A stretch of DNA of 58,100 bases from a virus (taxonomy: Duplodnaviria > Caudoviricetes), in the IMG/VR virus record IMGVR_UViG_3300031920_000245, positions 1 through 58,100 of that record; one strand, given 5' to 3'. The notes under the pieces are model-generated. The model was not told the DNA's origin and did no database searches. It worked only from the letters and a program-made list of their open reading frames with translations. This document shows positions 1-58,100 of this stretch, one piece after another; within the stretch, counting starts at the first letter, position 1, and every line of letters begins with the position of its first letter. Position numbers and translations under genes: made by a program.

Positions 1-169
1 CTTCTTCTGCAAGGATTTCTTCGTTATTTTCAATAACCTCTTCGTTTATTTCTTCGGTAGGTGTTTCTTCAACAACATTTTCTACTGTTTCTTCAATTAT
101 TTCTTCTTTAGGTGCTGTTACTTTTTCAACTTTTTGTTGGTTAAGTACTGTTTTTTTCTTTCTACTCAT
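1..169 (-). CDS. Glu-rich hypothetical protein, runs off the window edge
   Basis: ATG at 169 gives MSRKKKTVLNQQKVEKVTAPKEEIIEETVENVVEE...; preceded by the GTATTTATA motif at 203-211. Confidence 0.6.
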   Translation of the reverse strand, partial: MSRKKKTVLNQQKVEKVTAPKEEIIEETVENVVEETPTEEINEEVIENNEEILAEE

Positions 170-220
170 AATTATATTTTTTTAAATATTTTAATTATTT
201 TTTATAAATACTTATAAAAT

Positions 221-260
221 AAAAAAACCACTACATATTAATATATAGTGGTTTTTATTT
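221..260. terminator. Intrinsic terminator after tail sheath gene
   Basis: AAAAACCACTA...TAGTGGTTTTT inverted repeat with A and T tails. Confidence 0.7.
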
Positions 261-275
261 TGATATATTTAACTA

Positions 276-3050
276 TTAACCTCCAGCTTCATCAAACGAT
301 GCACCTGATGGTGTTATTGTAAATGTAATTCCAATAAATTCAACTGATCTAGTTGGTTTTAAGGATATTTCACCAAATAATTCAAGTCTATCATGACTTT
401 CAGGTGTGTTATTACTATCATCCATTTTAATTCTAAATTCTTGTAAACCTCTTTCTCTTTTAATACTATCAAGTATAGGAGTTGTTTTTGCTAAGAATTG
501 GTCGATAGTTGCTTGATCATTTTGTTCGAATACTAATCTAATTGCTACGTTAGATATAAGAACTTTAGTTTGTAGTAAAAGTCTACGAACGTTAATTCTA
601 TCAAGAGCACTTTCACGAACTTGAAGTGTTTTTTGACCAAAGATAGCTGATCCAACATCTGCAAAGTCTGCAATTGGATTAATTCTACCTGCATAAAGTA
701 TATCACGAGCAGGTTCAGATAATTTATATTTAGATTTTCTTGCATCAGTTACACCACGTTGTAAACCAGCAGGTGCAAACCAAGGGAATGATACATTATC
801 AGTAAATGCAATTGCTTTTACTACCTCACCAGTTGGTGGAAGAAATATATTTACATTATTTTGTGTATCTTTTATTTGAATATAAGGGAAATATGTTGCA
901 CCATAACTAGTATCTAAACCAGCAGTGTCTAATAAGTCAGTAATATCTTCTGCAGCAATAACATCTTGTTTTGATTCACCAATTGTTAGTGGTATATCAA
1001 TGTCAGGAGAATCGATAATATATAAACTATCAGTTCTTTCATTTTCAAGCATTGTAATTGTGTTTTGAACTAAAATATTTTGTTCACTCCAATTAATACC
1101 CGGAGTTGCGAATATGTTAATAGTAACTTCTTCAGGGTTAGAATATGTATTGATTGCAGTAGTCCAAGCTTGGAAATCGTTTGTTGCTGGAACTTGTGGA
1201 TCAACACCATCAAACGCACCGTTTTGGCGATATAAATCACTATATGTGCGACTGTTTCTATTAACATCCCAACCATCAAATCCACCTGCTGGAGCAAATG
1301 TGAATTTTCTTGATTGTAGTTCAAAATATGTATCAGTTGGACTAACAACATCTCTTACTGTTTGGAATCTACCAGCACCAACTTCAAATTGACCAATTAA
1401 TTGGCTACCATCATAATATGTGCCTGTAGCTCCAGAATCCATATGAAAACCTTTTGATTTAGTAAAACCACTTGCATTATTAGCACCAGAAGTTTTCCAA
1501 CCATTATAGTTAAATAAATTTTGGTTAACACCTGTTCCAACAAGACCATCACCATTATAACCAAGTTCTGATAAACCTAAGAATGTTCTTGTAATTCTCT
1601 CATTCTCATCATATTCAGTTTTATAGTAGATTTTTGGTGCAACACCTGCAGTACTTGCATCTGTAATATTTGTTGCAAAACTATTTTGAATGAAACCTTC
1701 AAAACCAGCAGGGAATACATTGTTAGGTATTTCAGTATCTAATTCAAGCATGATATATTGACTTTGAAGATCATATTCACCATCTGTTGTACCAATTCTT
1801 TGTGCAACATAATTTGTTTGACCTTTCAACATAGAACATCTTGAAAATGTTTCTAAAACGGTTGTATTATCATCAGTATCGTAAAAATCACGAACAACAA
1901 CATCAAATTCAAAACTTTCGGGTTTAATATTAACAATAGAGATTTTAATTTCTTTATTTGCAGCATTACCGTCTGAAATTGAAACAAATTTAAATAATCT
2001 ATCAATTTTATTACCTCTTAATTGTGATACAACCCAAGGTGTTTCAGGTGTTTTGAATTTAGTATTATAATTTGTGAATATATCAGATGTTGCATCAATT
2101 AATGTTGTATTAATACCATAACCAATACTATCAGCATCTAATTTTTTAATTAAATCTGGATAAATTGCTTCAACCCAAATTTTAGTGTTTTTATCTTTTG
2201 CTTCTCTACCAATAACATTAGGAAGAAAACTACTTGAATTAGGGTCTAATGTAGCAGTATATGCTTCAGGTTCGTCTTCAGGATCAGCAGGTTTAGATGC
2301 AACTAATGTGAATTGAGCGAATAAATCACCAATTCCAATGTTTGTTGTATTACCTGTCATATTTAGATCACTTGCATCGAAAATAGTTTCAGATGGTAAA
2401 TTAACATCATCTATAACATAACCTCTACTTCTAACAATACCTAATACCATACCTTCATATTCACTATATGAAGTACCTGTAATTATTGTTGTTTTAACAT
2501 CTACAGTACCAGCACCTGTGCTTGCAGTATATGTTACTGCTGTGAATTCAATAAGATCACCAGCGAAATTAGTTGCATTTATTTTTGTTAATCCAGTAAA
2601 TGTACTACCAGTATCACCTGTTGCATATAGTGAAACACCTAAAAAAGTATTACCACTAAATGGTACACCACTTTGTGAACTTGATGTTGAACTACCTGTA
2701 GTGGATGGATCAACACCAGCATTCATTGTTATTGCCCACGATGTTCCTGCATCATATCCGGATAAACCTAAAACTCTGGTTACCCATAATTGATTAGATT
2801 CCTCTAAATATGCATTAGCGACATAAGGCATTTCATATTGTAATTTTCCGTTAGGGAATTTTTTAATATTTTGTTTTCCAAATCTTCTACTAAATTGTCC
2901 CGCATCTTCGACAAATACAGGTTCGAAAGCTGGACCTTTTTCAGTTTCACCAACTAAACCTAGAGTGGTTACTCCAACATTACGTGTTACGAAAGTTAAA
3001 TCTTGTTCTTTAAATTTTACGCCCGGAGAGGTAAATACGAATTCAGCCAT
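276..3050 (-). CDS. gp18: Contractile tail sheath protein (T4 gp18-like)
   Basis: N-terminal FTSPGV..E.D and GETEKGPAFEP; C-terminal PWFAPAG..RG, INPI, FGQKTLQ..SALDRINVRRLL, KPTRSVEFI motifs. Confidence 0.95.
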   Translation of the reverse strand: MAEFVFTSPGVKFKEQDLTFVTRNVGVTTLGLVGETEKGPAFEPVFVEDAGQFSRRFGKQNIKKFPNGKLQYEMPYVANAYLEESNQLWVTRVLGLSGYDAGTSWAITMNAGVDPSTTGSSTSSSQSGVPFSGNTFLGVSLYATGDTGSTFTGLTKINATNFAGDLIEFTAVTYTASTGAGTVDVKTTIITGTSYSEYEGMVLGIVRSRGYVIDDVNLPSETIFDASDLNMTGNTTNIGIGDLFAQFTLVASKPADPEDEPEAYTATLDPNSSSFLPNVIGREAKDKNTKIWVEAIYPDLIKKLDADSIGYGINTTLIDATSDIFTNYNTKFKTPETPWVVSQLRGNKIDRLFKFVSISDGNAANKEIKISIVNIKPESFEFDVVVRDFYDTDDNTTVLETFSRCSMLKGQTNYVAQRIGTTDGEYDLQSQYIMLELDTEIPNNVFPAGFEGFIQNSFATNITDASTAGVAPKIYYKTEYDENERITRTFLGLSELGYNGDGLVGTGVNQNLFNYNGWKTSGANNASGFTKSKGFHMDSGATGTYYDGSQLIGQFEVGAGRFQTVRDVVSPTDTYFELQSRKFTFAPAGGFDGWDVNRNSRTYSDLYRQNGAFDGVDPQVPATNDFQAWTTAINTYSNPEEVTINIFATPGINWSEQNILVQNTITMLENERTDSLYIIDSPDIDIPLTIGESKQDVIAAEDITDLLDTAGLDTSYGATYFPYIQIKDTQNNVNIFLPPTGEVVKAIAFTDNVSFPWFAPAGLQRGVTDARKSKYKLSEPARDILYAGRINPIADFADVGSAIFGQKTLQVRESALDRINVRRLLLQTKVLISNVAIRLVFEQNDQATIDQFLAKTTPILDSIKRERGLQEFRIKMDDSNNTPESHDRLELFGEISLKPTRSVEFIGITFTITPSGASFDEAGG

Positions 3051-3187
3051 ATTAATATGTTATTAAGTTTTTATTATATTTATTATTATTTACAGTATGT
3101 ATAAGTAACATTACATTTTTCTATAAATACTAATTAAATCTTCAAAATCATATAATTAGTATTTATTTGTAGGTAAATATTGAATAT

Positions 3188-5287
3188 ATGAACAACACAC
3201 AAAGAATTAGATTAGATAGTGGTGTAACTGATACAGATAAACACTTATTTTTTAAATTAGAACAAGAAACAGATACTTTAGAATTGTTGTCATTAAAAAT
3301 TGATACTAAAGAAGCGTATGGTAGTTTTAATGCAGATTATGGGATGTTAATTGGACGTGTAACTGCAAATAATGGTGTCGGAATACCAAATGCTAAAGTG
3401 TCTATATTCATACCTCTTGATGAAGATGATGAAAATAATAGTGATATTGTTAGTATATACCCATATAAATCACCTCGTGATAAAAATGGAAACGTTAAAA
3501 GATATAATCTATTACCACGTGTTGCAAAAAGAAATCCAAACACGGGTGAAATTAAACCAAAACAACCATTTGGTTCATTACCAGTAAAAGAAGAATTTTT
3601 AGCAAATCCAACACATTTAGAGGTCTATAAGAAATATTATAAATATACAACAAAAACTAACGAATCTGGTGATTATATGATATTTGGTGTTCCTGTCGGT
3701 AATCAAACAACACATATGAGTGTTGATATCACAGATATCGGTGGTTTTTCAATGTCACCAGCATCAATGGTTCAAAATTTAGGATATTCACCTAATTTAT
3801 TTTCAGGTGATGGTACTAGAATTAAACCTGAAAATGATCTTGAGGACCTACCACATATTGAAACACAAGAAATTTCAGTAGAGGTAATACCTTTTTGGGG
3901 TGATACTGAAAATTTTGAGATCGGTATTACTCGTCAAGATTTTAGAATACGTGCACGATTAACTGAAACATTTATAATTTTCGGTTCAGCTTTTACTGAT
4001 GGTGATAGAGCGATGTGGGGTAATAAACCTATAGAAAAAGGACCAAGAGCATTATATCAAATTAGAGAAGGTTCTGCTGCTAATTTAGGAATGGTGACTA
4101 AAAGAATTGGTCAAATTAAAGAAAAAATATATTATTGGGATAGTGATATAACAGATAAACAAATAGATGATAAATTAGTAAATCCCATTGATGATATGAA
4201 AGTGTTAGACCCTTCACAATATACGACATATAAAAGAGATGGTGATTTTGTTTTCATTATTAATTGTAATAGAGATAAAAAAATAACAAATGAAGAAGGT
4301 AAGTTAGTAGATATTTCTAATGATGATCCAAATGGTTCGTTTACTAAATTTAGGGGGTTTATAACGTTAGAATATTCAATTGATGAAATTCCAATGAATT
4401 TTAGTAATTCGGCAAATTTAGTAGGTAGTGATGAAGTTGGTCTTAATCCAATAAGATATAAATTAAAAATACCTCAAAGTGCAAGTCCCGGTGATAATTT
4501 TGAGTATGCAGTTGATAATGAACCAATAAATACAGATGCATGGAGAAGACAGGATAAAATATTTAGTGGTGGTAGTTATTATAGTGTTGCAAAATTTCAT
4601 GGTTGTGTATATAATCAATCAGAAAATGATACAATTAATTGGCGATTTGGTCTAGGTTCTAAAGGTTTCAATAATACTGATTTAGTAAATTGGATACAAG
4701 TACCTAGAGGTTGGAATACTGGTATAATATTAACAGATGCAACAACTGATCCTGATGATGAAAATCGTGTTTTTGATTTTCCATCAAATGTTACAAATCT
4801 TATTGAACCAACTCGTCCTTGGAAATATTTTGGTGGAAATTGGTTAAATTTTTCAATTCATTTACCACAAGTAGCATACGCAGATGGTGATGGTTTATCC
4901 AATACTTTTAGAAGTTATCATTCTAATACTAATTTTACAAATAATCCATTTCGTACACACTTTTATGAGGATAATACTCAAGATATTGCTGCAGGTGAGA
5001 TAAACACTAAATGGTATGCTCGTTCTGATTTACATTTTACCGATTTTATTGAAGTACCCATTACAGATATTTTAAATATTTTTGATAAAACAGATAAAGG
5101 GTTTAAAACCGATGATATAGGGTTTAATTTAACAGGTAAATATAGAAATGGTGAGACTTTTTGTCCCATAAACGGTGGTCATTTACATGGTCACCCTACT
5201 ACATCAATTGATCCAGAATTTTATTTCTATCGTGGTTTTGATACCGCAGATTGTATTAGTTATCTTATATCATTAAATTTAGTGTAA
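3188..5287 (+). CDS. Putative virion (baseplate/tail) protein
   Basis: 699-aa ORF beside the sheath gene; N-terminal GRVTANNGVGIPNAKVSIF beta-sandwich-like segment; late-type motif upstream. Confidence 0.5.
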   Translation: MNNTQRIRLDSGVTDTDKHLFFKLEQETDTLELLSLKIDTKEAYGSFNADYGMLIGRVTANNGVGIPNAKVSIFIPLDEDDENNSDIVSIYPYKSPRDKNGNVKRYNLLPRVAKRNPNTGEIKPKQPFGSLPVKEEFLANPTHLEVYKKYYKYTTKTNESGDYMIFGVPVGNQTTHMSVDITDIGGFSMSPASMVQNLGYSPNLFSGDGTRIKPENDLEDLPHIETQEISVEVIPFWGDTENFEIGITRQDFRIRARLTETFIIFGSAFTDGDRAMWGNKPIEKGPRALYQIREGSAANLGMVTKRIGQIKEKIYYWDSDITDKQIDDKLVNPIDDMKVLDPSQYTTYKRDGDFVFIINCNRDKKITNEEGKLVDISNDDPNGSFTKFRGFITLEYSIDEIPMNFSNSANLVGSDEVGLNPIRYKLKIPQSASPGDNFEYAVDNEPINTDAWRRQDKIFSGGSYYSVAKFHGCVYNQSENDTINWRFGLGSKGFNNTDLVNWIQVPRGWNTGIILTDATTDPDDENRVFDFPSNVTNLIEPTRPWKYFGGNWLNFSIHLPQVAYADGDGLSNTFRSYHSNTNFTNNPFRTHFYEDNTQDIAAGEINTKWYARSDLHFTDFIEVPITDILNIFDKTDKGFKTDDIGFNLTGKYRNGETFCPINGGHLHGHPTTSIDPEFYFYRGFDTADCISYLISLNLV

Positions 5288-5289
5288 AT

Positions 5290-5318
5290 AAAAAACCCAT
5301 CACAAAGGATGGGTTTTA
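5290..5318. terminator. Bidirectional terminator between convergent genes
   Basis: AAAACCCATC-acaaag-GATGGGTTTT. Confidence 0.75.
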
Positions 5319-5340
5319 ATATCTAATATATATTCTTTCT

Positions 5341-5841
5341 CTATTTTCTTTGAAGTGTGTATATCCCACCATCAGGGGTATTAATTTGACTTGTTTCAAG
5401 TAATTTTAATTTCAATATTGTATTATCAAAAAGTTCTGGTTCAAGTATTTCAAATATTCGAGAATCAATACTTAATATATAATCTTCAGAAATTTTATAC
5501 TCATATGTATTTCTTGTTAGATCATTACCGTAATCATCACAGAATGTTAAATGTCCAACAATTTCCCAATACATATTAGTTGAAACAAATTCAAGATCAA
5601 GAGTGATCATATCATAATCCACATTCAAAACCGGATCACAATCTGAATAGGTTTTACCTAAAAACTCAAGAGATACAAATTCCCATTCCCCTAAGAGGTC
5701 GTCAACTGTGATATACGCTTCTATTTGATCATCTATAATGATCTGGTCATCCGTGTTAACTTTAATGTCTTCTTTTTCACACGATGTGAAGATAAAAAAA
5801 AGTGCTGTAATGATTCCAAGTAATAAAAATAATTTTTTCAT
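5341..5841 (-). CDS. Bacteroidetes-type lipoprotein (lipocalin-like)
   Basis: Type II signal peptide MKKLFLLLGIITALFFIFTS-C followed by EKED; LLGEWEFVS motif. Confidence 0.75.
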   Translation of the reverse strand: MKKLFLLLGIITALFFIFTSCEKEDIKVNTDDQIIIDDQIEAYITVDDLLGEWEFVSLEFLGKTYSDCDPVLNVDYDMITLDLEFVSTNMYWEIVGHLTFCDDYGNDLTRNTYEYKISEDYILSIDSRIFEILEPELFDNTILKLKLLETSQINTPDGGIYTLQRK

Positions 5842-5880
5842 GATTTTAAAATTTAGTTAAACAATGTTTTTATCTTAATA

Positions 5881-5906
5881 TACGATAAAAATCAATATAG
5901 GTTACA
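5881..5906 (-). promoter_or_regulatory. TGTAAC-N16-CGTA promoter
   Basis: Reverse complement reads TGTAAC, 16 nt, CGTA upstream of the lipoprotein gene; motif recurs six times in the window. Confidence 0.65.
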
Positions 5907-5946
5907 CATATCTTAACATTTTTTTTATTGGGTATTTATAAATGAT

Positions 5947-7155
5947 ATGGATAAAAATCTTGAAATATTATTAGGTAGTGAAAAGAATGTAATTTCAACA
6001 ACTGTTGATACTTATGATCAAATTGCTTTAGATAAAAAAAGTGCTAATATCGTTCAATATGATATTAGTAATGTTCTTAGTGTTGCTGAAGTGTATGAAC
6101 AAGAAAGAGAAAACACTGAAATATATAGAATATATGGGGGGTTAGAATGGTTTTCAATGTTAAATGGTTTGAAAACTACCTATAAAGAATTAAATGATTT
6201 TTTTCTACCATATTTTGATGGATTTACATATAAAGACATGAATAGTTCAATTGACCTATATTTAGTACGACCTGCAGGTGTATATAAAGGTCTCTCTACA
6301 GATTCTCAATATTTTAGAAGAGATTTTGAAGTTATTGCAACACCAGATCAATTTGGATTACAAAATGCTGGATATTCAGAAAATTTATTTAATGATCAAA
6401 AACATATTTATACCTTAAACACAAATATTGATGTTACTAATTTTCGGGATTATTTTGGATATCCACCAACTGAATTATTCATATATGCTCAATATAATAG
6501 AGGTACAAATGGTAATGGTGATTCTGAAACAGTTAAGAATACCGATTGGTCCACTGTAACACAATCTGCATATACAAAAGCATTTAGTTCACGAAAATTA
6601 GGGATTGGTGATATTGTTGAGGGTGATAAAATTGAAGAATTTTATTTAGAATATAAATATGAACAAATTGAACAACAAATACACTATATTACTACACCAT
6701 ATATTGAATATATATTGAATCCTAATAGAGAATGGTGGGAAGTTTGGAAACCTAAATATATTGAAATAAAAAAACAATTAATGTGGAAATATAATCCATT
6801 TATTCCATTAAGACTAAGATATTTCAGTAATGAATTAAGCAGAGCAAACGAATCATCTACTGCATATGATCAAAAAGAAGGTATACCAAGTTATGCATCT
6901 AATGTCGATGATGGTAATTACGTTTGGAGAGAAATATTACAACAGGGTTATATTGATCCACTTAGTGGTGAAGGTGTTAATTATCCGTTTTTAAATGGTA
7001 ATAGGTATTTATTCACTACATCTATTTTAGATATTATTCCAGATTTAGATGATACAAACACTGCAGAAGTATTTAAAGATATAAATTTCGCACAACGAAC
7101 TGTACTAAATACAAGTCCAGATGGTGATATTAATGATATAGGAAAACCATGTTAA
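5947..7155 (+). CDS. Hypothetical, probable virion protein
   Basis: 402-aa ORF; GTATTTATA at 5932-5940. Confidence 0.55.
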   Translation: MDKNLEILLGSEKNVISTTVDTYDQIALDKKSANIVQYDISNVLSVAEVYEQERENTEIYRIYGGLEWFSMLNGLKTTYKELNDFFLPYFDGFTYKDMNSSIDLYLVRPAGVYKGLSTDSQYFRRDFEVIATPDQFGLQNAGYSENLFNDQKHIYTLNTNIDVTNFRDYFGYPPTELFIYAQYNRGTNGNGDSETVKNTDWSTVTQSAYTKAFSSRKLGIGDIVEGDKIEEFYLEYKYEQIEQQIHYITTPYIEYILNPNREWWEVWKPKYIEIKKQLMWKYNPFIPLRLRYFSNELSRANESSTAYDQKEGIPSYASNVDDGNYVWREILQQGYIDPLSGEGVNYPFLNGNRYLFTTSILDIIPDLDDTNTAEVFKDINFAQRTVLNTSPDGDINDIGKPC

Positions 7156-7922
7156 AAAAAGAAAAAATAATATTAACCGGGAAAGATTTAAATATTCAGT
7201 TCCCAATATCACAAAGCAATGACTTTCTTGGTTATCAACAAGAAATTGATGGTTATGTTGATGAACAAGTTAGATTAGCTGTTAATCCAACAACAGATAA
7301 AGAAGTTCGTAAATTTAAAAATTATAGTGAACAAATAATATTAAGATTTGAATTTTACTACAAACCAAGAAGATTATATACTAGTAATCTTCTTGGTTTG
7401 AAAGATGATTCATATAATAATAGTTTTTTTATTTTAGACGTATATGATACACCTAAAATAGGTGATCAAAAAAAAATATTCACAACCTATTTAACAATGT
7501 TAAATGGTGTTGGTGTAGAGTTTGATTATAGTGCCCAATATAATTTAATTAGTGGTAATGAATTTTATAATTTAAATGTACCGATTGATTATGTTTCTAA
7601 TAGTGACATCACACATGCTTATGGTAAATTTAGTTTTTATAACGCTAGTACGGGTAAATTAAATATATTTTATGATTCTAATAAAGAAGATCAATTAACA
7701 GAATCTTCAGATGGTATGTTTTTTGAAATATTTTTTTATAACGCCACTAAAGTATGGGCATTTACATCATCATACACACCAAATATAACAGCAAAAGAAC
7801 TAATTAATGCTGATGCTTATATTGAAAAAATGGATGATACTTTTGATAATTTCGATAATCTAGGGCAAGAATATCCTGCAGGTAATACATTAACAACAGG
7901 TGGAACATATACAACAACTTAA
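7149..7922 (+). CDS. Hypothetical, probable virion protein
   Basis: 257-aa ORF overlapping the previous gene. Confidence 0.5.
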   Translation: MLKKEKIILTGKDLNIQFPISQSNDFLGYQQEIDGYVDEQVRLAVNPTTDKEVRKFKNYSEQIILRFEFYYKPRRLYTSNLLGLKDDSYNNSFFILDVYDTPKIGDQKKIFTTYLTMLNGVGVEFDYSAQYNLISGNEFYNLNVPIDYVSNSDITHAYGKFSFYNASTGKLNIFYDSNKEDQLTESSDGMFFEIFFYNATKVWAFTSSYTPNITAKELINADAYIEKMDDTFDNFDNLGQEYPAGNTLTTGGTYTTT

Positions 7923-8689
7923 CGTTGAACAGCAAAATAGGTAATTCTTGGTTTTCTAAGTGTTCTAGTAATTTCAAATTCTTTTTCGTCTAAAATATAA
8001 CCTTTAAGGGTTAAACTATATTTTGATACATAGAATCTATCACCATCAATATTTTCCATTGAATTAGCTTCATCCATTGATTCTAAATAAATAGGAAAAG
8101 GTGTACCGTTTATAAACACATAATCTTGTATAGATGCAAAGTTTTTTAATACTTGTTCATCATATACATTAACATCTTCACGAAATTTAGTGAATAAAGA
8201 CACTTCATATATCATATCAACATTGGTAGGTTCTGGCATTTTAGTTCTAAGGTAAACCACCTCACCATTATCTAAAATAGGAACATCAATATATCTAAAT
8301 TTACGTGCTTGTGGTATACGTGCTTTTTTACCAATTCTTGTTCCGGTTTTTTTATCTATTCTTCTAACTGTGATATATGGTGTTGGTATATTTTTATCAT
8401 CATCAGTAAATTTCCAAGTTTTTTCAAATTCACCCCAACGATCATTTTCAAGATAAAAAGCAGGTATTTTTTCACCGTCAATTTCAATTTCTAAATGTCC
8501 TTCATTAACGAAATCATAAATCGATTGATCTAAGTCCTCTAAATGAATACTTCTTGGTAAGTATTTAGTCTTCACATCGGTTTTATTCATTAATTCTTCA
8601 ATCCTATCCCAACCATATTTTAAATATTCAGTTCCTATTTTTGGTGGATTGACATTAATTTTATATTTCGCTTTTTTTGGTAATGACAT
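7919..8689 (-). CDS. Tail terminator/completion protein (gp15-like)
   Basis: P.P.ITVRR, P.P..VDM.YEVSLFTK..ED.N...EQ and Y.L.LKGYI pattern; structural context. Confidence 0.6.
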   Translation of the reverse strand: MSLPKKAKYKINVNPPKIGTEYLKYGWDRIEELMNKTDVKTKYLPRSIHLEDLDQSIYDFVNEGHLEIEIDGEKIPAFYLENDRWGEFEKTWKFTDDDKNIPTPYITVRRIDKKTGTRIGKKARIPQARKFRYIDVPILDNGEVVYLRTKMPEPTNVDMIYEVSLFTKFREDVNVYDEQVLKNFASIQDYVFINGTPFPIYLESMDEANSMENIDGDRFYVSKYSLTLKGYILDEKEFEITRTLRKPRITYFAVQR

Positions 8690-8767
8690 ATATTTAACAC
8701 TTTTCTATAAATACTCTTTGATTTTAATTACATTAATGATATATTTGTTCTTTTAAAAAACATAAAT

Positions 8768-9400
8768 ATGTTATCTCAGAAAAAAATCTTTGAAGAAAAG
8801 GATGGTACTATTGGATATTTTGAAGCAATATTTAATTCAAGTAACGTACTTAAATCCACTTATTTCCCAAAAAACAATAAATTATACATCTCATTTAGTA
8901 GAGGTGGAACATATTCATATTGTAATATTGATCAAATAATATATGATGAATTTGAAACTTCTGAATCACAGGGCATCTATTTCAATGAAAATATAAAAAA
9001 AGCACCTGAAAAATATCCACCACATAAAGAATTTACATTATATCCTAGTGAGGTGAAAGATTTAAAAGAAGTTGTTGAGAAAACAAATAAAATTAATGAA
9101 GATCAAGAAATTAAACTCATTGATGAAGATCAGTATGTAAATCTTATCGCATTTCTTCAAAAAACATTGGAATTCTATTCGGATGAGAATAATTATGAAA
9201 AAAATAAAGATTCTAAATCTTTGATTGATGTAGATAAAGGAACACAAGCAAAATTTGCAATAAAACAAGCAGAAAATTTAATTAAATCCACCGCAGATGC
9301 TGAAACTGAATATGATAAGATAATTGAAGATGCTGAAAAGAATCTTAATGTTAGTCCAAGGGATGTTTTAAAGAACTTAGAGGGTCTTAAAGGTGGTTAA
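8768..9400 (+). CDS. KTSC-domain protein
   Basis: SSNVLKSTY....KLYISFSRGGTYSY......YDEF..SESQGIYFNENIK matches the KTSC pattern. Confidence 0.75.
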   Translation: MLSQKKIFEEKDGTIGYFEAIFNSSNVLKSTYFPKNNKLYISFSRGGTYSYCNIDQIIYDEFETSESQGIYFNENIKKAPEKYPPHKEFTLYPSEVKDLKEVVEKTNKINEDQEIKLIDEDQYVNLIAFLQKTLEFYSDENNYEKNKDSKSLIDVDKGTQAKFAIKQAENLIKSTADAETEYDKIIEDAEKNLNVSPRDVLKNLEGLKGG

Positions 9401-9495
9401 GTATATCAAGTCATTTATTACATAAAACGTCTTAAAATGGCTTTGAATTAGGTAAATAGAGCATAAATAAACAAATATATTAATAAGTATCAAAT

Positions 9496-9705
9496 ATGAG
9501 AGGAAGACAAGGAATTAATTCACGTAGAGATGGTGCATTAAAACAATTAAAAGAACAATTGGCTGGTGGTCAAAAACCTGAAAAAATTGGTGGTAAAACA
9601 ACAAACAATATGATTCCACACACAGATGGTGATAAAAAAAGAATCAATGGTGAAATAACTATATTGGAAAAGAAATCACAAAAAGGTGGTTCGATAGCCG
9701 GGTAA
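9496..9705 (+). CDS. Small basic hypothetical protein
   Basis: 69-aa ORF directly upstream of thyA. Confidence 0.5.
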   Translation: MRGRQGINSRRDGALKQLKEQLAGGQKPEKIGGKTTNNMIPHTDGDKKRINGEITILEKKSQKGGSIAG

Positions 9706-9722
9706 ACACAAAACACACACAA

Positions 9723-10805
9723 ATGAAACAGTATTTAAACACACTACAAGAAATCCTAGATAAGGGGGTTGAGAAAGAAAGTGGTAGAGCAAACATGCCT
9801 AACACAATTGGTATATCTAAAGCAGATATTAAAATGGATTTATCTGAAGGTTTTCCACTATTAACAACGAAGAAAATGTTCTGGAAAGGAATTGTCCATG
9901 AATTACTTTGGTTTCTTCGTGGTGAGACCAATATTAAATATTTAGTAGATAATAAAGTTAACATCTGGAATGGTGATGCATATCGTTGGTATCTTAAATG
10001 GTGGGATGAATATGGACAATACGTTGGTGGGGAAGTTAGTAAATTCGAAACAATTGAAGACTTTATTCATGTAATTAAAGAAGAAGTAAGTCCGATTCAT
10101 CAGTATTTTGGTAAAGAGACTGGTCTTATGGAAACGTATGTTTATGGTGATCTTGGTAAGGTATATGGTTATCAATGGCGTAACCAAAATGGGGTGGATC
10201 AGGTTCAACAGGTCCTTGATGGTTTGAAAGATAATCCGTATTCTCGTTATCATATTATAGATGGTTGGAATAAAGCAGATTTTCCTGAAATGGCATTACC
10301 TCCTTGTCATCTTTTATATCAATTTATTGTTAGACCATTAAGTATTAAAGAAAGAATTGATTTATATAATCATGATCCTAAATATAAACAATTTAAGGTA
10401 GATCATGGTGATGGTAATAAATTTTTAGAAAAATACGATGAATGGGGTATCCCTAAATTCTATTTGGACCTAAACATGTATCAACGCAGTGTTGACACCG
10501 CACTTGGTGCTCCTTATAATTTAGCATCTATGTCAATATTATTAATGTTATTTGCTAAAGTAAATAATATGATTCCGGGTATTGCAAATTGGACTGGTGG
10601 TGATACACATTTATATATTAATCATATTGATAAAGCTAAAGAACAATTATTAAGAGAGCCTATGAAATTACCTGAATTAAATATTAATAAGGAATTGAAT
10701 AATCTCAATGATATTTGTGATTTAACACTAGATGATTTTGAATTAATAAATTATAATTCACATCCAAAAATTGATTTTGAATTATTTTCTGGATTAAAGA
10801 AATAA
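9723..10805 (+). CDS. thyA: Thymidylate synthase
   Basis: FPLLTTKK, ELLWFLRG, LGKVYGYQWR, MALPPCH (catalytic Cys), YQRSVD, PYN, GDTHLY. Confidence 0.97.
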   Translation: MKQYLNTLQEILDKGVEKESGRANMPNTIGISKADIKMDLSEGFPLLTTKKMFWKGIVHELLWFLRGETNIKYLVDNKVNIWNGDAYRWYLKWWDEYGQYVGGEVSKFETIEDFIHVIKEEVSPIHQYFGKETGLMETYVYGDLGKVYGYQWRNQNGVDQVQQVLDGLKDNPYSRYHIIDGWNKADFPEMALPPCHLLYQFIVRPLSIKERIDLYNHDPKYKQFKVDHGDGNKFLEKYDEWGIPKFYLDLNMYQRSVDTALGAPYNLASMSILLMLFAKVNNMIPGIANWTGGDTHLYINHIDKAKEQLLREPMKLPELNINKELNNLNDICDLTLDDFELINYNSHPKIDFELFSGLKK

Positions 10806-10862
10806 TGTTTAGGAATACCATTCAACTTTTTTTAATCATAGTATTTATAATAAAGAAAAGAT

Positions 10863-11585
10863 ATGATTGGAATATATAGAATTAGAAATTTATTAAATAA
10901 TAAATGTTATTATGGATCAGCAAAAAATATTAAAATAAGATGGACAAAACATAAATCACAATTAAAACATAATAGACATGAAAATATAATATTACAAAGA
11001 GCATGGGATAAATATGGTAAGGACAATTTTATTTTTGAAATATGTGAAGAAATTGATTTATTATTAATCGAACAAAAATATTTGGATTTGAATCCTGAAT
11101 ATAATATTGGTATTCATGCGAGCGGTGGTGATAATTTATCAAAACATCCAAATAGAAATGAAATTATTAATAAAATAAAAACAACACTTAAAATAAAATG
11201 TGAAAAAATGAGTGAAGATGAAATAAAATTAAGATTTTCATATCCTAAAGAAAAAAATCCAAATTGGAAAGGTGGTGAATTATATAAATATTGTAAATGT
11301 GGTGTGAAAATTGCACCTAAAAGTATAACATGTCGTAAATGTGTACCAAGAGAAGGTGAGAATAATCCATTTTATAATATGAAACATACTGATGAAACGA
11401 AAAAAAAATCATCAGAAAAAATGTTAGGTAAATATAATGGTAGTCAAAACATCAAATTTACTATTGATAGTGTCGAATATTTTTCTCTCGGTGATGCATC
11501 AAATAAACTTAATATTCCAATAACAACAATTAGATGGAGATTAAAATCAAAAAATATTAAATTTATAAATTATCAATATATATAA
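10863..11585 (+). CDS. Free-standing GIY-YIG homing endonuclease
   Basis: GIYRIRN..NNKCYYGSA, RW..H, NPNWKGG and NUMOD3-like GENNPFYNMKHTDETKKK. Confidence 0.9.
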   Translation: MIGIYRIRNLLNNKCYYGSAKNIKIRWTKHKSQLKHNRHENIILQRAWDKYGKDNFIFEICEEIDLLLIEQKYLDLNPEYNIGIHASGGDNLSKHPNRNEIINKIKTTLKIKCEKMSEDEIKLRFSYPKEKNPNWKGGELYKYCKCGVKIAPKSITCRKCVPREGENNPFYNMKHTDETKKKSSEKMLGKYNGSQNIKFTIDSVEYFSLGDASNKLNIPITTIRWRLKSKNIKFINYQYI

Positions 11586-11594
11586 AATAAGTGA

Positions 11595-11855
11595 ATGGAT
11601 GTTTTTTACATAATAATTATATCAGTTTTGCTTGTGGTAGTTTTATTACTATCATTTGCACTTTTATTTTTTATTGAAAAAACACCATATATTTCGGATA
11701 AGGATAAAGAATTTATAAAATTCACTATTGAGATGTATATTGAATATGCCAAGGATTTAGATATATATTCAGAAAATCAACATGAGAAAATTGTAAAAAA
11801 GTTGAATGATATAAACAATAAATATTTTAAAAAGAATGGAAGAAAACATAAGTAG
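11595..11855 (+). CDS. Small membrane protein
   Basis: N-terminal hydrophobic helix. Confidence 0.55.
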   Translation: MDVFYIIIISVLLVVVLLLSFALLFFIEKTPYISDKDKEFIKFTIEMYIEYAKDLDIYSENQHEKIVKKLNDINNKYFKKNGRKHK

Positions 11856-12090
11856 AATTGTTGAATCGTATTCGGATGAAGAATTTTTAACCGCAGATGG
11901 GTTCGATAAAGCAATTATCGGTGTAAGTGGTGATAGAATCGTATATTCAAGAACAAAATGTATTAGGATATTAATGTTTCAAGATGAGTTGTCGGAAATT
12001 GATGCTATTGAACACTTCGATTATAATGTTTCCGGTGCGTATGTTGGTGATAAAACACCGATTTGGGTAGATGACACTATGTTTTATTAA
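11836..12090 (+). CDS. Hypothetical phage protein
   Basis: ADGFDKAIIG...EHFDYNVSGAYVGDKTPIWV, recalled as a common phage family. Confidence 0.65.
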   Translation: MEENISRIVESYSDEEFLTADGFDKAIIGVSGDRIVYSRTKCIRILMFQDELSEIDAIEHFDYNVSGAYVGDKTPIWVDDTMFY

Positions 12091-12406
12091 AAATATGGAT
12101 TGGAAATTTTGTACATATAGTTATATAGCTAAAGATTGTCCAGAATATTTTGGTAGTGCAATATTAAACAGTAATTATGCTGATGTTAGATATAGTGAAG
12201 GACAATTATATCCTATTAAATGTTGGGATTTAGATTATTTATCGTTTTTTGATACATTAGATAGTGCTATTTTATTTATGATTGAAAAGTCAGATAAAGA
12301 CTTTCAAATAATAAAAGACCTTGCATTTGATGGGTGTTTTTCTGATGCACAGAATGTAGATTGGGATAAAATGAAAACAATATATGGGAAAAAGGATAGG
12401 CAGTAA
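12071..12406 (+). CDS. Hypothetical protein
   Basis: ORF in a tightly packed run; start may be the ATG at 12095. Confidence 0.5.
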   Translation: MTLCFIKNMDWKFCTYSYIAKDCPEYFGSAILNSNYADVRYSEGQLYPIKCWDLDYLSFFDTLDSAILFMIEKSDKDFQIIKDLAFDGCFSDAQNVDWDKMKTIYGKKDRQ

Positions 12407-13064
12407 TAAAGTAAAGATAAAGAAATTTAATCATCGTGAATTATGTTTTAATCTTGCTGAAGCAAAAGGTACTCGATTTATTGAAGTTCCATTAGGTTCT
12501 GTTTATTTAAGTTATGGTAGTGTTGGACAAGCTGATGTTATCACCATAAAACCATCATACAATAAATTTAATTTAGATATTTACGAATGTAAAGTAACTC
12601 GTTCAGATTTTCTTCAAGATATTAAGTCCGGAAAATATAAAAGATATCTCGAACATTGTAATAGATTATATTTTGCAGCACCATCTGGAATAATAAAAAA
12701 AGAAGAACTTCCTGAAGGTGTTGGTTTAATCGTGAGAGGTGATAATGGGTGGTCAACAGTAAAATTAGCAAAAAAAAGAAACATTGAATTTAATAATGAA
12801 ATGTTATTGTCATTAGTTTTCTTTAATGGTAGGGTTTATAATAATAAGAGAATTAATTTAGGTTATGTTAATTATAGATGGGTAGATAAAGATAGATTAA
12901 AGGGATTAGGTAAACATGTGAAAGAATCTATATTGAATTATAATAATTTACTGTTGAAATTTAATAATCTATTAACCGAAGCAAGTAGAAAAATAACATT
13001 TAAATCTGAAAAAGAAAAAGAAGATTTCGAAGATAAATGGGATAGAACTAACTATATACGTTAA
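12384..13064 (+). CDS. MmcB-like PD-(D/E)XK nuclease
   Basis: ADV...IYECKVTRSDFLQD..KY..Y..HCNRLYFAAP. Confidence 0.75.
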   Translation: MGKRIGSNKVKIKKFNHRELCFNLAEAKGTRFIEVPLGSVYLSYGSVGQADVITIKPSYNKFNLDIYECKVTRSDFLQDIKSGKYKRYLEHCNRLYFAAPSGIIKKEELPEGVGLIVRGDNGWSTVKLAKKRNIEFNNEMLLSLVFFNGRVYNNKRINLGYVNYRWVDKDRLKGLGKHVKESILNYNNLLLKFNNLLTEASRKITFKSEKEKEDFEDKWDRTNYIR

Positions 13065-13074
13065 ATATAAAATT

Positions 13075-13299
13075 ATGGAAGATAATAGAAAGAAATTAAT
13101 ACAATTAAGAACTAAGCTTGAATTCTATAAAAAATTAAATACTAAGATTACAGAGATCATGGATGCAAAACTTGATTTAGAGGATTTCGAACAAGATGTG
13201 TTTAGTGAACTCCAAAAAACAGAATCTGAATTGGATGACTATAAGATGGAGATTGATTTACCTGACAGTGAATGGGATGAAGATGAAACTAAAGATTAA
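13075..13299 (+). CDS. Hypothetical coiled-coil protein
   Basis: 74-aa ORF. Confidence 0.5.
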   Translation: MEDNRKKLIQLRTKLEFYKKLNTKITEIMDAKLDLEDFEQDVFSELQKTESELDDYKMEIDLPDSEWDEDETKD

Positions 13300-13859
13300 T
13301 TCCCTTTTGTTTCCGATATAAAAGGCAGAACATCTTCTTTTACAGGTACAGCTACTATGCGTTTGAAGTACGGTTTAAAACCACCAATTGTTTTATCGGT
13401 AGTATCTGTAATAATATCAGCATTTTGAATTTCATAGTATCTATTATGATCACCACTCATATTATATTCGATATAATCACCACGAATCATATCAACTTTT
13501 TTCTCTTTTAATTCATCAAGATAAACACCAAATGAAAGATTTCCAGTATCTTGACGGGCAATACCACCGGGATTATCCCCATAATATTTTTGTTCTGATG
13601 GTAGGACATTAACCATTACATTTAATTTAACTGGTGAAAAGAATACTTTATCTTTTGCTTTTGATTGACCATATAATTTATGTGATTTAGTTTTAGTAAC
13701 ATTTACTTTATATAGTGTTACATGATCAACATGGTCAGTTTGTAAATAATCCCTTCCATATTCAACATCTAAATTAAATGAGTTTTCAGACATAAATAAT
13801 CCATATCTATCGTCTTCAAGGTCAATATGTTGTTTTTTCTTTGTCATATTATATTGCAA
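13296..13859 (-). CDS. Neck/head-closure protein (gp14-like)
   Basis: Follows the gp13-like gene; LYG.SK.K.F..PV and RGDYI...RYYEI pattern. Confidence 0.6.
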   Translation of the reverse strand: MQYNMTKKKQHIDLEDDRYGLFMSENSFNLDVEYGRDYLQTDHVDHVTLYKVNVTKTKSHKLYGQSKAKDKVFFSPVKLNVMVNVLPSEQKYYGDNPGGIARQDTGNLSFGVYLDELKEKKVDMIRGDYIEYNMSGDHNRYYEIQNADIITDTTDKTIGGFKPYFKRIVAVPVKEDVLPFISETKGN

Positions 13860-14967
13860 TTATTGGGAACATTGGTGGTTGGAAACCACGCTCAATATTA
13901 ATGTTTTGGGCAATTTTTGCACGTTCTGTTGTAAGATTAACTTGAGTAAGTTTATCAAGTAATCCTGTAAGTTCTTTAGTTGTTAATTCTTTTAATTTTT
14001 CACCTTCATCTAATAGATGTCTATAATCCATAGTTAATTGCTTATCGGTTGCACCAATTTCACCACTAAAAAATCCTCGAATACCACCAAGAGTTATTTT
14101 ACTATCTGCAATAAGTAAATTACGTATTTGTTGACGAGCAACATCATTTAATTTTTCCCATTTTAAGGTCTTAACTGGTGGGTCTGAAGGTAATTTAACA
14201 ATATCATTATTTTCATCTAAACATTTATCACGTCCAACATTGTTAGTGTCGTAATACCAATACCAAACTTTTTTACCTGCATAATGTTTACCCCATTTAT
14301 TTGCGATTTCCCCTCTACCTCCCGGTATTGGATATAAATGTATTATTTTTTCACCTGTTTCAAGTCCGGTAATACGATAGGTCAACAGTGATTGAAGTAC
14401 ACGTTGTTTGGTCCTTCTATCTTGGGCAGTTAACAGTGTTGAATATGTTGGTTGTACATACATAGCTGGTCTACCAAGATATGACCATCCATGCATTCCC
14501 GGTGACCATGCATTTAATGAAAATGGGTCAACAAGTCCTTGATCAATAGATGGTGGTGTTTCCCAAAGTACTTCATTCACTTCTCTATTTGATGGAACAA
14601 CATAATGTTGTGTATGTGCTGATGTTACAATATAATCTCTTTTTAATTCCCAACCCGGTGCTGCAGGTGCATTTGTACCAGCACCAATTTGTTTAGAATA
14701 TGCATATGTAAATGATTCCATATACTGATTTGATTTGACAGTAAATGCAGATAAAAAATCACTATTATCAATATTAAGACCTTCTAAACTAATCCATTGT
14801 TGATGAATTAACCAATTATTTACAATAGCAGAATAATCTTCAATTGCCATTTCTAACAAAGAATCCATCATATCATCAGTAAGTTCAAACTTTCTTAATG
14901 GATAACCAAGTTTATGTTTAACATTTTTAATTAATTTATTTCTTTCAATTGTTGATATTAACGCCAT
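13849..14967 (-). CDS. Neck/head-tail adaptor protein (gp13-like)
   Basis: Start MALIST at 14967; KLGYPLRKFELTDDMMD..LEMAIEDY, LG.IRG.F, C-terminal PPMF. Confidence 0.75.
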   Translation of the reverse strand: MALISTIERNKLIKNVKHKLGYPLRKFELTDDMMDSLLEMAIEDYSAIVNNWLIHQQWISLEGLNIDNSDFLSAFTVKSNQYMESFTYAYSKQIGAGTNAPAAPGWELKRDYIVTSAHTQHYVVPSNREVNEVLWETPPSIDQGLVDPFSLNAWSPGMHGWSYLGRPAMYVQPTYSTLLTAQDRRTKQRVLQSLLTYRITGLETGEKIIHLYPIPGGRGEIANKWGKHYAGKKVWYWYYDTNNVGRDKCLDENNDIVKLPSDPPVKTLKWEKLNDVARQQIRNLLIADSKITLGGIRGFFSGEIGATDKQLTMDYRHLLDEGEKLKELTTKELTGLLDKLTQVNLTTERAKIAQNINIERGFQPPMFPIIAI

Positions 14968-15018
14968 AATTGTATATATTTGTTTTCTATTTATTATAAA
15001 TACTTTAATCACACTATT

Positions 15019-15486
15019 ATGTTAAAATTTGAATACGAAATTAAATTAAATGATGAAGGTAGACCATATATTGATTTACCACCAGATCATGATAACAATA
15101 TAGAAGATAAGTTTATGGGAATGGAACTTACTCGATATATTTTAACTGGTTTATATAACATGAAAAAAGAAGTTTATACTAAAAACGATCTTAAGCTCAT
15201 GGAATTAACTTTAGAATTTTTAGAAAAGGTATCTGATGAAATGGCATTAATATTAAAAGGTGCTATGGAAACAAGTGGTGAAATACAACTTACGTTTTAT
15301 AGAGAATTTGATATTCAAGTATCAAATATAAATAAACGTGATGATCTTAATTATGAGGGTATTATTTATGGAAATAAATTATTTAAAAGATGTACCGGAT
15401 TAAAAGTTATGGTTCAAGACACTATGAAAGTATATCAATTGGTTGATGGTATTGATAATAAACATTGGAAAGAAGTAAATAAATAA
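15019..15486 (+). CDS. Hypothetical protein
   Basis: Likely start ATG at 15019. Confidence 0.55.
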   Translation: MLKFEYEIKLNDEGRPYIDLPPDHDNNIEDKFMGMELTRYILTGLYNMKKEVYTKNDLKLMELTLEFLEKVSDEMALILKGAMETSGEIQLTFYREFDIQVSNINKRDDLNYEGIIYGNKLFKRCTGLKVMVQDTMKVYQLVDGIDNKHWKEVNK

Positions 15487-15490
15487 TATT

Positions 15491-17005
15491 ATGGATTTTA
15501 AACCCACTGATGAACAATTAAAAATATTTAAGTTTCTAAGAAAAAGACCTGAAAATTTACTTATTGAAGCATATGCCGGGGCAGGTAAAACAACAACACT
15601 TATAGAAGCTGCAAAGTTATTACCACAGGATAAAAAAATCTTATTTTTAGCGTTTAATAAACATATTCAGCTTGAACTTAAAGAAAAGTTACCTGAACAT
15701 ATAAGATGTTATACATCACATGGTTTAGGATTAGCTGCAATTAAAAGAAAACATCCAACCTCTAAATTGGATGAATTTAAAATCGATAAGATCATAAAAA
15801 AATTATCTAAGAAATGGGATTTGATGAAAGAATTTGATGGTCGTTACGATAAAGTAATTAATTATCAAAACGATATGAAGAAACTTGCAAATCTATGTAG
15901 GTTATCATTAACTACTACAGATAAATATATACCATACCTAGCAGAAAGGTATGATGTTAGAATTTTTCCAAATAGAGATATTAAAAGAATTAAGAAAATA
16001 TTAGATATTTCAACTAAAGATAGACAAACTTTTGACTTTTGTGATATGGTTTATCTTCCGGCAATAGATAATTCTTTGTTTTTATTTCCACAAGATTATG
16101 TTATTGTTGACGAATGTCAAGATATAAATCGAGCACAACAAAGAATAATCGAAAAATCACTAAGAAAAGATAAAATAAGTAAAAAGGTAATTGGAAGATT
16201 AATTGCTATTGGTGATGGTTTTCAAAGTATTTATGGGTTTACCGGAATCATGGATAAAACTTTTGATTGGTTTAAAAAATATAATAATACTAAAACACTC
16301 CCATTATCATATTCATTTAGATGTGCTAAAAATATTATTGAACATGCAAATACTATAGTTCCCGGAATTAAAGCACTTTCTGATGCCCCGGATGGTGTTG
16401 TTCGAGATGGTGATGTTTTATTAGAAGCTAGAAGTGAGGATTTTATTTTATGTCGGACTGTGAAACCATTAATAAAGTTGTTTTTCCAATTTTTAGAGAT
16501 GGATCGTAAAGCAACAATTAAGGGGAGTGATATTGGACTTGATTTAATTAACATGATTGGTAAAATTAAAAGTATTGGTAAATTAAATGATCATTGGTCT
16601 AATGAAGTTATTAAATATAAGAATGATTTAAAAAAACAAGGAATATTAAATCATGCAGATGATAATGGTTATACTATATTAGCAGATAAAGTTGATACAC
16701 TTTTATTTCTTGCTGAGAAATCGGTATCTATTGATGAACTTAAAAAAAGAATTTCAACAATCTTTACTGAAGATGTTGAAGGTATTGTATTGAGTACTGT
16801 TCACAAGGCAAAAGGATTAGAAGCTGATAGGGTTTTTATTATAAGACCGGATAAATTACCTCTACCAAATAAAAAACCTTGGCAAGCAATGCAGGAACAA
16901 AATTTACATTATGTTGCAATTACAAGAGCAAAAACTGAATTAATATATGATAGAACTTGGTCAGATGAAACCATTGATGGTACTGATGATCTTGATTTAC
17001 TTTAA
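15491..17005 (+). CDS. UvrD/Rep-like SF1 helicase
   Basis: AYAGAGKTT, VDECQD, GDGFQSIYGF, SFRC, STVHKAKGLE, YVAITRAK. Confidence 0.93.
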   Translation: MDFKPTDEQLKIFKFLRKRPENLLIEAYAGAGKTTTLIEAAKLLPQDKKILFLAFNKHIQLELKEKLPEHIRCYTSHGLGLAAIKRKHPTSKLDEFKIDKIIKKLSKKWDLMKEFDGRYDKVINYQNDMKKLANLCRLSLTTTDKYIPYLAERYDVRIFPNRDIKRIKKILDISTKDRQTFDFCDMVYLPAIDNSLFLFPQDYVIVDECQDINRAQQRIIEKSLRKDKISKKVIGRLIAIGDGFQSIYGFTGIMDKTFDWFKKYNNTKTLPLSYSFRCAKNIIEHANTIVPGIKALSDAPDGVVRDGDVLLEARSEDFILCRTVKPLIKLFFQFLEMDRKATIKGSDIGLDLINMIGKIKSIGKLNDHWSNEVIKYKNDLKKQGILNHADDNGYTILADKVDTLLFLAEKSVSIDELKKRISTIFTEDVEGIVLSTVHKAKGLEADRVFIIRPDKLPLPNKKPWQAMQEQNLHYVAITRAKTELIYDRTWSDETIDGTDDLDLL

Positions 17006-17016
17006 ATATAAAAAAT

Positions 17017-17334
17017 ATGGTACATAAAATAAAAGAAATTGTCATTGATAAAAGTGATAAAAATACAAAACCAACAAAAAAAATTACAATTTATTTTAAT
17101 GTTGTTGAATATAAGTTGATTTTAATATCAAAAGCTAATATTAAACTTAATAGTGGGTCTGGTTGGAATGAAATATGTAAAAAAGAAATTTCATTATCAA
17201 AAGAAGTAATAAAAGACATTAAGTTTACTGATATTATCAATGAAATGATTAGTGAAACTAACAATAAAATTGAAACACTTGCGATAGTTTCAAATTTCTT
17301 TAAAGATATTGATTTTATGGGTGTTGAAAGTTAA
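17017..17334 (+). CDS. Hypothetical protein
   Basis: 105-aa ORF. Confidence 0.5.
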   Translation: MVHKIKEIVIDKSDKNTKPTKKITIYFNVVEYKLILISKANIKLNSGSGWNEICKKEISLSKEVIKDIKFTDIINEMISETNNKIETLAIVSNFFKDIDFMGVES

Positions 17335-17753
17335 TCAATAGCAACAAGTGAATTATCATCAGTAGATTTATTTTCTGACACATCATTATTACCAATAGAA
17401 CCACCACTATTAGGTAGGTTTTCTATTGATTTATTTAAATCAAAAAATCTATCATTTGTTGCACTTATTGCATTTGTGTTTAATCCAATTGCTTTACTGT
17501 TACCATCTATTGCTTTATTAACATCTTCAAATTCACCAGCTATATATGATTTTTGTTCAACATATAATGTTTTTTGAAATTCTTCTGATTTATTTAATCT
17601 TGGATTAATTGCAAGATAATAAAAACCAATAAAAATACTTAATATTGAACCAATTGTCCCTAAAAAGGTTTTAAGTGTAAATACAACTGGTGTATTTGCG
17701 TTTAAGTTAATTTGTGGGGTTGGTTTAATATTTCTTTGATTGTTATTTTCCAT
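17331..17753 (-). CDS. Single-pass membrane protein with coiled coil
   Basis: TM segment FLGTIGSILSIFIGFYYLAI then a heptad-like region. Confidence 0.55.
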   Translation of the reverse strand: MENNNQRNIKPTPQINLNANTPVVFTLKTFLGTIGSILSIFIGFYYLAINPRLNKSEEFQKTLYVEQKSYIAGEFEDVNKAIDGNSKAIGLNTNAISATNDRFFDLNKSIENLPNSGGSIGNNDVSENKSTDDNSLVAID

Positions 17754-17756
17754 GTT

Positions 17757-18191
17757 TTAATTATTTATTCTAGTTTCATATATTGATTTTTCCCAAGTAA
17801 TATCGTATTCAACACCATCTTTTGTATATGTTTCATACCAATAAACCATTGTTGGTTCAACATTAATTGAAAGCATAAAACCATCTGGGAATTGATTTTT
17901 AGTTATTTCAATGGTATTAATAAATATTTTTGTGTTATATAACCATGTACTTGTTTTTTTTCCATTATAATATGATTTACTTTCTAATATTAATTCATAT
18001 CTATAATAATAATTACCATCTTCATCAATAAACGTTTCAAGTGTGGTATATGCTTTAACACCAACTATGTTATTATTTTCATTAGATATTTCAACAACCC
18101 CAAAATCGTTATATTGTGATTTTGATTGTGATTGACTAAATATATTTAATGTCAATAATGTTAAAATGATTAATGAAAATATTTTTTTCAT
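17757..18191 (-). CDS. Secreted protein
   Basis: Signal peptide MKKIFSLIILTLLTLNIFS-Q. Confidence 0.6.
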   Translation of the reverse strand: MKKIFSLIILTLLTLNIFSQSQSKSQYNDFGVVEISNENNNIVGVKAYTTLETFIDEDGNYYYRYELILESKSYYNGKKTSTWLYNTKIFINTIEITKNQFPDGFMLSINVEPTMVYWYETYTKDGVEYDITWEKSIYETRINN

Positions 18192-18240
18192 AAAATGATA
18201 TTTACATTTCCTATAAATACTTTTTAATAAAAAAAAAGAT

Positions 18241-18277
18241 AAAAAAAAGAGGGTAAAACTTACCCTCTTTTTTATTT
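18241..18277 (-). terminator. Terminator after major capsid gene
   Basis: AAAAAAGAGGGTAA-aac-TTACCCTCTTTTTT. Confidence 0.85.
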
Positions 18278-18290
18278 ATGTTTTAATTGA

Positions 18291-19964
18291 TTATCTTAAT
18301 TCACCAATTCCAAATGTTTGTAGACCATCACAATAAATTCTACCGTAATATCTGTTCAATACCATTTTCTTAGCATAACGAGTCATGATACCACGAACCG
18401 GAGTGAAATCGAATGGATTGTACATTACAGGTGTTAATTGCATTGGTACGTAAGGAGCGTAAATGTAACCAGTTTCAAGGATTGAATTACCTTTATGACC
18501 AATAAGAACTGTGTTAGCAGGAGCATATGGATCACGGTATACTTGGTAACGACCAGAAAGTGTACCAATTTTTTCAATACCCATGTTATATTTATCTTGT
18601 TCTGGACCAGCATTAGATACGTGGAAGTATTCTAAGTCATCACATACAGCACTTACTTCCGGAGAAACAACAATCCAAGATGCACCACCACGAAGAGTAG
18701 ACTTATGAATTTGAGCAGAAATCTGATTGATTTTAGTAATCAATGTTTGATTCCAATCTTTTTGTGTTCCGTAATAAGATGTACTTTGTTTACGAAGACC
18801 ATTATAATCCCAACGAAGAGTCCAAGCAGCACCTCTTCTAAGATCACGAAGAATTTCACGATCAATTTCAGCAGCCATTTGCTCAGAAAGTAAAGCAGTA
18901 AGTTCCGCTTCAGCATCGATGTTGTGGAATGCACTAACATCTTGAGCAAGTTCAGGTGTCCATTGTGCTCTCATTTTACGAGATTCAACTGATACAGTAA
19001 CATCATCAAGTGTGAAAGTTACTTCAGCCATTCTTGAATCTTCTTCAAGATCAGAGTAAACTCTGTAAGCATATGTAAAAGTTGCAACACTTGAACTAGC
19101 TGATAACGCTTGATATCCATCAGCACCAGCATAAGTAATGTCAGCATAAATTTCGATAACACCAGTTTCTTTGTTCACAATAGCTTGACCATACTTTTGA
19201 ACTCTTACGTTGAATGGTAATGTATTACCAGCAGCGATTGATTCATCAGTATAAGGAGAAGGAGCAGTGAAATCTACATCAGATATAATTCTCAATGATG
19301 CTAAGAAACTTTCAGTATCAATAGGTACACCAGCAGGACCAATTAATTTACCTTGAAAATCTACAGTGAAACCACTAAGACTAAGTAAAATTTGTTTGTC
19401 ACCTACTGCCCAAGGAGTATGTGTAGTACCACCTGTAACAACAGTAATGTTTCCTTTTGAACGATCAAATAATGAAGTACCTTCTTCATTATACTCACTT
19501 GCATAGAATGCATCATATAATGAACGATCTTCAAATTGTGTTCTTCCTGAAGGAGCTAATTCTGCAGCATTTGAATATGCACCATCCGGAGAAGTGTTAT
19601 TGTATTGGTTAGGAGATAACTCAACTCTTTCACTTGCTTTTGGATTGATGTAATATAATTTACCGATAGGTAAATTTAAAGCTTGTACAGATACGATATC
19701 GTTTGCTAACAATTTAGCAAATACTCTACGAATAACCGGAAATGCAACTGTTTCGAATTGACCACTATTAGCTGAATCCGTAGATTCGTTAATCATTTGT
19801 GATAATTGATTTTCGAATAATTGTGCACAGTTTTCTCTTACGTTACCGTCCAAACCTTCTAACAAACCGATTTTGTCCCATCTGTTTGTGATAATTTCTC
19901 TTTGTTCACGAAGTTGTTTAAGACCAATGTTACCAACTACGCCTGAATCTATTAAATATCCCAT
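18291..19964 (-). CDS. gp23: Major capsid protein (T4 gp23-like)
   Basis: FPVIRRVF, V.SRKMRAQWTPELAQD..A.H.IDAEAEL..LLSEQ..AEIDREI, GYIYAPYVP, FTPVRGIMTRY. Confidence 0.97.
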   Translation of the reverse strand: MGYLIDSGVVGNIGLKQLREQREIITNRWDKIGLLEGLDGNVRENCAQLFENQLSQMINESTDSANSGQFETVAFPVIRRVFAKLLANDIVSVQALNLPIGKLYYINPKASERVELSPNQYNNTSPDGAYSNAAELAPSGRTQFEDRSLYDAFYASEYNEEGTSLFDRSKGNITVVTGGTTHTPWAVGDKQILLSLSGFTVDFQGKLIGPAGVPIDTESFLASLRIISDVDFTAPSPYTDESIAAGNTLPFNVRVQKYGQAIVNKETGVIEIYADITYAGADGYQALSASSSVATFTYAYRVYSDLEEDSRMAEVTFTLDDVTVSVESRKMRAQWTPELAQDVSAFHNIDAEAELTALLSEQMAAEIDREILRDLRRGAAWTLRWDYNGLRKQSTSYYGTQKDWNQTLITKINQISAQIHKSTLRGGASWIVVSPEVSAVCDDLEYFHVSNAGPEQDKYNMGIEKIGTLSGRYQVYRDPYAPANTVLIGHKGNSILETGYIYAPYVPMQLTPVMYNPFDFTPVRGIMTRYAKKMVLNRYYGRIYCDGLQTFGIGELR

Positions 19965-19987
19965 TTTATTTTGTTTTTTATGTTTTA

Positions 19988-21505
19988 TTAAATTATTTTT
20001 TTCTTATCATTTTTTTCAAGGTATTCTACTAAACCCCTGATTTTTTGAACGTGTTCGTTGTTTTCATACGCAGTATTTTCAATAACTTCGTCCAAATTTT
20101 GTTTTGAAGATGGTTGTACTGAATCACTATTTACTTTATCTTCTACAGTTTCATTTATTGTTTTAGAACCTTTTTTCATTTCAGTTAATAAACCATTATA
20201 TTTTGATTTAGAATCTGAGATTGATTTTGCTTCTTTTAACACATTTACGATCTTTATTTTATCTTCTTGTGTTAATGCGAAGTTTTCATTCATTAATAAA
20301 TTATTTGCATAAGCTAAATTTGTGTTAAATACAGCCATTTCTTGTAATTGTGTACGGAATTTTTCAAGTGCACCTTTATAACCTTCCATGATTTTGGTTA
20401 CGGTTTCTTGGTACTTTTTAGATTCATTGATCTTCTTTGTTAATTTTTTACTTTCAGCAATTAATGAAGCTTGTTTTTTATTTTCTTCACCTTCATTTTG
20501 TGGATTGTTGACACTACCGTAACGTTTGTGTCTTTGAGGTGCAAAATCTTTACCCGGTAAATGATCACCAGCAACTTGTTTACTTGAACTATGAGCCATG
20601 CCCGATGCTTCAGTAACTTCTTGCTCTCCCATTACAGAATCGATATCTTCATCAGATATAACATCTTCTTCATCAATCATCTGTGTAGTTGGACCACCTT
20701 TTTCACGACCTTTGTAATTTTGCTTTCCACCTTGATTTTTTTGTTCATCAACTTCCTCTTCATCAATCATTTGTGTTGTTGGACCACCTTTTTCACGTCC
20801 AGTGTAATTTTGTTTACCACCTTGATTTTTTTGTTCTTCAATGTGGGCAAATTCTTCTTGCATTTTATCAATTTCAGATAACGTTTCAGTTAATTTGTTT
20901 TTTAAAGATGCAAGATTAGTGAAAGGATCACTAACTGGTTGTTGTTTTGCTTGTTGCTCCATTTCATTTAATGTTTCTTCAATTTCATTAACTACGCTAA
21001 GTTCAGCATTGTCGTCAGCACAATCAATTTCCTTTTCAGTAGCATTAGGGTCAAGGTCTGTTATATCAAAATCTTTTTCATCATCCTCTTGGAGGTTTGA
21101 AATTGGCTTATCATCAGATTTCGTGATTGTATCTTTAAAAGTATCACCTTTTTCAGTTTCACCTTTACCTTGATTAGGTGTATCACCTTCAACATCAGCA
21201 GTAAAGCTTTTTTCACGTTCTTCTTTTATAACCTCTTTTTTTTGTTTATTTTTTTTCATAACAGATTTTTTATTATTATTATCAGATTCATCTAAAACAT
21301 TAGATTCTTTTTCATCATCGATTTTTTTATATGATTCTTTTTCTGATTTAGTATTATTATTTGTTTCTTCTTTTAAGATTTCTTGAAATTTATCTGGAAA
21401 CTTCTCAGCTAATTTTTTCTGAGCATTAACTTCAGCAGCTTCAGTGATTGCCTTATGATCAATTAAAGCATCCTGTATTATCGATTTTTTATTATCTTTA
21501 CCCAT
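19988..21505 (-). CDS. Prohead core/scaffolding protein (gp22-like)
   Basis: Acidic coiled-coil protein between protease and capsid genes. Confidence 0.75.
   Translation of the reverse strand: MGKDNKKSIIQDALIDHKAITEAAEVNAQKKLAEKFPDKFQEILKEETNNNTKSEKESYKKIDDEKESNVLDESDNNNKKSVMKKNKQKKEVIKEEREKSFTADVEGDTPNQGKGETEKGDTFKDTITKSDDKPISNLQEDDEKDFDITDLDPNATEKEIDCADDNAELSVVNEIEETLNEMEQQAKQQPVSDPFTNLASLKNKLTETLSEIDKMQEEFAHIEEQKNQGGKQNYTGREKGGPTTQMIDEEEVDEQKNQGGKQNYKGREKGGPTTQMIDEEDVISDEDIDSVMGEQEVTEASGMAHSSSKQVAGDHLPGKDFAPQRHKRYGSVNNPQNEGEENKKQASLIAESKKLTKKINESKKYQETVTKIMEGYKGALEKFRTQLQEMAVFNTNLAYANNLLMNENFALTQEDKIKIVNVLKEAKSISDSKSKYNGLLTEMKKGSKTINETVEDKVNSDSVQPSSKQNLDEVIENTAYENNEHVQKIRGLVEYLEKNDKKKII
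20667..20836 (-). repeat. 90-nt tandem duplication inside the scaffold gene
   Basis: EQKNQGGKQNY(T/K)GREKGGPTTQMIDEE occurs twice with a 30-aa period. Confidence 0.9.
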
Positions 21506-21635
21506 ATTAATTCAAAACTTAATTAGTTATGTAATTTTTATATAAATACATAATACTTAAGAAAAAGTACGTTTTTTGATTAAAATCAATAAAAATTGGA
21601 TTTTTTAATAGAAATTTATTGTTTTTTTCCAAAAA

Positions 21636-22346
21636 TTAGTTAAGTAAGAATCTATCAAGTGCACCATTTATTTTAGTGCTTTCTTCTTTTAAATAGATAC
21701 CATTTTTCTTAATATAATTTTCAGTCACTTCAGATTCTATATTTTTTACACCGGGAAATAAATTAGCACCGGGTGTACTTGGTGTAACAACAAGGTCAAA
21801 ACCAATCAATTCAAAATCACCCTGTACAATATTTTCACCACGTAATTCTTTAAGTGTACCAACACCACGAGATGAAATACCTAAAGTAATTCCATTTTGT
21901 AGATATAATAAAATTTTATCACCAATAACAGAACAAATTCCCATCTCTAAATATCCTCTGGTAACGATTAATTTTATCTGACCATATAATATGTTTTCTT
22001 TATCACCTTTACCCCACCACATTTTTGTGATTAGGTGAGAAATGTTATGTAATGATATTATACTACTATCGGGATGATCTGCTTCAGAAACAGAAGAGTG
22101 TGTTTGGATTAATTTTTCGTATTCAATTACTTGTGGAACTAAAACATCTTCTGGGTATATTCTACCGTTCTTATTTTTAACACCCCATTTTTGAAGAATA
22201 CAATTTATAAGTATAGGTTCATTGGGTTTTATTTCAATACTTTCATTAATTAGTAGATTTTTATTTAAGTCGGGACTAACATGACCAGCATCACGTTCTA
22301 TTAATATACCAAAACCAGTATCACCTTTTTCTAATATCTTACTCAT
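21636..22346 (-). CDS. gp21: Prohead protease (gp21-like)
   Basis: NKNGRIYP, EADHP, GISSRGVG, FDLVVTPSTPGA. Confidence 0.93.
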   Translation of the reverse strand: MSKILEKGDTGFGILIERDAGHVSPDLNKNLLINESIEIKPNEPILINCILQKWGVKNKNGRIYPEDVLVPQVIEYEKLIQTHSSVSEADHPDSSIISLHNISHLITKMWWGKGDKENILYGQIKLIVTRGYLEMGICSVIGDKILLYLQNGITLGISSRGVGTLKELRGENIVQGDFELIGFDLVVTPSTPGANLFPGVKNIESEVTENYIKKNGIYLKEESTKINGALDRFLLN

Positions 22347-22488
22347 GCTTATATTTTTATATAAATAGTTATCAAGTCTTATTTATTAACAATTTTATTC
22401 ATTTAAATATAAATAGTCTTGTTATTCTAAGTAGTATGTGTTATTTTTATGTTTTTATTTATAAACTATTTATATTTAAATCAGTATA

Positions 22489-25400
22489 ATGGCAGAAAAA
22501 GATCAAGGTAATGTACAACAAGGTAATGTACAGCTTATAGACCCACAAAATTACGATGATAACACACAATTTAGTCCGTTGGTTAATGGTATTAATCAAT
22601 ACCAAGATATGTATATTAGTGCAGAATTAACTGCAATTAAAAGAGGGAGAACTATATTATCCACTAACCTTGTTGGTAATATTACCACATATGATGATGC
22701 ATCATTAACTGGAGATAGATTAATTAGTTTTTTAGGTGAAAATCAAGACCCTGATAGTCCAAATTATGGTAAGTTCACAACAAATTGGTATGATGGTAAT
22801 ACATCTGATCCTACAAAACAATTTGAAGGTTTTGGTATTTCAAGTATTAATGTTACAGTAGATTCGTCATATATACCACAAATAAGTGTTCAATTTATTG
22901 ATACAAGAGGTTTAGCGTTTTTTAATAGGGGAAATTCACCATATAGAATACTTTTTGATTTTCCACCACCATTATTTTATTTGAAAATTAAAGGATATTT
23001 TGGAAAAGGAACAACATATCAAATGCATTTAGTGAATTATTCAACTGAATTTAGAGCAGAAACTGGTAATTATCACATAGATGCAAAATTTGTTGCAATT
23101 ACATATGCACCATTAACAGATGTTCTTTTTAGATATATAGTACAAAATGGATTGATTTCTGATCAAAATTTTTCAGTATCACCAGACAATGAACCACCAA
23201 TTAATACAATGGATTTAGTATTTAAAATGGATAGAATTTTTGATGAAAGTTTCAATAAACAAGTAAAGGCAGATTCAGATAGTAAAGATTATGAAGAAGC
23301 TAGTAAAAATGTAAATCTATACAGTGACATTATGAGTGGTATTGCTAACATTAGCAATAATCCAATACTTGCCGATGCTGGTGATCCTATAGTTTTCACA
23401 TATAACACACAAACAGGTAGTAAATTGGAGGGGGAGTTATCTGTTTTAGGATCATTAAATGATTATAATAGAATAATTAAAACACTAGAACAACAAGGTT
23501 CACCTGATAATATGCAACCCAATTTATTTATTGGTTTTAAAGTCGGAAGCCAACAAATAAATGATGTTGTAGGTCCTATCGTACCTATTGTACCTGATGA
23601 TACTAATGTTGTTGGTTCTGGTGTTCTTGCTATTGCAGATGATGATACTAGTTTTATTGATGATCTTATTGCTACATCTTTAAGTTTTCTAGATGATGAA
23701 CATTTATTTGATAGTGAAATTAAAAAATTTAATAATGTATTAAATAGATATCGAATAGAATATTTATTAAGTCGTAAAGATGAAATTTCCGGTACTGATA
23801 TTTCCGGTACTGATGTAGGTGAATCGCAAAAAATTACTGAAATTAAAGAATCATCAAAAGATGATCCAACAAACAGAACGATCTATGCTGGTATTAATAT
23901 AACTAAATATTATCTTAAATTAAATAAAGAAAGAACAACGGAGTCAAAAAATAAAACAACTTCAATGGAGAAGTTAAATGTCAAGATAAATCAATTAATT
24001 AAAGATAAACTTGGCATGACACCAACAATATATAATATTTTTAAAATTCTTTTAGATGATGTTGATAAATTTTTCAGTAAATTAAGAAAAGTTTCGCAGG
24101 ATTCAGAAGAACACCATGAAATATATAAAGACCAAATTATAAACGATTCAAATTATGTAGACAATAATGAGAAAATATATCCATTTCCATTAATAATAGA
24201 AAATGAAGAAGGTCCATGTGGTGGAAAAAGACAAACAAAAACAGCACCAATAGAAATAAGTAAAAGGTTGGAAAAACCGTTTCCTGAGTTAGAATATGTT
24301 CAAGAATTCATTGATTCATTTGTAAAATACAACAGAATACTAGAACAGATTAATTTACGTAATAAAACTGATGAACACGGTGACGATTTATGGATGCCAT
24401 TTACACCTGTAGATAGTAGTTTTAGTGGTTCACCATTAGTTAGTCCATATGCTGGTAATGATTTTAATAAAAAAGGGGTTCGTACACGTGTTTTTGATAC
24501 GTTCTTAAAGAGATTCTATGTTTTATCTCAAAATGCTTTATTTTTTAGTTTCTCTAAAGAAAGTCTTGATAGTTGGAAAAATGGTAGTGGTGATGTATTA
24601 TATGAAGACTATAAAACAAGTAGTGATTATCTTAAATTATATGCTAAAGCAGAATCATATAATTTAGTTAATTCTTTATCAAATCCCGATGTTTTGGGTC
24701 TATTTAAATCATTTAGTGAAGAAAACAATAAAACCGATAAACTAGCAAATGGATTTTATGCTTTTTTAGATGAAAATTTATCTGATTTATATAGTAAACC
24801 ATCAGTAAGTTATTTAATTTCAGGTTCTAAAGAATTATATAAGAATAAATATTTTAATGATGAGTATGAAGGTGTTGCGTTCGCAAGTAATGATGATATT
24901 GAATTTAAAGAAGGTAATCCAGAAGGTGTTTTTGATAAATTTGTTGAAAAGTCTAAAGTAAGGTGGGGTGAGAGATTTTGGCAGTTTGAAGAGCAAACAA
25001 ATGAATCACGGTTTAAATTCACCAAAGAGAATTTAATTTATCTCCCGGATACAATAACTGAAGATGGTATTTTTACAGGTTCTAAAAATAAAACACAAAA
25101 AACTAAATTTATTGGAAATAGAAGAAATTTTATAAAAAAAAATGATAAAAATGATATTTATTTTATTCAAACAGTGGGTTTCTTAAAAGAGAACCCTGCA
25201 TACACTTCAAAACCTATTACTGCTATAAATAATCTCATATCAAAAATAGTTAACGGAATTAATCCCATACCATACCCCGCTATTATTAATGATTTAAATA
25301 CACAAGGTAATCAATATTTCTTTAATGAAAAAATTTCATATAAAAGAGCAAACAATATGAAAGTAAAAAATTATCAAAGTATTCCAGATTTATGGATTTG

Positions 25401-27351
25401 GTTTTTATCTGCATATGGTACTGAATTAAATAATGGTTTATTAAATGGTTTTAGTGAATGGAGTTCAGAACATAAAAAACTTGTTGCATTATTATATCTT
25501 TCAAATTTTGGATATACATTAAGTGCGTTTAATTATTATCCATATTCATTAAATCGTGATTATTTTTCAGGACCTGCATTGGTTGAATTACCTAAATTTG
25601 TAAAATTATATATGGGTGCTTTAGTTGGTGTTGAAAAAGGTGGTGATGGTTTTTGGGAATTAATTTATGATTTTTTCACTAAAGATAGTTTTACTGTTGG
25701 AGATGTAACATTAGAAGGTACACCTGATAGACCACAACCGGGAAAAGAAATTCAAAATGGTGGTGTATTAATTTTTTCAGATATTAGCGATATTAATACA
25801 CATCTATCTGAAAAAGATAAAGATGTTTTTAAAAGTGAATTTGATCATTTTCTTGCCAGTGATACCTTTAAAGAATTCGCTAAAGATGTTTCTGCATTAA
25901 TAGTGAAAATTGATGAATTAGAACCACTTTGTGATGCATCTGATGATCTCCGGGATAAAAAAGTGATTAAATGTAAATATGATAAATATGAAAAAGTATT
26001 AAATGTTGATAATCCGATCATAGAATTTTTAATGGATAGAGAAGTTATGGTGGTATTTAATGAAATCACATTCAGATTTTTAAGTGAAAATGATATACCA
26101 AAAACATATATACCATTAAAAAGCATTGTTGAACACACATCTGTTAGAGATAAAAATTATACAGATAATGTTGATTTATTTTTTAGTGAATTTTTTAATC
26201 AAGTTTCTAATATTATTGATGATAGAAAAAAAGAAATTGATGATAAAGAAGATGAATTAAAAAATTTAACTGGCGATAAAGATATTATGAATCAAACATA
26301 TTATTCTTTTAAAAACATTTATGATAAATGGTTAGCAGGTACAAATAAAACAGATACAGGATATCCATATAAAAACGATCCAAAGGGTGCTTTAATTGAT
26401 CAATTTGCATTTGTTAATCGAGCAATGAAACCCATAGGCAATACTATAATAGATGCAAGACAATTAAAAGATATGTTAGATAATCCAGAGGTTTCAATAT
26501 TTTCATTAATATCCAACATATTATCAACAAACGGTTTTGAGTTTTTCCCATTACAAAATTTTATGAGTTATACTAATGATGATTGGCTTAATTCATTTAA
26601 AATGTCAACAGGACCAGTTGAAAAACAATTTCCTGTTTTTGTTTGTATGTTCATTGGTGGTACTTCAAGTTATGCTTCTGGTATTGGTGAATTCAGTGAT
26701 TATGAAGATGATGGTATTATTGAATTAGATGGTTCGAATCTTCCTGATTTTGATTCAGGTGATTGTAAACCAAATCCAGCAGATGATGGACAAGATTATG
26801 AGGATAATAGACTATATAATCAAGTAAAAGCATTCAAAGTTAGATATGGTGAACAAAATCAAACAATGTTTCATGGTATTGATGTTAATAGTACTGAATT
26901 TACAGAAACGAATGAAGCAATACAGATTTTATCTAGATTAGCTGGTGATAACAGACAAGCAACACCTAAAGGTCAAAATTTATATAATATTTATGAAAAT
27001 AGGGCATACGGTGCTACAGTAACTGGATATGGAAATGTTATGATCCAACCAACACAATATTTTCAATTAGAAAATGTACCAATATATAATGGTGCTTATA
27101 TTATTTTAAGTGTTGAACATAATATAGAACCTAATAAAATGATAACAAAATTTTCCGGAACTAAAATATTAAAATATCCAATACCTAGAGTATTAAATCC
27201 TGCAAGTATTGTTGGCTTTGATGGTGGTAGTAGTGATGAAACAAACATATCAATAGATTCAGGTGTTGGGGTTGTTATTGGTAGTGGAAGTACTGATGAT
27301 AATCCAACAAATGCAAAATATAATTCAATGTATGATTTAGAAATAACATAA
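22489..27351 (+). CDS. Large baseplate hub-like tail protein
   Basis: 1620 aa; C-terminal ATVTGYGNVMIQPTQYFQL...NGAYIILSVEHNI resembles the hub/late-control-D terminus. Confidence 0.55.
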   Translation: MAEKDQGNVQQGNVQLIDPQNYDDNTQFSPLVNGINQYQDMYISAELTAIKRGRTILSTNLVGNITTYDDASLTGDRLISFLGENQDPDSPNYGKFTTNWYDGNTSDPTKQFEGFGISSINVTVDSSYIPQISVQFIDTRGLAFFNRGNSPYRILFDFPPPLFYLKIKGYFGKGTTYQMHLVNYSTEFRAETGNYHIDAKFVAITYAPLTDVLFRYIVQNGLISDQNFSVSPDNEPPINTMDLVFKMDRIFDESFNKQVKADSDSKDYEEASKNVNLYSDIMSGIANISNNPILADAGDPIVFTYNTQTGSKLEGELSVLGSLNDYNRIIKTLEQQGSPDNMQPNLFIGFKVGSQQINDVVGPIVPIVPDDTNVVGSGVLAIADDDTSFIDDLIATSLSFLDDEHLFDSEIKKFNNVLNRYRIEYLLSRKDEISGTDISGTDVGESQKITEIKESSKDDPTNRTIYAGINITKYYLKLNKERTTESKNKTTSMEKLNVKINQLIKDKLGMTPTIYNIFKILLDDVDKFFSKLRKVSQDSEEHHEIYKDQIINDSNYVDNNEKIYPFPLIIENEEGPCGGKRQTKTAPIEISKRLEKPFPELEYVQEFIDSFVKYNRILEQINLRNKTDEHGDDLWMPFTPVDSSFSGSPLVSPYAGNDFNKKGVRTRVFDTFLKRFYVLSQNALFFSFSKESLDSWKNGSGDVLYEDYKTSSDYLKLYAKAESYNLVNSLSNPDVLGLFKSFSEENNKTDKLANGFYAFLDENLSDLYSKPSVSYLISGSKELYKNKYFNDEYEGVAFASNDDIEFKEGNPEGVFDKFVEKSKVRWGERFWQFEEQTNESRFKFTKENLIYLPDTITEDGIFTGSKNKTQKTKFIGNRRNFIKKNDKNDIYFIQTVGFLKENPAYTSKPITAINNLISKIVNGINPIPYPAIINDLNTQGNQYFFNEKISYKRANNMKVKNYQSIPDLWIWFLSAYGTELNNGLLNGFSEWSSEHKKLVALLYLSNFGYTLSAFNYYPYSLNRDYFSGPALVELPKFVKLYMGALVGVEKGGDGFWELIYDFFTKDSFTVGDVTLEGTPDRPQPGKEIQNGGVLIFSDISDINTHLSEKDKDVFKSEFDHFLASDTFKEFAKDVSALIVKIDELEPLCDASDDLRDKKVIKCKYDKYEKVLNVDNPIIEFLMDREVMVVFNEITFRFLSENDIPKTYIPLKSIVEHTSVRDKNYTDNVDLFFSEFFNQVSNIIDDRKKEIDDKEDELKNLTGDKDIMNQTYYSFKNIYDKWLAGTNKTDTGYPYKNDPKGALIDQFAFVNRAMKPIGNTIIDARQLKDMLDNPEVSIFSLISNILSTNGFEFFPLQNFMSYTNDDWLNSFKMSTGPVEKQFPVFVCMFIGGTSSYASGIGEFSDYEDDGIIELDGSNLPDFDSGDCKPNPADDGQDYEDNRLYNQVKAFKVRYGEQNQTMFHGIDVNSTEFTETNEAIQILSRLAGDNRQATPKGQNLYNIYENRAYGATVTGYGNVMIQPTQYFQLENVPIYNGAYIILSVEHNIEPNKMITKFSGTKILKYPIPRVLNPASIVGFDGGSSDETNISIDSGVGVVIGSGSTDDNPTNAKYNSMYDLEIT

Positions 27352-27353
27352 AA

Positions 27354-28808
27354 ATGGCAAGAAAAAATACACGTTTAACTTCAAAAGCACTTGAATTTAT
27401 CACATACGTTTGTATTGGTAATAATAAAAAAAATAGTGGTAACGATCCCAATAATAATAACCTATTAAAGGGTAATAATAAAATATTACAATACAGTAAT
27501 AAAGTAGATAAAACTTGGGTAGCTAATATTGTAGATGCTGATGGTAACTCAATTAAGAAAAATGAAGATTTACCACCATTATTAGTTTATTTATTTTCTT
27601 ATTTTGCAAATCGATATAATATAGACCCAAATATATTAGCTGCACAGTGTTATGTATTAACTAAGTATAGAATGTGGTATTACGACTCATATAATTCAGG
27701 TGTTAATTTGTTTTCAATGCCAAATGTCTATAAATATATTATTTCAAATTCATCAAGTATATCACCTAAAATGACAGAAGAAGAAATTTCAACAATTACT
27801 GCAGGTTTAACAAATCCAGATGTTAAATCTTCTTATAATGTTGTAAATGGTGGTGCTGTAATGACATTAAATCGTCCAATTCTACATCAAAACATGATAG
27901 ATAATCCAGCTATAATGATTAAAGCACAAGCAAGATATTTAAAATATTTAGCGGATAATCAAAGCAGTAAATTAGCAAGTACAACGTTATTTAGTTACAG
28001 TGCTGGTGAACAATATGCTGAAACTACATATACAAGATCAATTGAAAAAGCAAATAATTTATTAGCCGATAAATTAGTCACTAAAGCCACTGATATTGTT
28101 TTAAGAACATTTGGTGTTTTAGGTGATAAAGATAATGATGCACTACCTAAAAATCCTAAATATAAACCAAAAGGATATTATTTCGGGTATGAGGAACATG
28201 TAAGACTAAAAGAAAAGTTTGATTCATTTAGTGCAAATGCTGTAGAATCAAAACGTTATGATAATCCTTCAATTAATCGAACAAACGATACTGAATATTC
28301 AACGGAAGAATATATTTTAAAGTTTCGTACTGATGCTGTTGAAGAAATGGTAGAACATAGGGTTTTAGCAAGTATTACACTAGCACAAGGTATTGTAGAA
28401 TCTGGAAATGGTAATAGTTTTTTAGCGAGAACTGGTAATAATCATTTTGGTATTAAGTGCCATAGTACGTGGGTAACACCTTCCGGTGATAAAAAACCGG
28501 GTATTTATTTTGAAGACGGTAGAGCAGATGTTGCGGGGAAAGGAAATCTTTCTTGTTTTAGAAAATATGCAAATGTACGTGAATCATATTGGGATCATTC
28601 AATGTTTTTAATTAAAAATGGTAGATATAAAAAACTATTTACTTTAAAATTAACTGATTATAAGGGATGGGCAATTGAATTACAAAGAGCTGGATATGCT
28701 GCTGCTAGTCACTATGCTAATGCATTAATTAATACAATTAGAACATATGAACTTTATAAATATGATGAGCAGGGGATTAAAATATTAAAGGATAAAGGTA
28801 AAATTTAA
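27354..28808 (+). CDS. Peptidoglycan hydrolase with C-terminal GH73 glucosaminidase
   Basis: ASITLAQGIVESG.G.S.LA..GNNHFGIKC, FRKY, AGYA...YA..LI. Confidence 0.85.
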   Translation: MARKNTRLTSKALEFITYVCIGNNKKNSGNDPNNNNLLKGNNKILQYSNKVDKTWVANIVDADGNSIKKNEDLPPLLVYLFSYFANRYNIDPNILAAQCYVLTKYRMWYYDSYNSGVNLFSMPNVYKYIISNSSSISPKMTEEEISTITAGLTNPDVKSSYNVVNGGAVMTLNRPILHQNMIDNPAIMIKAQARYLKYLADNQSSKLASTTLFSYSAGEQYAETTYTRSIEKANNLLADKLVTKATDIVLRTFGVLGDKDNDALPKNPKYKPKGYYFGYEEHVRLKEKFDSFSANAVESKRYDNPSINRTNDTEYSTEEYILKFRTDAVEEMVEHRVLASITLAQGIVESGNGNSFLARTGNNHFGIKCHSTWVTPSGDKKPGIYFEDGRADVAGKGNLSCFRKYANVRESYWDHSMFLIKNGRYKKLFTLKLTDYKGWAIELQRAGYAAASHYANALINTIRTYELYKYDEQGIKILKDKGKI

Positions 28809-29587
28809 ATTAATCCTTTATTTAATTCATGGAGATTAATAATATTAGCATTTGTTGAATCATCATTATCACAAACCATTTCATTTATTTTACTAATGGT
28901 TGTTTCTAATTTATCACTATTATTTTCTTCGTTTAATTTCTTTATATATTCCAAATTTTCTTTTTTGTAGGTTTCGAAAATTTGTTGTTTTTCTTCAGAT
29001 GTTGAGGATACTAATTTTTTAAATAATTCACTATCACCTTCATCCATTTGATTATACCTTTCATTGAATTTATCAATGGCAATTTCAATTACTTGTTCAT
29101 TTACATATTCAATATCTTTATAGGTTTCAGTGTATTTTGGTTCTTTTACGTAATCCAAAACATATGTAAATGCTTCGTGAATGTTATCGACATTAACATC
29201 TTGATTATTTGAAAGCATTTCTTCAACTAATATTGAGATCGAATTGAATAATTTTGTTTTTTCTTCATTAAGTGTAGGTATGTCTTCATCTGTGATAAAT
29301 TTATTAAGTTTATCGTGTTCAGTTTTCACTTCATTTAACGTAAAAACTTCAAATAATTTAATGTTTTTATCGATGTATCGAGAAGCAAGCATATCATTAT
29401 CAATGAATTTTTTATCAATGTTATTGAATACTTTATTTTCTAATTGTAGTATTTTAGATTCTTTAATTATATTACTTACTTCAGAGATTCGTTCTTTAGT
29501 TTCTGTAAGTAACATACCTTTGAAATATGCTTCTTTTAATTGCTTTGAAACAATTAAATTAATTATACCTATATTCACTCTTTCCAT
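28805..29587 (-). CDS. Hypothetical head-associated protein
   Basis: Acidic 260-aa ORF downstream of portal, several (L/I)NE motifs. Confidence 0.55.
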   Translation of the reverse strand: MERVNIGIINLIVSKQLKEAYFKGMLLTETKERISEVSNIIKESKILQLENKVFNNIDKKFIDNDMLASRYIDKNIKLFEVFTLNEVKTEHDKLNKFITDEDIPTLNEEKTKLFNSISILVEEMLSNNQDVNVDNIHEAFTYVLDYVKEPKYTETYKDIEYVNEQVIEIAIDKFNERYNQMDEGDSELFKKLVSSTSEEKQQIFETYKKENLEYIKKLNEENNSDKLETTISKINEMVCDNDDSTNANIINLHELNKGLI

Positions 29588-29637
29588 TTGATATATATAA
29601 TTTACTATAAATACTATAAAATATAATAAAGATGTTG

Positions 29638-31716
29638 TTAATCTTTATTTTCTTTATCTTTAATTTCACTATCTAAATTTATATCTTCTAGGTTAATATC
29701 ATCATTATCTACAGCTTCATCTATTTTAGGTTTTTTTACCTTCTTTGATTCAACAATTAATTCATCAATTTCACTAACCATTTCTTCTGCTTTGTTATTT
29801 AAATCATTGTTTTGATTTTCAGTTTCTTTAAGTATTTCTTTTTTAGTTTGAATGGTTTCTTGTTCACTATTTTCATTACTTACCAATTCATTAACTAATT
29901 TATTATAATCATTAAGATTATCATCGTAAGTATCTTTTGTCATGTAAACAATTCTTTTATTTCTTCTTTCTGATATTGTTGTTTTTTTCTCATCTTTACC
30001 GTCTTCATTTTTTCTTTCAGTAATTACAGTTTTTACATTGCTTACACTTTCTGGTTGTATTGGTGGTAGATCAGCAGGTGTTTGGTTTGGTAATCCCGGT
30101 ATAGGTGCAGGACCTGTCGGTGCACCCATGTCACCACCCGGCATACCTTCTTCAGGTGGAATTTCTTGTTCAGTAGTACCAGTATCATTAATCATAAGTT
30201 CAGGTTCACCATATCTTTTATCAATATCTGCAAAAACCCCCGATTTCTTGATAATTACTGGAGCATCTGCAAGTTCTTGCATAATAACTTTCTCCATTTT
30301 TTGTTGTTTCAAGTCTTCAATGATTTCTTTATCACTCATATTAAATATTGTACGTTTTGCATTAGTATGTGACATTGCTGCCATACCATTTTCACCACGA
30401 GTTAATTCAGTATATGTTGTTGCTCTTTCACGATTTAATTCCGCTTTAAGTAAATCTTGTTGTGTTGATGGGTTTGTAAGTGTTAATGTGAAATTAGATA
30501 AATCCTCTTGAGTATAACCCAATAAATAAAGATGGACCATAGCCATTTTATTAAGTTCTTGAATTATTGATTGTTGGATTCTATTTATTTTTTTTGCAAA
30601 TCTAATATCATACTGTGCCATGTTTTTACCACCACCAGCAGCATCTTGAAAAGATAAAAATGGCTTTGGAACACCAAGACCAGTAAATAAATTATCTCTT
30701 AAATATTCAATATCTTGTATTTGATCTAAATTAGTTGCACCGGGAAGTGTTTCAATTCCGGTTTCTACATTTGCATTTCTAACTGGAAGGAAATAATCTT
30801 CATCATTACCTAAAATATTAAAACGATAATCAATACTACCACTATTACCATTGACTTCGGGTAATCTTTTAAATTTGGTAGCTACTTTATACATATATTC
30901 CTCAATATCTTCTTCATCGATATTACCAACATCAATTTTAAAGACTTTCTTTTCACCTGCACGAATTAATCTATATGTTAACATAGCATCTTCTGCCATA
31001 ACTAACTGACGAAAAACTCTACGTATTTTATTTAATATTGATGAACCATATGGTAGATATTTATCATCACCTAATAATCTAAAATGAGCAACTTCAAAAA
31101 TATTAAATTCGTCACCTGTCATTCTTTCTTTGAATTTGACAGTTGGTTTACCTTTTTGTATTCTTTCAAATCGTTCTACTTCATAATTTACCATTTGTTT
31201 TACGTGGGTAATACCTTTTTTTCTTTCACCATATAATAGAACGAAATTATCACCGTATTTTACAACATTTCTAGTCCAGAATGGTAAATTAACATTAACA
31301 TTAATAATATCATAGAAAAATTCTTCTAATAAAAATTTAATTCTTTCTTTATTGGAATAAATATTTAACATTTTACCGTTTGGTCCAATTGTGGTTGCCT
31401 CTTCCATAAATAAATCTAATGCGGATGAAATAATTGGATAATATTCCATACCTTCATAATCTATGTAAGCTGGAAGACGAGCAGCTTCATATTGTAGTGC
31501 TTTTTGAAATCCCCTATCTGTGGTTCTGAAGAATTTATTTTGAAGTGCATTCTTCTGTTCAATTTCTAATCCTTTTCTATGTATTTCTTCAGGTGAGTTA
31601 CCTTTTATAATGATCTTTGTTGTGTCTTGTACTTGTTGAGGTGCAAAACCAAAACCATCAAAATTAAAAAACCCATTCAGGTTTTGATATATTGTACCTT
31701 TTTTATTTTCTGCCAT
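29638..31716 (-). CDS. gp20: Portal protein (gp20-like)
   Basis: MAEDAMLTYRLIRAGEKKVFKIDVGN, EDYFLPVR, IETLPG, DIEYLRDNL..GLGVP. Confidence 0.95.
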   Translation of the reverse strand: MAENKKGTIYQNLNGFFNFDGFGFAPQQVQDTTKIIIKGNSPEEIHRKGLEIEQKNALQNKFFRTTDRGFQKALQYEAARLPAYIDYEGMEYYPIISSALDLFMEEATTIGPNGKMLNIYSNKERIKFLLEEFFYDIINVNVNLPFWTRNVVKYGDNFVLLYGERKKGITHVKQMVNYEVERFERIQKGKPTVKFKERMTGDEFNIFEVAHFRLLGDDKYLPYGSSILNKIRRVFRQLVMAEDAMLTYRLIRAGEKKVFKIDVGNIDEEDIEEYMYKVATKFKRLPEVNGNSGSIDYRFNILGNDEDYFLPVRNANVETGIETLPGATNLDQIQDIEYLRDNLFTGLGVPKPFLSFQDAAGGGKNMAQYDIRFAKKINRIQQSIIQELNKMAMVHLYLLGYTQEDLSNFTLTLTNPSTQQDLLKAELNRERATTYTELTRGENGMAAMSHTNAKRTIFNMSDKEIIEDLKQQKMEKVIMQELADAPVIIKKSGVFADIDKRYGEPELMINDTGTTEQEIPPEEGMPGGDMGAPTGPAPIPGLPNQTPADLPPIQPESVSNVKTVITERKNEDGKDEKKTTISERRNKRIVYMTKDTYDDNLNDYNKLVNELVSNENSEQETIQTKKEILKETENQNNDLNNKAEEMVSEIDELIVESKKVKKPKIDEAVDNDDINLEDINLDSEIKDKENKD

Positions 31717-31814
31717 TTTTATAAAATTTTATATTTTTTTATAAATACTACGAATTTCCAGAAAATTCGTTTTTATTCCGGATAATATGCTTTTTTAATA
31801 AATACCTGATAATT

Positions 31815-33857
31815 TTAATTTAAATCCTTAAATAACCATGCATTAGATGAGTAATTTCTTAAGTCGGAATTTGAGGTACGTGTGGGTGGTAATTTTTTCT
31901 CATTTCCCTTATCATATTTCTTAGCTAATTCCTTTAATTTTTCCGGGTCATTGATATTAATCATTGCATCCAACATTTTTTTTGTTGCACCTTTATTTTG
32001 TCTAAACTTTGCCATATCAAAGTTTAAAACATACAAACCAGTTGCAAGAGACATGATACTATCATCATGGAATGAACGTTTATGATCTGCAACTCGATTA
32101 CCCGGTACAGTAATAAATGTTTTTAATTCATTTAATAATCTTAATGAATGAATAACCACATCTTCCATGTGAACTGCCCTTTGCATTTCAAGTAAAACAG
32201 ATGGTCTGTTTTGACCAATAAAAAATCCGGGAATAAGATCAACAGGAATTATATTTCCATCGGGTGTTGTTTTTTGACCTTTTTTAATATATCCATGTAA
32301 ACGATCTCTTGATGGTTTATGTGAAACTTCTGCATAGTGTATGTTATTTTCACCGTCTTCATCATTATAACCTATGTCAATCAATTTTTCTATTGTTTGG
32401 ACACCATATCCACCAGTAATATCGACAACAGCATACGCATTGTTATATCGCTTTCCAAATTGGTATGCAACTTCTCCAAGTTGTTGTGGTGTTAGTTTAC
32501 CATAATATTCTGCGACTTGTTCTACTTTTGTTTTCCTAACTTTAATCTTTTTAGATTCACCACCTCTTTTAATGACCTGTTCTTCAATAATGTGTCTTAT
32601 TTTAAGAATATTAATTGTTGAGAAGTCATCACCATGTCCCGGAGATGCATCTATTGGCATTATATATTCTTCACCTTGTTTATAATCTTCCCATATCCAG
32701 AAATTCATATCAACATATTCTTGACGTATTGGATTTTTTATTTCAAATTCTTCAATTCTTTTTAAATAATCTTCAGCAATAAAGTTATCACCTGAACCAA
32801 GAAAAGAACATAAAATTTCTTGTGCAATTTTACGCATATCACCGTTTGCACCTTTAATTTCATCTTCAAACCATTCTGAAGTAGCTTCCCAACCATCATC
32901 TTTAAGTTTTGCTCTGTGTGGTCTATCCCAACCCTCATCCTTCATTCGGATTTCATTTTCCTTGTTTTTGTTTTTTAACCATTCAAGACCTACATTATAT
33001 CGTGGGTCATTATACCACCAAAGTTCAACTGCTTTAAACGGGTGATTCGGATCACGTCTTGCTGCATCAAATGTTTTATAGAATACTGGGTCTAATCCTG
33101 ATGGTGTTGATACAAATATTGCACGTCCACCTGTTTGTAATGTTGGTTTTGCTGAAGTCCAGAATTTATCACTGTTTTCTGTCCAAGCAGTTTCATCCCA
33201 AAATAATAAGGTTGGTGTGTATCCACGAAGTCCTTTTGATGAGAATGCACTTAATTGACAACCATTGTCATATCTTTTAAGTTTTTGAGTATCTTTACTA
33301 TCTGGTTGAGGTACTAACCAATCTGGGCAGTTAATAATGAATTCAACAACATCATTCATTAACTCATCACGAGCAGTTTCCAGTTTATCAGCCACAATAG
33401 CAACACTTCTATTATTTTTAAAACATATATACCATGATATATATGCACATGTGGTTGTTGAAATACCAGCTTGACGATATTTATTAGCAACAACAAATCT
33501 TTCAGCCAAAAATGTATCAATTAAATCTTTTTGATCTGGAAATAATTTAAATGGTACTATTTGACCACCTTCACCTTGTGTTTGGTCAAAGATTGTTAAG
33601 TAAGTTTCGATAAAGTAAATTGGGTCGGAAGCACATTTGACAATTTCGGATTCCTGTTCTTCGTAATTTAAATCACTTGCTTTTTTTACATCACCATTAA
33701 TTGTAATAATAATGGCTTCTGGTTTTTTACCTTCTTTTCTTAATTGAGACTCTAATTTTCGCCTTTCTTCCTTAATTTTTTCAAGCGATTGTTGAGGAAT
33801 TATATCAGGTATGTGTTCCGGTGATTTATCTTCGTGTTTTTTATCGTCAATACTCAT
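31815..33857 (-). CDS. terL: Terminase large subunit
   Basis: KYRQAGIST Walker A, LLFWDE Walker B, STPSG, IDASPG.G.D nuclease motif, HDDSIMS. Confidence 0.95.
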   Translation of the reverse strand: MSIDDKKHEDKSPEHIPDIIPQQSLEKIKEERRKLESQLRKEGKKPEAIIITINGDVKKASDLNYEEQESEIVKCASDPIYFIETYLTIFDQTQGEGGQIVPFKLFPDQKDLIDTFLAERFVVANKYRQAGISTTTCAYISWYICFKNNRSVAIVADKLETARDELMNDVVEFIINCPDWLVPQPDSKDTQKLKRYDNGCQLSAFSSKGLRGYTPTLLFWDETAWTENSDKFWTSAKPTLQTGGRAIFVSTPSGLDPVFYKTFDAARRDPNHPFKAVELWWYNDPRYNVGLEWLKNKNKENEIRMKDEGWDRPHRAKLKDDGWEATSEWFEDEIKGANGDMRKIAQEILCSFLGSGDNFIAEDYLKRIEEFEIKNPIRQEYVDMNFWIWEDYKQGEEYIMPIDASPGHGDDFSTINILKIRHIIEEQVIKRGGESKKIKVRKTKVEQVAEYYGKLTPQQLGEVAYQFGKRYNNAYAVVDITGGYGVQTIEKLIDIGYNDEDGENNIHYAEVSHKPSRDRLHGYIKKGQKTTPDGNIIPVDLIPGFFIGQNRPSVLLEMQRAVHMEDVVIHSLRLLNELKTFITVPGNRVADHKRSFHDDSIMSLATGLYVLNFDMAKFRQNKGATKKMLDAMININDPEKLKELAKKYDKGNEKKLPPTRTSNSDLRNYSSNAWLFKDLN

Positions 33858-33901
33858 GATTTACTATAAATTTTTATAATAAATACAGAGGGTATTGGTT
33901 A

Positions 33902-34408
33902 TTATTCAGATTTGTTGTTTTCTTCTTCTAGTTTTATTGATGATGTTTCAACGAATTCTTTATCTTTAAGTATAATTTTTCTTTCATATAATAAATCTTT
34001 CACTTGTTCAAAAGACATACCATAATGAAAAACTAACATAGTCACATCTTCAGTTTCTTCTTCGAAGATTTGTTCATATTGATTAAAACCATTTTCTTCA
34101 ATATCTTCACGATCTGTCTCATATGCAAGTGCATGAATATTATAATAACCATGCATATATTCACGATCAGTGGCTTCATGTAGACAAAATAAATCAAATG
34201 CTTTGGTCTTTAATGTAAAAATACCATCCACATATTTTTCAGTTGGTGGTTCACAATTATCAATAGCAGGTGATAAATGCCAACACCAATCTTCAAATTC
34301 ACCATTATATTTATCGTGAGAGAATATAAATTCGAATTGTCCTTCATTTCGAGAGTTGTATCCAATTTTTAAGACATAAATAAGTTGTAAATTTTCTTCA
34401 CTTTTCAT
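33902..34408 (-). CDS. Hypothetical protein
   Basis: 168-aa ORF upstream of terminase. Confidence 0.6.
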   Translation of the reverse strand: MKSEENLQLIYVLKIGYNSRNEGQFEFIFSHDKYNGEFEDWCWHLSPAIDNCEPPTEKYVDGIFTLKTKAFDLFCLHEATDREYMHGYYNIHALAYETDREDIEENGFNQYEQIFEEETEDVTMLVFHYGMSFEQVKDLLYERKIILKDKEFVETSSIKLEEENNKSE

Positions 34409-34429
34409 ATGTTTTTAGCATAAATACTG

Positions 34430-34813
34430 TTATCTTACAATACCAAACATATTTTCCATATACTTATTTAGTATATTTACTGTCATGGTATAATCTCTTG
34501 CTGTTTTTGTAAATCTATTTTTAAGAGATTGTGATAAATATAAGAAAAATAAAGATAATAATCCAGAGATTATTGAGAATATTATAAATTTAGTTGAAAT
34601 TAAAGTAATTAATATAATTAAGAACATAAATGACAATCTAAAACAGATAAATTGTTTACTAAATATAACGTGTAAATCTTTTTCAGTTTCTTCAATATAT
34701 AGTTCTCTATATTCAGAATCACGGTTTTCAGAAGCTAATGCATCTAATTCTATTGTTCTTTTTTTGTCTCTGAACAATTTAAGTGTTTTATATGTTCTGA
34801 AGAAATTATTCAT
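34430..34813 (-). CDS. Two-TM membrane protein (paralog A)
   Basis: Two hydrophobic helices; similar to the adjacent gene. Confidence 0.6.
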   Translation of the reverse strand: MNNFFRTYKTLKLFRDKKRTIELDALASENRDSEYRELYIEETEKDLHVIFSKQFICFRLSFMFLIILITLISTKFIIFSIISGLLSLFFLYLSQSLKNRFTKTARDYTMTVNILNKYMENMFGIVR

Positions 34814-34814
34814 A

Positions 34815-35219
34815 TTATAGTGTTAAATTTAATCCGTATATTTTATTTATTTCGTTATTTGCTGTACATATATAAAGAATATACGTATTTGATAATTTAA
34901 TTTCTTTAAATTTATTTTTTAAATGTAAAATAAACAATAATATTGTAAAAAAAACACCAAGAATTAATAATATAGGTGAATTAACCACTAATGATAGAAA
35001 AACTAACGATATTAATGTCAACCATTTAAATAAATATTTTCTTGAAAATGTTGTGTGTAATTCATCTTCAAGTGATGTAATTAACATTCTTCTATATTCA
35101 AGCCAATTACATGTATTGATATCATCTGTTTGAACTTCATTAAATAAATTGTTTTCGGTTTTTTCTGTACCACCAATGTAGGTTCTAAACAATTTAATAT
35201 GTTGATATCTTCTTTCCAT
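34815..35219 (-). CDS. Two-TM membrane protein (paralog B)
   Basis: Shares KLFR, EYR and LH..FS with paralog A. Confidence 0.6.
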   Translation of the reverse strand: MERRYQHIKLFRTYIGGTEKTENNLFNEVQTDDINTCNWLEYRRMLITSLEDELHTTFSRKYLFKWLTLISLVFLSLVVNSPILLILGVFFTILLFILHLKNKFKEIKLSNTYILYICTANNEINKIYGLNLTL

Positions 35220-35228
35220 ATATAATTA

Positions 35229-35254
35229 TACGATAAAAAACGATAAATGTTACA
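35229..35254 (-). promoter_or_regulatory. TGTAAC-N16-CGTA promoter
   Basis: Reverse-strand copy just upstream of 35219. Confidence 0.65.
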
Positions 35255-35263
35255 TATTCACAT

Positions 35264-35300
35264 AAAAAAAACCCGGTAATGTTAATACAAGACCGGGTTT
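35264..35300 (-). terminator. Intrinsic terminator
   Basis: AAAACCCGGT...ACCGGGTTTT. Confidence 0.65.
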
Positions 35301-35329
35301 TATATATGTTTTATTGTTTATGTTGGTAA

Positions 35330-37921
35330 TTATACTTGAATTTCTTCACCCATACCACCATAACCAGTTTGACCTTGTGTACCACCACTTTTAAATTGAC
35401 TTGCACCTTTAAAAGGTTGTTTAGTGAACACAACACTATTTCCACCCGGTATTAATGAACCAATACCTCCGTTTTGTTCTAGTTGTTTAATTGCGTTAAA
35501 CATGTCATCTGGAGTTACATTTGGTAGTACTCTATTTACCATCTTACCTTTAGGTCCTGTTTTATCATTTAGAGTACTACTAAATACTTTAGTAAATACT
35601 TGTGTTAATTTAGGATCATTAGGGTTTTGTATTGATTTAGTTAGATCAAGTTTTTGATTTGGTTGTAATCCAATTGTAGCACCAGCAACTGCTCTACCTA
35701 CTTTTTTACCGAAATTTTTCAATCCCTCAAAACCAGCTTCATCAACAACTGATTCAAGTAATGAAATTTGTTCATCAATCATTTTATCTAATGATTTAAT
35801 CTTATCTGATTTTTTATCTTCAGTTAACATTGGTTTTTTAAAACCGAATTTTTCTTCAAGTCGATTTTTGATATATTTTCTGAATTTAACCTCAGATTCA
35901 TTCATTGTAATATCAACAGTACCTTGTTGTGCATTTACATTAACATCGATTGATTTAGAATCAGTACCTTCTGGACTTATAGAATTAAGTCCCATATTCT
36001 CAAACCCCGGAGTAATATCAATTGCATTAGTATCGTCTGTTATATCACCTGAGACTTCTGTATCATCAGTATAATTATTATCTTCCATGTTTGGTTGAAC
36101 TTCTACAGATGCTGGATCATTACCATCATCAGTAACTTCTCTCATAAGTCCTTTTATACCTTTTTTCTCAATACGACCTGCCATTGCACCACTTAGATTA
36201 TCAATAGCACTTCCGATACCTTCTTTAGTTAAGTTACCAAGTGCATCTCCAACACCTCGACCAACACCTTTACCAATTTCTTGACCACCTTTACTATCTA
36301 AAGCACCGCCAATTGCACCAATAATAGCTGGTGCTACTTCATTTAAGTCTTCTTCACTTATGTTAAATCTTTCTTTAAGTACACCAGCAACAAGAGGTGT
36401 CATTTCTTGAATTTGTTCTTCTGATAGTTTACCCATCAATTTTTGTATGGGATTTTTACCCATTCCTAAAAAACCTTCTTCAACTTCTTCTTCATTAACT
36501 TTATCTTTACCACCTATGGTTGTTGGGTTAATTTCCCACCAAAACATACTTTTTATCTTTGATTTTTTTCCGTCATTATCTTCAACTTCATTAAGATTAG
36601 CGAATGGTTTCATTGCTTCACCTATTCCAGCGTGACCAAATTCTTCTTCAAGAGAAGTTTCGATAGCTTCTGATGTGAAATTTGCCATACCAGCATAATC
36701 ATTTTCAGATAGTTCTTTATCCATTGCATAACCACTCATAAGATTCGCCATTTCATCAACACCACATTCCATAATAGATTCTGAATTATATCCTCTTTTA
36801 CTTACATATTCAGCGAAACCACATTCATCACATTGTTGTTCAGCCATTTCAGTTTCTTTACTAACATCAAGTGAGTCAATTTCTTCATCCGGAACAATTT
36901 TAAGAATCTTATTAGCCATTTCTTTTCTATCTTCAATTTCAATTTCTTTAATTTTATCTTGAAATGCTGTTAAATATGAATTAATAAATCCTTTAGTTTC
37001 TGTAGGTGTCATTTCTGACTTTCTTACTTTATTAGTTACTTTACCAACTAATTGTTCAATTTCTTTATTCTCATCTGAAAGTTCATCCATACCAATATTA
37101 AGGTCTTCATCTCCTTCAATACCATCATCTCCTTCAATACCGTCAACAGGTGCTTCAATACCATCAACACCACCTTCAATACCATCAACAGGTGCTTCAG
37201 AATCGGTTGCATCAACATTAATATCATCTATATTAATTTCATCTTCAGGAGTGGGGGTTTCTTCTTTTGGAAGATCAACACTATCAACATCTAATTCAAT
37301 GTCATCTTCTTTTTCTTTTTCAGTGGCAGCATCTAAATCGGCAGTTGCTTTTTCTGCTTTTTCAATTTCTTCACCAGCATCTTCAGAAACATCTTCATTC
37401 ACATCTTCCTTATCATCAGAGTTTTCTTCTTTTTTATCTTCAGCTTTATCTTCTTTCTTATCTTTAGCTTTGTCTACTTTCTTATCTTTAGATTTTTTGT
37501 CTTTTTTCTCGTCAGACTTTTCATCTTTTTTCGCTTCATTAATTTGTTGTTTTTCAACAACAGTTTCAGCGATAACTGGTTTTTCACCAAATGCTTCAGA
37601 GATAGTTAATAAAAACATATTACGTTTTTTTGATGCTTTCGCTAACGATTCAAATTGATATTCTTTGATGTTACTTTCTCCACCAATATATGCAAAATCT
37701 TCAACCAAAGGATTTTTTTGGCTATTTGATTTTTTGATATAATAATTATGATTTTCTTTAACGATACCATATGCTACCTTATCTGCACCTCTTTCGAAAT
37801 TAATTAGTTCACCTAAAGAATGACCTTTAGTTTCATTTAATTTTTTCTTATCTTTAGGAACTAAAGCTAATTCCTGTAATCTATTGAAGTAGATTTCTTC
37901 AGTTGAATATTTTTTTCCCAT
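35330..37921 (-). CDS. Large acidic, probable internal head protein
   Basis: 863 aa, very acidic; many LNE/INE/VNE motifs; DGIEG repeats. Confidence 0.6.
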   Translation of the reverse strand: MGKKYSTEEIYFNRLQELALVPKDKKKLNETKGHSLGELINFERGADKVAYGIVKENHNYYIKKSNSQKNPLVEDFAYIGGESNIKEYQFESLAKASKKRNMFLLTISEAFGEKPVIAETVVEKQQINEAKKDEKSDEKKDKKSKDKKVDKAKDKKEDKAEDKKEENSDDKEDVNEDVSEDAGEEIEKAEKATADLDAATEKEKEDDIELDVDSVDLPKEETPTPEDEINIDDINVDATDSEAPVDGIEGGVDGIEAPVDGIEGDDGIEGDEDLNIGMDELSDENKEIEQLVGKVTNKVRKSEMTPTETKGFINSYLTAFQDKIKEIEIEDRKEMANKILKIVPDEEIDSLDVSKETEMAEQQCDECGFAEYVSKRGYNSESIMECGVDEMANLMSGYAMDKELSENDYAGMANFTSEAIETSLEEEFGHAGIGEAMKPFANLNEVEDNDGKKSKIKSMFWWEINPTTIGGKDKVNEEEVEEGFLGMGKNPIQKLMGKLSEEQIQEMTPLVAGVLKERFNISEEDLNEVAPAIIGAIGGALDSKGGQEIGKGVGRGVGDALGNLTKEGIGSAIDNLSGAMAGRIEKKGIKGLMREVTDDGNDPASVEVQPNMEDNNYTDDTEVSGDITDDTNAIDITPGFENMGLNSISPEGTDSKSIDVNVNAQQGTVDITMNESEVKFRKYIKNRLEEKFGFKKPMLTEDKKSDKIKSLDKMIDEQISLLESVVDEAGFEGLKNFGKKVGRAVAGATIGLQPNQKLDLTKSIQNPNDPKLTQVFTKVFSSTLNDKTGPKGKMVNRVLPNVTPDDMFNAIKQLEQNGGIGSLIPGGNSVVFTKQPFKGASQFKSGGTQGQTGYGGMGEEIQV

Positions 37922-38008
37922 TATATTTAAAAATTTTAAAATTTTATTATTAATGTATGGTTACATTTTTTTATAAATACTCTTTCACCATTAAAAATCA
38001 TAAAAAAC

Positions 38009-38254
38009 TTATATAATTTCCTTATCTTCTTTGATTAAATTATGATCTTCGAGTAATTTAATTACTTTAGGTGTTAGTTGTTTATTATTCTTATATTTTT
38101 CAATTATTCGTTTGTTTGCTTTATCTAAAGAAATATTTTCTTTTAATAATTTAGAGTTAGCATACATTTCTTCCAATATCGAATCAAAAACTTTATTAGC
38201 TTTTTTTCTTTCAATATATTCAAGTAGTTGTTCTTTTCTAACTATAAGTCTCAT
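38009..38254 (-). CDS. Hypothetical protein
   Basis: 81-aa ORF. Confidence 0.5.
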   Translation of the reverse strand: MRLIVRKEQLLEYIERKKANKVFDSILEEMYANSKLLKENISLDKANKRIIEKYKNNKQLTPKVIKLLEDHNLIKEDKEII

Positions 38255-38260
38255 TTAAAT

Positions 38261-39070
38261 TTATTTATTTTCGTCTAAACTTAATTCTTTAGTTAATCTT
38301 TCTTTTTTTAGATCGACTAATTTTTGTAGATACCCACTGTTTCTCAAAATTTTAAATGCTAAATTTTCGCTTGAAAATTCTCCGGTACTATCTAAACCAC
38401 TTTGTCTCATTTTCTTAATTCTATCCTTAACAAGATTATATTTATTAAAGAACACATCAGAATCTGATATCGTTTCAAGTTCATCAATAACATTCATAAA
38501 GTCAGCAGCTTTTAATTGTATATTTCCCGTATCAATATTTACAATTTTTTTTGTTGGTTTATTAATCCACTCATCATGCATTAATGAATACGTACCAGAA
38601 GAATGATGTGGTTCACTTGCATCTTGAAAATACATTTCAACATCATGACCTTTAACTTGAATAGGTAATTTACTACCCCATAAATTTTTATTTAATCTAA
38701 AATATTTACCAACAAAATCTTTATCTTCTGAAATCTGATCAAAATCAAGAACAATATGTACATCTAAATCAGAAATATCATTATAATTATAGTTCGCCAT
38801 ACTCCCGGTAAGAATAACATCTTTAAATTTAATATTTTCCATATCAGAAAATTCAATAAATTTTTTTGCATTCATTAATAATGTTTCACGAACTTCTTCA
38901 TTTAATTTATCTTCACTATCCCAAATAGCTGGATTAAGATCATCGTGATATTGAATTGATGAAACGTCAATACCTTCAGGTTCAATAACTTCATTAATGA
39001 TATCAATAACATCATTTTCTGTCCAATATTTATTTGACCAACTTCTTGGTTTTTTATTTTCTTTATCCAT
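38261..39070 (-). CDS. Pol-beta-family nucleotidyltransferase
   Basis: LTGSMANYNYNDISDLDVH (GS...DxD) and a later VEMY. Confidence 0.75.
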   Translation of the reverse strand: MDKENKKPRSWSNKYWTENDVIDIINEVIEPEGIDVSSIQYHDDLNPAIWDSEDKLNEEVRETLLMNAKKFIEFSDMENIKFKDVILTGSMANYNYNDISDLDVHIVLDFDQISEDKDFVGKYFRLNKNLWGSKLPIQVKGHDVEMYFQDASEPHHSSGTYSLMHDEWINKPTKKIVNIDTGNIQLKAADFMNVIDELETISDSDVFFNKYNLVKDRIKKMRQSGLDSTGEFSSENLAFKILRNSGYLQKLVDLKKERLTKELSLDENK

Positions 39071-39074
39071 AAAA

Positions 39075-39539
39075 TTATTTTTTATTCTCAGATAAATCTG
39101 GCATTGTTTCAGGCATTTTATCTGTATGTAGTTTATTAATAATTATATCGATTTTATCGATAATATCATAATGATCATTGTCATATAAAAAATCCAGTTT
39201 ACCTTTCATTAAATCAATTTTTCTTTTATGATCCGGTGAATCGTCTTCATTTACTGTACTCATTGTAGGTGTAACACTTTGTTTAGGTACTCTTTTAATT
39301 AATAGTCTATACAAGCTATCAATTACTTCGAAATCTTCTTCGGTATTTAAAAGGTTATCTAATTTTTGTTTTATTTGATCAACTTGAGCAATGTATTTAT
39401 CTTTATTAACTTCCGGAATAGCTTCATTTTGTAGTTGTATTTCTTCTGATTCATTTAATTGAGGTTTAGAATATGATGGATTTACTTTACCCATCATTTC
39501 ATGTAATAACTCCCTTGAGGATTTTTTTTCTTTTTCCAT
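39075..39539 (-). CDS. Hypothetical, probable internal virion protein
   Basis: N-terminus SRELLHEMMGKVNP resembles the 45350 and 46050 proteins. Confidence 0.55.
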   Translation of the reverse strand: MEKEKKSSRELLHEMMGKVNPSYSKPQLNESEEIQLQNEAIPEVNKDKYIAQVDQIKQKLDNLLNTEEDFEVIDSLYRLLIKRVPKQSVTPTMSTVNEDDSPDHKRKIDLMKGKLDFLYDNDHYDIIDKIDIIINKLHTDKMPETMPDLSENKK

Positions 39540-39675
39540 GATTAAATATGTTTTTTATAAATACTAACTAAAGTCACCTTTAATAAATATTTGTCGTTCA
39601 TTAATAAAACTTTTTTATAAATACATTTATTATTAATTAAAGAGTTATAGTATTTATGATAAATTATTAAACCAA

Positions 39676-41787
39676 ATGAATTTAGAATGCTTAAATGATA
39701 TAATTACCGATAGTTTAGCAATTCACATTGATTTAACAGATATCGATTCTTGGAATTTAAATAGTGGTTTAACTTCAGTTAGTTTAACTAAATGGGGTGG
39801 TGCTATTTCAGATAATTTAAATTTAATTGATTACGGTCTAACTGCATTTGATGTAGGTAGGATTGATAAAATGTGGAGTGGTATGACTTTAACACCAAAA
39901 GATACTTTATTTAAAATGTATCGAATTGGTTTCAATAATGTTGCGAATCCAACTACCGAGGAATATTCGGGAGTTACAGTTAACACAAAATATTTACCAA
40001 TGACTGGTATAACCAGTGGTGCATCTGGAAATTATTTTGAATTAGCTGGTGGTTATTTACAGGGATTTTTTAAATTAGATGGATATAATTATACACTATT
40101 ACCATCAAGATTTAATAATGGTATTACAATTGAAAATATTGTTTATCTATACCCGGACTCACAAGGGATTTTTTATTTAATGGGTGCGAGGGCAGAAGAT
40201 AAATATAATCCACATTTTTCTGGTGAGACTGTTACCGGGGGAACTTCTGAAAACATTAATGTTACAGATGGTGTTGTTACAAGTGAAGATAATTATTTAG
40301 ATGATATTGTTTCAGAAGAAAAATTAAATAAATCATTCATCTTTTATGAAGATTTAAGATCAACAGTTCATCAAGAAAACAATCCTAGTGCAAATACAAC
40401 AAATAATGTAATTGCTTTTGAGATTACTCAGGATAAAAAATTAGCATATAAATATATAGATGGTAATGGTATTATACAAACAAATAAATCTGTGAAATCA
40501 ATAGACCCATCAACAGGTTGGACCATAATTTCAATTGTTTTTGAACCAGATGAAGTTATTGAAGACCCGGATGTGTTAGATTGTTATCCACAAAGAAAAG
40601 GTAAATTTGTTTTTTATGTAAATGGTAGAGCACTGTGGACAATAAATGATTTTCCTGAATTCTTTTTTAAAGCATTTATGAACGATAAAGAAAAACAAAT
40701 TGGTGTGCCTTATTCAATTAATTGGGGTGGTGGATCGTTTGGTTTAAAATATTCATGGCATTACGATAAACAAAAATACTATATATATAATGAGAATGAT
40801 ACTCAATATATATTAGATAACTTTAATGTAGAAAGTACACCATTTCCGGGTATTTGTGATCCGTATGAACCGGGAACAATATTAGATGGTTTATCTTTAA
40901 GTGCTGACACAACATCGTTCCATGATGTTGATGATTGTGATCCTACAATTATAACCCCAATTACTGTAATGAGAATTGAGTACACTGGTGGAACAGGATT
41001 AAGTGGACAAACTGGTACATCAGCAAATACATATTTTATTAAATTTACACAACCTATTTCAGTTTTATCTAATAGAGATTATAATATTAATTTATCATTA
41101 TATAATAATGGTTTCTTTAATCAAGTAGACCAAAGTGGGTTTATAGTTGATAATCGTGTAATGATTTATCCAATGGGAACTACTGATATAGATATTGTTA
41201 ATGAAACTGATTACATTTATCCAATTACTAAAGAGAAATTATTAGATTTACCTAATGTTGAATTAAAACCATTTCCAGATAGAGATGAATATCAATACAT
41301 AGCTTTAGATGGTGTGTCTTATTATGGTGATACTGGTTTACCTGTATATACCGACCCTAGATATTTTGAATATTATGGTCTTGATCCTGTTACTGGTGAA
41401 ATTATTGATTCTGGTAGAATTGTTACAGGTAGTAATGAATGGATACCAATGAAATCTACAATTAGAATAGCTGAGAATAGTGGTCAACAATTTATTGAAA
41501 TAGGTATTTTAATACAAACATCATATAAATTTAATTTAAATAGACCATTATTTATTCAACCATTTACATACACAGGTTCTGATATACTGGTACAAGATGA
41601 AAGAAAAAACAATCTTCAAATACAACAAAATTTTGATTCGACATTTATTGGTGGAATTCAAAAGTTAAGAGTTTACGATAGAGGATTAAGTAGTACCGAA
41701 ATATTACATAACGCTAAAATGGAAGCACTGAAAAATCCAAATTTAGGTCTGAATATTTCTAAAGGGGGTAGAATAATACATAGATAA
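39676..41787 (+). CDS. Putative virion protein with LamG/ConA-like elements
   Basis: WTIISIVF...FYVNG and FIGGIQKLRVYDRGLSSTEI. Confidence 0.55.
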   Translation: MNLECLNDIITDSLAIHIDLTDIDSWNLNSGLTSVSLTKWGGAISDNLNLIDYGLTAFDVGRIDKMWSGMTLTPKDTLFKMYRIGFNNVANPTTEEYSGVTVNTKYLPMTGITSGASGNYFELAGGYLQGFFKLDGYNYTLLPSRFNNGITIENIVYLYPDSQGIFYLMGARAEDKYNPHFSGETVTGGTSENINVTDGVVTSEDNYLDDIVSEEKLNKSFIFYEDLRSTVHQENNPSANTTNNVIAFEITQDKKLAYKYIDGNGIIQTNKSVKSIDPSTGWTIISIVFEPDEVIEDPDVLDCYPQRKGKFVFYVNGRALWTINDFPEFFFKAFMNDKEKQIGVPYSINWGGGSFGLKYSWHYDKQKYYIYNENDTQYILDNFNVESTPFPGICDPYEPGTILDGLSLSADTTSFHDVDDCDPTIITPITVMRIEYTGGTGLSGQTGTSANTYFIKFTQPISVLSNRDYNINLSLYNNGFFNQVDQSGFIVDNRVMIYPMGTTDIDIVNETDYIYPITKEKLLDLPNVELKPFPDRDEYQYIALDGVSYYGDTGLPVYTDPRYFEYYGLDPVTGEIIDSGRIVTGSNEWIPMKSTIRIAENSGQQFIEIGILIQTSYKFNLNRPLFIQPFTYTGSDILVQDERKNNLQIQQNFDSTFIGGIQKLRVYDRGLSSTEILHNAKMEALKNPNLGLNISKGGRIIHR

Positions 41788-42026
41788 TGGGAGGTAGAGT
41801 AACAGCACTTAAATTAGGGGAAATATATAATGGCTGGAAGAATCTTGCCGTTAAAAGTCCTGAAGTAGAAGAAATTGCAAAAAAAAGAGCAATCATTTGT
41901 GCTTGTTGTTCTAAATTAAAAAACAATAATCAATGTGATGTTTGTGGTTGTTATGTACCAGCAAAAGTAAGAAGTTTAAAATCCAGTTGTCCAATAAAGA
42001 AATGGGATATGGTTATTGTTGGTTAA
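41787..42026 (+). CDS. Small Cys-rich zinc-binding protein
   Basis: RAIICACC...CDVCGC....K......CPIKKW. Confidence 0.65.
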   Translation: MGGRVTALKLGEIYNGWKNLAVKSPEVEEIAKKRAIICACCSKLKNNNQCDVCGCYVPAKVRSLKSSCPIKKWDMVIVG

Positions 42027-42654
42027 ATGTATTATATTGTGGTTTTCTATCTTTAACCTTCATATTTACATTACTTTCAAGAATACTTTCACAATATGCT
42101 CTTATAAATAATTCTCTTGTTTTTTCTGATGCTTGTCCTAGTTCAGGAAAAGGTATTTCTTGACCATCTGGGGTATATAATCTAACTTCAATATCAGACC
42201 AATTAACACCATTCATCCACATATCACCTTCTGGTGGTTGTGTATAACCATCACCGGGATCAGAATAACCATCCATATATATTTTTAATGGTTGACCACT
42301 AAAATCAACATTAAATGGAATTGGGGTAATTGGATCATCATCATTTGAAGGATTTTGACCATTAACATTTGAAGGATTATGATATTGATAAATTACACTA
42401 ATAAAATATTGGAACTCTATATTATCTTGATTTTCATCATAGTCAGGTTCTGTAATATGAGCTTCAGGTGTGTTATTAATATTTATCTTTTCTCTCATGT
42501 TTGTAATTGAGTCGATTATAAAACTTCTTTGGAAATTTCTCTGACTTAATAATTCCACACCCTCTGTTTCTTTTATTAACGATTCATTACTTAAAAAATC
42601 GAATTGTACAATTTCCTCATTAATAATTCTATATACGTCTTTTAATTTCATAAA
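42013..42654 (-). CDS. Hypothetical protein
   Basis: ORF track gives 42013-42660; start uncertain; IINEE motif; late motif at 42667. Confidence 0.5.
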   Translation of the reverse strand, partial: FMKLKDVYRIINEEIVQFDFLSNESLIKETEGVELLSQRNFQRSFIIDSITNMREKININNTPEAHITEPDYDENQDNIEFQYFISVIYQYHNPSNVNGQNPSNDDDPITPIPFNVDFSGQPLKIYMDGYSDPGDGYTQPPEGDMWMNGVNWSDIEVRLYTPDGQEIPFPELGQASEKTRELFIRAYCESILESNVNMKVKDRKPQYNTFNQQ

Positions 42655-42779
42655 ACTCAAATTTCCTATAAATACTTGATATTTTACATTAATTTCTAAA
42701 TATATTTTATTTTTTGTAAGTATTTATAGGAAATAAATAAACACATTTGCCAGTTAGTGGTTAAGTTAATAATAACATT

Positions 42780-42815
42780 AAAATGCATTCAAAAATAATT
42801 GGATGCATTTTTTTT
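42780..42815 (+). terminator. Intrinsic terminator insulating tRNA operon 1
   Basis: AAAATGCATTCAA-aaataa-TTGGATGCATTTT plus T run. Confidence 0.7.
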
Positions 42816-42835
42816 ATGAAATAATTTGTTTTTAA

Positions 42836-42862
42836 TGTAACCTTTTATATCTTTGCAACGTA
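42836..42862 (+). promoter_or_regulatory. TGTAAC-N17-CGTA promoter of tRNA operon 1
   Basis: TGTAAC 42836-42841, CGTA 42859-42862. Confidence 0.65.
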
Positions 42863-42912
42863 TTTAGTAATAAAGAAACAATTTATGTTTAAAGATATTA
42901 GAATTTAGAACA

Positions 42913-42969
42913 ATGAAAAGAATAATTAACATACAACCGCAACCGCAACATCAACCAATATTTGGTTAG
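42913..42969 (+). CDS. Attenuator leader peptide 1, MKRIINIQPQPQHQPIFG
   Basis: Codon run CAA CCG CAA CCG CAA CAT CAA CCA; followed by antiterminator, terminator and tRNA-Pro, Pro, His, Gln. Confidence 0.85.
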   Translation: MKRIINIQPQPQHQPIFG

Positions 42970-43057
42970 TTGAACGGGAATGTTATGTGTTAAATATATA
43001 TTAACTTAAAATAAAACAGGACCTCCGTTCAATAAAATGAACGGGGGTTTTTTATTT
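42970..43057 (+). terminator. Attenuator 1: antiterminator plus intrinsic terminator
   Basis: Terminator ACCTCCGTTCA-ataaaa-TGAACGGGGGT-TTTTT at 43021-43057; TTGAACGG at 42970 is complementary to its 5' arm CCGTTCAA. Confidence 0.85.
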
Positions 43058-43083
43058 AATAACAATTAAACAATTTAGAAAAA

Positions 43084-43218
43084 ATGGGAATTCCGAGAAA
43101 CAAAGAACAAAATTTAAAAAGACTAAAAAACCGATTGAAAAAATTTGATGGCAATAACCAAAAAATGGCTGACAAAATAAAAGTTAAAATCAAAATGGTT
43201 GAAAGTCAAAAAGGTTAA
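43084..43218 (+). CDS. 44-aa basic protein
   Basis: MGIPRNKEQNLKRLKNRLKKFDGNNQKMADKIKVKIKMVESQKG, not in the ORF track. Confidence 0.55.
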   Translation: MGIPRNKEQNLKRLKNRLKKFDGNNQKMADKIKVKIKMVESQKG

Positions 43219-43226
43219 GTAAAGAT

Positions 43227-43303
43227 CGAGTAGTTGGGGAGTCAGGTCACCCCGCCACATTTGGGATGTGGAGAACTCGCAGGTTCGAATCCTGCCTACT
43301 CGA
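43227..43303 (+). tRNA. tRNA-Pro(UGG)
   Basis: Acceptor CGAGTAG/CTACTCG; anticodon arm CCACA-TTTGGGA-TGTGG. Confidence 0.92.
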
Positions 43304-43311
43304 CTAAATAT

Positions 43312-43386
43312 ATGGGTGTTCCGCAGATGGATATACGGACATGTTTTGGGGACATGTGTTCGTGGGTTCGAATCCCACTACCCATA
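43312..43386 (+). tRNA. tRNA-Pro(UGG), second copy
   Basis: ATGGGTG/TACCCAT; CATGT-TTTGGGG-ACATG; GTGGG-TTCGAAT-CCCAC. Confidence 0.85.
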
Positions 43387-43512
43387 CAATAATTAGTTAC
43401 CCTGCTTGTTCCGTGTGGGGTTATAAAAATACATTAATTAACGGAACTCATGATGGAGTCCTTGCCAAGAAAGTAGGATAAAGATGTTATAATGTTGACT
43501 AATTATATATAT

Positions 43513-43584
43513 GGTGTTTGAAGCATTAATGTGATGTGCATGACTGTGGATCATGAGAAGACGGTTCAATACCGTCCTTACACC
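43513..43584 (+). tRNA. tRNA-His(GUG)
   Basis: CATGA-CTGTGGA-TCATG; G-1:C73; two U-U mismatches in the acceptor stem. Confidence 0.78.
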
Positions 43585-43600
43585 CAAAATTTTTAAAGTT

Positions 43601-43747
43601 ATGGGAAAAATTAGAGTTGGAAATAAAGAAAATGCTATTCTAAACCGTGAATGGGGTGGACATGTGAAAAGTTGGTGTAAAAAATACACAGCTAAAACAC
43701 GTAGAAATCTTAATCAACGAATTATAAGAGAAGCAATGTTTGATTAA
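43601..43747 (+). CDS. 48-aa basic protein
   Basis: MGKIRVGNKENAILNREWGGHVKSWCKKYTAKTRRNLNQRIIREAMFD. Confidence 0.55.
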   Translation: MGKIRVGNKENAILNREWGGHVKSWCKKYTAKTRRNLNQRIIREAMFD

Positions 43748-43754
43748 ATTATAT

Positions 43755-43825
43755 TGACCTATGGTGTAATGGTAGCACAGGTGATTTTGGTTCACCCGGT
43801 CAAGGTTCGAATCCTTGTAGGTCAG
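43755..43825 (+). tRNA. tRNA-Gln(UUG)
   Basis: TGACCTA/TAGGTCA; GGTGA-TTTTGGT-TCACC. Confidence 0.92.
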
Positions 43826-43865
43826 CAATTTTTTTATTTCATATGTTTTTATTACCTTTACCCCT

Positions 43866-44249
43866 ATGAGAAAATACAATTTATTCCTCGATGATTTTAG
43901 ATCATTAGCTGATGCACATTCATATACATTTGAAATGCTTTATGCTACAAAAAAATGGGAAATAGTTCGTTCCTATGATGAATTCGTTAAATATATTGAA
44001 GAGAATGGTCTACCTGAAATGATTTCCTTCGACCACGATCTCGCTGACGAACATTATGATTACCAAAAAGAGATTAATTACGATCAAGTAGAAAAAACAG
44101 GATACCATTGTGCTAAATGGTTAATTAATTATTGTCTTGATAATAAATTAGATGTTCCGGATAAAATATTAATTCATTCAGCAAATACTGTTGGTTCTCT
44201 AAATATAAAATCATTATTTGACACTTATTGGAAAGTTTACGGTAAATAA
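43866..44249 (+). CDS. Cyclic-phosphate-processing receiver-domain protein
   Basis: LFLDDFR, ISFDHDL, TGYHCAKWL, IHSANTVG motifs. Confidence 0.8.
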   Translation: MRKYNLFLDDFRSLADAHSYTFEMLYATKKWEIVRSYDEFVKYIEENGLPEMISFDHDLADEHYDYQKEINYDQVEKTGYHCAKWLINYCLDNKLDVPDKILIHSANTVGSLNIKSLFDTYWKVYGK

Positions 44250-44260
44250 AACATAAAATT

Positions 44261-44512
44261 ATGATACCAGATTACGAAGAAGAACATAGAATAGATCAAG
44301 CTAATAAAGCATATGAATTGTTTGAAAGATTTTTAGAATCACATGACGGTAAAAGAATATTCCCTGAACATAAGGAATTACTTGATTATTTTTTATTGAA
44401 AGAATTACATATTGACGAATTAAAAGAAAAAATTCACCAATATGAAAGTTTCTTTAATACCTTAAAAGGTTTTTTACCTCGTGATTTTTCGATTCATGAT
44501 AAATTAAGTTAA
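44261..44512 (+). CDS. Hypothetical protein
   Basis: 83-aa ORF. Confidence 0.5.
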   Translation: MIPDYEEEHRIDQANKAYELFERFLESHDGKRIFPEHKELLDYFLLKELHIDELKEKIHQYESFFNTLKGFLPRDFSIHDKLS

Positions 44513-45265
44513 TTACCTCCTACCCCCTGAATAAGTTCTACTTCCGGTACTTCTTGTTGTTGTCGAACTTCTACCACTACCATTGTTGGACCTACTTGAG
44601 ATCGATGGTCTACTTGTTGTATTTCTATATATATTTGTCGGTCTTGTTGTACTTGTTGAAGTACGTGAATAAGTACTTGGGCGTGTACTACTATTTGTGG
44701 TAGTTCTATTATAATTAGAAGGTCTTGTTGACGTTCTTGTATTGTTATATACTGGTTTCATTGATGTTGTTCTTGAATATGTTGGTCCTGAAGTTCGTGA
44801 ATAAGTACTTGGACGTGTAGTTGATCTTGATGTATACGTATTATCATGGTTAGAAGTATACGTATTGTGATGAGAATAACGATTTCCTTGATTATATTTA
44901 TAATATGGTCCGTAATGATACGATATGGAACGATAATGATACGGATTATAATGACAATAGTAATTTCTTGGATAATGATAGCTATAATGATATGGTCTAT
45001 AACGATAATATGAATAATAATTTGATGGATATACGTAGCCAAAACTTACAATATAACGAACTTTTGGCTGACTATAGGATTCGTTATTATAATAATTATT
45101 AGTCACATAAGTATTATTTACAGCATCATTTACTGTATCATTTACAACCTCACTTACAGCATCATTTTCTTTATGTAATCTATATTTTTCGTAATTAGAT
45201 AATTCTTGTGCAAACATTTGTGTCACGAATATAATCCCGGTTAATATTAAATATAATTTTTTCAT
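44513..45265 (-). CDS. Secreted low-complexity protein (Tyr/His-rich, then RPSTYSRT repeats)
   Basis: Signal peptide ending MFA-Q; tail ending SGGRR, Bacteroidetes-like. Confidence 0.65.
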   Translation of the reverse strand: MKKLYLILTGIIFVTQMFAQELSNYEKYRLHKENDAVSEVVNDTVNDAVNNTYVTNNYYNNESYSQPKVRYIVSFGYVYPSNYYSYYRYRPYHYSYHYPRNYYCHYNPYHYRSISYHYGPYYKYNQGNRYSHHNTYTSNHDNTYTSRSTTRPSTYSRTSGPTYSRTTSMKPVYNNTRTSTRPSNYNRTTTNSSTRPSTYSRTSTSTTRPTNIYRNTTSRPSISSRSNNGSGRSSTTTRSTGSRTYSGGRR

Positions 45266-45349
45266 AGTAGTTTTGTTTTTAATATAAATACAATTATCAT
45301 ACCAAGTCTTTAATTAAAAATTATGTATTTATATAAAATATTGGTTATT

Positions 45350-46009
45350 ATGAAAAAACAAACAGATAAGGAATTATTATTCGAAAGAATGCATAAAGTT
45401 AGTGGTATGCCACTAAATGAAAATTTTAAACAAGCTGAAGAATTCACACCACATGGTACATACACTGTTTCAAATAGTGGTGGATATGAAATAATGTTAA
45501 ACGATTCTGGTGATGGTGCAAAGGTTCGTGATGCATATGATTCAGATAATCCAAAAACCTCAGATTGGTTAGAAATAGAACATGTTACTGGTGAAGATGG
45601 TGAATTAGAACCTGTTATCGACCCTAATGGATATAATATTCCATTGAATCAGGTGATGAGAGTTAATGAAGATGATGATAAAGTTACTGCTGCTGATGAT
45701 AGTGAACCTGAAGAAACCGAAGCATGGCAAGGTGGAATCTCAGTGGATGAAGATGATATAAATGAAGATAGTTCTAGTGAAACACCAATTCATAAATGGG
45801 TAATGTTTGCATTTAATTATCCTCATGGTTTTATTGAAGAAGTTTGGGCAGATGCTGGTGAATCAACAATAAATCATTTATCATCTAAATTTTCATCTTT
45901 ATACAATAGGGTTGGTTCAAGTTCAGTTATAAATAAATTTTATACTGAATTAGATGCTGGTAATCAAGCAAAATTAGAGAATTGGGTTATGGAAAACTAT
46001 CAAGGATAA
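45350..46009 (+). CDS. Acidic protein with KxTDKELLFERM N-terminus
   Basis: Start ATG 45350 after GTATTTATA at 45325. Confidence 0.65.
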   Translation: MKKQTDKELLFERMHKVSGMPLNENFKQAEEFTPHGTYTVSNSGGYEIMLNDSGDGAKVRDAYDSDNPKTSDWLEIEHVTGEDGELEPVIDPNGYNIPLNQVMRVNEDDDKVTAADDSEPEETEAWQGGISVDEDDINEDSSSETPIHKWVMFAFNYPHGFIEEVWADAGESTINHLSSKFSSLYNRVGSSSVINKFYTELDAGNQAKLENWVMENYQG

Positions 46010-46049
46010 AAAATAATTCACTTTTTTTGTAACATTTAAAATAAAAAAT

Positions 46050-46535
46050 ATGAAAAAGAAAACAGATAAAGAACTTCTTTTTGAAAGAATGGAAATAGTT
46101 AATCCTGACTTTAATAAACCCGAATTAGCTGAAGTATCTGATAAAAACATTCCAATTAATATGTATAGAAAATTATATTTATTGGCGAAAGATACTACTG
46201 GTGAATTATTAAAAGAATTTGAGACATTATTAAATTTTCTATTTAATGGACAAACACCACCACATATTATAACATCACTTTCAATATCTAATTCTCCAGA
46301 TGAATTCATGCGTAATGTGGCTAGTTTTGAGGGATTAAACGAGAATGATATATTAGAAGAATTGGAAGAAGATATTGGTGGTACAAAAGATGCTGAATAT
46401 AGAAGAACCATTCAATTATTTGAAGAAATATATAAAAATAAAGGTCTTTATTATGCTTTAGCTTTACTCTATGATAGTCAATATGATAGAGAAGATATTA
46501 AGAATATGATGGAACTTATTTATCCAAAAAAATAA
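46050..46535 (+). CDS. Protein with KxTDKELLFERM N-terminus
   Basis: First 14 aa nearly identical to the previous gene. Confidence 0.65.
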   Translation: MKKKTDKELLFERMEIVNPDFNKPELAEVSDKNIPINMYRKLYLLAKDTTGELLKEFETLLNFLFNGQTPPHIITSLSISNSPDEFMRNVASFEGLNENDILEELEEDIGGTKDAEYRRTIQLFEEIYKNKGLYYALALLYDSQYDREDIKNMMELIYPKK

Positions 46536-46552
46536 AAATAATTCACTTTTTT

Positions 46553-46578
46553 TGTAACATTTAATATTTATATACGTA
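46553..46578 (+). promoter_or_regulatory. TGTAAC-N16-CGTA promoter of tRNA operon 2
   Basis: TGTAAC 46553-46558, CGTA 46575-46578; GTATTTATA also at 46596. Confidence 0.65.
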
Positions 46579-46623
46579 TATTTGCATAGAAGATTGTATT
46601 TATAAAAAATAAAACACGATAAA

Positions 46624-46734
46624 ATGAAAAATTTAATGGACATAATGTTAATTTCTGCACTCGTTGCCTTATTATGGGCAGATAACGATGTGGATGAACT
46701 ATGTTCAGTCGGGTTTAATAAATTAAGATGTTAA
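46624..46734 (+). CDS. Attenuator leader peptide 2, MKNLMDIMLISALVALLWADNDVDELCSVGFNKLRC
   Basis: Core ALVALLWADNDVDEL matches downstream tRNA identities; contains antiterminator AGTCGGGTTT at 46707-46716. Confidence 0.8.
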   Translation: MKNLMDIMLISALVALLWADNDVDELCSVGFNKLRC

Positions 46735-46755
46735 CTAAGCTAACTTTTTAAATAG

Positions 46756-46795
46756 AAAAACCCGACTTGAGTAATTAAGTCGGGTTTTTTGTTTT
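46756..46795 (+). terminator. Attenuator 2 terminator
   Basis: AAAAACCCGACTTGA-gtaa-TTAAGTCGGGTTTTTT-GTTTT. Confidence 0.88.
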
Positions 46796-46933
46796 ATATA
46801 AGTAATTGTTCTTTGACGTATTGGGAAATTAAAATGGTGTTCAAGTTATCTGGATAATCCAGATGGGTTGAATATTAAACATAATTAAGGGTTATTATAT
46901 CGAATAATTTTCGTAAATTCGAACCCTTAATAT

Positions 46934-47010
46934 GGTCTACGGGGCTGCTAGGTGTGGCTGCCGGACTGTCACTCCGGAGATTCAGATGGGTTCGAACCCC
47001 ATGTAGACCG
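46934..47010 (+). tRNA. tRNA-Asp(GUC)
   Basis: GGTCTAC/GTAGACC; CCGGA-CTGTCAC-TCCGG; G73. Confidence 0.88.
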
Positions 47011-47052
47011 CTTTTTTACATATTGACAGTATTTATATTAAATATAAATTTT

Positions 47053-47754
47053 ATGAAAAGTAAAAGATATGAAAAAGAATTTTTTAGTCAAATAGTTAAA
47101 CATTCACATAATCTAACAGACATTGCTGAAAAATTAAATTTAAAACCACATTGTGGTAATAGAGATACAATAAAAAAATATATTAACATATATAGATTAG
47201 ATACATCACATTTTAGAGTAAGATATGAATTAAGAATAAAAAGGAAAATCCCATTATCTGAAATAATGATAAGTGGATCAACATATTCAACAACTAATTT
47301 AAAAGAAAGATTATATGATGAGGGTTTAAAAGAAAGAGAATGTGAGAAATGTGGACAAGGGGAAATATGGTATGGTGATAATATGTCTTTAATTCTTGAC
47401 CATATTAATGGGGATAGTAGTGATCATAGGTTTGAAAATCTTCGTATATTATGTCCAAATTGTAATGCAACATTACCAACACATGGTGGTAAAAATAAAA
47501 GAAATAAAAAATATTATTATTATAATGATTCTAATCAATATTGCAATTGTGGTAATAAAAAAAATAATAAAGCAGAATTGTGTAAAAAATGTAATGATAT
47601 TAATATTAGAAAAGTAAAGAGACCTACATATAATCAATTAATTAAAGAAATTAAAGAAACATCGTATTGTGCTGTAGGTAGAAAATATAATGTTAGTGAT
47701 AATACAATAAGAAAATGGATAAAGTTTTATGAAAATAATAATACACCCTCGTAG
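47053..47754 (+). CDS. HNH homing endonuclease
   Basis: CEKC...LDHINGDSSDHRFENLRILCPNCNA; C-terminal HTH; likely start ATG 47053. Confidence 0.9.
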   Translation: MKSKRYEKEFFSQIVKHSHNLTDIAEKLNLKPHCGNRDTIKKYINIYRLDTSHFRVRYELRIKRKIPLSEIMISGSTYSTTNLKERLYDEGLKERECEKCGQGEIWYGDNMSLILDHINGDSSDHRFENLRILCPNCNATLPTHGGKNKRNKKYYYYNDSNQYCNCGNKKNNKAELCKKCNDINIRKVKRPTYNQLIKEIKETSYCAVGRKYNVSDNTIRKWIKFYENNNTPS

Positions 47755-47818
47755 TTCAGTCGGTTAGAATATAAGCCTGTCACGCTTAAGGTCGCCCGTT
47801 CGAGTCGGGTCGGGGGTG
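47745..47818 (+). tRNA. tRNA-Asp(GUC), second copy
   Basis: ACCCTCG/CGGGGGT; TAAGC-CTGTCAC-GCTTA. Confidence 0.9.
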
Positions 47819-47827
47819 CAGACAAAT

Positions 47828-47900
47828 ACTCCTATAACTCAGTTGGTAGAGTGCTTGTGTTACATACAAGATGTCATCGGTTCAAGTCCGGTTGGGAGTA
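47828..47900 (+). tRNA. tRNA-Val(UAC)
   Basis: ACTCCTA/TGGGAGT; CTTGT-GTTACAT-ACAAG. Confidence 0.88.
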
Positions 47901-47940
47901 CAATTCGATTTTTCCAGACACGTCTGGAATATTCAAAAAT

Positions 47941-48012
47941 GCTGCGTTAGTGAAGTGGTTATCACGTCAGACTTTCAATCTGGAGTCGGGAGTTCAATTC
48001 TCCTACGCAGTA
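47941..48012 (+). tRNA. tRNA-Glu(UUC)
   Basis: GCTGCGT/ACGCAGT; TCAGA-CTTTCAA-TCTGG. Confidence 0.88.
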
Positions 48013-48109
48013 CAAATTTTTTATTGGTACAAAATTAACAAAAGAGTTAGTATTTAATATAAATGATAAAAAAAGATGTTTTTATTGGTATAAAACTAAC
48101 AAATTATAT

Positions 48110-48181
48110 GGCGCATTCTTCTAACGGCTAGGAAATCGGGTTTTCATCCCGGCAATGGGGGTTCGATTCCCCCATGCGTTA
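48110..48181 (+). tRNA. tRNA-Glu(UUC), second copy
   Basis: GGCGCAT/ATGCGTT; TCGGG-TTTTCAT-CCCGG. Confidence 0.88.
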
Positions 48182-48631
48182 CAATGTTTCTTCTTCTTTC
48201 TTACCATGATCACCCATATAAGAAAGATGGAAGAAACAACTATAAAGTGTCCACATAAACAATAAATTAAGTATCATTTCCATAGGATTTGCGATTATTA
48301 ATCTCCAAGATACTTCAAGTGAGAACATTGGTAAGCTAAGAAAACATAATATCCAAATTGTTTTAAATGTGTGCCATAAATCTGTCGTAAAGACCAAAAC
48401 TGATTTAAATATTGGGGTTAATATTTTTTTAAATATTTCAGGTATGTTTTTATCATCTAAAAAATATTTATTTTTATGACTTACTGCGGGATTTGCCCAT
48501 TGTTGGAATTTTTCGTTTTTAATTCTAGACCAGTATGTTTTTTTATATTTATGTCTAATTTTATCAGACATTCCATTAAAAAAACCACCGATAGCAATTA
48601 AAATATATGGTGTTAAAATATAAAGTATCAT
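48179..48631 (-). CDS. Membrane protein antisense to the tRNA array
   Basis: Hydrophobic segments, TDLWH motif; late motif at 48637. Confidence 0.6.
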   Translation of the reverse strand: MILYILTPYILIAIGGFFNGMSDKIRHKYKKTYWSRIKNEKFQQWANPAVSHKNKYFLDDKNIPEIFKKILTPIFKSVLVFTTDLWHTFKTIWILCFLSLPMFSLEVSWRLIIANPMEMILNLLFMWTLYSCFFHLSYMGDHGKKEEETL

Positions 48632-48677
48632 TTAAACATAAATACTATTTATTTAATACAAATAAAATATATTTGAT

Positions 48678-48926
48678 ATGGATTTAGAAAATAAAATTGA
48701 AAAATTAGAACAGGAAAATGATGATCTTAAAGATCAATTATTTGAATTACAAACAAATTTAAAATATTCTCGTGAAAATGATTTACGTGATTTTCTTAGA
48801 ACATTATACAGGGAAATTAATGAAGAAATTGAAGATGATGAAAGTAAATTATCAAAAGAAGATATATTAAAGAATATGAAAAAATATATTTCTGTTTTTT
48901 CTGAAAAATATAATCTACCACTATAA
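48678..48926 (+). CDS. Hypothetical coiled-coil protein
   Basis: 82-aa ORF. Confidence 0.55.
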   Translation: MDLENKIEKLEQENDDLKDQLFELQTNLKYSRENDLRDFLRTLYREINEEIEDDESKLSKEDILKNMKKYISVFSEKYNLPL

Positions 48927-48934
48927 TTTAATAT

Positions 48935-49012
48935 TGTCGCATAGCTCAGTAGGTTCAGAGCACTTGGTTTACACCCAAGGGGTCGTGGGTTCGAATCCCT
49001 CTGCGATAACCA
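48935..49012 (+). tRNA. tRNA-Val(UAC), second copy, CCA encoded
   Basis: TGTCGCA/TGCGATA-ACCA; CTTGG-TTTACAC-CCAAG. Confidence 0.9.
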
Positions 49013-49103
49013 CATTTATCGGTAAATATATCGATAAACTACATTTATCGGGTTTAGAGTCGATAAATTATTTAAAGTGGTCAAATATAACCACTTTAAA
49101 CAC

Positions 49104-49185
49104 CCCCTTGTGGTGGAATTGGTAGACACGCATGATTTAGGATCATGTGCCGTAAGGCATGAGAGTTCGAGTCTCTCCAAGGGGA
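49104..49185 (+). tRNA. tRNA-Leu(UAG)
   Basis: CCCCTTG/CAAGGGG; CATGA-TTTAGGA-TCATG; long variable arm. Confidence 0.92.
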
Positions 49186-49259
49186 CAAGCTTAATCGGGG
49201 TAACGATAGTAAGTTCCCGACACTTAGAGGTGAAATTATAGTTTACCATAAGCACGTAT

Positions 49260-49334
49260 GGGGCAGTAGCATAGTCTGGCTAATGCGTTTGTTTTGCAAG
49301 CAAAAGATCGCTGGTTCAAATCCAGTCTGTTCCA
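49260..49334 (+). tRNA. tRNA-Ala(UGC)
   Basis: GGGGCAG/CTGTTCC with G3:U70; TTTGT-TTTGCAA-GCAAA. Confidence 0.88.
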
Positions 49335-49383
49335 CAAGTAGAAATAGGTTTTCGTGCGGTTTTCCTCAAATAAACCAAACTAT

Positions 49384-49465
49384 GGGAACGTGGTGGAATT
49401 GGTATACACGATAGTTTAAGGAGCTATTACTTTACAGTGTGAGGGTTCGAGTCCCTCCGTTCTCA
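49384..49465 (+). tRNA. tRNA-Leu(AAG)
   Basis: GGGAACG/CGTTCTC; Leu-type D arm; ATAGT-TTAAGGA-GCTAT. Confidence 0.82.
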
Positions 49466-49541
49466 CAAATTTACATCAGTTAGGTCTAATCTTTCTATTA
49501 TTAATGGTAAATTAGACTAAACTGATGTAATTAGATTAAAT

Positions 49542-49626
49542 GGCGATGTGGTGGAATTGGTAGACACGCTGGACTTAAAATCCAGTGAGCATTACGCTCG
49601 TGGGGGTTCAAATCCCCCCATCGCTA
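49542..49626 (+). tRNA. tRNA-Leu(UAA)
   Basis: GGCGATG/CATCGCT; CTGGA-CTTAAAA-TCCAG. Confidence 0.93.
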
Positions 49627-49631
49627 CAAAT

Positions 49632-49705
49632 GGGGCATTAGCTCAGATGGCTAGAGCACCTCCCTTGCACGGAGGGGGTCGTGGGTTCGAGTCCCACATG
49701 TTCCA
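49632..49705 (+). tRNA. tRNA-Ala(UGC), second copy
   Basis: GGGGCAT/ATGTTCC; CCTCC-CTTGCAC-GGAGG. Confidence 0.93.
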
Positions 49706-49798
49706 CAAAATGAGTTGCACCTTGAATATTCATTAATTATTAGAGGACGATTAGGTTTGATATCAACTGAAAGATCGTTAATAATATTCTATTAAGGT

Positions 49799-49890
49799 TT
49801 GATCACTTTAATGGGTATGAATGTGATAATAGGATGGCGACCCTGTTTGAAAAGAACAGGATGTATAGGGTTCGATACCCTTGTGATTCA
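49799..49890 (+). pseudogene. Aberrant tRNA-like gene (possibly Phe-derived)
   Basis: T arm AGGG-TTCGATA-CCCT, GATCAC/GTGATT acceptor, hairpin CCTGTT-TGAAAAG-AACAGG; expanded non-canonical D region. Confidence 0.5.
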
Positions 49891-49939
49891 CAAAATTGTT
49901 TTTGGTAATATTCATCTATTTATAATAAAATACAATATT

Positions 49940-50419
49940 ATGATAGATCAAATAGACCAATATGTTTTCTTTTTTATAATGCAAGCAGTTTTCATATCAT
50001 ACGTGTTTTTCATTATGATTAAGTATGGAGTACAAAAATCAATTTCAGAAAGTTATTACGCATTACCACCTAAATTAAGACCATTATTTACTTTTTTCTG
50101 TTGGGGTTTTGCTTTCCCTGCAATTATTGTCGGAGATTCAGTATTAATGTTTTTTGCTGGTTCTGGTATTGCTTTTGTTGGTGCTGCATGTAATATGCAT
50201 GAAGAATTTGTGAGGAAAGTACATGTAACTGCAGCAATAATAGGAATAACATGTGCTCATTTGGCAATTATATTTAATTACGATATGTGGTGGCTTACTG
50301 CAGGATTTGTAATTATATCAATTCCAATAATAATATTTAATAAAAAAACATATATTTGGTGGATTGAATTATTATCTTTCATTTCAATAAGCGTTGCGTT
50401 AGGTACATCAATTTTCTAA
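49940..50419 (+). CDS. Multi-pass membrane protein
   Basis: Likely start 49940; SISESYY motif then about five hydrophobic helices. Confidence 0.7.
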   Translation: MIDQIDQYVFFFIMQAVFISYVFFIMIKYGVQKSISESYYALPPKLRPLFTFFCWGFAFPAIIVGDSVLMFFAGSGIAFVGAACNMHEEFVRKVHVTAAIIGITCAHLAIIFNYDMWWLTAGFVIISIPIIIFNKKTYIWWIELLSFISISVALGTSIF

Positions 50420-50424
50420 TACTT

Positions 50425-50498
50425 ACGTCCGTAGTTCAATTAGGTAGAATGCTGGTCTCCAAAACCAGAGGTTGGGGGTTCGATTCCCTCCGGGCGTG
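50425..50498 (+). tRNA. tRNA-Trp(CCA)
   Basis: ACGTCCG/CGGGCGT; CTGGT-CTCCAAA-ACCAG; G73. Confidence 0.92.
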
Positions 50499-50520
50499 CT
50501 AATATTTATTCAATAATTTA

Positions 50521-50760
50521 ATGGTAATGAAACACGAATTAAAAGAAATTGTGAAAGGAACTGTGGCAAAATTAGAGCATGTTTGTAATGGTAAAGCTGA
50601 TTATAGAATCAATGTTAATGATACTATTTATCAACTTGAAATTAACATTATGGAAAAGGAATGGGAAAATATATACATACTTCCGGAATATAAATCGATA
50701 ACATTAATGCGTTGGATCAGAAAAGGGATTGAGAATGGTAATCTTATTCAATTAAATTAA
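50521..50760 (+). CDS. Hypothetical protein
   Basis: 79 aa with KSITLMRWIRK. Confidence 0.55.
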   Translation: MVMKHELKEIVKGTVAKLEHVCNGKADYRINVNDTIYQLEINIMEKEWENIYILPEYKSITLMRWIRKGIENGNLIQLN

Positions 50761-50766
50761 TTTTTT

Positions 50767-50792
50767 TGTAACATTTCTTGATATTCTCCGTA
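50767..50792 (+). promoter_or_regulatory. TGTAAC-N16-CGTA promoter
   Basis: TGTAAC 50767-50772, CGTA 50789-50792. Confidence 0.65.
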
Positions 50793-50815
50793 TATATAAT
50801 TAAATTTGACAACTT

Positions 50816-51544
50816 ATGTTGATACTTGGAAAAAATAGAGATTATTATGATGGTGTTGTCGGTACAATGGGTATTGATAAAACTATTGTTTATAATCGTC
50901 ATACTGTTGAAAATGATGACTGTAAAAAATTTCCAAAAGAATTTAAATGTAAATTACATTATAGTGATGATGAATCAAAATTTATTGATCTTTGTTCTTA
51001 TGGTATTGACAGTGATAAAACTAAAAAATATAAAGAAGTTGATGTTTTTTTTATTGGTTTTTGTGGTAAAATATATATCGGTTGGAAATTTTATTATTTA
51101 ATTGGTAATGGTATTCACGAAAAAATGAAATATGATATTGTTTATGATATTGATGTAGCAAAGAAATACATTAAAGATAATAGATGGGGTAGTGGTAATC
51201 TTAATGATATTCTGAATCATATTAAAAATTATAATCCTATTGAATTATTTAGAGAAAATAATACACCTATTTTTATTTATGATAGTCATATAGATAGAAT
51301 AGATTTAGATAAATATTATGGTAGTAACAATCAAAGATTTATTATTAATCCGGTGTTAAAAGAATATAAATTTTATAAGGTTTTTGATACATTTAGTGCC
51401 TTTCAAGAAATTCAAATGTTTATCTCCGGTGTGTTGGGATCTAATGAAAAAGATATTATTGAAGTGGAAGATAAATATAAAATTGCACAACATGGTTTTA
51501 ATAAATGGTCCTTTAGAAGAGAACCATCAAAGAAAAAGAAATAA
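50816..51544 (+). CDS. Hypothetical phage protein
   Basis: 242 aa; DYYDG, FIGFCGKIY, AFQEIQMFISG, HGFNKWSFR. Confidence 0.7.
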   Translation: MLILGKNRDYYDGVVGTMGIDKTIVYNRHTVENDDCKKFPKEFKCKLHYSDDESKFIDLCSYGIDSDKTKKYKEVDVFFIGFCGKIYIGWKFYYLIGNGIHEKMKYDIVYDIDVAKKYIKDNRWGSGNLNDILNHIKNYNPIELFRENNTPIFIYDSHIDRIDLDKYYGSNNQRFIINPVLKEYKFYKVFDTFSAFQEIQMFISGVLGSNEKDIIEVEDKYKIAQHGFNKWSFRREPSKKKK

Positions 51545-51587
51545 ATGCTGCGAATAATGAGGTTAATCGTTGCACATTTTACGGCAA

Positions 51588-51875
51588 ATGAGAAATTATA
51601 CTAATTTATTAATAATTCCCGCAAAATTTGCGAAGAATAGTGATGATAATCAACGCATAATTAATTGTGTGATCGGTAAAACCCCTGATGGTGTGCCAAT
51701 TACACAATTAAGAAAATTTGAGAAATATTGTACAGAAGGTATTGAAAATCCGACCTATTTATTAATAGGCATCATAAGTGGTCAGGGTTTTACACGAGTA
51801 ACATTTACCGATGCCAAAGAGTTTGAAAAATTGTTCATTGAAAAATGGGGTTGTCTGGATTTGACAGCAACGTAG
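51588..51875 (+). CDS. Hypothetical protein overlapping the tmRNA 5' end
   Basis: ATG 51588; stop lies inside ssrA. Confidence 0.45.
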   Translation: MRNYTNLLIIPAKFAKNSDDNQRIINCVIGKTPDGVPITQLRKFEKYCTEGIENPTYLLIGIISGQGFTRVTFTDAKEFEKLFIEKWGCLDLTAT

Positions 51876-52215
51876 AATGGTAAGTAAGCAAGTGGTAGTT
51901 GTAGAATCTACTTTAAAAAAGTTACAAAACTATAAATGCAGAAGACTTAATGTCTATTCCAACATTTCTTAACAGAAGTGTACCAGCAGTTGCAAGTGAA
52001 GCTGAACTAGCAATGGCTGCGTAAGGAAACAGCAAAAAAACAGCGAAAAACTTGTAATCAAGTAAGGTTTGAGATACCTTTAAATAATCACTCTGGTTAA
52101 TTATTCGACTATAACGAATAGATATTTTGGATGATTAGAAAATCATATCCTAAACTTGTAGAAAACTTATTAGTCACTTGTTTGGACGTGGGTTCGACTC
52201 CCACCAACTCCACCA
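51847..52215 (+). ncRNA. ssrA: tmRNA
   Basis: 5' GGGGTTG...GGATTTGAC; 3' GACGTGGGTTCGACTCCCACCAACTCCACCA with G3:U; tag ORF 51938-52024 after ATAAAT ending LAMAA-stop. Confidence 0.93.
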
Positions 52216-52216
52216 A

Positions 52217-52362
52217 GGTAATTGTGGGGTCTTAATAAGACTTAAAGATAGTTTGCAAACGTAGGTAGTTAGAGTTCATGATGATAGCTATCAAATGATG
52301 TGTTGGCATGGGAGTTCGACTCTTCCACACGTTGCTTTAAGTTAAAGACCCTACACATTACT
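52217..52362 (+). ncRNA. Unidentified structured RNA
   Basis: TGTGGGGTCTT/AAGACCCTACA and ACTTAAAG/CTTTAAGT closing stems; internal GGAG-TTCGA-CTCT T-loop-like hairpin. Confidence 0.55.
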
Positions 52363-52399
52363 GATAAAAAATAAGAAAGATTGAAAGACATTTGGAGAT

Positions 52400-52705
52400 A
52401 TGAAAAAATTAGTTAGAGATAGAATTCCAGAAATTATCGAAAAAAAAGAAGGTAAATCACCAGATTATTATATTGCTAAATCTGAAGAGTATGAAGGAAG
52501 ATTATATGATAAATTAGGTGAAGAAACTATTGAATTTATCAATGAACCTTGTGCTGAAGAACTTGCTGATATTTTAGAAGTGGTTGGTGCACTTGCTAAA
52601 TTTCATGGTATTGGTCTTGAGGATATTAAAATAGCTAAGAACAAAAAATTCAGAGAAAGAGGTGGTTTTAATGAACGTTTAGTATTAAATATGCCTGAAA
52701 AATAA
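52400..52705 (+). CDS. MazG/HisE-like nucleoside triphosphate pyrophosphohydrolase
   Basis: KLVRDRIPEII, KL.EE..EF, EELADILEV, K..ERGGF. Confidence 0.85.
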   Translation: MKKLVRDRIPEIIEKKEGKSPDYYIAKSEEYEGRLYDKLGEETIEFINEPCAEELADILEVVGALAKFHGIGLEDIKIAKNKKFRERGGFNERLVLNMPEK

Positions 52706-52747
52706 CATAATTTAAATTATGCCCCCATGAAAGCATATTTATATTAA

Positions 52748-52879
52748 ATGAATAGAAAACCATTACATATTAAACCTTCCCGGAAAAAACCAACTGAATA
52801 TTGTTGTGGTAAGAGAGTTAAAGTTGGTGATCGTGGTAGAAAAAAACCAAACATAACAAGAAGAATAAAAAAAAGATAA
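52748..52879 (+). CDS. 43-aa very basic peptide
   Basis: MNRKPLHIKPSRKKPTEYCCGKRVKVGDRGRKKPNITRRIKKR. Confidence 0.45.
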   Translation: MNRKPLHIKPSRKKPTEYCCGKRVKVGDRGRKKPNITRRIKKR

Positions 52880-52911
52880 CTCCCATGAATGTTTTTCTTG
52901 GAATTTAATTT

Positions 52912-52993
52912 GCCTCAATGATGGAACTGGTAGACATGCAGGTTTCAAAAACCTGTGCTTCCGAGCTTGTGGGTTCAAATCCCACTTGAGGTA
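52912..52993 (+). tRNA. tRNA-Leu(CAA)
   Basis: GCCTCAA/TTGAGGT; CAGGT-TTCAAAA-ACCTG. Confidence 0.9.
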
Positions 52994-53012
52994 CTATTTA
53001 TAAATAAATAAC

Positions 53013-53192
53013 ATGAATATTTTAGAATTAACATTAATCACTATTTTTATTATGGTAGTTGGATTATATCTAATTATTGAATTAATTGATTCTTTTTTCC
53101 GAATCAGATCATATTTTAAAAGGTCACCTTTTTCAGAATATGATCAGAAAATTGGATTAAGTTATAATCCTAAAACTAAAAAATTAACATAA
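53013..53192 (+). CDS. 59-aa membrane protein
   Basis: MNILELTLITIFIMVVGLYLIIELID...; CTATTTATA upstream. Confidence 0.5.
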   Translation: MNILELTLITIFIMVVGLYLIIELIDSFFRIRSYFKRSPFSEYDQKIGLSYNPKTKKLT

Positions 53193-53250
53193 TTATGAAA
53201 AACTCAAAAGAAAGGTCATCAGTCTTCTAATACTAAAATGTTAGAAGATT

Positions 53251-53541
53251 ATGAGAAGAATTAAAGAAACTGTAGACAATACCTCAAATAGGGGTGAGTT
53301 TAATCGAGCATACAAACGGTATCTCGAAAGTAAAGGAAAAATTCGTTGTTCGTACTGTGGTTATAATCGTGGTGAAAACGATAATAGAAAATGGTATGGT
53401 AGTAACATGAGGGATGGTATTAGTTATCCTAATTGGAAATTAGCCACTAAAAACAGTAAACAATGGATGGATAAAAACCTCGAAATAACAAATAAAATTA
53501 TTCGAGGTGTAGAACATACCACTATCAAATTTAAACGATAG
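53251..53541 (+). CDS. Basic protein with CxxC
   Basis: 96 aa; IRCSYCG. Confidence 0.6.
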   Translation: MRRIKETVDNTSNRGEFNRAYKRYLESKGKIRCSYCGYNRGENDNRKWYGSNMRDGISYPNWKLATKNSKQWMDKNLEITNKIIRGVEHTTIKFKR

Positions 53542-53552
53542 TGGTTTTATCT

Positions 53553-53626
53553 TGCGGGGTAGCTTAGTCGGTTAAAGCGTTGGAGTCATATCCCAAAGAC
53601 CGAGGGTTCGAATCCCTCTCCCGCAA
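53553..53626 (+). tRNA. tRNA-Met(CAU), initiator-like acceptor
   Basis: TGCGGGG/TCCCGCA; TTGGA-GTCATAT-CCCAA with one mismatch. Confidence 0.8.
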
Positions 53627-53694
53627 CAAATTTCCCAATACGTTTTTTATATATAAATTTATTCATATATTTGTCTAATAAAAACACAAATAAT

Positions 53695-54240
53695 ATGGAA
53701 GAATTAAAAACACCACTTGTAATTAATTTATTTGCTGGTCCGAGCACTGGTAAAAGTACATCTGCAGCACAAATTTTCTCTGAATTAAAATGGATGGGAA
53801 TTAATTGTGAGATGGTTACAGAATTTGCAAAAGATAAAGTATGGGAAGAATCATTTAAGGTCTTAGATGATCAGGTTTACATTTTCGGTAAACAAGTACA
53901 TAGAATGCGTAGACTTGTTGGTAAGGTTGATATAATTATTACTGATTCACCGATCTTAAATTCATTGGTTTATGATGAATCTGGAAATGATAATTTTCAT
54001 AATTTAATTTTGGATGTTTTTAATGAATTTAATAACTTAAACTTCTTTCTTAGAAGAACAAAAAAATTCCAACAAGCTGGAAGAGTCCAAAATGAAGAGA
54101 AATCAAAGTTGTTAGATAATAAAGTTTGGAATATGTTATGTGATAATAAAATACCTTGTGATCCGGTTGATGCAAGTAAAGAGAATATAATAAAAGAGGT
54201 TTTACCTATAATTAATAGAGTATATTCAGCAAATAAATAA
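53695..54240 (+). CDS. NadR/AAA_28-like P-loop ATPase or kinase
   Basis: INLFAGPSTGKST, EFAKD, ITDSP, GRVQ. Confidence 0.8.
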   Translation: MEELKTPLVINLFAGPSTGKSTSAAQIFSELKWMGINCEMVTEFAKDKVWEESFKVLDDQVYIFGKQVHRMRRLVGKVDIIITDSPILNSLVYDESGNDNFHNLILDVFNEFNNLNFFLRRTKKFQQAGRVQNEEKSKLLDNKVWNMLCDNKIPCDPVDASKENIIKEVLPIINRVYSANK

Positions 54241-54256
54241 AATAATTCGGAAATAA

Positions 54257-54282
54257 TGTAACCTTTGTTTGGTTTATTCGTA
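54257..54282 (+). promoter_or_regulatory. TGTAAC-N16-CGTA promoter of tRNA operon 3
   Basis: TGTAAC 54257-54262, CGTA 54279-54282 overlapping GTATTTATA. Confidence 0.65.
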
Positions 54283-54322
54283 TTTATAGTATAGATTTGT
54301 AAAGTTAAATTTAAAAAAGAAA

Positions 54323-54409
54323 ATGATGTCAAGAATTAACACATATTATTTCAAGAAATCTTATAAGAAGTATCTTATAGGAATCGGGAATCGTATGATT
54401 AGTTCATAA
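54323..54409 (+). CDS. Attenuator leader peptide 3, MMSRINTYYFKKSYKKYLIGIGNRMISS
   Basis: TAT TAT TTC AAG AAA TCT TAT AAG AAG TAT; antiterminator GAATCGGG at 54381-54388. Confidence 0.85.
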   Translation: MMSRINTYYFKKSYKKYLIGIGNRMISS

Positions 54410-54440
54410 AAAATAAATTAACTAAAACTAATATATGTTT

Positions 54441-54476
54441 AAAAACCCGATTCTTAATAGAGTCGGGTTTTTTGTT
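54441..54476 (+). terminator. Attenuator 3 terminator
   Basis: AAAAACCCGATTCT-taat-AGAGTCGGGTTTTTT-GTT. Confidence 0.88.
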
Positions 54477-54502
54477 GTATAAAAGTTCTTTGAATATATA
54501 AT

Positions 54503-54575
54503 GATCTCGTAGCTCAGTTGGTAGAGCACCTGCCTTTTAAGCAGGGAGTCGTGGGTTCGATCCCCACTGGGGTCA
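54503..54575 (+). tRNA. tRNA-Lys(UUU)
   Basis: GATCTCG/TGGGGTC; CCTGC-CTTTTAA-GCAGG. Confidence 0.92.
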
Positions 54576-54638
54576 CAGAAAAGAGGAATGATAGAGTCCA
54601 CACTACCTCTTCCTATATATGGGGATGTGGACACCAAT

Positions 54639-54710
54639 GGTTTCGTAGCTGAGTTGGTTTAGCACCGCCCTTTTAAGGCGGGGACGTGGGTTCGACCCCC
54701 ACCGGGATCA
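54639..54710 (+). tRNA. tRNA-Lys(UUU), second copy
   Basis: GGTTTCG/CGGGATC; CCGCC-CTTTTAA-GGCGG. Confidence 0.9.
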
Positions 54711-54723
54711 CTATTAAATATAT

Positions 54724-54816
54724 CACATAATGGTGAAAAGGAATACACTATCCAAGACATGGGGAGAGGGATGCTGGCAACACCATTCCATACGGGTTCG
54801 AGTCCCGTTTATGTGA
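54724..54816 (+). pseudogene. tRNA-like gene with Leu-type body and broken anticodon arm
   Basis: CACATAA/TTATGTG acceptor, TGGTGAAAAGGAATACAC D arm, ACGGG-TTCGAGT-CCCGT T arm, long variable arm; no canonical anticodon loop. Confidence 0.6.
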
Positions 54817-54830
54817 CAAAAATTAATATT

Positions 54831-54995
54831 ATGAGTAGAGAAGAATTATTAGCATTTTTACGTGAAAATCTAACCATTGAAGTATCATTAGATGATGAAT
54901 ATGAAGGTGATGGTAGATATGCAACAAGTAATGTGACATTAAGATTATGTGATGAAGAAATTTCATCATCATATGATTCAGTAAAGATAGATTAA
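54831..54995 (+). CDS. Small acidic protein
   Basis: Likely start ATG 54831 (MSREELLAFLRENL...). Confidence 0.55.
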   Translation: MSREELLAFLRENLTIEVSLDDEYEGDGRYATSNVTLRLCDEEISSSYDSVKID

Positions 54996-54998
54996 ATT

Positions 54999-55081
54999 GG
55001 ATAGGTGGTCGAGTGGTTAATGGCAGCAGACTGTAACTCTGCCCTCTTAGGAGTTCGGGGGTTCGAATCCCTCCCTGTCCA
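54999..55081 (+). tRNA. tRNA-Tyr(GUA)
   Basis: GGATAGG/CCTGTCC; GCAGA-CTGTAAC-TCTGC; long variable arm. Confidence 0.92.
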
Positions 55082-55154
55082 CAATATTGTCAGTTGGGGA
55101 GTCTTAGTGACTTTATGCCACCTCCTATCGGGGTGGACTCTGGCAATATTAATT

Positions 55155-55234
55155 GGGTACGTTGAGCAATTGGTGGCTCGCCTGACTGTAGATCAGGTCT
55201 TAACAGCTTGGGGGTTCGAATCCCTCCGTGCCCA
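55155..55234 (+). tRNA. tRNA-Tyr(GUA), second copy
   Basis: GGGTACG/CGTGCCC; CCTGA-CTGTAGA-TCAGG. Confidence 0.9.
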
Positions 55235-55306
55235 CTTTTTATTTTTCTAATTAATTTAGATATTATATATTATTTTTTATATATTTGTATGAATTAATTA
55301 TTCCAC

Positions 55307-56176
55307 ATGAAAAAATATTCGTTTAGTGAGGTTGATTGTTTAACAACAACACAATATATAATGGCATCTTGGAAATATTCAGGTGCTAATTTTTGTAGGG
55401 ATTTAATTAAAGAAAATTTTCCGGAGTGTTTTAATTGGGGACTGTGGGGTAAAACACATTCAATATTATCAATAGAAGCGTATAAAACAGTAAGTAATAA
55501 AAATATTAAAATTTTTCTTATTCTTGCTGACCCAAGAGATGTGTCTGCACATATAGGATATCACGAAAATGGCTGGAATTGCGATAAAAAAGATTATTCT
55601 GATTATGCATATAATCATCGGGATAGTTTAGTTTTTTTAAATGAAAACATGTATAAAATTAATGAATTATTATCATATTACATATCCAAATTTAAAGATA
55701 GTTGTTTAGTTTTAAGGTATGAAGATGCATATTATAATCCTGATATTTTTTTAAATAAGGTGGGTAAGTTTTTAAATTTAAAACCACTTAATATCAATGA
55801 CATTAATAAATATCGTCAAGATATTAACAGAAATATTGGTGTTTTTCCATATTATTATAGTTCAGAAACAAATGAACAACATTATAAACAATATCAGAAT
55901 TTTTATGTTAAATGGGGATACGGTAAACAGGGTTTTTTTTACAGTGATTTCGATAATGAAACAAAACACAATAAATTTCTAAAAGATAAAGGTTGGGAAT
56001 ATTTAAATTATGAACCATATATAGATAATGGTTTAAAATACAGTATTAAAGATTCTAAATATATTGAATTTTTAAATAGAAATAAAGTGTATTCAATGGT
56101 AATCCCAATTAATTATAGGAATGGTGCACTTAATAATCATATTGAAGATCGAATAAAAAAATTAAGAAATGAATAA
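55307..56176 (+). CDS. Sulfotransferase-fold protein
   Basis: SWKYSGAN, KTH, LADPRDV, LRYED pattern of sulfotransferase-like proteins. Confidence 0.6.
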   Translation: MKKYSFSEVDCLTTTQYIMASWKYSGANFCRDLIKENFPECFNWGLWGKTHSILSIEAYKTVSNKNIKIFLILADPRDVSAHIGYHENGWNCDKKDYSDYAYNHRDSLVFLNENMYKINELLSYYISKFKDSCLVLRYEDAYYNPDIFLNKVGKFLNLKPLNINDINKYRQDINRNIGVFPYYYSSETNEQHYKQYQNFYVKWGYGKQGFFYSDFDNETKHNKFLKDKGWEYLNYEPYIDNGLKYSIKDSKYIEFLNRNKVYSMVIPINYRNGALNNHIEDRIKKLRNE

Positions 56177-57029
56177 AAATGTAATATCGTTTTGTTGTCA
56201 TGCGAAAAATAGATTACAACACGTTAAACTAACTTTAGAATTTAATTTAGAAATTTTATCAAAGTATAATAATGTTGAATTAATATTATCAGATTTTGAT
56301 TCGAATGATGGTCTTTTTGAATGGATAAAAACAAATGAAAATCTGAAAAAACATTTAAACTCCGGTTTATTAAAATATTTTAAAATAAATAATGAACCAT
56401 ATTTTAAAATGGCATCATCAAAAAATTTATCCCATAGATTAGCAACCGGAGATTATTTAATTAATTTAGATTCTGATAATTTTTTATGTGAAGAGTACAT
56501 TGATAAAGTAAAAGAAATTATAAACATTAATTTACATACGCTTATACATAAAAAAGAAACAGCAACAGCACTTTATGGTAGGGTAGGTTTATCAAATAAA
56601 ATGTTTAATGATGTTGTTGGTTATGATGAAATATATCAACATTGGGGTTGTGAAGATAATGATTTGTTACATAGAGTTAGAAACTATAAAGATATTTCAG
56701 AATATGATATTGATATATATCATATTGATCCTGAAATTATGGGGTCATTCATAGAACATAGTAATTGTTTAAGAATATCGAATTATAACGTTGACGATTT
56801 AAACCCTGAAGCTTTAATAAAGGGTACGTATGATATGTTTGTACATGGTATTGATGATGAAGGTAAGGTGTATTATAAAACGGATAAATATCCTATATTT
56901 AAAATAAATAATCAAGATTATTTTGAGGATACATTATCATCTGACAGATATAAATCAAGAAAACCATTTAATATATTTAATGTTTATACATTAAATTTAG
57001 ATTTGATTTTTTTTAAGAAATTGAATTAA
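56169..57029 (+). CDS. Glycosyltransferase (GT2/GT7-like)
   Basis: SDFDSNDG, NLDSDN (DxD), GYDE....WGCEDNDL..R. Confidence 0.85.
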   Translation: MNKNVISFCCHAKNRLQHVKLTLEFNLEILSKYNNVELILSDFDSNDGLFEWIKTNENLKKHLNSGLLKYFKINNEPYFKMASSKNLSHRLATGDYLINLDSDNFLCEEYIDKVKEIININLHTLIHKKETATALYGRVGLSNKMFNDVVGYDEIYQHWGCEDNDLLHRVRNYKDISEYDIDIYHIDPEIMGSFIEHSNCLRISNYNVDDLNPEALIKGTYDMFVHGIDDEGKVYYKTDKYPIFKINNQDYFEDTLSSDRYKSRKPFNIFNVYTLNLDLIFFKKLN

Positions 57030-57031
57030 TT

Positions 57032-58100
57032 ATGAAAAAAATTTTATTTATTACATTTAATTTAAATCCTTACAATCAGTTTAGTATTAATCACGCTATC
57101 CCTATTTTTTCTGCAATAATTGATAGAAATAAATGGGATGTTAATTTTATAACAGTAAGAGAAGATAATAATTCCGATGATTTATTAAATGATATAAATA
57201 AAATTGATCCAGATGTTATTGGTTATTCTTGTACTTATTTTGATTTAAAAAACATTAATGAATTAAGCTTTCAATTAAAAAAATATTTTCAAATTGCTGG
57301 TGGAATTGGACCAACAACCACTCCGGATTTATTTTTAAATAAAACAAATTTAGATGGTGTTGTTGTTGGGGATGGTGAAATACCTTTAATTCAATTATTG
57401 GATGCAATTTATGAAGTTAAATCATTTAATGATATTGACGGTTTTTATTGGAAAGAAAAAACAATAAAAAATAAATTACCCAAACTAATTAAATTAAATA
57501 ATTACCCAATCCCGGATTATTCCATATATATAAATGACAATGTTTTTAATTCTTTTTCTGAATTTCCTGTTGTTATTAGTAGAGGTTGTCCATTTATGTG
57601 TAATCATTGTGCCACACCAACAATGAAAAAAATATTAGGTTTAGGATCGTTTAGAACATATTCACCAACAAAAACTATTGAAATTTTAATTCATATTTTG
57701 TTTAATTTCCCAAACACAAAAAAAATCATTTTTCAAGACGATGTTTTAATTATGAATAAAAAATGGTTTAAAGAATTTTCAACAATATATAAAGAAAAGA
57801 TAAATTTACCATATGTAGCACAAGCACGACCAAGAATGATATCTATTGAGATTTGTGAACAATTAAAAAACAGTGGTTGTGAATTAATACAAATTGGTGT
57901 GGAATCCGGAAGTGAAAGAATTAGAAAAGAAATTTTAAATCGAGATGAAACAAATAAAGATATTTTAGAAAAAATAAATTTAATAAAAAAAACAGACATT
58001 AAAATCCATATATATACTATGATTGGTTTACCTACCGAAACCAAAAAAGAAATGAAAGAAACATTTAAATTAATTAAAAAAATAAAACCAAATGATGGGT
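57032..58100 (+). CDS. B12-binding radical SAM enzyme, truncated by the window edge
   Basis: PDVIGYS, AGGIGPT, VVGDGE, SRGCPFMCNHC (CxxxCxxC), GVESGSERIR, MIGLPTET. Confidence 0.9.
   Translation, partial: MKKILFITFNLNPYNQFSINHAIPIFSAIIDRNKWDVNFITVREDNNSDDLLNDINKIDPDVIGYSCTYFDLKNINELSFQLKKYFQIAGGIGPTTTPDLFLNKTNLDGVVVGDGEIPLIQLLDAIYEVKSFNDIDGFYWKEKTIKNKLPKLIKLNNYPIPDYSIYINDNVFNSFSEFPVVISRGCPFMCNHCATPTMKKILGLGSFRTYSPTKTIEILIHILFNFPNTKKIIFQDDVLIMNKKWFKEFSTIYKEKINLPYVAQARPRMISIEICEQLKNSGCELIQIGVESGSERIRKEILNRDETNKDILEKINLIKKTDIKIHIYTMIGLPTETKKEMKETFKLIKKIKPNDG

What the first reader, a model, noticed from the sequence alone, without database searches (positions are those of the whole stretch)
42836..55234. 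Phage tRNA operons apparently controlled by codon-matched leader-peptide attenuators
Seen in the sequence three independent times: TGTAAC-N16/17-CGTA promoter, short leader ORF with a run of specific codons, an 8-10 nt segment complementary to the 5' arm of an intrinsic terminator, the terminator, then tRNA genes for the amino acids in that codon run. Established: this is the layout of ribosome-mediated attenuators (trp, his, thr, pheST), which normally control biosynthesis or synthetase genes. I do not know of it being described for tRNA genes or phage tRNA arrays. Inference: shortage of a charged tRNA, from starvation or host anticodon nucleases such as PrrC, PARIS AriB or retron PtuAB, stalls the ribosome, frees the antiterminator and transcribes replacement tRNAs on demand.
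Basis: partly seen in the sequence, partly recalled or inferred. Interest (0 to 1): 0.97.

Follow-up and report, generated by a model that had tools for sequence, protein, structure and literature searches.

The report
Codon-sensing switches before phage tRNA genes
A giant phage puts a short test reading frame and a transcription-stop hairpin in front of each block of its tRNA genes, apparently so that a block is transcribed only when ribosomes run short of exactly the tRNAs it encodes.

Summary
In the window, three units (promoter, short ORF, segment complementary to the 5' arm of a strong intrinsic terminator, terminator, tRNA genes) precede the tRNA groups Pro/His/Gln, Asp/Glu/Val/Leu/Ala/Trp and Lys/Tyr. 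I found the same units in all 16 records with tRNA arrays that I examined from this uncultured T4-like jumbo-phage clade. Relatives add a fourth unit for Thr/Cys/Asn/Ile/Ser/Phe/Gly/Arg, so all 20 amino acids are split over four units. In the 44 curated units, 327 of 354 downstream anticodons have a cognate codon in their leader; 182 are expected from random coding windows. Leader content follows tRNA relocations: Trp moved between groups in one genome, and Leu CTN isoacceptors moved in two sister genomes. Each leader pairs best with its own terminator arm (0 of 10,000 swaps do as well). In 21 of 44 units the first tRNA starts within 30 nt of the terminator, so it can only be made by read-through. 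Best reading: ribosome-mediated attenuation giving demand-driven tRNA supply. This is a known mechanism on a target I did not find described in seven literature searches. Nothing has been tested experimentally, and a trp-like protector (1:2) hairpin is not supported.

The parts
42825..42862 (+).
42913..42969 (+). Leader ORF A (18 codons, TAG stop) with 8 consecutive Gln/Pro/His codons at 42934-42957
42970..42985 (+). Region 2 of unit A, complementary to the 5' arm of terminator A; starts directly after the stop codon
43018..43057 (+). Intrinsic terminator A (14-bp stem, -19.2 kcal/mol, T-run)
43227..43826 (+). tRNA group A: Pro(tgg) 43227-43304, Pro(tgg) 43312-43387, His(gtg) 43514-43584 (Rfam only), Gln(ttg) 43755-43826. 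A 44-codon ORF (43084-43218) lies between the terminator and the first tRNA
46553..46584 (+).
46624..46734 (+). Leader ORF B (36 codons); 21 of 35 residues after Met1 belong to the set Asp/Glu/Val/Leu/Ala/Trp/Met
46704..46717 (+). Region 2 of unit B, inside the leader ORF, complementary to the 5' arm of terminator B
46755..46796 (+). Intrinsic terminator B (16-bp stem, -23.9 kcal/mol with flanks, T-run)
46934..50499 (+). tRNA group B: Asp, (HNH endonuclease ORF 47053-47754), Asp, Val, Glu, Glu, Val, Leu, Ala, Leu, Leu, Ala, Trp. In relatives the group continues with tmRNA, Leu(caa) and Met (window 51847-53627)
54257..54299 (+).
54323..54409 (+). Leader ORF C (28 codons); 8 of 10 residues in its best window are Lys or Tyr
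54379..54389 (+). Region 2 of unit C, inside the leader ORF, complementary to the 5' arm of terminator C
54441..54478 (+). Intrinsic terminator C (14-bp stem, -18.5 kcal/mol, T-run); the first tRNA starts 30 nt after it
54503..55235 (+). tRNA group C: Lys(ttt) x2, an odd 94-nt tRNA-like gene (54724-54817), Tyr(gta) x2

Best explanation
These are ribosome-mediated (leader-peptide) transcription attenuators that control the phage's own tRNA operons.

Proposed mechanism, all steps inferred:
1. A host-type (Bacteroidota -33/-7) promoter starts a transcript.
2. A ribosome translates a short leader whose codons sample nearly every isoacceptor encoded downstream.
3. If all those codons are decoded quickly, the ribosome runs onto or past region 2. 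Region 2 lies at or just before the leader's stop codon. The terminator hairpin then forms and transcription ends before the tRNA genes.
4. If any sampled aminoacyl-tRNA is scarce, the ribosome stalls upstream and region 2 pairs with the 5' arm of the terminator. The polymerase reads through and the tRNA block is transcribed.

The result is negative feedback: tRNA supply follows decoding demand, separately for four groups of amino acids.

Shown here: the anatomy, its conservation, the codon/anticodon match, the co-variation of leaders with tRNA content, and the co-variation of region 2 with the terminator arm.

Inferred: translation of the leaders, stalling, and the direction and size of the response.
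For: 1. Anatomy in the window: see the observation check.

2. Conservation. MCP relatives (73-85% identity) come from an uncultured T4-like jumbo-phage clade. Every record with a tRNA array that I examined carries the units. There are 44 curated units from 13 records, plus 4 units in G002 and 1 more in G013, plus 2 further records.

3. A fourth class (D) in relatives. Its leaders are 81% Thr/Cys/Asn/Ile/Ser/Phe/Gly/Arg and precede exactly those tRNAs. Mean own-set fractions against background are: A 0.39 vs 0.084, B 0.70 vs 0.349, C 0.32 vs 0.135, D 0.81 vs 0.431.

4. Isoacceptor sampling. Of 354 distinct downstream anticodons, 327 have a cognate codon in their leader. The expectation from random coding windows of equal length is 181.6. 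By class: A 37/39, B 126/132, C 28/30, D 136/153.

5. Co-variation with tRNA content.
- In G013, tRNA-Trp sits in group D instead of B. Its B leader is the only one of 13 without Trp, and its D leader is the only one of 10 with Trp.
- In the sister genomes G010 and G013, the Leu(taa/caa) tRNAs are in B and the B leaders use TTA/TTG for 4 of 5 (G010) and 4 of 4 (G013) Leu codons. The one CTA, in G010, lies in region 2.
- In the same two genomes, the Leu(tag/aag/gag) tRNAs are in D and the D leader cores use CTA/CTC. The other 8 D leaders have no CTN codon.
- L088 lacks tRNA-His and has Lys in place of His in the run.

6. Synonymous variation at conserved-residue columns: A 2/7, B 8/8, C 5/8, D 8/10.

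7. Antiterminator.
- The duplex between the leader and the 5' arm beats shuffles (z <= -2) in 41 of 44 units.
- A leader's own arm pairs at -13.3 kcal/mol on average, against -9.4 for swapped arms. 0 of 10,000 permutations reach this, both across classes and within classes.
- Class B alignment: 3 pairs change on both sides, one pair shows four standard pair types, and 0 of 500 shuffles reach the covariation score.
- In class A a Trp-to-Arg codon change in G004 keeps the pair.

8. The terminators co-vary strongly. The terminator is in the full-length MFE in 42 of 44 units.

9. The gap from terminator end to first tRNA is 30 nt or less in 21 of 44 units, and as short as 2-15 nt. It is 61 nt or less in 35 of 44. 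These tRNAs need read-through to be made.

10. Negative control. A distant huge phage (LR756508.1, MCP 34% identical, 23 tRNAs scanned) shows no such unit under the same rule.
Against: - A trp-like protector (1:2) pairing is no better than shuffles in 36 of 44 units.
- Folding with a ribosome footprint did not discriminate. With the ribosome placed on the stop codon, the 5' arm still finds 5 or more upstream pairs in 35 of 44 truncated transcripts.
- By my count, region 2 lies inside the footprint of a terminating ribosome in 27 of 44 units. In the other 17 it lies 19-35 nt upstream of the stop (mostly classes C and D), so those units need a kinetic argument.
- The class A antiterminator is almost invariant, and its formal covariation is not above shuffles (244 of 500).
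- Leaders do not always track tRNA content. G002 keeps Pro, Tyr, Thr, Phe, Gly, Ala and Trp codons although those tRNAs are absent. L088 keeps Tyr codons without tRNA-Tyr. G012 has tRNA-Phe in group A and tRNA-Pro in group D without matching leader codons, and its unit C has no leader ORF.
- Class B has a conserved ~23-nt element directly 5' of tRNA-Asp in 11 of 13 units, which could be an internal promoter.
- In the window itself, units A and B have 175 and 137 nt between terminator and first tRNA, so an internal promoter is not excluded there.
- Leaders within a class are homologous. Independent evidence is therefore four designs plus a few evolutionary events, not 44 cases.
- No experiment exists.
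Confidence: 0.78

Rival explanations
1. General translation-status sensor. The units are attenuators, but they report any slowdown of ribosomes (for example host shut-off or global stress), not shortage of particular tRNAs. On this view the codon bias of the leaders is secondary.
For: Leaders B and D contain codons for 7-8 amino acids, so they would respond to many kinds of limitation. Leaders keep codons for tRNAs that the operon has lost. No protector hairpin is supported, so an untranslated leader would also read through.
Against: The 20 amino acids are partitioned cleanly among four leaders, and this matches the four tRNA groups. Isoacceptor-level sampling is 327 of 354 against 182 expected. 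Reciprocal changes follow the relocation of Trp and Leu tRNAs.
Confidence: 0.08
2. Factor-dependent or timed antitermination. The terminators are overcome by a phage or host protein at a set time of infection. The short ORFs are incidental or encode small peptides with another role.
For: Strong terminators directly abut the tRNAs, so some form of read-through control is needed. T4-like phages use programmed changes of transcription (my own knowledge). No expression data exist for these phages.
Against: This does not explain why leader codons match downstream anticodons. It does not explain why region 2 co-varies with the terminator 5' arm. It does not explain why conserved-residue columns vary synonymously.
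Confidence: 0.07
3. No regulation. Small genes, each with its own leaky terminator, lie upstream of tRNA genes that are transcribed from internal promoters or by constitutive leak-through.
For: A conserved element sits between terminator and tRNA-Asp in 11 of 13 class B units, and it also occurs in window unit C. Window units A and B have 175 and 137 nt of spacer. The total count of terminator-like sites in the region is not above chance.
Against: Gaps of 2-30 nt in 21 of 44 units leave no room for a promoter. The match in composition and codons, and the antiterminator co-variation, would be unexplained.
Confidence: 0.07

Closest known systems
Leader-peptide attenuators of amino-acid biosynthetic operons (trp, his, leu, thr, ilvGMEDA, pheA of enterobacteria)
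   Same: Promoter-proximal short ORF rich in codons cognate to the regulated pathway. Intrinsic terminator before the structural genes. An upstream segment that can pair with the 5' arm of the terminator. Multi-amino-acid leaders, as in thr and ilv.
   Different: The regulated genes are tRNAs, not enzymes. The element is in a phage. The leaders sample up to 18 of 19-20 distinct anticodons rather than repeating one codon. A protector (1:2) hairpin is not supported. There is no Rfam leader-family match at E <= 1. The host is probably Bacteroidota. Passages of Naville and Gautheret 2010 (PMC2965389) name only Proteobacteria, Actinobacteria and one Firmicutes case for leader-peptide systems.
pheST attenuator (leader pheM) and the His leader before hisS paralogues in bacilli
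   Same: Leader-peptide attenuation applied to a component of the translation apparatus and reporting charged-tRNA supply. The hisS case is taken from passages of PMC2965389. pheST is from my own knowledge.
   Different: These control aminoacyl-tRNA synthetases, one amino acid each. Here the product is the tRNA itself, which closes a direct feedback loop on decoding capacity.
T-box riboswitches
   Same: Transcription antitermination in response to tRNA charging status.
   Different: A T-box binds uncharged tRNA directly and needs no ribosome or ORF. No T-box match was found in the region. Here a translated ORF is the sensor.
Phage tRNA arrays (T4, T5, vibriophage KVP40, mycobacteriophages) seen as codon-usage compensation or as replacement of host tRNAs that are degraded or cleaved
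   Same: Large clustered tRNA sets in big lytic phages, interspersed with homing endonuclease genes.
   Different: I found no report that such arrays are regulated by leader-peptide attenuators. Searches were (listings and abstracts only, plus passages of two papers). The attribution of functions to those arrays is from my own knowledge.

Membership tests
Ribosome-mediated (leader-peptide) transcription attenuator | Short ORF with a start codon between promoter and terminator | tested here: met
   Three ORFs in the window. 44 curated units in 13 records and 7 more units. One miss: G012 unit C has no ORF.
Ribosome-mediated (leader-peptide) transcription attenuator | Regulatory codons cognate to the regulated product | tested here: met
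   Own-set enrichment. Top ranks among 411 small ORFs. 327 of 354 anticodons sampled against 181.6 expected. Co-variation events.
Ribosome-mediated (leader-peptide) transcription attenuator | Intrinsic terminator between leader and regulated genes, with no promoter in between | tested here: met
   Terminators of -10.9 to -23.9 kcal/mol with T-runs. Covariation 0 of 500 shuffles. Gap to the first tRNA is 30 nt or less in 21 of 44 units. Not excluded for class B or for window units A and B.
Ribosome-mediated (leader-peptide) transcription attenuator | Antiterminator pairing that excludes the terminator | tested here: met
   41 of 44 units with z <= -2. Swap test 0 of 10,000. Class B covariation 0 of 500. 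Class A core paired in 10 of 10 sequences but nearly invariant.
Ribosome-mediated (leader-peptide) transcription attenuator | Protector / pause hairpin (1:2) overlapping the control codons | tested here: not met
   The duplex of region 2 with the upstream ORF beats shuffles in only 8 of 44 units. Window unit A does show such a hairpin in its MFE. The element works like an attenuator, but probably as a two-structure design.
Ribosome-mediated (leader-peptide) transcription attenuator | A ribosome reaching the stop codon masks region 2 | tested here: inconclusive
   Region 2 lies within about 17 nt of the stop in 27 of 44 units (my count). Footprint-constrained folds did not discriminate.
Ribosome-mediated (leader-peptide) transcription attenuator | Read-through rises when the cognate aminoacyl-tRNA is limiting | not testable with these tools
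   Needs reporter, Term-seq or in vitro assays.
Rfam leader families (His, Trp, Thr, Leu, Phe leaders) and T-box | Match to the family covariance model | tested here: not met
   cmscan of 42700-55400 at E <= 1 lists tRNA, tmRNA and weak chance hits only.

The most novel reading that the evidence does not exclude
The four attenuators form an inducible counter-measure. Each leader is a read-out of almost every isoacceptor in its operon. Depletion or cleavage of any host tRNA, by host shut-off or by an anticodon nuclease defence, is then detected within seconds and answered by transcription of phage replacement tRNAs, and of the tmRNA in group B. A gene with an RNA-repair-associated receiver domain (cREC_REC, window 43866-44249) lies next to group A. 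On this reading the phage carries an autonomous, 20-amino-acid decoding homeostat.
Probability: 0.3. Interest if true: 0.95.

Novelty: new variant of a known kind. Interest (0 to 1): 0.88.

Why it matters
How phages regulate their tRNA arrays is largely unknown. The arrays are usually discussed as constitutive codon-usage compensation or as spare parts against tRNA-targeting defences.

A leader-peptide attenuator in front of tRNA genes would be a direct feedback loop from decoding speed to tRNA supply. It would extend a textbook mechanism to a new class of target, to a virus, and probably to Bacteroidota hosts.

It also makes testable predictions. Each of the four units should open only when one of its own amino-acid or tRNA species is limiting.

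The leaders could serve as compact natural reporters of isoacceptor availability.

Tried and rejected
- Expression data: the look-up of sequencing runs listed no RNA holder for 42800-47100.
- Synteny through flanking proteins: the homologue of 53671-54240 in L007 has no tRNAs nearby, and 46050-46535 gave no relative.
- blastn of 42800-47100 against phage records matched only single tRNAs.
- No cultured close relative exists. The best MCP identities in the phage collection are 34-42%.
- Footprint-constrained MFE folding did not separate stalled from terminating ribosomes.
- The full-length class D alignment (A2) put region 2 out of register for at least G001. Neither it nor the shorter A5 was used for pair counts.
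- In A4, the rows G010a and G013 are out of register for region 2 and count as unpaired, which makes conservative.
- The leader-peptide alignment A3 as a query for viral contigs confirmed only 3 of 189 pattern matches, because the query is so short. I therefore have no census of the clade.
Its conserved extra bases remain unexplained.
- Supplementary files of papers were not consulted.

Full report
**What is in the window.** ARAGORN finds 22 tRNA genes and a tmRNA, all on the + strand between 43227 and 55235. Rfam adds one tRNA that ARAGORN missed, at 43514-43584 (39.6 bits, gathering score 29). Its anticodon loop carries GTG, i.e. tRNA-His.

Three copies stand in front of short ORFs:
- 42913-42969: 18 codons, eight of them consecutive Gln/Pro/His codons.
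- 46624-46734: 36 codons.
- 54323-54409: 28 codons.

Each ORF is followed by one of the three longest terminator-like hairpins of the region: 43018-43051, 46755-46790 and 54441-54472. Upstream of each terminator lies an exact 7-10 nt copy of its 3' arm, which can therefore pair with the 5' arm.

The tRNAs that follow are:
- Unit A: Pro, Pro, His, Gln.
- Unit B: Asp, Asp, Val, Glu, Glu, Val, Leu, Ala, Leu, Leu, Ala, Trp.
- Unit C: Lys, Lys, an odd tRNA-like gene, Tyr, Tyr.

Among all 411 ATG ORFs of 15-50 codons in the window, leader A ranks first for Pro/His/Gln. Leader C ranks first for Lys/Tyr. Leader B shares the top score with five others for Asp/Glu/Val/Leu/Ala/Trp/Met. The sets were defined by the tRNAs, not by the leaders.

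**What the phage is.** The window is a whole IMG/VR record, estimated at 17% complete. It encodes a Gp23-type capsid protein, a T4-type portal, a terminase and a sheath protein. In the viral-contig collection, 135 of 137 pattern matches encode relatives of the capsid protein. The best 80 are 73-85% identical, and many come from contigs of 320-365 kb.

The phage collection holds no close cultured relative; the best identities are 34-42%.

Upstream of the leader start codons, 33 of 44 units carry the Bacteroidota -33/-7 promoter architecture (0.1 expected from shuffles). The -7 element alone occurs in 43 of 44 (4.9 expected). The consensus itself is recalled from memory.

The host is therefore probably a member of the Bacteroidota, and the operons are probably read by host polymerase. 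In strict form it is present in 17 of 44 units (my count).

**Relatives.** I located tRNAs in 15 large relatives. I fetched the tRNA regions of eleven of them and used three loci found through a neighbouring gene.

Every record with an array shows the same order of terminator-preceded groups:
- A: Pro/His/Gln.
- B: Asp/Glu/Val/Leu/Ala/Trp, followed by tmRNA, Leu(caa) and Met.
- C: Lys/Tyr.
- D: Thr/Cys/Asn/Ile/Ser/Phe/Gly/Arg. D lies 7-12 kb beyond C and would fall past the end of the window.

Together the four groups cover all 20 amino acids.

I curated 44 units by coordinates: 10 A, 13 B, 11 C and 10 D, from 13 records. Five more units were found in G002 and G013 and two in further records.

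Records of the clade with few or no tRNAs also exist: G003, G006, G014 and G015. G003 and G006 are the window's nearest capsid relatives.

A distant huge phage (LR756508.1) with 23 dispersed tRNAs in the 55.5 kb scanned gave no unit under the same rule.

**Do leaders match their tRNAs?** Mean fractions of leader residues in the unit's own set are 0.39 (A), 0.70 (B), 0.32 (C) and 0.81 (D). The background values from 37 long ORFs of the window are 0.084, 0.349, 0.135 and 0.431.

At codon level, 327 of 354 distinct anticodons in the downstream groups have at least one cognate codon in their leader. The expectation from random coding windows of equal length is 181.6. The D leaders, for example, contain codons of both Ser families, both Arg families, two Gly isoacceptors and two Ile isoacceptors.

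Columns with a conserved residue use more than one synonymous codon in 2 of 7 (A), 8 of 8 (B), 5 of 8 (C) and 8 of 10 (D) cases. Selection therefore acts on codon meaning.

**Co-variation.** Leaders of one class are homologous, so the informative cases are changes.

1. In G013, tRNA-Trp heads group D instead of sitting in group B. Its B leader is the only one of 13 without a Trp codon, and its D leader is the only one of 10 with one.

2. G010 and G013 are sisters on the capsid tree (97/93). In both, the Leu(taa/caa) tRNAs are in B and the B leaders use TTA/TTG for 4 of 5 (G010) and 4 of 4 (G013) Leu codons; the one CTA, in G010, lies in region 2. The Leu(tag/aag/gag) tRNAs are in D and the D leader cores use CTA and CTC. 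None of the other eight D leaders has a CTN codon. This counts as one event.

3. L088 lacks tRNA-His and has Lys where the other A leaders have His in the run, although it has a His codon earlier.

Misses:
- G002 has lost many tRNAs (Pro, Tyr, Thr, Phe, Gly, Ala, Trp, Val), but its leaders keep most of those codons.
- L088 keeps Tyr codons without tRNA-Tyr.
- G012 has tRNA-Phe at the end of group A and tRNA-Pro in group D without matching leader codons. Its unit C keeps promoter and terminator but has no leader ORF.

**Alternative RNA structures.** The terminators have -10.9 to -23.9 kcal/mol. They co-vary strongly: in class A, 5 pairs change on both sides; in class B, 8 pairs do. In both classes 0 of 500 shuffles reach the score.

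The best duplex between the leader and the 5' arm beats shuffles (z <= -2) in 41 of 44 units. A leader's own arm pairs better than the arms of other units (-13.3 against -9.4 kcal/mol). 0 of 10,000 permutations reach this, both across and within classes.

In the class B alignment the antiterminator has 3 pairs with changes on both sides, and one pair shows four standard pair types. 0 of 500 shuffles reach its covariation score, and slid registers pair in only 21-41% of cells, against 73% in register. Two rows are out of register in that alignment, so the count is conservative.

In class A the 7-bp core pairs in 10 of 10 sequences but hardly varies. It has one compensatory pair, in two sequences, and its score is not above shuffles. 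In G004 that change turns a Trp codon into an Arg codon while keeping the pair.

In transcripts cut before the 3' arm, the 2:3 pairing appears in the MFE for window units B and C and for G008 unit D. Window unit A instead shows a hairpin between the control codons and region 2.

**What is not supported.** A conserved protector (1:2) pairing is not supported: only 8 of 44 units beat shuffles. The design is therefore probably simpler than trp. The translating ribosome itself must keep region 2 from pairing.

Region 2 lies inside the leader ORF or abuts its stop codon. Its 3' end is within about 17 nt of the stop in 27 of 44 units and 19-35 nt upstream in 17 units (my count).

Constrained folds with a 30-nt footprint did not separate the states. 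The decision would be kinetic and cannot be settled by folding.

**Need for read-through.** The first tRNA starts 30 nt or less after the terminator in 21 of 44 units: 6 in class A, 9 in C, 6 in D, several at 2-15 nt. It starts 61 nt or less after the terminator in 35 of 44. There is no room for a promoter in those gaps.

Class B differs. A conserved element of about 23 nt lies directly 5' of tRNA-Asp in 11 of 13 units (window 46808-46830; also 54485-54493 in window unit C). I cannot tell whether it is a processing signal or a weak promoter.

In the window, unit A has a 44-codon ORF and 175 nt between terminator and tRNA-Pro. Unit B has 137 nt.

**Comparison with what is known.** The layout and logic are those of leader-peptide attenuators of biosynthetic operons, and of pheST/hisS, which control synthetases.

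No Rfam leader family or T-box matches. Seven full-text searches found no paper describing attenuator control of tRNA genes, in phages or elsewhere.

I saw listings and abstracts, plus passages of PMC3082878 (not relevant) and PMC2965389. The latter surveys attenuators, contains no occurrence of 'tRNA gene' or 'tRNA operon', and names only Proteobacteria, Actinobacteria and one Firmicutes case for leader peptides. Subscription journals and supplements were not searched, so a prior description cannot be excluded.

**Verdict.** The attenuator reading is the best explanation (0.78). I file it as a new variant of a known kind: a known mechanism with a new target, a new host context, and a leader that samples many isoacceptors.

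The neighbouring cREC_REC gene is only a hint.

Noticed in passing
window 43514-43584 (+): tRNA-His(GTG) found by Rfam (39.6 bits) but missed by ARAGORN. It completes group A and explains the His codon in leader A.
   Followed up: yes
window 43866-44249 (+): ORF with a cREC_REC domain (PF20274, E 3e-22) directly after tRNA group A. From my own knowledge this family is associated with RNA repair systems, which hints that tRNA damage matters to this phage.
   Followed up: partly
window 47053-47754 (+): HNH endonuclease ORF (PF01844) with a C-terminal helix-turn-helix, inserted between the two tRNA-Asp copies inside operon B. Probably a homing endonuclease.
   Followed up: partly
window 51847-52215 (+); L089 10129-10480; relatives G001, G004, G007, G008, G011: Phage-encoded tmRNA (Rfam 119 bits) at a conserved place between tRNA-Trp and tRNA-Leu(caa).
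   Followed up: partly
relatives: end of group D in G001, G004, G005, G007, G008, G009, G010, G011; window 42967-42969: A tRNA with anticodon CTA (amber suppressor type, called 'Pyl' by ARAGORN) closes group D in 8 of 10 relatives. The window's leader A ends in TAG. If TAG were read through, the frame would continue across region 2 to a TAA at 42991-42993, as in relatives whose leader A runs through region 2.
   Followed up: no
window 54724-54817 (+): Odd 94-nt tRNA-like gene, called Val(gac) by ARAGORN and scoring 32 bits in Rfam. No relative has a Val tRNA in group C.
   Followed up: no
window 46808-46830 and 54485-54493; relatives: Conserved element just after the terminators and directly 5' of tRNA-Asp in 11 of 13 class B units. 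Possible processing signal or weak promoter.
   Followed up: partly
The motif is therefore not specific to tRNA leaders.
   Followed up: partly
G012 region 13000-13440 (loci L110/L111, reverse strand): Unit C with promoter and terminator but no leader ORF, followed by a single tRNA-Tyr and no tRNA-Lys. A decayed unit.
   Followed up: partly
relatives L089 4556-4638, G001, G004, G007 arrays: ARAGORN calls several tRNAs with four-base or two-base anticodons inside groups B and D. These may be frameshift-type tRNAs, intron-bearing genes or miscalls.
   Followed up: no
G003, G006 (capsid loci L033, L014): The window's nearest relatives by capsid protein have only 3 and 1 tRNA matches. Arrays are therefore gained or lost within the clade.
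   Followed up: partly
window 55307-58099 (+): Downstream of group C lie a weak sulfotransferase-like ORF, a family-2 glycosyltransferase and a B12-binding radical SAM protein.
   Followed up: no

What the first reader, a model, noticed from the sequence alone, without database searches (positions are those of the whole stretch)
42913..43825. Attenuator 1: QPQPQHQP leader upstream of tRNA-Pro, Pro, His, Gln
Eight consecutive codons (CAA CCG CAA CCG CAA CAT CAA CCA) use only Gln, Pro and His, and each is readable by the UUG, UGG and GUG tRNAs that follow. TTGAACGG sits immediately after the stop codon (42970) and pairs with the terminator arm CCGTTCAA. A ribosome at the stop would mask it and one stalled upstream would not, which is classical geometry. 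CAAC..AACCAA-tat-TTGGTT-a-GTTG gives an alternative protector hairpin.
Basis: partly seen in the sequence, partly recalled or inferred. Interest (0 to 1): 0.9.

Follow-up and report, generated by a model that had tools for sequence, protein, structure and literature searches.

The report
Leader-peptide attenuator gating phage tRNA genes
A large T4-like phage places a tiny translated test gene, spelled in Gln, Pro and His codons and wired to a switchable transcription stop, in front of its own Pro, His and Gln tRNA genes, so it probably makes these tRNAs only when ribosomes read those codons slowly.

Summary
An 18-codon ORF (42913-42969) holds eight consecutive Gln/Pro/His codons. That run is unique among 726 ATG ORFs of the contig. 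TTGAACGG follows the stop codon directly and pairs with the 5' arm of a strong terminator (43018-43053). tRNA-Pro, Pro, His and Gln follow.

- 24 distinct homologous leaders from large uncultured phages all precede Pro/His/Gln-only tRNA arrays.
- They show codon periodicity.
- Terminator and antiterminator both carry compensatory changes.
- In 14 of 24 the first tRNA starts 28 nt or less after the terminator, so those tRNAs can only be reached by readthrough.

Two sister units in the window (Asp/Glu/Val/Leu/Ala/Trp; Lys/Tyr) share the architecture. So does a fourth unit in a complete 363-kb relative.

The mechanism is classical trp/his-type attenuation. The cargo, tRNA genes, is not classical. 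I found no published account in eight literature searches, and no Rfam family matches.

This scan has already noted the same kind of system on other phage DNA. This is a new, well-populated family of it.

Readthrough has not been measured, and whether the signal is tRNA shortage or amino-acid shortage is inferred.

The parts
42825..42855 (+). Putative promoter of unit 1: TTTG (42825-42828), 19 nt, TAtcTTTG (42848-42855), the Bacteroidota-type -33/-7 pattern
   Evidence: Read. A TAnnTTTG box lies within 75 nt upstream of the ATG in 23 of 24 leaders. The -7 box consensus is quoted from passages of PMC7641319. The transcription start is not mapped.
42913..42969 (+). Leader ORF, 18 codons plus TAG: MKRIINIQPQPQHQPIFG
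   Evidence: ATG is invariant in 24 of 24 relatives. Third-codon-position entropy is 0.77 bits against 0.14 and 0.17 for positions 1 and 2.
42934..42957 (+). Control codons CAA CCG CAA CCG CAA CAT CAA CCA (Gln, Pro, His only); also the 5' strand (region 1) of the protector hairpin
   Evidence: Unique among 726 ORFs. 184 of 192 residues at these eight positions in 24 leaders are P, Q or H.
42943..42977 (+). Protector (1:2) hairpin: CCGCAAC/GTTGAACGG around AACCAA-tat-TTGGTT
   Evidence: Minimum-free-energy folds. RNAalifold pairs the last Pro codon with TGGG of region 2 in 23-24 of 24 sequences.
42970..42978 (+). Region 2, antiterminator 5' strand TTGAACGGG, starting directly after the stop codon
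   Evidence: It pairs with 43024-43032 when a ribosome is placed on any control codon, and is masked when the ribosome is at the stop. Antiterminator columns are 96.9% paired, with changes on both sides in 3 of 8 pairs.
43018..43053 (+). Intrinsic terminator: 14-pair stem (region 3 = 43018-43031, region 4 = 43038-43051), loop ATAAAA, T-run
   Evidence: -19.3 kcal/mol. 98.8% of cells paired and 6 of 10 pairs with compensatory changes in 24 sequences.
43084..43218 (+). Small basic ORF (44 aa) between the terminator and the first tRNA
   Evidence: Homologous 42-aa ORFs sit at the same place in L040, L049, L060 and L067, so 5 of the 10 leaders examined have it. No Pfam match.
43227..43387 (+). Two tRNA-Pro(UGG) genes (43227-43304, 43312-43387)
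   Evidence: 53.5 and 41.7 bits.
43514..43584 (+). tRNA-His(GUG), with G-1 at 43513
   Evidence: Rfam only, 39.6 bits. ARAGORN missed it. Two U.U mismatches in the acceptor stem.
43755..43826 (+). tRNA-Gln(UUG)
   Evidence: 63.3 bits.
43866..44249 (+). 127-aa cREC_REC-domain gene, same strand, 40 nt after tRNA-Gln; possibly the last gene of the gated transcript
   Evidence: Pfam PF20274, E = 3e-22. It lies next to the Pro/His/Gln array in 6 of 34 loci that hold a homologue. In 5 of those 6 it is downstream of the array on the same strand. Co-transcription is inferred.
46577..46790 (+). Sister unit 2: TAtaTTTG (46577-46584); leader ORF 46624-46734 (..ALVALLWADNDVDEL..); region 2 AGTCGGGTTT 46707-46716; terminator 46755-46790. 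It lies ahead of tRNA Asp, Asp, Val, Glu, Glu, Val, Leu, Ala, Leu, Leu, Ala, Trp.
   Evidence: Homologous leaders are found in 4 of 5 relatives examined.
54292..54472 (+). Sister unit 3: TAgaTTTG (54292-54299); leader ORF 54323-54409 (..TYYFKKSYKKY..); region 2 GGAATCGGG 54380-54388; terminator 54441-54472. It lies ahead of tRNA Lys, Lys, Tyr, Tyr.
   Evidence: 16 of 16 pattern hits in viral contigs are homologous leaders ahead of Lys/Tyr arrays.

Best explanation
This is a ribosome-mediated (leader-peptide) transcription attenuator that gates a phage transcript carrying tRNA-Pro, Pro, His and Gln, a small basic ORF and perhaps the cREC_REC gene.

Proposed sequence of events:
1. Transcription starts at a Bacteroidota-type promoter near 42860, and a ribosome translates the 18-codon leader.
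2. If Gln, Pro and His codons are decoded quickly, the ribosome reaches the TAG at 42967. It then covers TTGAACGGG (42970-42978). The terminator 43018-43053 forms and transcription stops before the tRNA genes.
3. If the ribosome stalls on any of the eight control codons, it melts the protector hairpin and leaves region 2 free. Region 2 pairs with the 5' arm of the terminator before the 3' arm is made, and RNA polymerase runs on into the tRNA genes.
4. With no translation at all, the protector and terminator both form and transcription stops.

Net logic: the phage makes a block of tRNAs when the pool of charged tRNA for those codons is limiting. This is a negative feedback loop on decoding capacity.

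Shown here: the sequence elements, their conservation, covariation and geometry.
Inferred: translation of the leader, the kinetic competition, and the physiological signal.
For: 1. Codon run. It is unique in the contig: 1 of 726 ORFs reaches 8 of 8.

2. Conservation and cargo.
- 24 distinct homologous leaders were found.
- 24 of 24 are followed first by tRNA-Pro(UGG).
- All anticodons ARAGORN could read in these arrays are Pro, His or Gln.
- 184 of 192 control-position residues are P, Q or H.

3. Translation signature.
- The ATG is invariant.
- Third codon positions vary about five times more than first and second positions (0.77 against 0.14 and 0.17 bits).
- At the control codons there are 23 synonymous and 14 non-synonymous differences from the consensus. 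6 of the 14 stay within P, Q or H.

4. RNA signature.
- The terminator is 98.8% paired, with 6 of 10 pairs changed on both sides.
- The antiterminator is 96.9% paired, with 3 of 8 pairs changed on both sides. In both cases no shuffle out of 500 reached the observed number of such pairs.
- In L038 and L065 the reading frame over region 2 differs, yet GAATGGGG is kept. So that stretch is constrained as RNA, not as peptide.

5. Geometry. Constrained folds give the 9-pair region 2:3 helix for ribosomes stalled at 42940, 42949 or 42955, and none for a ribosome at the stop.

6. No room for a second promoter.
- In 14 of 24 relatives the first tRNA starts 7-28 nt after the T-run.
- In the window there is no TAnnTTTG box between 42848 and 43925.

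7. Same design elsewhere with other amino-acid sets.
- Units 2 and 3 in the window.
- Units 3 and 4 in the complete relative G001.
- The true leader-to-array assignment scores best of 6 permutations in the window and best of 24 in G001.
Against: - No expression data. No RNA run holds this DNA, so the 3' end, leader translation and readthrough are all unmeasured.
- The window's own region 2:3 helix (-11.6 kcal/mol) is much weaker than the terminator (-19.3). Taken alone it is not rare: 84 of 3136 control windows have a run as long. At equilibrium the terminator always wins, so the model depends on kinetics.
- Covariation in the antiterminator rests on two divergent sequences, the window and L006.
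- The host is unknown. The promoter assignment rests on a motif, and phage-specific promoters cannot be excluded.
- The window's tRNA-His has two acceptor-stem mismatches and may be impaired.
- Leader use of CAG does not clearly track the presence of tRNA-Gln(CUG): 10 of 11 arrays with it against 8 of 13 without it, some arrays truncated. No isoacceptor-level matching is shown.
Confidence: 0.8

Rival explanations
1. The device is the same, but the signal is amino-acid starvation, as in the trp and his operons. On this reading it is not tRNA shortage or tRNA damage. The phage would be reading the host's Gln, Pro and His supply, and tRNA induction would be a timing or stress output.
For: A stalled ribosome cannot tell missing tRNA from uncharged tRNA. 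The architecture is that of amino-acid operon attenuators.
Against: Extra tRNA does not relieve amino-acid starvation, whereas it does relieve tRNA shortage. Each leader matches the isotypes of its own array, and four units in a complete relative (G001) together cover the 20 amino acids. That fits a supply-and-demand loop on tRNAs. No amino-acid synthesis gene lies in the gated unit.
Confidence: 0.12
2. The antitermination is RNA-only or protein-mediated, for example T-box-like direct tRNA binding or an RNA-binding protein. The codon run would act as a binding or pairing sequence and would not be translated.
For: The control codons are also one strand of the protector hairpin, so part of their conservation could be structural.
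Against: There is three-base periodicity, an invariant ATG and an in-frame stop in 24 of 24. Amino-acid identity is kept through synonymous changes. No T-box or other Rfam family matches, either at gathering score or at E up to 10. The unrelated sequences of units 2-4 keep only the composition-to-array match.
Confidence: 0.04
3. It is a constitutive terminator or insulator with a chance or unrelated small ORF. The tRNAs would be expressed from another promoter.
For: Terminator-like sites are not enriched overall: 7 found against 5.7 +/- 2.7 in shuffles. The window has 173 nt between the terminator and the first tRNA.
Against: The codon run is unique. The leader is conserved in 24 distinct sequences. 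The gap is 28 nt or less in 14 of 24. Region 2 covaries with the terminator. The same design recurs at three arrays in the window.
Confidence: 0.03

Closest known systems
Multivalent leader-peptide attenuators of enterobacterial amino-acid operons (thr leader for Thr and Ile; ilvGMEDA leader for Ile, Leu, Val) and the single-amino-acid trpL and hisL leaders (recalled from textbook knowledge, no call)
   Same: A short translated leader with clustered control codons, a 1:2 protector, a 2:3 antiterminator and a 3:4 terminator. The stop codon is placed so that a finishing ribosome masks region 2. Several amino acids are sensed by one leader.
   Different: The gated genes are tRNA genes, not biosynthetic enzymes, so the loop acts on decoding capacity. 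The element is phage-borne. There is no sequence or covariance-model similarity to the Rfam leader families.
pheST leader (pheM) of E. coli, a leader-peptide attenuator ahead of an aminoacyl-tRNA synthetase operon (recalled, no call)
   Same: A leader peptide controls a gene of the translation apparatus according to charged-tRNA supply.
   Different: There the cargo is the synthetase of one amino acid. Here it is the tRNAs themselves, for three amino acids.
T-box riboswitches
   Same: Transcription antitermination that responds to the state of a specific tRNA, with a terminator/antiterminator choice.
   Different: A T-box binds uncharged tRNA directly, without translation, through one specifier codon and a conserved T-box sequence. 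Neither is found here: no Rfam match and clear coding periodicity.
Codon-matched leader attenuators ahead of phage tRNA arrays, noted earlier by this scan in other phage genomes (e1-5836933, e1-5928568, e1-6011797, e1-5947825 and others; AI notes, unpublished)
   Same: The same logic and architecture: leader composition equals the isotypes of the array behind it, and there are several units per phage.
   Different: The DNA is different. No look-alike stretch of this leader exists in the scan's index. Here the family is defined by 24 distinct members with covariation, in T4-like phages with Bacteroidota-type promoter boxes.
Phage T4 tRNA gene cluster (recalled, no call)
   Same: A T4-like myovirus (Gp23 capsid, Gp20 portal) that carries clustered tRNA genes interspersed with small ORFs and homing endonucleases.
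   Different: As far as I recall and could search, no leader-peptide attenuator is described for the T4 tRNA genes.

Membership tests
Leader-peptide (ribosome-mediated) transcription attenuators | A short translatable ORF in the 5' leader of the regulated transcript | tested here: met
   An 18-codon ORF at 42913-42969. ATG and an in-frame stop are present in 24 of 24 relatives. Third-position entropy is 0.77 bits against 0.14 and 0.17. Translation itself was not observed.
Leader-peptide (ribosome-mediated) transcription attenuators | Clustered control codons for the sensed amino acid(s) | tested here: met
   8 of 8 consecutive Gln/Pro/His codons, reached by 1 of 726 ORFs. 184 of 192 residues in relatives are P, Q or H.
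Leader-peptide (ribosome-mediated) transcription attenuators | An intrinsic terminator between the leader and the regulated genes | tested here: met
   A 14-pair stem plus T-run at 43018-43053. 98.8% paired, with 6 of 10 pairs compensatory.
Leader-peptide (ribosome-mediated) transcription attenuators | A mutually exclusive antiterminator whose 5' strand is free when the ribosome stalls and masked when it reaches the stop | tested here: met
   Constrained folds. 96.9% paired, with 3 of 8 pairs changed on both sides. This is in silico only.
Leader-peptide (ribosome-mediated) transcription attenuators | A protector (1:2) hairpin that involves the control codons | tested here: met
   Minimum-free-energy folds of the window and of all 24 leaders. 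RNAalifold gives a 4-pair helix between the last Pro codon and region 2.
Leader-peptide (ribosome-mediated) transcription attenuators | Regulated genes make, charge or import the sensed amino acid | tested here: not met
   The cargo is tRNA-Pro, Pro, His and Gln, a small ORF and perhaps a cREC_REC gene.
Leader-peptide (ribosome-mediated) transcription attenuators | Readthrough rises when the cognate charged tRNA is limiting | not testable with these tools
   This needs coupled transcription-translation or in vivo reporters.
Rfam leader families (Trp_leader, His_leader, Thr_leader, Leu_leader, Phe_leader) | A covariance-model score at or above the gathering threshold | tested here: not met
   No leader family passes on the window. 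Among the named leader-peptide families the best weak match is Phe_leader, at 16 bits against a cut-off of 55.
T-box riboswitch (RF00230) | A match to the T-box model | tested here: not met
   No match at gathering score, nor at E up to 10 in 42800-43230.
Codon-matched leader attenuators of phage tRNA arrays (kind noted earlier in this scan, unpublished) | Leader amino-acid set equals the isotypes of the tRNA array behind it, with a terminator/antiterminator between them and several such units per phage | tested here: met
   There are three units in the window and four in the relative G001. The true assignment is best of 6 and best of 24 permutations. 24 of 24 unit-1 leaders and 16 of 16 unit-3 leaders sit ahead of matching arrays.

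The most novel reading that the evidence does not exclude
The leaders together form a phage-encoded meter of decoding capacity: three in this contig, and four in a complete relative that cover all 20 amino acids. Each meter switches on replacement tRNAs for its own codon set when host tRNAs run out or are cut by tRNA-targeting defence nucleases. On this reading the system is an inducible counter-defence. Unit 1 would co-induce a cREC_REC protein, whose Pfam name points to processing of cyclic-phosphate ends. From recall, such ends are what anticodon nucleases leave.
Probability: 0.3. Interest if true: 0.9.

Novelty: new variant of a known kind. Interest (0 to 1): 0.8.

Why it matters
Why phages carry tRNA genes is still debated. 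Codon compensation, replacement of degraded host tRNAs and escape from tRNA-cleaving defences have all been proposed (abstract openings of PMC10264068, PMC11555353 and PMC12409363 in the listing).

A built-in sensor that turns each tRNA block on when its own codons are read slowly would have three consequences:
- It would show that these phages treat tRNA supply as a regulated quantity.
- It would extend leader-peptide attenuation from amino-acid metabolism to the decoding machinery itself.
- It would give a compact natural part, about 200 nt, that reports the decoding speed of chosen codons.

It also makes the debate testable, because one can ask which stress opens the switch.

Tried and rejected
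- Expression data: no RNA holder is listed for 42700-44300.
- blastn of the window region and of a typical relative's leader against GenBank phage records. The first gave only tRNA hits and one hit in the cREC_REC gene. The second gave none. No cultured carrier was found.
- Rfam at gathering and at permissive thresholds gave only weak terminator-like matches.
- Isoacceptor-level matching. CAG in the leader against tRNA-Gln(CUG) in the array: 10 of 11 against 8 of 13, with some arrays truncated. There is no clear relation.
- A locus search with the AAA_28 protein upstream of unit 3 gave one locus, which holds no tRNAs.
- The GTTCTTTGA motif after the terminators of units 2 and 3 has 2 matches in the window. 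22 of 100 shuffles have at least 2. Its number is not significant and its meaning is unknown.
- Pattern scan of cellular genomes. 2 of 120 stretches are true leaders. One has the exact contig length of the phage record G001 (362,763 bases) and the other lies on a 5.9-kb contig. Both are filed in MAG bins and are probably phage DNA.
- The scan's own notes, searched by place and by sequence, held nothing for this genome.
- Literature. Eight searches on leader peptides or attenuation with phage or tRNA genes found no paper that describes leader-peptide control of tRNA genes. PMC10264068 holds none of the words attenuat, leader, terminator or promoter. Subscription journals and supplements were not searchable.
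- Unit 2 in L006: no leader was found in the 420 nt upstream of its first tRNA-Asp.
Full report
**What is there**

The window is a whole 58.1-kb contig with 28.9% G+C. It comes from a T4-like myovirus. Pfam finds a Gp23 capsid protein, a Gp20 portal, a T4-type large terminase and a tail sheath. The nearest capsid relatives are uncultured huge phages at 31-34% identity, and no close cultured relative was found.

ARAGORN finds 22 tRNA genes and a tmRNA, all on the + strand between 43.2 and 55.2 kb. Rfam finds 21 tRNAs and the tmRNA. The two lists differ at three places:
- tRNA-His 43514-43584 is found by Rfam only.
- A tRNA-Asp at 46934 is found by ARAGORN only.
- A 94-nt "tRNA-Val(GAC)" at 54724 is found by ARAGORN only.

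**The observation**

- ATG is at 42913. Eighteen codons follow (MKRIINIQPQPQHQPIFG), then TAG at 42967-42969.
- Codons 8-15 are CAA CCG CAA CCG CAA CAT CAA CCA.
- TTGAACGG begins at 42970, directly after the stop. It is complementary to CCGTTCAA at 43025-43032, which belongs to the 5' arm of a 14-pair terminator (43018-43051, T-run to 43053).
- The protector hairpin CAAC..AACCAA-tat-TTGGTT-a-GTTG is part of the minimum-free-energy fold (-40.4 kcal/mol, z = -5.5, 0 of 200 shuffles as stable).
- Behind the terminator lie a 44-aa basic ORF, two tRNA-Pro(UGG), tRNA-His(GUG), a 48-aa ORF and tRNA-Gln(UUG).
- The His gene has an encoded G-1 and anticodon GUG, but also two U.U mismatches in the acceptor stem.

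An 8-of-8 run of Gln/Pro/His codons occurs in 1 of 726 ATG ORFs of 10 aa or more, and the next best is 6 of 8. The region 2/region 3 complementarity taken alone is not rare. 84 of 3136 control windows have a run of 8 or more, and 195 of 3136 reach the duplex energy. The case therefore rests on position and conservation.

**Relatives**

The 127-aa gene just downstream brought in 34 loci. Six of them carry a Pro/His/Gln tRNA array nearby, and all six have a homologous leader in front of it.

Two back-translated patterns scanned over viral contigs added more. From 38 distinct regex hits I kept 24 distinct leader sequences, the window included. I dropped 14:
- one alternative start of L043;
- 13 hits in G+C-rich or long frames that had no leader-type ORF.

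The consensus is MKNL[VI]NI[QV]PQPQQHPQ..EWG.YA.

Findings on these 24 sequences:
- All 24 are followed first by tRNA-Pro(UGG). Their arrays hold only Pro, His and Gln tRNAs, plus one gene in L049 that ARAGORN could not read.
- In 14 of 24 the first tRNA starts 7-28 nt after the T-run, which leaves no room for a separate promoter.
- 23 of 24 have a TAnnTTTG box within 75 nt upstream, inside a conserved TTTG..TAtaTTTGCA block. That box is described as the -7 element conserved in Flavobacterium and Bacteroides (passages of PMC7641319). A Bacteroidota host is therefore likely but inferred.

**Translated and structured**

In the alignment A1 the ATG is invariant.
- Third codon positions of the control codons carry 0.77 bits of entropy, against 0.14 and 0.17 for the first and second positions.
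- 184 of 192 residues at these positions are P, Q or H.

These are the marks of a translated frame.

The RNA pairings are also supported.
- The terminator is 98.8% paired, with changes on both sides in 6 of 10 pairs.
- The antiterminator (columns 61-68 with 132-139) is 96.9% paired, with changes on both sides in 3 of 8 pairs. Both beat 500 shuffles and all slid registers.
- The antiterminator changes come from only two sequences, the window and L006.
- In L038 the stop falls just before GAATGGGG, and in L065 the frame over it is shifted. The bases are kept in both. That stretch is therefore conserved as RNA, not as peptide.
- All 24 fold as a protector hairpin plus terminator. RNAalifold pairs the last Pro codon with region 2.

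**Geometry**

I folded the RNA up to 43037, before region 4 is made, with a 30-nt ribosome mask.
- With the mask on codon 42940, 42949 or 42955, region 2 (42970-42978) pairs with 43024-43032.
- With the ribosome at the stop, region 2 is covered and region 3 stays free for the terminator.
- With the full RNA at equilibrium the terminator wins in every case (-19.3 against -11.6 kcal/mol).

The switch must therefore be kinetic, as in classical attenuators.

**The system**

The three strongest + strand terminators in the tRNA region each sit ahead of a tRNA block. The other two carry the same design.
- Unit 2 has the leader MKNLMDIMLISALVALLWADNDVDELCSVGFNKLRC. Its region 2, AGTCGGGTTT, pairs with the terminator. 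It lies ahead of Asp, Asp, Val, Glu, Glu, Val, Leu, Ala, Leu, Leu, Ala and Trp.
- Unit 3 has the leader MMSRINTYYFKKSYKKYLIGIGNRMISS. Its region 2 is GGAATCGGG. It lies ahead of Lys, Lys, Tyr and Tyr.
- Unit 2 leaders are conserved in 4 of 5 relatives examined. L006 has none in the 420 nt searched.
- Unit 3 leaders were found in 16 of 16 pattern hits, each ahead of arrays made of Lys and Tyr genes; one array also holds a tRNA-Leu.

In the complete 362,763-bp relative G001, which has 55 tRNA matches, a fourth leader reads MKTYRKISEDSTSTSSRNGNGIFCSIFTGRNNADTGSGFKDIDL. It precedes Thr, Cys, Asn, Ile, Ser, Phe, Gly and Arg tRNAs.

The true leader-to-array assignment gives the highest composition match of 6 permutations in the window and of 24 in G001.

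One caveat applies to unit 2. TAnnTTTG boxes inside its long array, for example at 48668, could drive its distal tRNAs independently. No such box lies inside unit 1.

**Comparison with what is known**

The mechanism is that of the trp, his, thr and ilv leaders. The cargo is different. No Rfam leader family or T-box matches. Eight literature searches found no description of leader-peptide control of tRNA genes. Subscription journals and supplements could not be searched.

This scan has noted the same kind of system in other phages. None of them shares sequence with this one. I formed my reading before seeing those notes, and they agree with it.

**What remains open**

- Whether the leader is translated.
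- Where the transcript ends.
- Whether readthrough responds to Gln, Pro or His decoding.
- Whether the natural trigger is tRNA depletion or cleavage rather than amino-acid starvation.

The cREC_REC gene just downstream (PF20274) hints at an RNA-damage context. That link is an inference from the family's name.

Noticed in passing
window 43866-44249 (+): A 127-aa cREC_REC (cyclic-phosphate processing receiver domain, PF20274, E = 3e-22) gene lies 40 nt after tRNA-Gln on the same strand. A homologue lies next to the Pro/His/Gln array in 6 of 34 loci, and downstream on the same strand in 5 of those 6. It may belong to the gated transcript.
   Followed up: partly
window 43084-43218 (+); L040, L049, L060, L067: A conserved 42-44-aa lysine/arginine-rich ORF sits between the unit 1 terminator and the first tRNA in 5 of 10 leaders examined. 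It has no Pfam match and its function is unknown. A second small ORF (43601-43747) has a similar N-terminus (MG.IR..NKE).
   Followed up: partly
window 43388-43513: A 126-nt spacer between the second tRNA-Pro and tRNA-His has no ARAGORN or Rfam match, even at E up to 1. It may be a decayed tRNA or some other small RNA.
   Followed up: partly
window 46934-47754: An HNH endonuclease ORF (47053-47754; Pfam HNH plus HTH) lies between the two tRNA-Asp genes. An open frame runs into it from inside the first tRNA-Asp, which Rfam does not call at gathering score. Homing endonuclease ORFs (HNH, and probably GIY-YIG) also fill the terminator-to-tRNA gap in L064, L065, L067 and L072.
   Followed up: no
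window 54724-54817: The 94-nt tRNA-Val(GAC) called by ARAGORN is not found by Rfam. Relatives' unit 3 arrays hold only Lys and Tyr. It may be a false call or an interrupted gene.
   Followed up: no
window 51847-52215: A phage-encoded tmRNA (119 bits) with a 28-residue tag ending in ALAMAA lies between the unit 2 tRNAs and tRNA-Leu(CAA)/tRNA-Met.
   Followed up: no
window 46808-46816 and 54485-54493; several relatives: GTTCTTTGA lies between the terminator and the first tRNA in units 2 and 3, and just after the unit 1 or unit 2 terminators of several relatives. Its number in the window is not significant (22 of 100 shuffles have at least 2), but its placement is consistent. It could be a processing signal or a promoter-like signal.
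   Followed up: partly
window 42780-42811: A 13-pair hairpin flanked by A-runs and T-runs (terminator-like on both strands) lies just upstream of the unit 1 promoter box. It may insulate the unit from upstream transcription.
   Followed up: no
window 42913-42933 and 46624-46644; relatives: Unit 1 and unit 2 leaders share the N-terminus MKNL-x-[ND]-I. In the folds, the start of the ORF pairs with the stretch just after the stop (GAAAAATTTAG with CTTAAATTTTTC). This may hide the start codon after the first round of translation.
   Followed up: no
L197 12814-12886 (G001); L276: The complete relative G001 carries a suppressor-type tRNA with anticodon CTA. A contig of the same length (362,763 bases) that holds the same leader is filed in a public genome collection as a Paceibacterota MAG contig. 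It is probably a phage genome binned with a cell.
   Followed up: no

What the first reader, a model, noticed from the sequence alone, without database searches (positions are those of the whole stretch)
46624..50498. Attenuator 2: one leader sensing six amino acids, with isoacceptor-level match
In ALVALLWADNDVDEL, 14 of 15 codons specify amino acids whose tRNAs follow (Asp x2, Val x2, Glu x2, Leu x3, Ala x2, Trp); only Asn is unmatched. The three Leu codon types used (CTC, TTA, CTA) correspond to the three Leu anticodons in the cluster (AAG, UAA, UAG). AGTCGGGTTT (46707-46716) duplicates the terminator 3' arm and can sequester AAACCCGACT. This would be an unusually multivalent attenuator. Caveat: the cluster includes an antisense gene and possible internal promoters, and stalls at the last codons may still mask the antiterminator.
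Basis: partly seen in the sequence, partly recalled or inferred. Interest (0 to 1): 0.88.

Follow-up and report, generated by a model that had tools for sequence, protein, structure and literature searches.

The report
Leader-peptide attenuator gating phage tRNAs
A large uncultured phage places a tiny translated test gene, written in the amino acids of the tRNAs that follow it, and a switchable transcription stop in front of a 12-tRNA cluster, so it probably makes these tRNAs mainly when ribosomes read those codons slowly.

Summary
Window 46551-46795 carries a Bacteroidota-type promoter, a 36-codon ORF, a 10-nt copy of the terminator's 3' arm inside that ORF, and a strong intrinsic terminator. 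Twelve tRNA genes follow (Asp, Val, Glu, Leu, Ala, Trp).

The 14-of-15 codon match is unique among 293 small ORFs of the window. Two sister units in the window have the same build (Pro/His/Gln and Lys/Tyr).

All three units recur in about 60 related jumbo-phage contigs. In those contigs:
- antiterminator and terminator arms stay complementary;
- the leader's order is scrambled but its composition is kept (85% D/E/V/L/A; almost no Ile or Phe);
- the same module carries other leaders in front of other tRNA sets.

Seven of 7 leader types fit their own tRNA set best (best of 5040 permutations).

The best reading is ribosome-mediated attenuation that reports decoding speed. This is inferred, with no RNA data.

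Three points are weaker:
- The "isoacceptor-level" match is uninformative.
- Six of 30 relatives keep the leader although tRNAs are missing.
- A conserved motif after the terminator may be a second promoter.

Six literature searches found no description of such control of tRNA genes. This scan has noted the same kind of element on other DNA.

The parts
46551..46584 (+). Promoter-like site of Bacteroidota type: TTTG at 46551-46554 and TATATTTG at 46577-46584. The start of transcription, about 46590, is inferred.
   Evidence: One search finds the pattern at exactly the three leader units. One search finds a TAnnTTTG box within 80 nt upstream of the leader start in 28 of 32 family-2 relatives (18/18 and 8/9 in the sister families). 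The consensus itself is recalled from the literature.
46624..46734 (+). Leader ORF of 36 codons plus stop.
   Evidence: The ATG is invariant and the frame is open in the 30 aligned relatives. There is no Pfam or PHROG match.
46657..46701 (+). Proposed sensor run ALVALLWADNDVDEL. Fourteen of its 15 codons are for Asp, Val, Glu, Leu, Ala or Trp.
46707..46716 (+). Antiterminator arm AGTCGGGTTT, a copy of the terminator's 3' arm, lying inside codons 28-31 of the leader.
   Evidence: In one search it pairs 10 of 10 with 46758-46767 as long as the 3' arm is not yet made, and the whole structure has -20.1 kcal/mol.
46755..46795 (+). Intrinsic terminator. The 5' arm holds AAACCCGACT (46758-46767) and the 3' arm AGTCGGGTTT (46778-46787), followed by a T run. 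It also reads as a hairpin plus T run on the minus strand.
   Evidence: -21.1 kcal/mol; -14.9 on the minus strand.
46808..46830 (+). Conserved motif GTTCTTTGACGTATTGGGAAATT after the terminator. Its role is unknown; it may be a second promoter or an RNA-processing signal.
   Evidence: In one search, 55 of 117 distinct GTTC[TA]TTGA sites in the family are followed within 160 nt by a tRNA or tmRNA start (median 14 nt).
46934..47011 (+). tRNA-Asp(gtc), the first gene after the terminator. It is atypical.
   Evidence: Rfam scores it 27.6 bits, below the gathering score of 29.
47053..47754 (+). HNH endonuclease gene inside the tRNA array.
   Evidence: PF01844; phrog_10822, 1.4e-40.
47745..48182 (+). 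tRNA genes Asp(gtc), Val(tac), Glu(ttc), Glu(ttc).
48179..48631 (-). Antisense ORF of 150 aa with no family match. Whether it is a real gene is unknown.
48678..48926 (+). ORF of 82 aa with no confident family. A TATATTTG box lies at 48668-48675, directly upstream.
48935..49706 (+). tRNA genes Val(tac), Leu(tag), Ala(tgc), Leu(aag), Leu(taa), Ala(tgc).
49799..50419 (+). ORF of 206 aa with no family match.
50425..50499 (+). tRNA-Trp(cca), the last tRNA of the cluster.
42825..43826 (+). Sister unit 1. Promoter box at 42825-42855. Leader at 42913-42969, MKRIINIQPQPQHQPIFG*. Arm copy TGAACGG at 42971. Terminator at 43018-43051. Then tRNA Pro, Pro, His (43514-43585) and Gln.
54264..55235 (+). Sister unit 3. 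Promoter box at 54264-54299. Leader at 54323-54409, MMSRINTYYFKKSYKKYLIGIGNRMISS*. GAATCGGG at 54381 is complementary to CCCGATTC at 54446. Terminator at 54441-54472. Then tRNA Lys, Lys, one odd tRNA, Tyr and Tyr.

Best explanation
This is a ribosome-mediated (leader-peptide) transcription attenuator that gates read-through from an early, host-type promoter into a phage tRNA cluster.

Proposed sequence of events:
1. RNA polymerase starts near 46590 and transcribes the 36-codon leader.
2. A ribosome that follows it reads a run of Ala, Leu, Val, Trp, Asp and Glu codons.
3. If these codons are decoded quickly, the ribosome moves onto or past the antiterminator arm (46707-46716) before the terminator's 3' arm is made. 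The terminator (46755-46790) then folds and transcription stops.
4. If the ribosome stalls in the sensor run (46657 to about 46690), the arm is free and pairs with the terminator's 5' arm (46758-46767). The terminator cannot form, and polymerase runs on into tRNA-Asp and the genes behind it.

The output is tRNA, so the loop would correct a shortage of decoding capacity. Such a shortage could come from codon-usage mismatch, loss of host tRNA during infection, or cleavage by host nucleases.

Shown here: the anatomy, its conservation, the complementarity of the arms, and the fit between leader composition and tRNA set.
Inferred: translation of the leader, stalling, read-through, and how far the transcript runs.

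Unlike the trp leader, no conserved anti-antiterminator was found. Without any translation the default should therefore be read-through.
For: Anatomy in the window:
- Promoter box, ORF, arm copy and terminator are present.
- The antiterminator structure has -20.1 kcal/mol against -21.1 for the terminator. It is the minimum-energy fold (10 of 10 pairs) while the 3' arm is missing.
- No other plus-strand terminator-like hairpin lies between 46787 and 54443.

Sister units: two more units in the same window share the build, with leaders rich in Pro/Gln/His and in Lys/Tyr in front of those tRNAs.

Relatives: the units recur in loci fetched through a neighbouring protein, a search blind to the leader.
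- 57 of 103 terminators followed by a tRNA within 400 nt have a 7-nt or longer exact copy of their 3' arm at -130 to -10. The figure is 11 of 400 for other terminators, and 6 of those 11 are the same attenuator types.
- The antiterminator helix is paired in 98.2% of cells in family 2 and 96.7% in family 1, where one pair switches U-A (15) to C-G (4).
- The Val-Gly codons that form the arm are GTC GGG in nearly all of the 32 sequences. These codons make up only 0.089 and 0.061 of Val and Gly codons in long ORFs.

Leader composition in family 2:
- The variable segment has 26 distinct sequences among 30.
- It is 85% D/E/V/L/A.
- The six residues after Trp are 87% D/E/V/L/A.
- Ile plus Phe make up 4 of 247 hydrophobic residues, against 40.7% in long ORFs.

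Composition by family: family 1 is 0.301 P/H/Q (background 0.082), family 2 is 0.611 D/E/V/L/A/W (0.307), and family 3 is 0.340 K/Y (0.148). The off-diagonal values are at or below background.

Leader tracking tRNA content:
- The only two clusters with tRNA-Arg(acg) have a CGC codon in the P/Q/H run.
- Two of 5 clusters without tRNA-Val have a Val-free leader core, against 0 of 25 with it (Fisher 0.023).
- The same arm and terminator module carries different leaders before Ser/His/Trp/Asn/Arg, Ile/Phe/Ser/Gly/Asn/Leu/Cys and other sets.
- Own-set z-score is the row maximum in 7 of 7 leaders. The true assignment is the best of 5040 permutations.
Against: - There is no RNA or ribosome evidence of any kind.
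- Six of 30 family-2 relatives whose cluster was seen to its end lack one to five of the six tRNA kinds, yet keep the leader almost unchanged. L066 has only Asp and Trp, and L084 only Asp.
- Within family 2 the antiterminator helix hardly varies, so it gives almost no covariation.
- At equilibrium the terminator is the minimum-energy fold whatever part I masked as ribosome-covered. The switch must therefore be kinetic.
- In the window the ORF runs 6 codons past the arm (stop at 46732-46734), whereas 23 of 32 relatives stop right after it. Masking at the stop codon is then indirect.
- A stall at the last sensor codons (about 46693-46701) would still cover part of the arm. This is inferred from the usual ribosome footprint.
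- A conserved motif follows the terminator and marks starts of tRNA and tmRNA genes in the family. It could be a separate promoter.
- TAnnTTTG boxes lie inside the cluster at 47427, 48668, 49752 and 50351.
- Leader codons ending in C (GTC, GCC, CTC) are over-used. By strict wobble, the cluster's U34 tRNAs do not read them: 16 of 19 set codons match in the window.
Confidence: 0.7

Rival explanations
1. The switch depends on translation but is not codon-specific. The leader would report whether ribosomes follow the polymerase at all (general translation capacity or coupling), and its composition would be a by-product.
For: - The leader is kept unchanged where most of the matching tRNAs are absent.
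- The N-terminal octet MKNLLDIL and many nucleotides are conserved beyond what composition needs.
- With no anti-antiterminator found, loss of translation alone should give read-through.
Against: - Three leader families in one phage, and at least four further leader types on the same module, each fit their own tRNA set best: 7 of 7, and 1 of 5040 permutations.
- Ile and Phe are nearly absent from a hydrophobic segment in an AT-rich phage.
- Arg and Val content follows tRNA content.
Confidence: 0.12
2. This is an ordinary small gene with its own promoter and terminator. It would encode a conserved small hydrophobic or acidic peptide, and the tRNAs would be transcribed from a separate promoter just downstream at the GTTCTTTGA motif. 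The upstream arm copy would have no function.
For: - The peptide sequence is fairly well conserved.
- A conserved motif sits between the terminator and the first tRNA in nearly all family-2 loci. In the family it marks tRNA and tmRNA starts, even where there is no attenuator, as at 51833 before the tmRNA.
- At equilibrium the terminator always wins.
Against: - The arm copy is kept complementary in 98.2% of cells, through rare synonymous codons. Such copies are rare at other terminators, 11 of 400.
- In family 1 the terminator is followed by the first tRNA after only 5 to 30 nt in 13 of the 16 distinct family-1 spacers listed, 10 of them without the motif. This leaves no room for a promoter.
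- The composition fits the tRNA set, and Ile and Phe are lacking.
- There is no Pfam or PHROG match for the peptide.
Confidence: 0.1
3. The two alternative hairpins are set by a trans-acting factor rather than by the ribosome. The factor could be a protein, or a tRNA as in a T-box.
For: The regulated genes are tRNAs, and direct tRNA sensing is known for T-box leaders (recalled).
Against: - No T-box or any other regulatory RNA family matched at E up to 1.
- The start codon is invariant, the frame is kept open across whole-codon length changes, and the stop codon is fixed relative to the arm.
- The region between the arm and the terminator is short and varies, with no conserved large fold.
Confidence: 0.04
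4. The hairpin is mainly a two-way terminator between convergent transcripts, including the antisense ORF at 48179-48631. The arm copy would be a relic of a local duplication.
For: - The hairpin also reads as a terminator on the minus strand.
- The same terminator sequence type recurs at 54441-54472.
Against: - A relic would decay, but the copy is exact in the window and conserved in position and sequence in the 32 distinct relatives.
- The antisense ORF has no family support.
Confidence: 0.03

Closest known systems
Multivalent leader-peptide attenuators of enterobacterial amino-acid operons (ilvGMEDA and ilvBN leaders for Leu/Val/Ile, thr leader for Thr/Ile). Named from my own knowledge, not from a call.
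   Same: A short translated leader is rich in the codons to be sensed. An antiterminator is mutually exclusive with an intrinsic terminator. More than one amino acid is read by one leader.
   Different: The genes behind the terminator are tRNA genes, not biosynthetic enzymes. Six amino acids are represented instead of two or three. No conserved anti-antiterminator (1:2 hairpin) was found. The element is carried by a phage and uses a Bacteroidota-type promoter. There is no sequence match to any Rfam leader family.
pheST (pheM leader) attenuator of E. coli, which controls phenylalanyl-tRNA synthetase. Recalled.
   Same: Leader-peptide attenuation is applied to a gene of the translation apparatus rather than to biosynthesis.
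   Different: It regulates a synthetase, senses one amino acid, and is cellular.
T-box leaders. Recalled.
   Same: They decide between terminator and antiterminator according to the state of a tRNA, and control translation-related genes.
   Different: T-boxes bind the tRNA directly and need no ORF. Here an ORF is conserved and no T-box model matched.
Phage tRNA clusters such as that of T4. Recalled.
   Same: An array of tRNA genes with interspersed small ORFs and homing endonuclease genes, in a T4-like myovirus. The window has Gp23-type capsid and T4-type portal genes.
   Different: I know of no demand-sensing leader described for them. Six full-text searches found none.
Earlier notes of this scan on other genomes (leader-peptide attenuators in front of phage tRNA genes).
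   Same: The same architecture and the same reading.
   Different: They concern other DNA. No look-alike of this leader is in the scan's index. Those notes are unchecked AI notes and are not counted as evidence here.

Membership tests
Leader-peptide (ribosome-mediated) transcription attenuator | Short ORF with a start codon downstream of a promoter and upstream of the regulated genes | tested here: met
   ORF at 46624-46734. Promoter box at 46551-46584. ATG invariant in 30 of 30 aligned relatives. Box present in 28 of 32.
Leader-peptide (ribosome-mediated) transcription attenuator | Leader enriched in codons tied to the regulated genes | tested here: met
   14 of 15 and 19 of 36. Family-wide 0.611 against 0.307. 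Own set is the best fit in 7 of 7 leader types.
Leader-peptide (ribosome-mediated) transcription attenuator | Intrinsic terminator between the leader and the regulated genes | tested here: met
   46755-46790, 16 pairs plus a T run, -21.1 kcal/mol. Conserved.
Leader-peptide (ribosome-mediated) transcription attenuator | Antiterminator pairing that excludes the terminator | tested here: met
   46707-46716 pairs with 46758-46767, 10 of 10 pairs, -20.1 kcal/mol. Paired in 98.2% of cells in 32 relatives. A compensatory change is seen in the sister family.
Leader-peptide (ribosome-mediated) transcription attenuator | Geometry: a ribosome that finishes the leader covers the antiterminator, and one stalled at the sensor codons leaves it free | tested here: inconclusive
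   In 23 of 32 relatives the stop follows the arm's Gly codon directly. In the window the ORF runs 6 codons further, so blocking would be by a ribosome sitting inside the loop (inferred). The last three or so sensor codons lie within a footprint of the arm.
Leader-peptide (ribosome-mediated) transcription attenuator | Anti-antiterminator / pause hairpin (the 1:2 structure of trp) | tested here: not met
   A hairpin at 46637-46706 appears in the window's fold. The family consensus keeps only a 4-pair hairpin around the Leu-Leu-Trp codons and nothing that sequesters the arm.
Leader-peptide (ribosome-mediated) transcription attenuator | Regulated genes are amino-acid biosynthesis or synthetase genes | tested here: not met
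   tRNA genes follow. This is the feature that makes it a new variant.
Leader-peptide (ribosome-mediated) transcription attenuator | Read-through rises when the sensed codons are decoded slowly | not testable with these tools
   No RNA holder was listed. The test needs an experiment.
Rfam leader families (Trp, His, Leu, Thr leaders and the like) | Match to a curated covariance model | tested here: not met
   No leader family matched at E up to 1 in 42500-55500.
T-box leader | Match to the T-box model (specifier and T-box sequence) | tested here: not met
   No match at E up to 1.

The most novel reading that the evidence does not exclude
Jumbo phages of Bacteroidota-type hosts run their tRNA arrays as demand-controlled modules. 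Each array would be wired to a small translated sensor that tests, codon by codon, whether the cell can still decode the codons that the array serves. On this reading the phage detects depletion or cleavage of host tRNAs, including by anticodon-nuclease defences, and answers with replacement tRNAs. The 46624 leader, which samples six amino acids, would be the most multivalent natural attenuator known. The module (arm, terminator, exchangeable leader) would evolve by swapping sensor codons as tRNA genes come and go.
Probability: 0.45. Interest if true: 0.92.

Novelty: new variant of a known kind. Interest (0 to 1): 0.85.

Why it matters
Leader-peptide attenuation is a textbook mechanism, but it is known for genes that make or charge amino acids. 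Here the output would be the tRNAs themselves, so the loop would regulate decoding capacity rather than amino-acid supply.

If true, three things follow:
- Expression of phage tRNA genes is usually treated as constitutive. This would be a concrete, testable control logic for it.
- It would link tRNA arrays to codon-usage mismatch, host tRNA loss and tRNA-cleaving defences.
- It would offer a compact natural part that converts the speed of reading chosen codons into transcription. The leader appears exchangeable, since seven leader types were seen on similar modules.

It is directly testable with reporters or with a defined transcription-translation system in which single tRNAs are left out.

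Tried and rejected
- **Near-identical DNA in cultured phages.** Only a 59-nt tRNA-Trp match to a Caulobacter phage.
- **Relatives through the 161-aa upstream protein.** None found.
- **RNA evidence.** No RNA holder was listed.
- **Sigma-70 type promoter scan.** 79 sites against 87.4 in shuffles, so it is uninformative.
- **GenBank record LR756500.1.** It is the best public match to the neighbouring 242-aa protein, but ARAGORN found no tRNA genes in the 24.7 kb around the match, so it gave no comparison.
- **Isoacceptor-level covariation.** Not found. CTC is kept where no Leu(aag) or Leu(gag) tRNA exists.
- **Covariation of the antiterminator within family 2.** The helix is almost invariant, so it is not informative.
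- **A segment-1 analogue.** In the window's full-length fold, 5'-UTR bases near 46612-46620 pair with the arm. I saw no counterpart in L006 by eye and did not pursue it.
- **A loose DNA pattern.** Two of 79 new loci were relevant.
- **ARAGORN at a relaxed threshold including tmRNA.** It produced false tmRNAs that cut clusters short. One search replaced it.
- No answer came back, so I re-ran a narrower job.
- **The scan's own index.** Nothing on this genome or on look-alike DNA.
- **Supplementary files of papers.** Not consulted.

Full report
**What the window is**

The window is a complete IMG/VR virus record of 58.1 kb, estimated 17% complete. It has about 29% G+C. It carries a Gp23-type capsid gene, a T4-type portal, a large terminase and a sheath gene. 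It is therefore a piece of a large T4-like myovirus.

ARAGORN finds 22 tRNA genes and a tmRNA between 43.2 and 55.2 kb. Rfam adds one more tRNA at 43514-43584. ARAGORN at a relaxed threshold reads it as tRNA-His(gtg).

**The observation**

- The ORF at 46624-46734 encodes MKNLMDIMLISALVALLWADNDVDELCSVGFNKLRC*.
- Residues 12-26 lie at 46657-46701.
- AGTCGGGTTT lies at 46707-46716 and again at 46778-46787. Its complement is at 46758-46767.
- The hairpin at 46755-46790 has 16 pairs and a T run.
- The twelve tRNA genes from 46934 to 50499 are Asp x2, Val x2, Glu x2, Leu x3, Ala x2 and Trp.

The match is beyond chance within this window.
- Only this ORF, of 293 small ATG ORFs in six frames, has a 15-residue stretch with 14 residues from the six amino acids. 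The next best has 12.
- No 15-residue stretch in the long ORFs (14,389 windows) reaches 13.

The codon and anticodon remark on Leu is true but carries no information. Anticodons aag, tag and taa can between them read all six Leu codons.

**Anatomy**

A promoter-like site of the kind recalled for Bacteroidota (TTTG, about 19-22 nt, TAnnTTTG) lies at 46551-46584. The full pattern occurs seven times in the window, no more than chance. Four of the seven matches, two of them overlapping, are the sites directly upstream of the three small leader ORFs.

Energies:

| Structure | kcal/mol |
|---|---|
| Terminator alone | -21.1 |
| Fold in which 46707-46716 pairs with 46758-46767 | -20.1 |

The second structure is the minimum-energy fold (10 of 10 pairs) as long as the 3' arm is absent. 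Once the 3' arm is present, the terminator is the minimum-energy fold, whichever stretch I masked as ribosome-covered. The element can therefore only work kinetically, as the classical attenuators do.

No other plus-strand terminator-like hairpin was found between 46787 and 54443.

**Sister units in the same window**

| Unit | Leader | Arm copy | Terminator | tRNAs that follow |
|---|---|---|---|---|
| 1 | 42913-42969, MKRIINIQPQPQHQPIFG* | TGAACGG at 42971 | 43018-43051 | Pro, Pro, His, Gln |
| 3 | 54323-54409, MMSRINTYYFKKSYKKYLIGIGNRMISS* | GAATCGGG at 54381, complementary to CCCGATTC at 54446 | 54441-54472 | Lys, Lys, one odd tRNA, Tyr, Tyr |

Three units of one design, each written in the amino acids of its own tRNAs, are hard to explain as three unrelated small genes.

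**Relatives**

A neighbouring 242-aa protein (50816-51541) led to 3 and then 65 related viral loci. That search is blind to the leader. A DNA pattern from the leader gave 24 more stretches. The tRNA order is syntenic.

My pipeline found the three leader families again and again. It takes each terminator followed by a tRNA, looks for an upstream copy of the 3' arm, and then for an ORF across that copy.

Control with ordinary terminators:
- Among distinct terminators in these loci, 57 of 103 followed by a tRNA within 400 nt have a 7-nt or longer exact copy of their 3' arm at -130 to -10.
- Only 11 of 400 other terminators have one.
- Six of those 11 are the same attenuator terminator types, where ARAGORN saw no tRNA nearby.

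A TAnnTTTG box lies within 80 nt upstream of the leader start in 18 of 18 (family 1), 28 of 32 (family 2) and 8 of 9 (family 3) distinct units.

**Structure conservation**

- Family 2, 32 distinct sequences (the finding's family): the antiterminator helix is a standard pair in 98.2% of cells but hardly varies, so there is almost no covariation.
- Its two coding triplets are GTC GGG in nearly all rows, although these are rare synonymous codons in these phages (0.089 of Val and 0.061 of Gly codons). This points to a constraint on the RNA, not on the peptide.
- Family 1, 19 sequences: the helix is paired in 96.7% of cells. One pair changes on both sides, U-A in 15 and C-G in 4.
- Outliers keep complementarity with other sequences. 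Examples are L089, L073 and L072.

**Is the leader a sensor or a peptide?**

The family-2 leader has four parts:
1. a conserved N-terminal octet;
2. a variable segment;
3. Trp;
4. an acidic run, then the arm.

The variable segment has 26 distinct sequences among 30. Even so, 85% of its 287 residues are D, E, V, L or A. The six residues after Trp are 87% from the same set.

Ile plus Phe make up 4 of 247 hydrophobic residues there, against 40.7% in the long ORFs of the same phages. A generic membrane peptide of an AT-rich phage should be full of Ile and Phe. A sensor for a cluster without Ile or Phe tRNAs should avoid them.

Across families the fit runs along the diagonal:

| Leader family | Own set | Fraction in leaders | Background |
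|---|---|---|---|
| 1 | P/H/Q | 0.301 | 0.082 |
| 2 | D/E/V/L/A/W | 0.611 | 0.307 |
| 3 | K/Y | 0.340 | 0.148 |

The off-diagonal values are at or below background.

**Does the leader follow the tRNA content?**

Partly. In favour:
- The only two clusters that hold tRNA-Arg(acg), L044 and L047, are the only ones with a CGC codon inside the P/Q/H run.
- Two of 5 clusters without tRNA-Val have a Val-free leader core, against 0 of 25 with it (Fisher 0.023). A third such case, L246, is related to one of the two.

A search for the bare arm and terminator signature found the same module with quite different leaders before quite different tRNA sets:
- L254 type before Ser, His, Trp, Asn, Leu, Arg;
- L219 type before Asp, Leu, Arg, Met, Glu, Ile, Asn, Val, Thr;
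- L268 before Ile, Phe, Ser, Gly, Asn, Leu, Cys;
- L257 before Phe, Phe (locus cut);
- L251 before 24 tRNAs.

A more distant locus, L076, has a T/R/H/S/P-rich leader and a terminator 5 nt before Pro, Ser, His, Thr and Arg tRNAs.

I scored seven leaders against seven tRNA sets. They were the three of the window plus L254, L219, L268 and L076. I left out L257 (cut), L251 (all amino acids), L224 and L246 (family-2 variants) and L216 (ORF unresolved). The own set gave the highest z-score in 7 of 7 rows. The true assignment was the best of 5040 permutations.

Against:
- Of 32 distinct family-2 leaders, 30 clusters were seen to their end. Twenty-four hold all six tRNA kinds.
- Six do not, and four of those keep Val, Ala, Leu or Glu codons without the tRNA: L065, L066, L070 and L084.
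- No isoacceptor-level tracking was seen.

The leader composition therefore follows the tRNA set with a lag, or not every codon class matters.

**Open points**

1. A conserved motif follows the terminator, GTTCTTTGACGTATTGGGAAATT at 46808-46830 in the window. In the family, 55 of 117 distinct GTTC[TA]TTGA sites are followed within 160 nt by a tRNA or tmRNA start, at a median of 14 nt. These include the tmRNA, which has no attenuator. The motif may be a second promoter, which would give attenuator-independent expression, or a processing signal. In family 1, 13 of the 16 distinct family-1 spacers listed are only 5-30 nt long, and 10 of those lack the motif. There read-through seems the only route.
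2. TAnnTTTG boxes lie inside the cluster at 47427, 48668, 49752 and 50351, without a well-spaced upstream TTG. The distal tRNAs may have their own starts.
3. In the window and a few relatives the ORF runs on past the arm.
4. No RNA data could be found.

**Comparison with what is known**

The element works like the multivalent leader-peptide attenuators of the ilv and thr operons (recalled). It differs in four ways:
- its output is tRNA genes;
- it represents six amino acids;
- it lacks a conserved anti-antiterminator;
- it sits in a phage.

It matches no Rfam leader family and no T-box model at E up to 1. The peptide matches no Pfam or PHROG family.

Six full-text searches listed no paper on leader-peptide attenuation of tRNA genes. 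I read only listings and abstract starts, plus one passage of PMC3082878, which proved irrelevant.

The scan's own notebook holds several earlier notes of the same kind of element on other genomes. None concerns this genome or look-alike DNA.

**Verdict**

- The attenuator reading is well supported by comparison but untested at the RNA level.
- The isoacceptor claim is dropped.
- Full six-fold sensing and control of the distal tRNAs remain open.
- I class the element as a new variant of a known kind. Confidence in the mechanism is about 0.7.

Noticed in passing
window 43514-43585: ARAGORN at default settings misses a tRNA-His(gtg). Rfam scores it 39.6 bits. It completes the Pro/His/Gln set that matches the unit-1 leader. 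Default ARAGORN also missed His, Trp and Glu tRNAs in relatives (L006, L024).
   Followed up: yes
window 46808-46830, 54485-54493, 51833-51841; many loci: The motif GTTC[TA]TTGA lies a median of 14 nt upstream of the first tRNA or of the tmRNA. 55 of 117 distinct sites in the family are followed by such a gene within 160 nt. It could be a promoter or a processing signal.
   Followed up: partly
relatives, alignment A2 (e.g. L007:1820-1918): The loop between arm and terminator holds a small hairpin and a conserved CTCCTTTCTT. In several loci a purine-rich stretch complementary to it (such as GAAAGGAG in L007) follows the terminator. The window lacks this element because its ORF runs through the region.
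   Followed up: no
window 51847-52215: A phage-borne tmRNA (Rfam 119.2 bits) with tag AEDLMSIPTFLNRSVPAVASEAELAMAA. It is conserved in relatives downstream of the Asp-to-Trp cluster.
   Followed up: no
window 46934-47011: The first tRNA-Asp after the attenuator is atypical: 27.6 bits in Rfam, below the gathering score, and by eye it has an enlarged D arm. The first Asp gene of relatives L013 and L009 is also absent from the Rfam gathering list.
   Followed up: partly
window 54724-54817: A 94-nt tRNA-like gene is called Val(gac) by default ARAGORN and Cys(aca) at a relaxed threshold. Rfam scores it 32 bits. Its identity is unclear.
   Followed up: no
window 46015-46042 and 46540-46567; ORFs 45323-46009 and 46050-46535: A 28-nt stretch is repeated at 96% identity, once upstream of the second ORF and once downstream of it. 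The two neighbouring ORFs are paralogues that begin alike (MKK.TDKELLFERM).
   Followed up: no
window 47053-47754: An HNH homing-type endonuclease gene sits between two tRNA-Asp genes. The tRNA content of the array varies strongly among relatives.
   Followed up: partly
L254:2067-2405, L219:5192-5506, L268:10183-10513, L251 (minus strand), L076:17190-17370: Other viral contigs carry leader, arm and terminator modules with other leaders in front of other tRNA sets (L076 has the leader and terminator only). One 40-codon leader precedes a 24-tRNA cluster.
   Followed up: partly
window 46758-46787, minus strand: The attenuator terminator also reads as a hairpin plus T run on the opposite strand (-14.9 kcal/mol). 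It could stop antisense transcripts coming from the 48179-48631 ORF.
   Followed up: no

What the first reader, a model, noticed from the sequence alone, without database searches (positions are those of the whole stretch)
54323..55234. Attenuator 3: YYFKKSYKKY leader upstream of tRNA-Lys x2 and tRNA-Tyr x2
Eight of ten consecutive codons are Tyr or Lys. GAATCGGG (54381) is the exact complement of the terminator arm CCCGATTC (54446). Established: tRNA-Lys is the target of PrrC and PARIS, and tRNA-Tyr of retron Ec78 PtuAB. Inference: this unit is an inducible counter-defence.
Basis: partly seen in the sequence, partly recalled or inferred. Interest (0 to 1): 0.88.

Follow-up and report, generated by a model that had tools for sequence, protein, structure and literature searches.

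The report
Attenuator controlling phage Lys/Tyr tRNA genes
A giant phage seems to switch on its own lysine and tyrosine tRNA genes only when ribosomes stall for lack of those tRNAs, using a classic leader-peptide attenuator that has not been described in front of tRNA genes.

Summary
A promoter-like motif (54257-54283) is followed by a 28-codon ORF (54323-54409) with YYFKKSYKKY. GAATCGGG (54381-54388) is the reverse complement of the terminator arm CCCGATTC (54446-54453). The terminator ends 30 nt before tRNA-Lys x2 and tRNA-Tyr x2.

The unit is conserved in 16 distinct sequences from a clade of about 330-365 kb jumbo phages. Fifteen of the 16 are followed by Lys/Tyr tRNAs; the last runs off its contig.

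It is one of four leader classes whose peptide composition mirrors the tRNAs downstream:
- PHQ
- DEVLAWM
- KY
- CISNFGTR

Together these cover all 20 amino acids. The operon's own set is the most enriched in 25 of 25 leaders. In 20 of 25 leaders the terminator has its own specific antiterminator complement; none of 6 leaderless terminators does.

Best reading (about 0.8): ribosome-mediated transcription attenuation that puts each phage tRNA operon under feedback from the supply of its own charged tRNAs. The Lys/Tyr-specific counter-defence idea is not excluded, but it is too narrow. No RNA or experimental data exist. Seven literature searches found no description of such a system. I rate it a new variant of a known kind, of high interest.

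The parts
54257..54283 (+). Promoter-like motif TGTAAC-N16-CGTAT, 17 nt after the stop of the upstream AAA_28-domain gene (53671-54240)
   Evidence: The pattern TGTAACN{15,18}CGTAT has 6 matches in the window against 0.07 expected (0 of 100 shuffles reach 6). There are 61 matches in the window plus the fetched tRNA regions of 10 relatives, lying upstream of start codons or directly upstream of tRNAs. Promoter function is inferred.
54323..54409 (+). Leader ORF, 28 codons: MMSRINTYYFKKSYKKYLIGIGNRMISS
   Evidence: An ORF with the core (T/K)YYYxKKSYKK is present in all 16 distinct homologous leaders. Indels upstream of the Lys/Tyr core are multiples of 3.
54344..54373 (+). Sensing codons YYFKKSYKKY (4 Tyr, 4 Lys); they overlap region 1
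   Evidence: In a simple footprint model, a ribosome with its A site on codons 3-15 leaves the antiterminator free.
54359..54382 (+). P1 (1:2) hairpin: UCUUAUAAGA (the S-Y-K-K codons) pairs with UCUUAUAGGA. In the full-length minimum-free-energy fold it extends outwards to 54333-54405.
   Evidence: Counted together with the terminator, 82.8% of cells are paired and 7 pairs change on both sides; 0 of 500 shuffles reach this. The P1 helix alone is 84.9% paired.
54379..54388 (+). Region 2, the antiterminator 5' arm AGGAAUCGGG, lying inside the leader ORF (codons I-G-I-G)
   Evidence: duplex -17.1 kcal/mol against -6.8 +/- 1.7 in shuffles, p = 0.003. 89.6% of cells are paired across 16 sequences, against at most 63% when the partner is slid. 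In G016 and G015 it is read in a different frame, so it is conserved as RNA.
54441..54472 (+). Intrinsic terminator: regions 3 and 4, with 5' arm 54441-54454, 3' arm 54459-54472 and a T-tract. Region 3 (54446-54455) is shared with the antiterminator.
54503..54576 (+). tRNA-Lys(UUU) 1, starting 30 nt after the terminator
   Evidence: (67.3 bits).
54639..54711 (+). tRNA-Lys(UUU) 2
   Evidence: (61.1 bits).
54724..54817 (+). Aberrant 94-nt tRNA-like gene with a long extra arm, called Val(GAC) by ARAGORN
   Evidence: (32 bits, gathering score 29). It is the only tRNA of 124 operon/leader amino-acid combinations with no matching codon in its leader.
54831..54995 (+). 54-aa ORF inside the tRNA operon, with no Pfam family
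54999..55082 (+). tRNA-Tyr(GUA) 1
55155..55235 (+). tRNA-Tyr(GUA) 2
42836..43051 (+). Sister unit 1. Promoter-like motif 42836-42863; leader 42913-42969 (MKRIINIQPQPQHQPIFG); antiterminator arm GUUGAACGG about 42969-42978; terminator 43018-43051. It is followed by tRNA-Pro x2, tRNA-His (43514-43585) and tRNA-Gln.
46553..46790 (+). Sister unit 2. Promoter-like motif 46553-46579; leader 46624-46734 (MKNLMDIMLISALVALLWADNDVDELCSVGFNKLRC); antiterminator arm UUCAGUCGGGUUU; terminator 46755-46790. It is followed by Asp, Val, Glu, Leu, Ala, Trp and Met tRNAs.

Best explanation
This is a ribosome-mediated (leader-peptide) transcription attenuator that gates a jumbo-phage tRNA-Lys/tRNA-Tyr operon.

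How it would work:
- Transcription starts at the promoter-like motif and the 28-codon leader is translated as it is made.
- If charged tRNA-Lys and tRNA-Tyr are plentiful, the ribosome runs through the Tyr/Lys codons and sits over region 2 (AGGAAUCGGG, inside the ORF) while RNA polymerase makes regions 3 and 4. The terminator then forms and the tRNA genes 30 nt downstream are not transcribed.
- If either tRNA is scarce, the ribosome stalls on YYFKKSYKK (region 1). Region 2 stays free and pairs with region 3 (CCCGAUUCUU) before region 4 is made, so the terminator cannot form and the Lys/Tyr tRNA genes are transcribed.
- Because the products relieve the stall, this is a negative feedback loop on tRNA supply.

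The unit is one of four such attenuators in this phage clade. Three are visible in this window, and together the four cover all 20 amino acids.

Shown: the sequence anatomy, its conservation, the match between leader and tRNAs, the complementarity specific to each terminator, and some compensatory changes. Inferred: promoter activity, translation of the leader, the timing of coupling, and the direction of regulation.
For: 1. Anatomy. All parts are present in the right order. The terminator ends 30 nt before the first tRNA. In 20 of the 25 leader units the terminator ends 7-63 nt before the first tRNA, and in the other five 145-671 nt. At such short distances the tRNAs can hardly be expressed except by reading through the terminator.

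2. Conservation. Sixteen distinct homologous leaders at 65-75% nucleotide identity come from relatives whose major capsid protein is 73-85% identical. Fifteen of the 16 are followed by Lys and/or Tyr tRNAs; the sixteenth (G015) runs off its contig.

3. Leader composition tracks the operon.
- Across 25 leaders in 10 genomes, the operon's own amino-acid set is the most enriched in 25 of 25.
- The window's 3x4 table of leader residues by amino-acid set gives chi2 = 57, p = 1.7e-10.
- 123 of 124 operon amino acids are represented in their own leader.
- In G032 the Trp tRNA sits in the class D operon. There the class D leader has a Trp codon and the class B leader lacks one, the reverse of the other genomes.

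4. The antiterminator is specific to each terminator. In 20 of 25 leader units a duplex between the terminator's 5' arm and a segment 31-55 nt upstream beats shuffles at p <= 0.05, and the sequence differs from class to class. Examples are GUUGAACGG, UUCAGUCGGG, GAAUGGGG and GGUAUCGGG. None of the 6 terminators without a leader shows such a duplex (all p > 0.1).

5. Changes seen by eye in class C.
- G023 has AUUCGGG with CCCGAAU, an A-U to U-A swap.
- G022 has an extra pair in both arms (GGAUCAGG with CCUGAUUC).
- G035 uses a shifted register (GGGAAU with AUUCCC).
- G010 changes the terminator A-U to G-C while the antiterminator keeps a G.U pair.

6. Region 2 is conserved as RNA. A 1-nt deletion in G016 and G015 changes the reading frame over GAAUCGGG, yet the bases are kept and the ORF stays open.

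7. Co-transcriptional folding model. With the transcript cut before region 4, the antiterminator forms (9-11 pairs) with the ribosome's A site on codons 3-15. It weakens to 6, 5 and 2 pairs at codons 16-18 and is absent at codons 19-27. Units 1 and 2 behave the same way. In unit 1, with no ribosome, a 1:2 hairpin blocks the antiterminator, as in the trp leader.
Against: - There is no experimental or RNA evidence. No sequencing run holding this stretch is on record as RNA.
- At equilibrium on the full transcript the terminator always wins, so the model rests on kinetics that cannot be tested here.
- For units 2 and 3, the transcript cut before region 4 forms the antiterminator even with no ribosome, and again when the ribosome sits on the last sense codon or the stop codon. 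Termination therefore needs the ribosome to be over region 2 at the right moment.
- Formal covariation in the class C antiterminator is weak. The helix hardly varies: 3 pairs change on both sides, and 37 of 500 shuffles do as well.
- Variation by codon position in the leader shows no clear third-position pattern.
- Five of 25 leader units have antiterminator duplex p values of 0.07-0.23.
- Whole-ORF Lys/Tyr enrichment is modest: p = 0.11 in the window and 0.0006-0.053 in relatives.
- The host is unknown, and so is whether it couples transcription to translation.
- The aberrant tRNA-like gene at 54724-54817 has no matching codon in the leader.
Confidence: 0.8

Rival explanations
1. Dedicated inducible counter-defence. 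The Lys/Tyr unit exists mainly to replace tRNA-Lys and tRNA-Tyr cut by host anticodon nucleases of the PrrC, PARIS or retron-PtuAB kind. This is a reading of the purpose of the same attenuator mechanism, not a different mechanism.
For: Lys and Tyr have their own small operon and attenuator, separate from the other 18 amino acids, in every relative examined. tRNA-Lys and tRNA-Tyr are documented targets of defence nucleases, and phage tRNAs rescue infection (PMC11464382 passages; PMC11555353 abstract). An attenuator would respond to such depletion.
Against: The same design controls the tRNAs for all 20 amino acids, so nothing singles out defence targets. The cited systems are from E. coli and its phages; the host here is unknown, and the only runs holding the full stretch are labelled marine sediment metagenome. 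Whether these phage tRNAs resist any nuclease was not tested. Lys (8.5%) and Tyr (5.1%) are also common residues in this AT-rich phage's proteins, so ordinary translational demand could explain the grouping.
Confidence: 0.15
2. Regulation without the ribosome. The conserved leader RNA, including the palindrome UCUUAUAAGA, is bound by a protein antiterminator or terminator factor, or directly by uncharged tRNA in the manner of a T-box. On this view the short ORF is incidental.
For: P1 is a conserved near-palindromic hairpin. Codon-position variation gives no clear sign of coding. At equilibrium P1 does not fully exclude the antiterminator.
Against: No T-box or other leader family matches at E <= 1. 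An ORF with a start codon stays open through region 2 in all 16 class C leaders and in the 25 leaders of all classes. Leader codons match the tRNAs downstream in 25 of 25 leaders, and a Trp codon moves together with the Trp tRNA in G032. A protein-binding or T-box-like model does not predict this.
Confidence: 0.05
3. No regulation. The hairpin is simply the terminator of the upstream gene or an insulator, the tRNAs are transcribed from elsewhere, and the Lys/Tyr-rich ORF and the 8-nt complement are chance features of AT-rich DNA.
For: Window-wide, 7 of 100 shuffles produce a 10-codon window equally rich in Lys/Tyr. Whole-ORF enrichment in the window has p = 0.11.
Against: A promoter-like motif lies between the upstream gene and the leader. 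Only 30 nt separate the terminator from the first tRNA. The whole unit is conserved in 16 distinct sequences. The link between leader and tRNAs holds in 25 of 25 leaders. The complements are specific to each terminator.
Confidence: 0.03

Closest known systems
Leader-peptide attenuators of enterobacterial amino-acid operons (trp, his, leu, thr, ilvGMEDA, pheA; textbook knowledge, recalled)
   Same: A promoter, then a short ORF with a cluster of codons for the sensed amino acids. Region 1 lies within those codons, followed by a 1:2 hairpin, a 2:3 antiterminator and a 3:4 intrinsic terminator. A stalled ribosome favours read-through. Sensing of several amino acids by one leader is known for thr (Thr, Ile) and ilv (Ile, Leu, Val).
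   Different: The regulated genes here are tRNA genes, not biosynthetic enzymes, so the product itself relieves the stall. The element is in a phage. Leaders sense up to 8-10 amino acids, and four leaders divide all 20 between them. No Rfam leader family matches at E <= 1.
pheST (phenylalanyl-tRNA synthetase) attenuator with the pheM leader in E. coli (recalled)
   Same: A gene of the translation apparatus is controlled by attenuation that responds to the level of the cognate charged tRNA.
   Different: It regulates a synthetase rather than the tRNA, senses a single amino acid, and is chromosomal.
T-box riboswitch (Rfam RF00230)
   Same: It senses the charging state of a tRNA and switches between a terminator and an antiterminator upstream of translation-related genes.
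   Different: A T-box binds uncharged tRNA directly through a specifier codon and the T-box sequence, without a ribosome, and is about 200-300 nt long. Here there is no match to the family, and there is an ORF containing many different codons.
Phage T5 tRNA-Tyr and tRNA-Lys as counter-defence (PMC11555353 abstract and outline; PMC11464382 passages)
   Same: Phage-encoded Lys and Tyr tRNAs that can replace depleted host tRNAs.
   Different: In T5 the reported route to high expression is a strong promoter (a section heading in the outline of PMC11555353). No conditional terminator or leader peptide is mentioned in the parts I read.

Membership tests
Ribosome-mediated (leader-peptide) transcription attenuator | A short ORF with a start codon lies between a promoter and the regulated genes | tested here: met
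   The ORF is 54323-54409 and the promoter-like motif 54257-54283. The ORF is kept in 16 of 16 class C homologues. Translation itself is not shown.
Ribosome-mediated (leader-peptide) transcription attenuator | A cluster of codons cognate to what the operon supplies | tested here: met
   8 of 10 codons are Tyr or Lys. The operon's own set is the most enriched in 25 of 25 leaders. 123 of 124 operon amino acids are present in their own leader.
Ribosome-mediated (leader-peptide) transcription attenuator | An intrinsic terminator lies between the leader and the regulated genes | tested here: met
   54441-54472, with 14 pairs and a T-tract, ending 30 nt before tRNA-Lys. It is conserved and shows compensatory changes.
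Ribosome-mediated (leader-peptide) transcription attenuator | An alternative antiterminator helix uses the terminator's 5' arm | tested here: met
   A 10-bp 2:3 helix is possible. 89.6% of cells are paired, against at most 63% when slid. The complement is specific to its own terminator in 20 of 25 leader units and in 0 of 6 leaderless terminators. Formal covariation within class C is weak.
Ribosome-mediated (leader-peptide) transcription attenuator | The geometry is right: a stall at the sensing codons frees region 2, and a ribosome that runs on covers it | tested here: met
   In the footprint model the antiterminator forms with the A site on codons 3-15 and not on codons 19-27. Units 1 and 2 behave the same way. 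The model is crude (a 30-nt block and equilibrium folding of a truncated transcript).
Ribosome-mediated (leader-peptide) transcription attenuator | Read-through rises when the cognate charged tRNA is limiting | not testable with these tools
   This needs a reporter, in vitro coupled transcription-translation, or transcript mapping. No run holding the stretch is on record as RNA.
T-box riboswitch | Match to the T-box covariance model (specifier loop and T-box sequence) | tested here: not met
   No RF00230 hit at E <= 1 in 42500-55400.
Curated Rfam leader families (His, Trp, Leu, Thr leaders and others) | Match to any such covariance model | tested here: not met
   Apart from tRNA and tmRNA, only chance-level hits far below the gathering scores were found.
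Phage tRNAs as counter-defence against anticodon nucleases | The phage tRNA resists the nuclease that cuts the host tRNA, and rescues infection | not testable with these tools
   The host and its defence systems are unknown, and the anticodon stem-loops were not compared with any host tRNA.

The most novel reading that the evidence does not exclude
This phage clade runs a demand-sensing tRNA supply network. Four leader-peptide attenuators, each sensing several amino acids, divide all 20 amino acids between them. Each places one tRNA operon under negative feedback from the charged-tRNA pool that it replenishes. The phage therefore makes its own tRNAs only when the host pool fails, whether through codon mismatch, host shut-off or a defence nuclease. 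This would be the first case of leader-peptide attenuation controlling tRNA genes, and the first sensor of overall translation capacity built from it.
Probability: 0.7. Interest if true: 0.92.

Novelty: new variant of a known kind. Interest (0 to 1): 0.88.

Why it matters
Phage tRNA genes are usually discussed as constitutive codon-usage helpers or as decoys against tRNA-cutting defences. How they are regulated is largely unknown.

An attenuator in front of each tRNA operon would mean the phage measures the supply of charged tRNA through the ribosome itself and answers by making exactly the tRNAs that are short. That gives a direct, testable link between host tRNA depletion and phage gene expression. 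It also extends a textbook mechanism to a new class of target genes.

The leaders are compact natural sensors for defined sets of amino acids or tRNAs. In addition, the way leader composition follows tRNA content (for example, the Trp codon moves with the Trp tRNA in G032) is an unusually clean example of a regulatory sequence co-evolving with the contents of its operon.

Tried and rejected
- Relatives through neighbouring proteins. The AAA_28-domain protein gave one non-syntenic locus with no tRNAs. The proteins at 55307-56176 and 46050-46535 gave nothing.
- An exact 21-nt tRNA-Lys pattern in viral contigs hit only an unrelated tRNA array.
- blastn of 53600-57100 against GenBank phages matched only tRNAs and one short coding stretch.
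I went through major-capsid-protein relatives and handles instead.
- Expression: no RNA holder was listed for 54200-55300.
- Equilibrium folding of the full transcript with a ribosome block never yields the antiterminator. Only the transcript cut before region 4 does.
- One search used leader start coordinates that were off by 2 nt (unit 1) and 1 nt (unit 2). It was repeated correctly.
- The MAFFT alignment A1 misplaces some terminator 3' arms, so the column counts are conservative. I did not build a covariance model.
- More distant huge phages. In the fetched tRNA regions of LR756511 and LR756508 (major capsid protein 31-34% identical), my script found one terminator in front of tRNAs and no leader ORF. 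The design may therefore be confined to this clade. Only parts of those two genomes were examined.
- TAG recoding was considered because relatives carry a tRNA with anticodon CUA. Long ORFs in the window are open under table 11, and I did not follow this further.
- Literature. Seven searches found no paper on leader-peptide attenuation of tRNA genes in phages or bacteria. Supplements were not seen, and subscription journals are not in the library.
Full report
**What the window is.**
- The DNA is about 29% G+C. It encodes a gp23-type major capsid protein at 18291-19964 on the minus strand (Pfam PF07068, E = 3.9e-74).
- It carries 22 tRNA genes and a tmRNA between 43.2 and 55.2 kb, all on the plus strand. 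Rfam adds a 23rd tRNA.
- The record is a single 58.1 kb virus contig.
- GenBank phages match the capsid protein at only 23-43% identity in the listed rows.
- IMG/VR holds at least 80 relatives whose capsid protein is 73-85% identical. Many are complete genomes of 320-365 kb, so the window is a fragment of a jumbo phage.
- The host is unknown. The only sequencing runs that hold the stretch in full are labelled marine sediment metagenome and may be its source.

**The observation.**
See the observation check for details and the shuffle test.
It lies just after the upstream gene ends at 54240. The motif occurs 6 times in the window against 0.07 expected.
- The Tyr/Lys codons are also part of a hairpin. 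UCUUAUAAGA (the S-Y-K-K codons) pairs with UCUUAUAGGA, which runs into the GAAUCGGG arm.
- The layout is therefore the classic four-region one. Region 1 is the sensing codons. Region 2 is the antiterminator arm, which lies inside the ORF. Regions 3 and 4 form the terminator.

**The unit is conserved.**
- Searching 37 relatives' records with 54250-55240 matched the promoter, leader and terminator at 65-75% identity in many of them.
- I collected 16 distinct versions. G019 is identical to G021 here and was dropped.
- All 16 have an ORF with the core (T/K)YYYxKKSYKK, a region 2 arm (GAAUCGGG or a variant of it) inside the ORF, and a terminator.
- Fifteen of the 16 are followed by Lys and/or Tyr tRNAs. 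The sixteenth, G015, reaches its contig end.
- Column counts on the MAFFT alignment A1:

| Structure | Cells paired | Best slid control | Pairs changed on both sides | Shuffles reaching this |
|---|---|---|---|---|
| Antiterminator | 89.6% | 63.4% | 3 | 37 of 500 |
| P1 plus terminator | 82.8% | 58.8% | 7 | 0 of 500 |

- The antiterminator helix hardly varies, so its formal covariation is weak.
- By eye, the informative class C variants are these:
  - G023 has an A-U to U-A swap between regions 2 and 3, and region 4 follows it.
  - G022 has one extra pair in all three arms.
  - G035 uses a shifted register.
  - G010 changes the terminator from A-U to G-C while the antiterminator keeps a G.U pair.
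- In G016 and G015 a 1-nt deletion puts GAAUCGGG in another reading frame, yet the bases are unchanged and the ORF stays open. Region 2 is thus conserved as RNA, while the Tyr/Lys core stays in frame in every sequence.

**The wider pattern decides the case.**
- The window has two more units of the same build.
  - Unit 1 (leader MKRIINIQPQPQHQPIFG) precedes tRNA-Pro, Pro, His and Gln. The His gene at 43514-43585 was missed by default ARAGORN but found by Rfam and by a relaxed ARAGORN run.
  - Unit 2 (leader MKNLMDIMLISALVALLWADNDVDELCSVGFNKLRC) precedes Asp, Val, Glu, Leu, Ala, Trp and Met tRNAs.
- I fetched the tRNA regions of 10 complete relatives. A script listed every intrinsic terminator with a tRNA within 700 nt downstream, 31 in all.
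- Twenty-five of the 31 have an ORF of at least 15 codons that starts 85-165 nt upstream of the terminator. The other six were left out of the leader statistics and used as negative controls.
- The 25 leaders fall into four classes:

| Class | Amino acids |
|---|---|
| A | Pro, His, Gln |
| B | Asp, Glu, Val, Leu, Ala, Trp, Met |
| C | Lys, Tyr |
| D | Cys, Ile, Ser, Asn, Phe, Gly, Thr, Arg |

- Together these are all 20 amino acids. G007 has all four classes.
- The amino-acid set of the operon's own tRNAs is the most enriched set in 25 of 25 leaders.
- Contingency tables within single genomes give p values from 7e-9 to 2e-13. For the window the value is 1.7e-10.
- 123 of 124 operon amino acids appear in their own leader. 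The single miss is the aberrant tRNA-like gene of the window.
- In G032 the Trp tRNA lies in the class D operon. There the class D leader has a Trp codon and the class B leader has none, the opposite of the other genomes.
- Each terminator has its own complement 31-55 nt upstream, and the sequence differs between classes. This holds in 20 of 25 leader units at p <= 0.05 against 300 dinucleotide shuffles. The other five have p = 0.07-0.23. None of the six leaderless terminators has such a complement.

**Mechanism.**
- I used a crude model: the transcript cut before region 4, and a 30-nt block standing for the ribosome.
- In unit 3 the antiterminator forms (9-11 pairs) when the A site is on codons 3-15. 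It weakens to 6, 5 and 2 pairs at codons 16-18 and is absent at codons 19-27.
- In unit 1 it forms at codons 3-15 and is absent from codon 16 to the stop.
- In unit 2 it forms at codons 3-25 (6 pairs at codon 25) and is absent at codons 26-35.
- In unit 1, with no ribosome at all, the Pro/Gln codons pair with region 2 and block the antiterminator, as in the trp leader.
- On the full transcript the terminator is always the more stable structure. As in known attenuators, the choice must therefore be kinetic.
- In units 2 and 3 the antiterminator can also form with no ribosome, and again once the ribosome reaches the end of the leader (the last sense codon and the stop codon in unit 3). Termination there depends on a ribosome covering region 2 at the right moment. 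P1 may serve as a pause hairpin, but that is inference.
- Because the operon's products are the very tRNAs whose lack causes the stall, the circuit is a negative feedback on tRNA supply.

**The counter-defence idea.**
- The design, however, is general to all 20 amino acids. A defence nuclease is one of several possible causes of tRNA shortage, alongside a codon-usage mismatch between an AT-rich phage and its host, and turnover of host tRNA.
- The separate Lys/Tyr operon is suggestive but is not evidence for counter-defence.

**Comparison with what is known, and novelty.**
- The mechanism matches enterobacterial leader-peptide attenuators, and in its logic it resembles pheST. Both comparisons are recalled from memory.
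- It is not a member of any Rfam leader family and is not a T-box.
- Seven literature searches found nothing on attenuators upstream of tRNA genes. Supplements and subscription-only papers were not visible to me.
- Two more distant huge phages showed no such units in the regions I fetched.
- I rate it a new variant of a known kind: a known switch applied to a new class of genes, organised as a network that covers all 20 amino acids.

**Limits.**
- There are no RNA or experimental data.
- The host is unknown, and promoter activity and leader translation are inferred.
- The relatives share ancestry, so counts across genomes are not independent. The independent units of evidence are the four classes and the variant events described above.

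Noticed in passing
window 42836-43826: Sister attenuator-like unit 1. The leader MKRIINIQPQPQHQPIFG ends in TAG directly before the antiterminator arm. The operon is tRNA-Pro, Pro, His, Gln.
   Followed up: yes
window 46553-46790 and the tRNAs up to 53627: Sister attenuator-like unit 2. Its leader is rich in Asp, Glu, Val, Leu, Ala, Trp and Met, and it precedes tRNAs for exactly these amino acids. The stretch also contains protein ORFs, a further promoter-like motif at 50767, and a tmRNA.
   Followed up: yes
window 43514-43585: tRNA-His(GUG), missed by default ARAGORN. Rfam scores it at 39.6 bits and a relaxed ARAGORN run finds it.
   Followed up: yes
window 54724-54817: An aberrant 94-nt tRNA-like gene with a long extra arm and a poor anticodon stem. 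ARAGORN calls it Val(GAC) and Rfam gives 32 bits. It does not fit the Lys/Tyr leader.
   Followed up: partly
window 51847-52215: A phage-encoded tmRNA (119 bits) with tag peptide AEDLMSIPTFLNRSVPAVASEAELAMAA, lying within the tRNA region.
   Followed up: no
window 46934-47754: An ORF with an HNH endonuclease domain (46954-47754) overlaps the first tRNA-Asp call (46934-47011). Rfam scores that tRNA below the gathering score (27.6 bits). This may be a homing-endonuclease insertion next to or within a tRNA gene.
   Followed up: no
window 5880, 35228, 42836, 46553, 50767, 54257: A promoter-like motif, TGTAAC-N16/17-CGTAT, occurs 6 times in the window against 0.07 expected and is common in relatives. 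Class A, B and D leaders share a nearly identical version, TTGTAACATTTTATATCTTTGCAACGTATTTAGA. Which sigma factor or polymerase reads it is unknown.
   Followed up: partly
relatives G003:C1 about 237300, and the ends of the class D operons of G010 and G016 (L115, L119, L122): tRNAs with anticodon CUA, which ARAGORN labels 'Pyl', sit at the end of the tRNA regions of relatives. They may be amber suppressors and could point to TAG recoding. The unit 1 leader of the window ends in TAG.
   Followed up: no
relative G032 (L134, L136): The Trp tRNA has moved into the class D operon. A Trp codon appears in that operon's leader and is missing from the class B leader.
   Followed up: partly
window 54831-54995: A 54-aa acidic ORF lies between the tRNA-like gene and tRNA-Tyr. 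It has no Pfam family.
   Followed up: no
window 55307-58099: Downstream genes have weak sulfotransferase, glycosyltransferase family 2, and B12-binding radical SAM domains. This is an unusual gene set beside a phage tRNA region.
   Followed up: no
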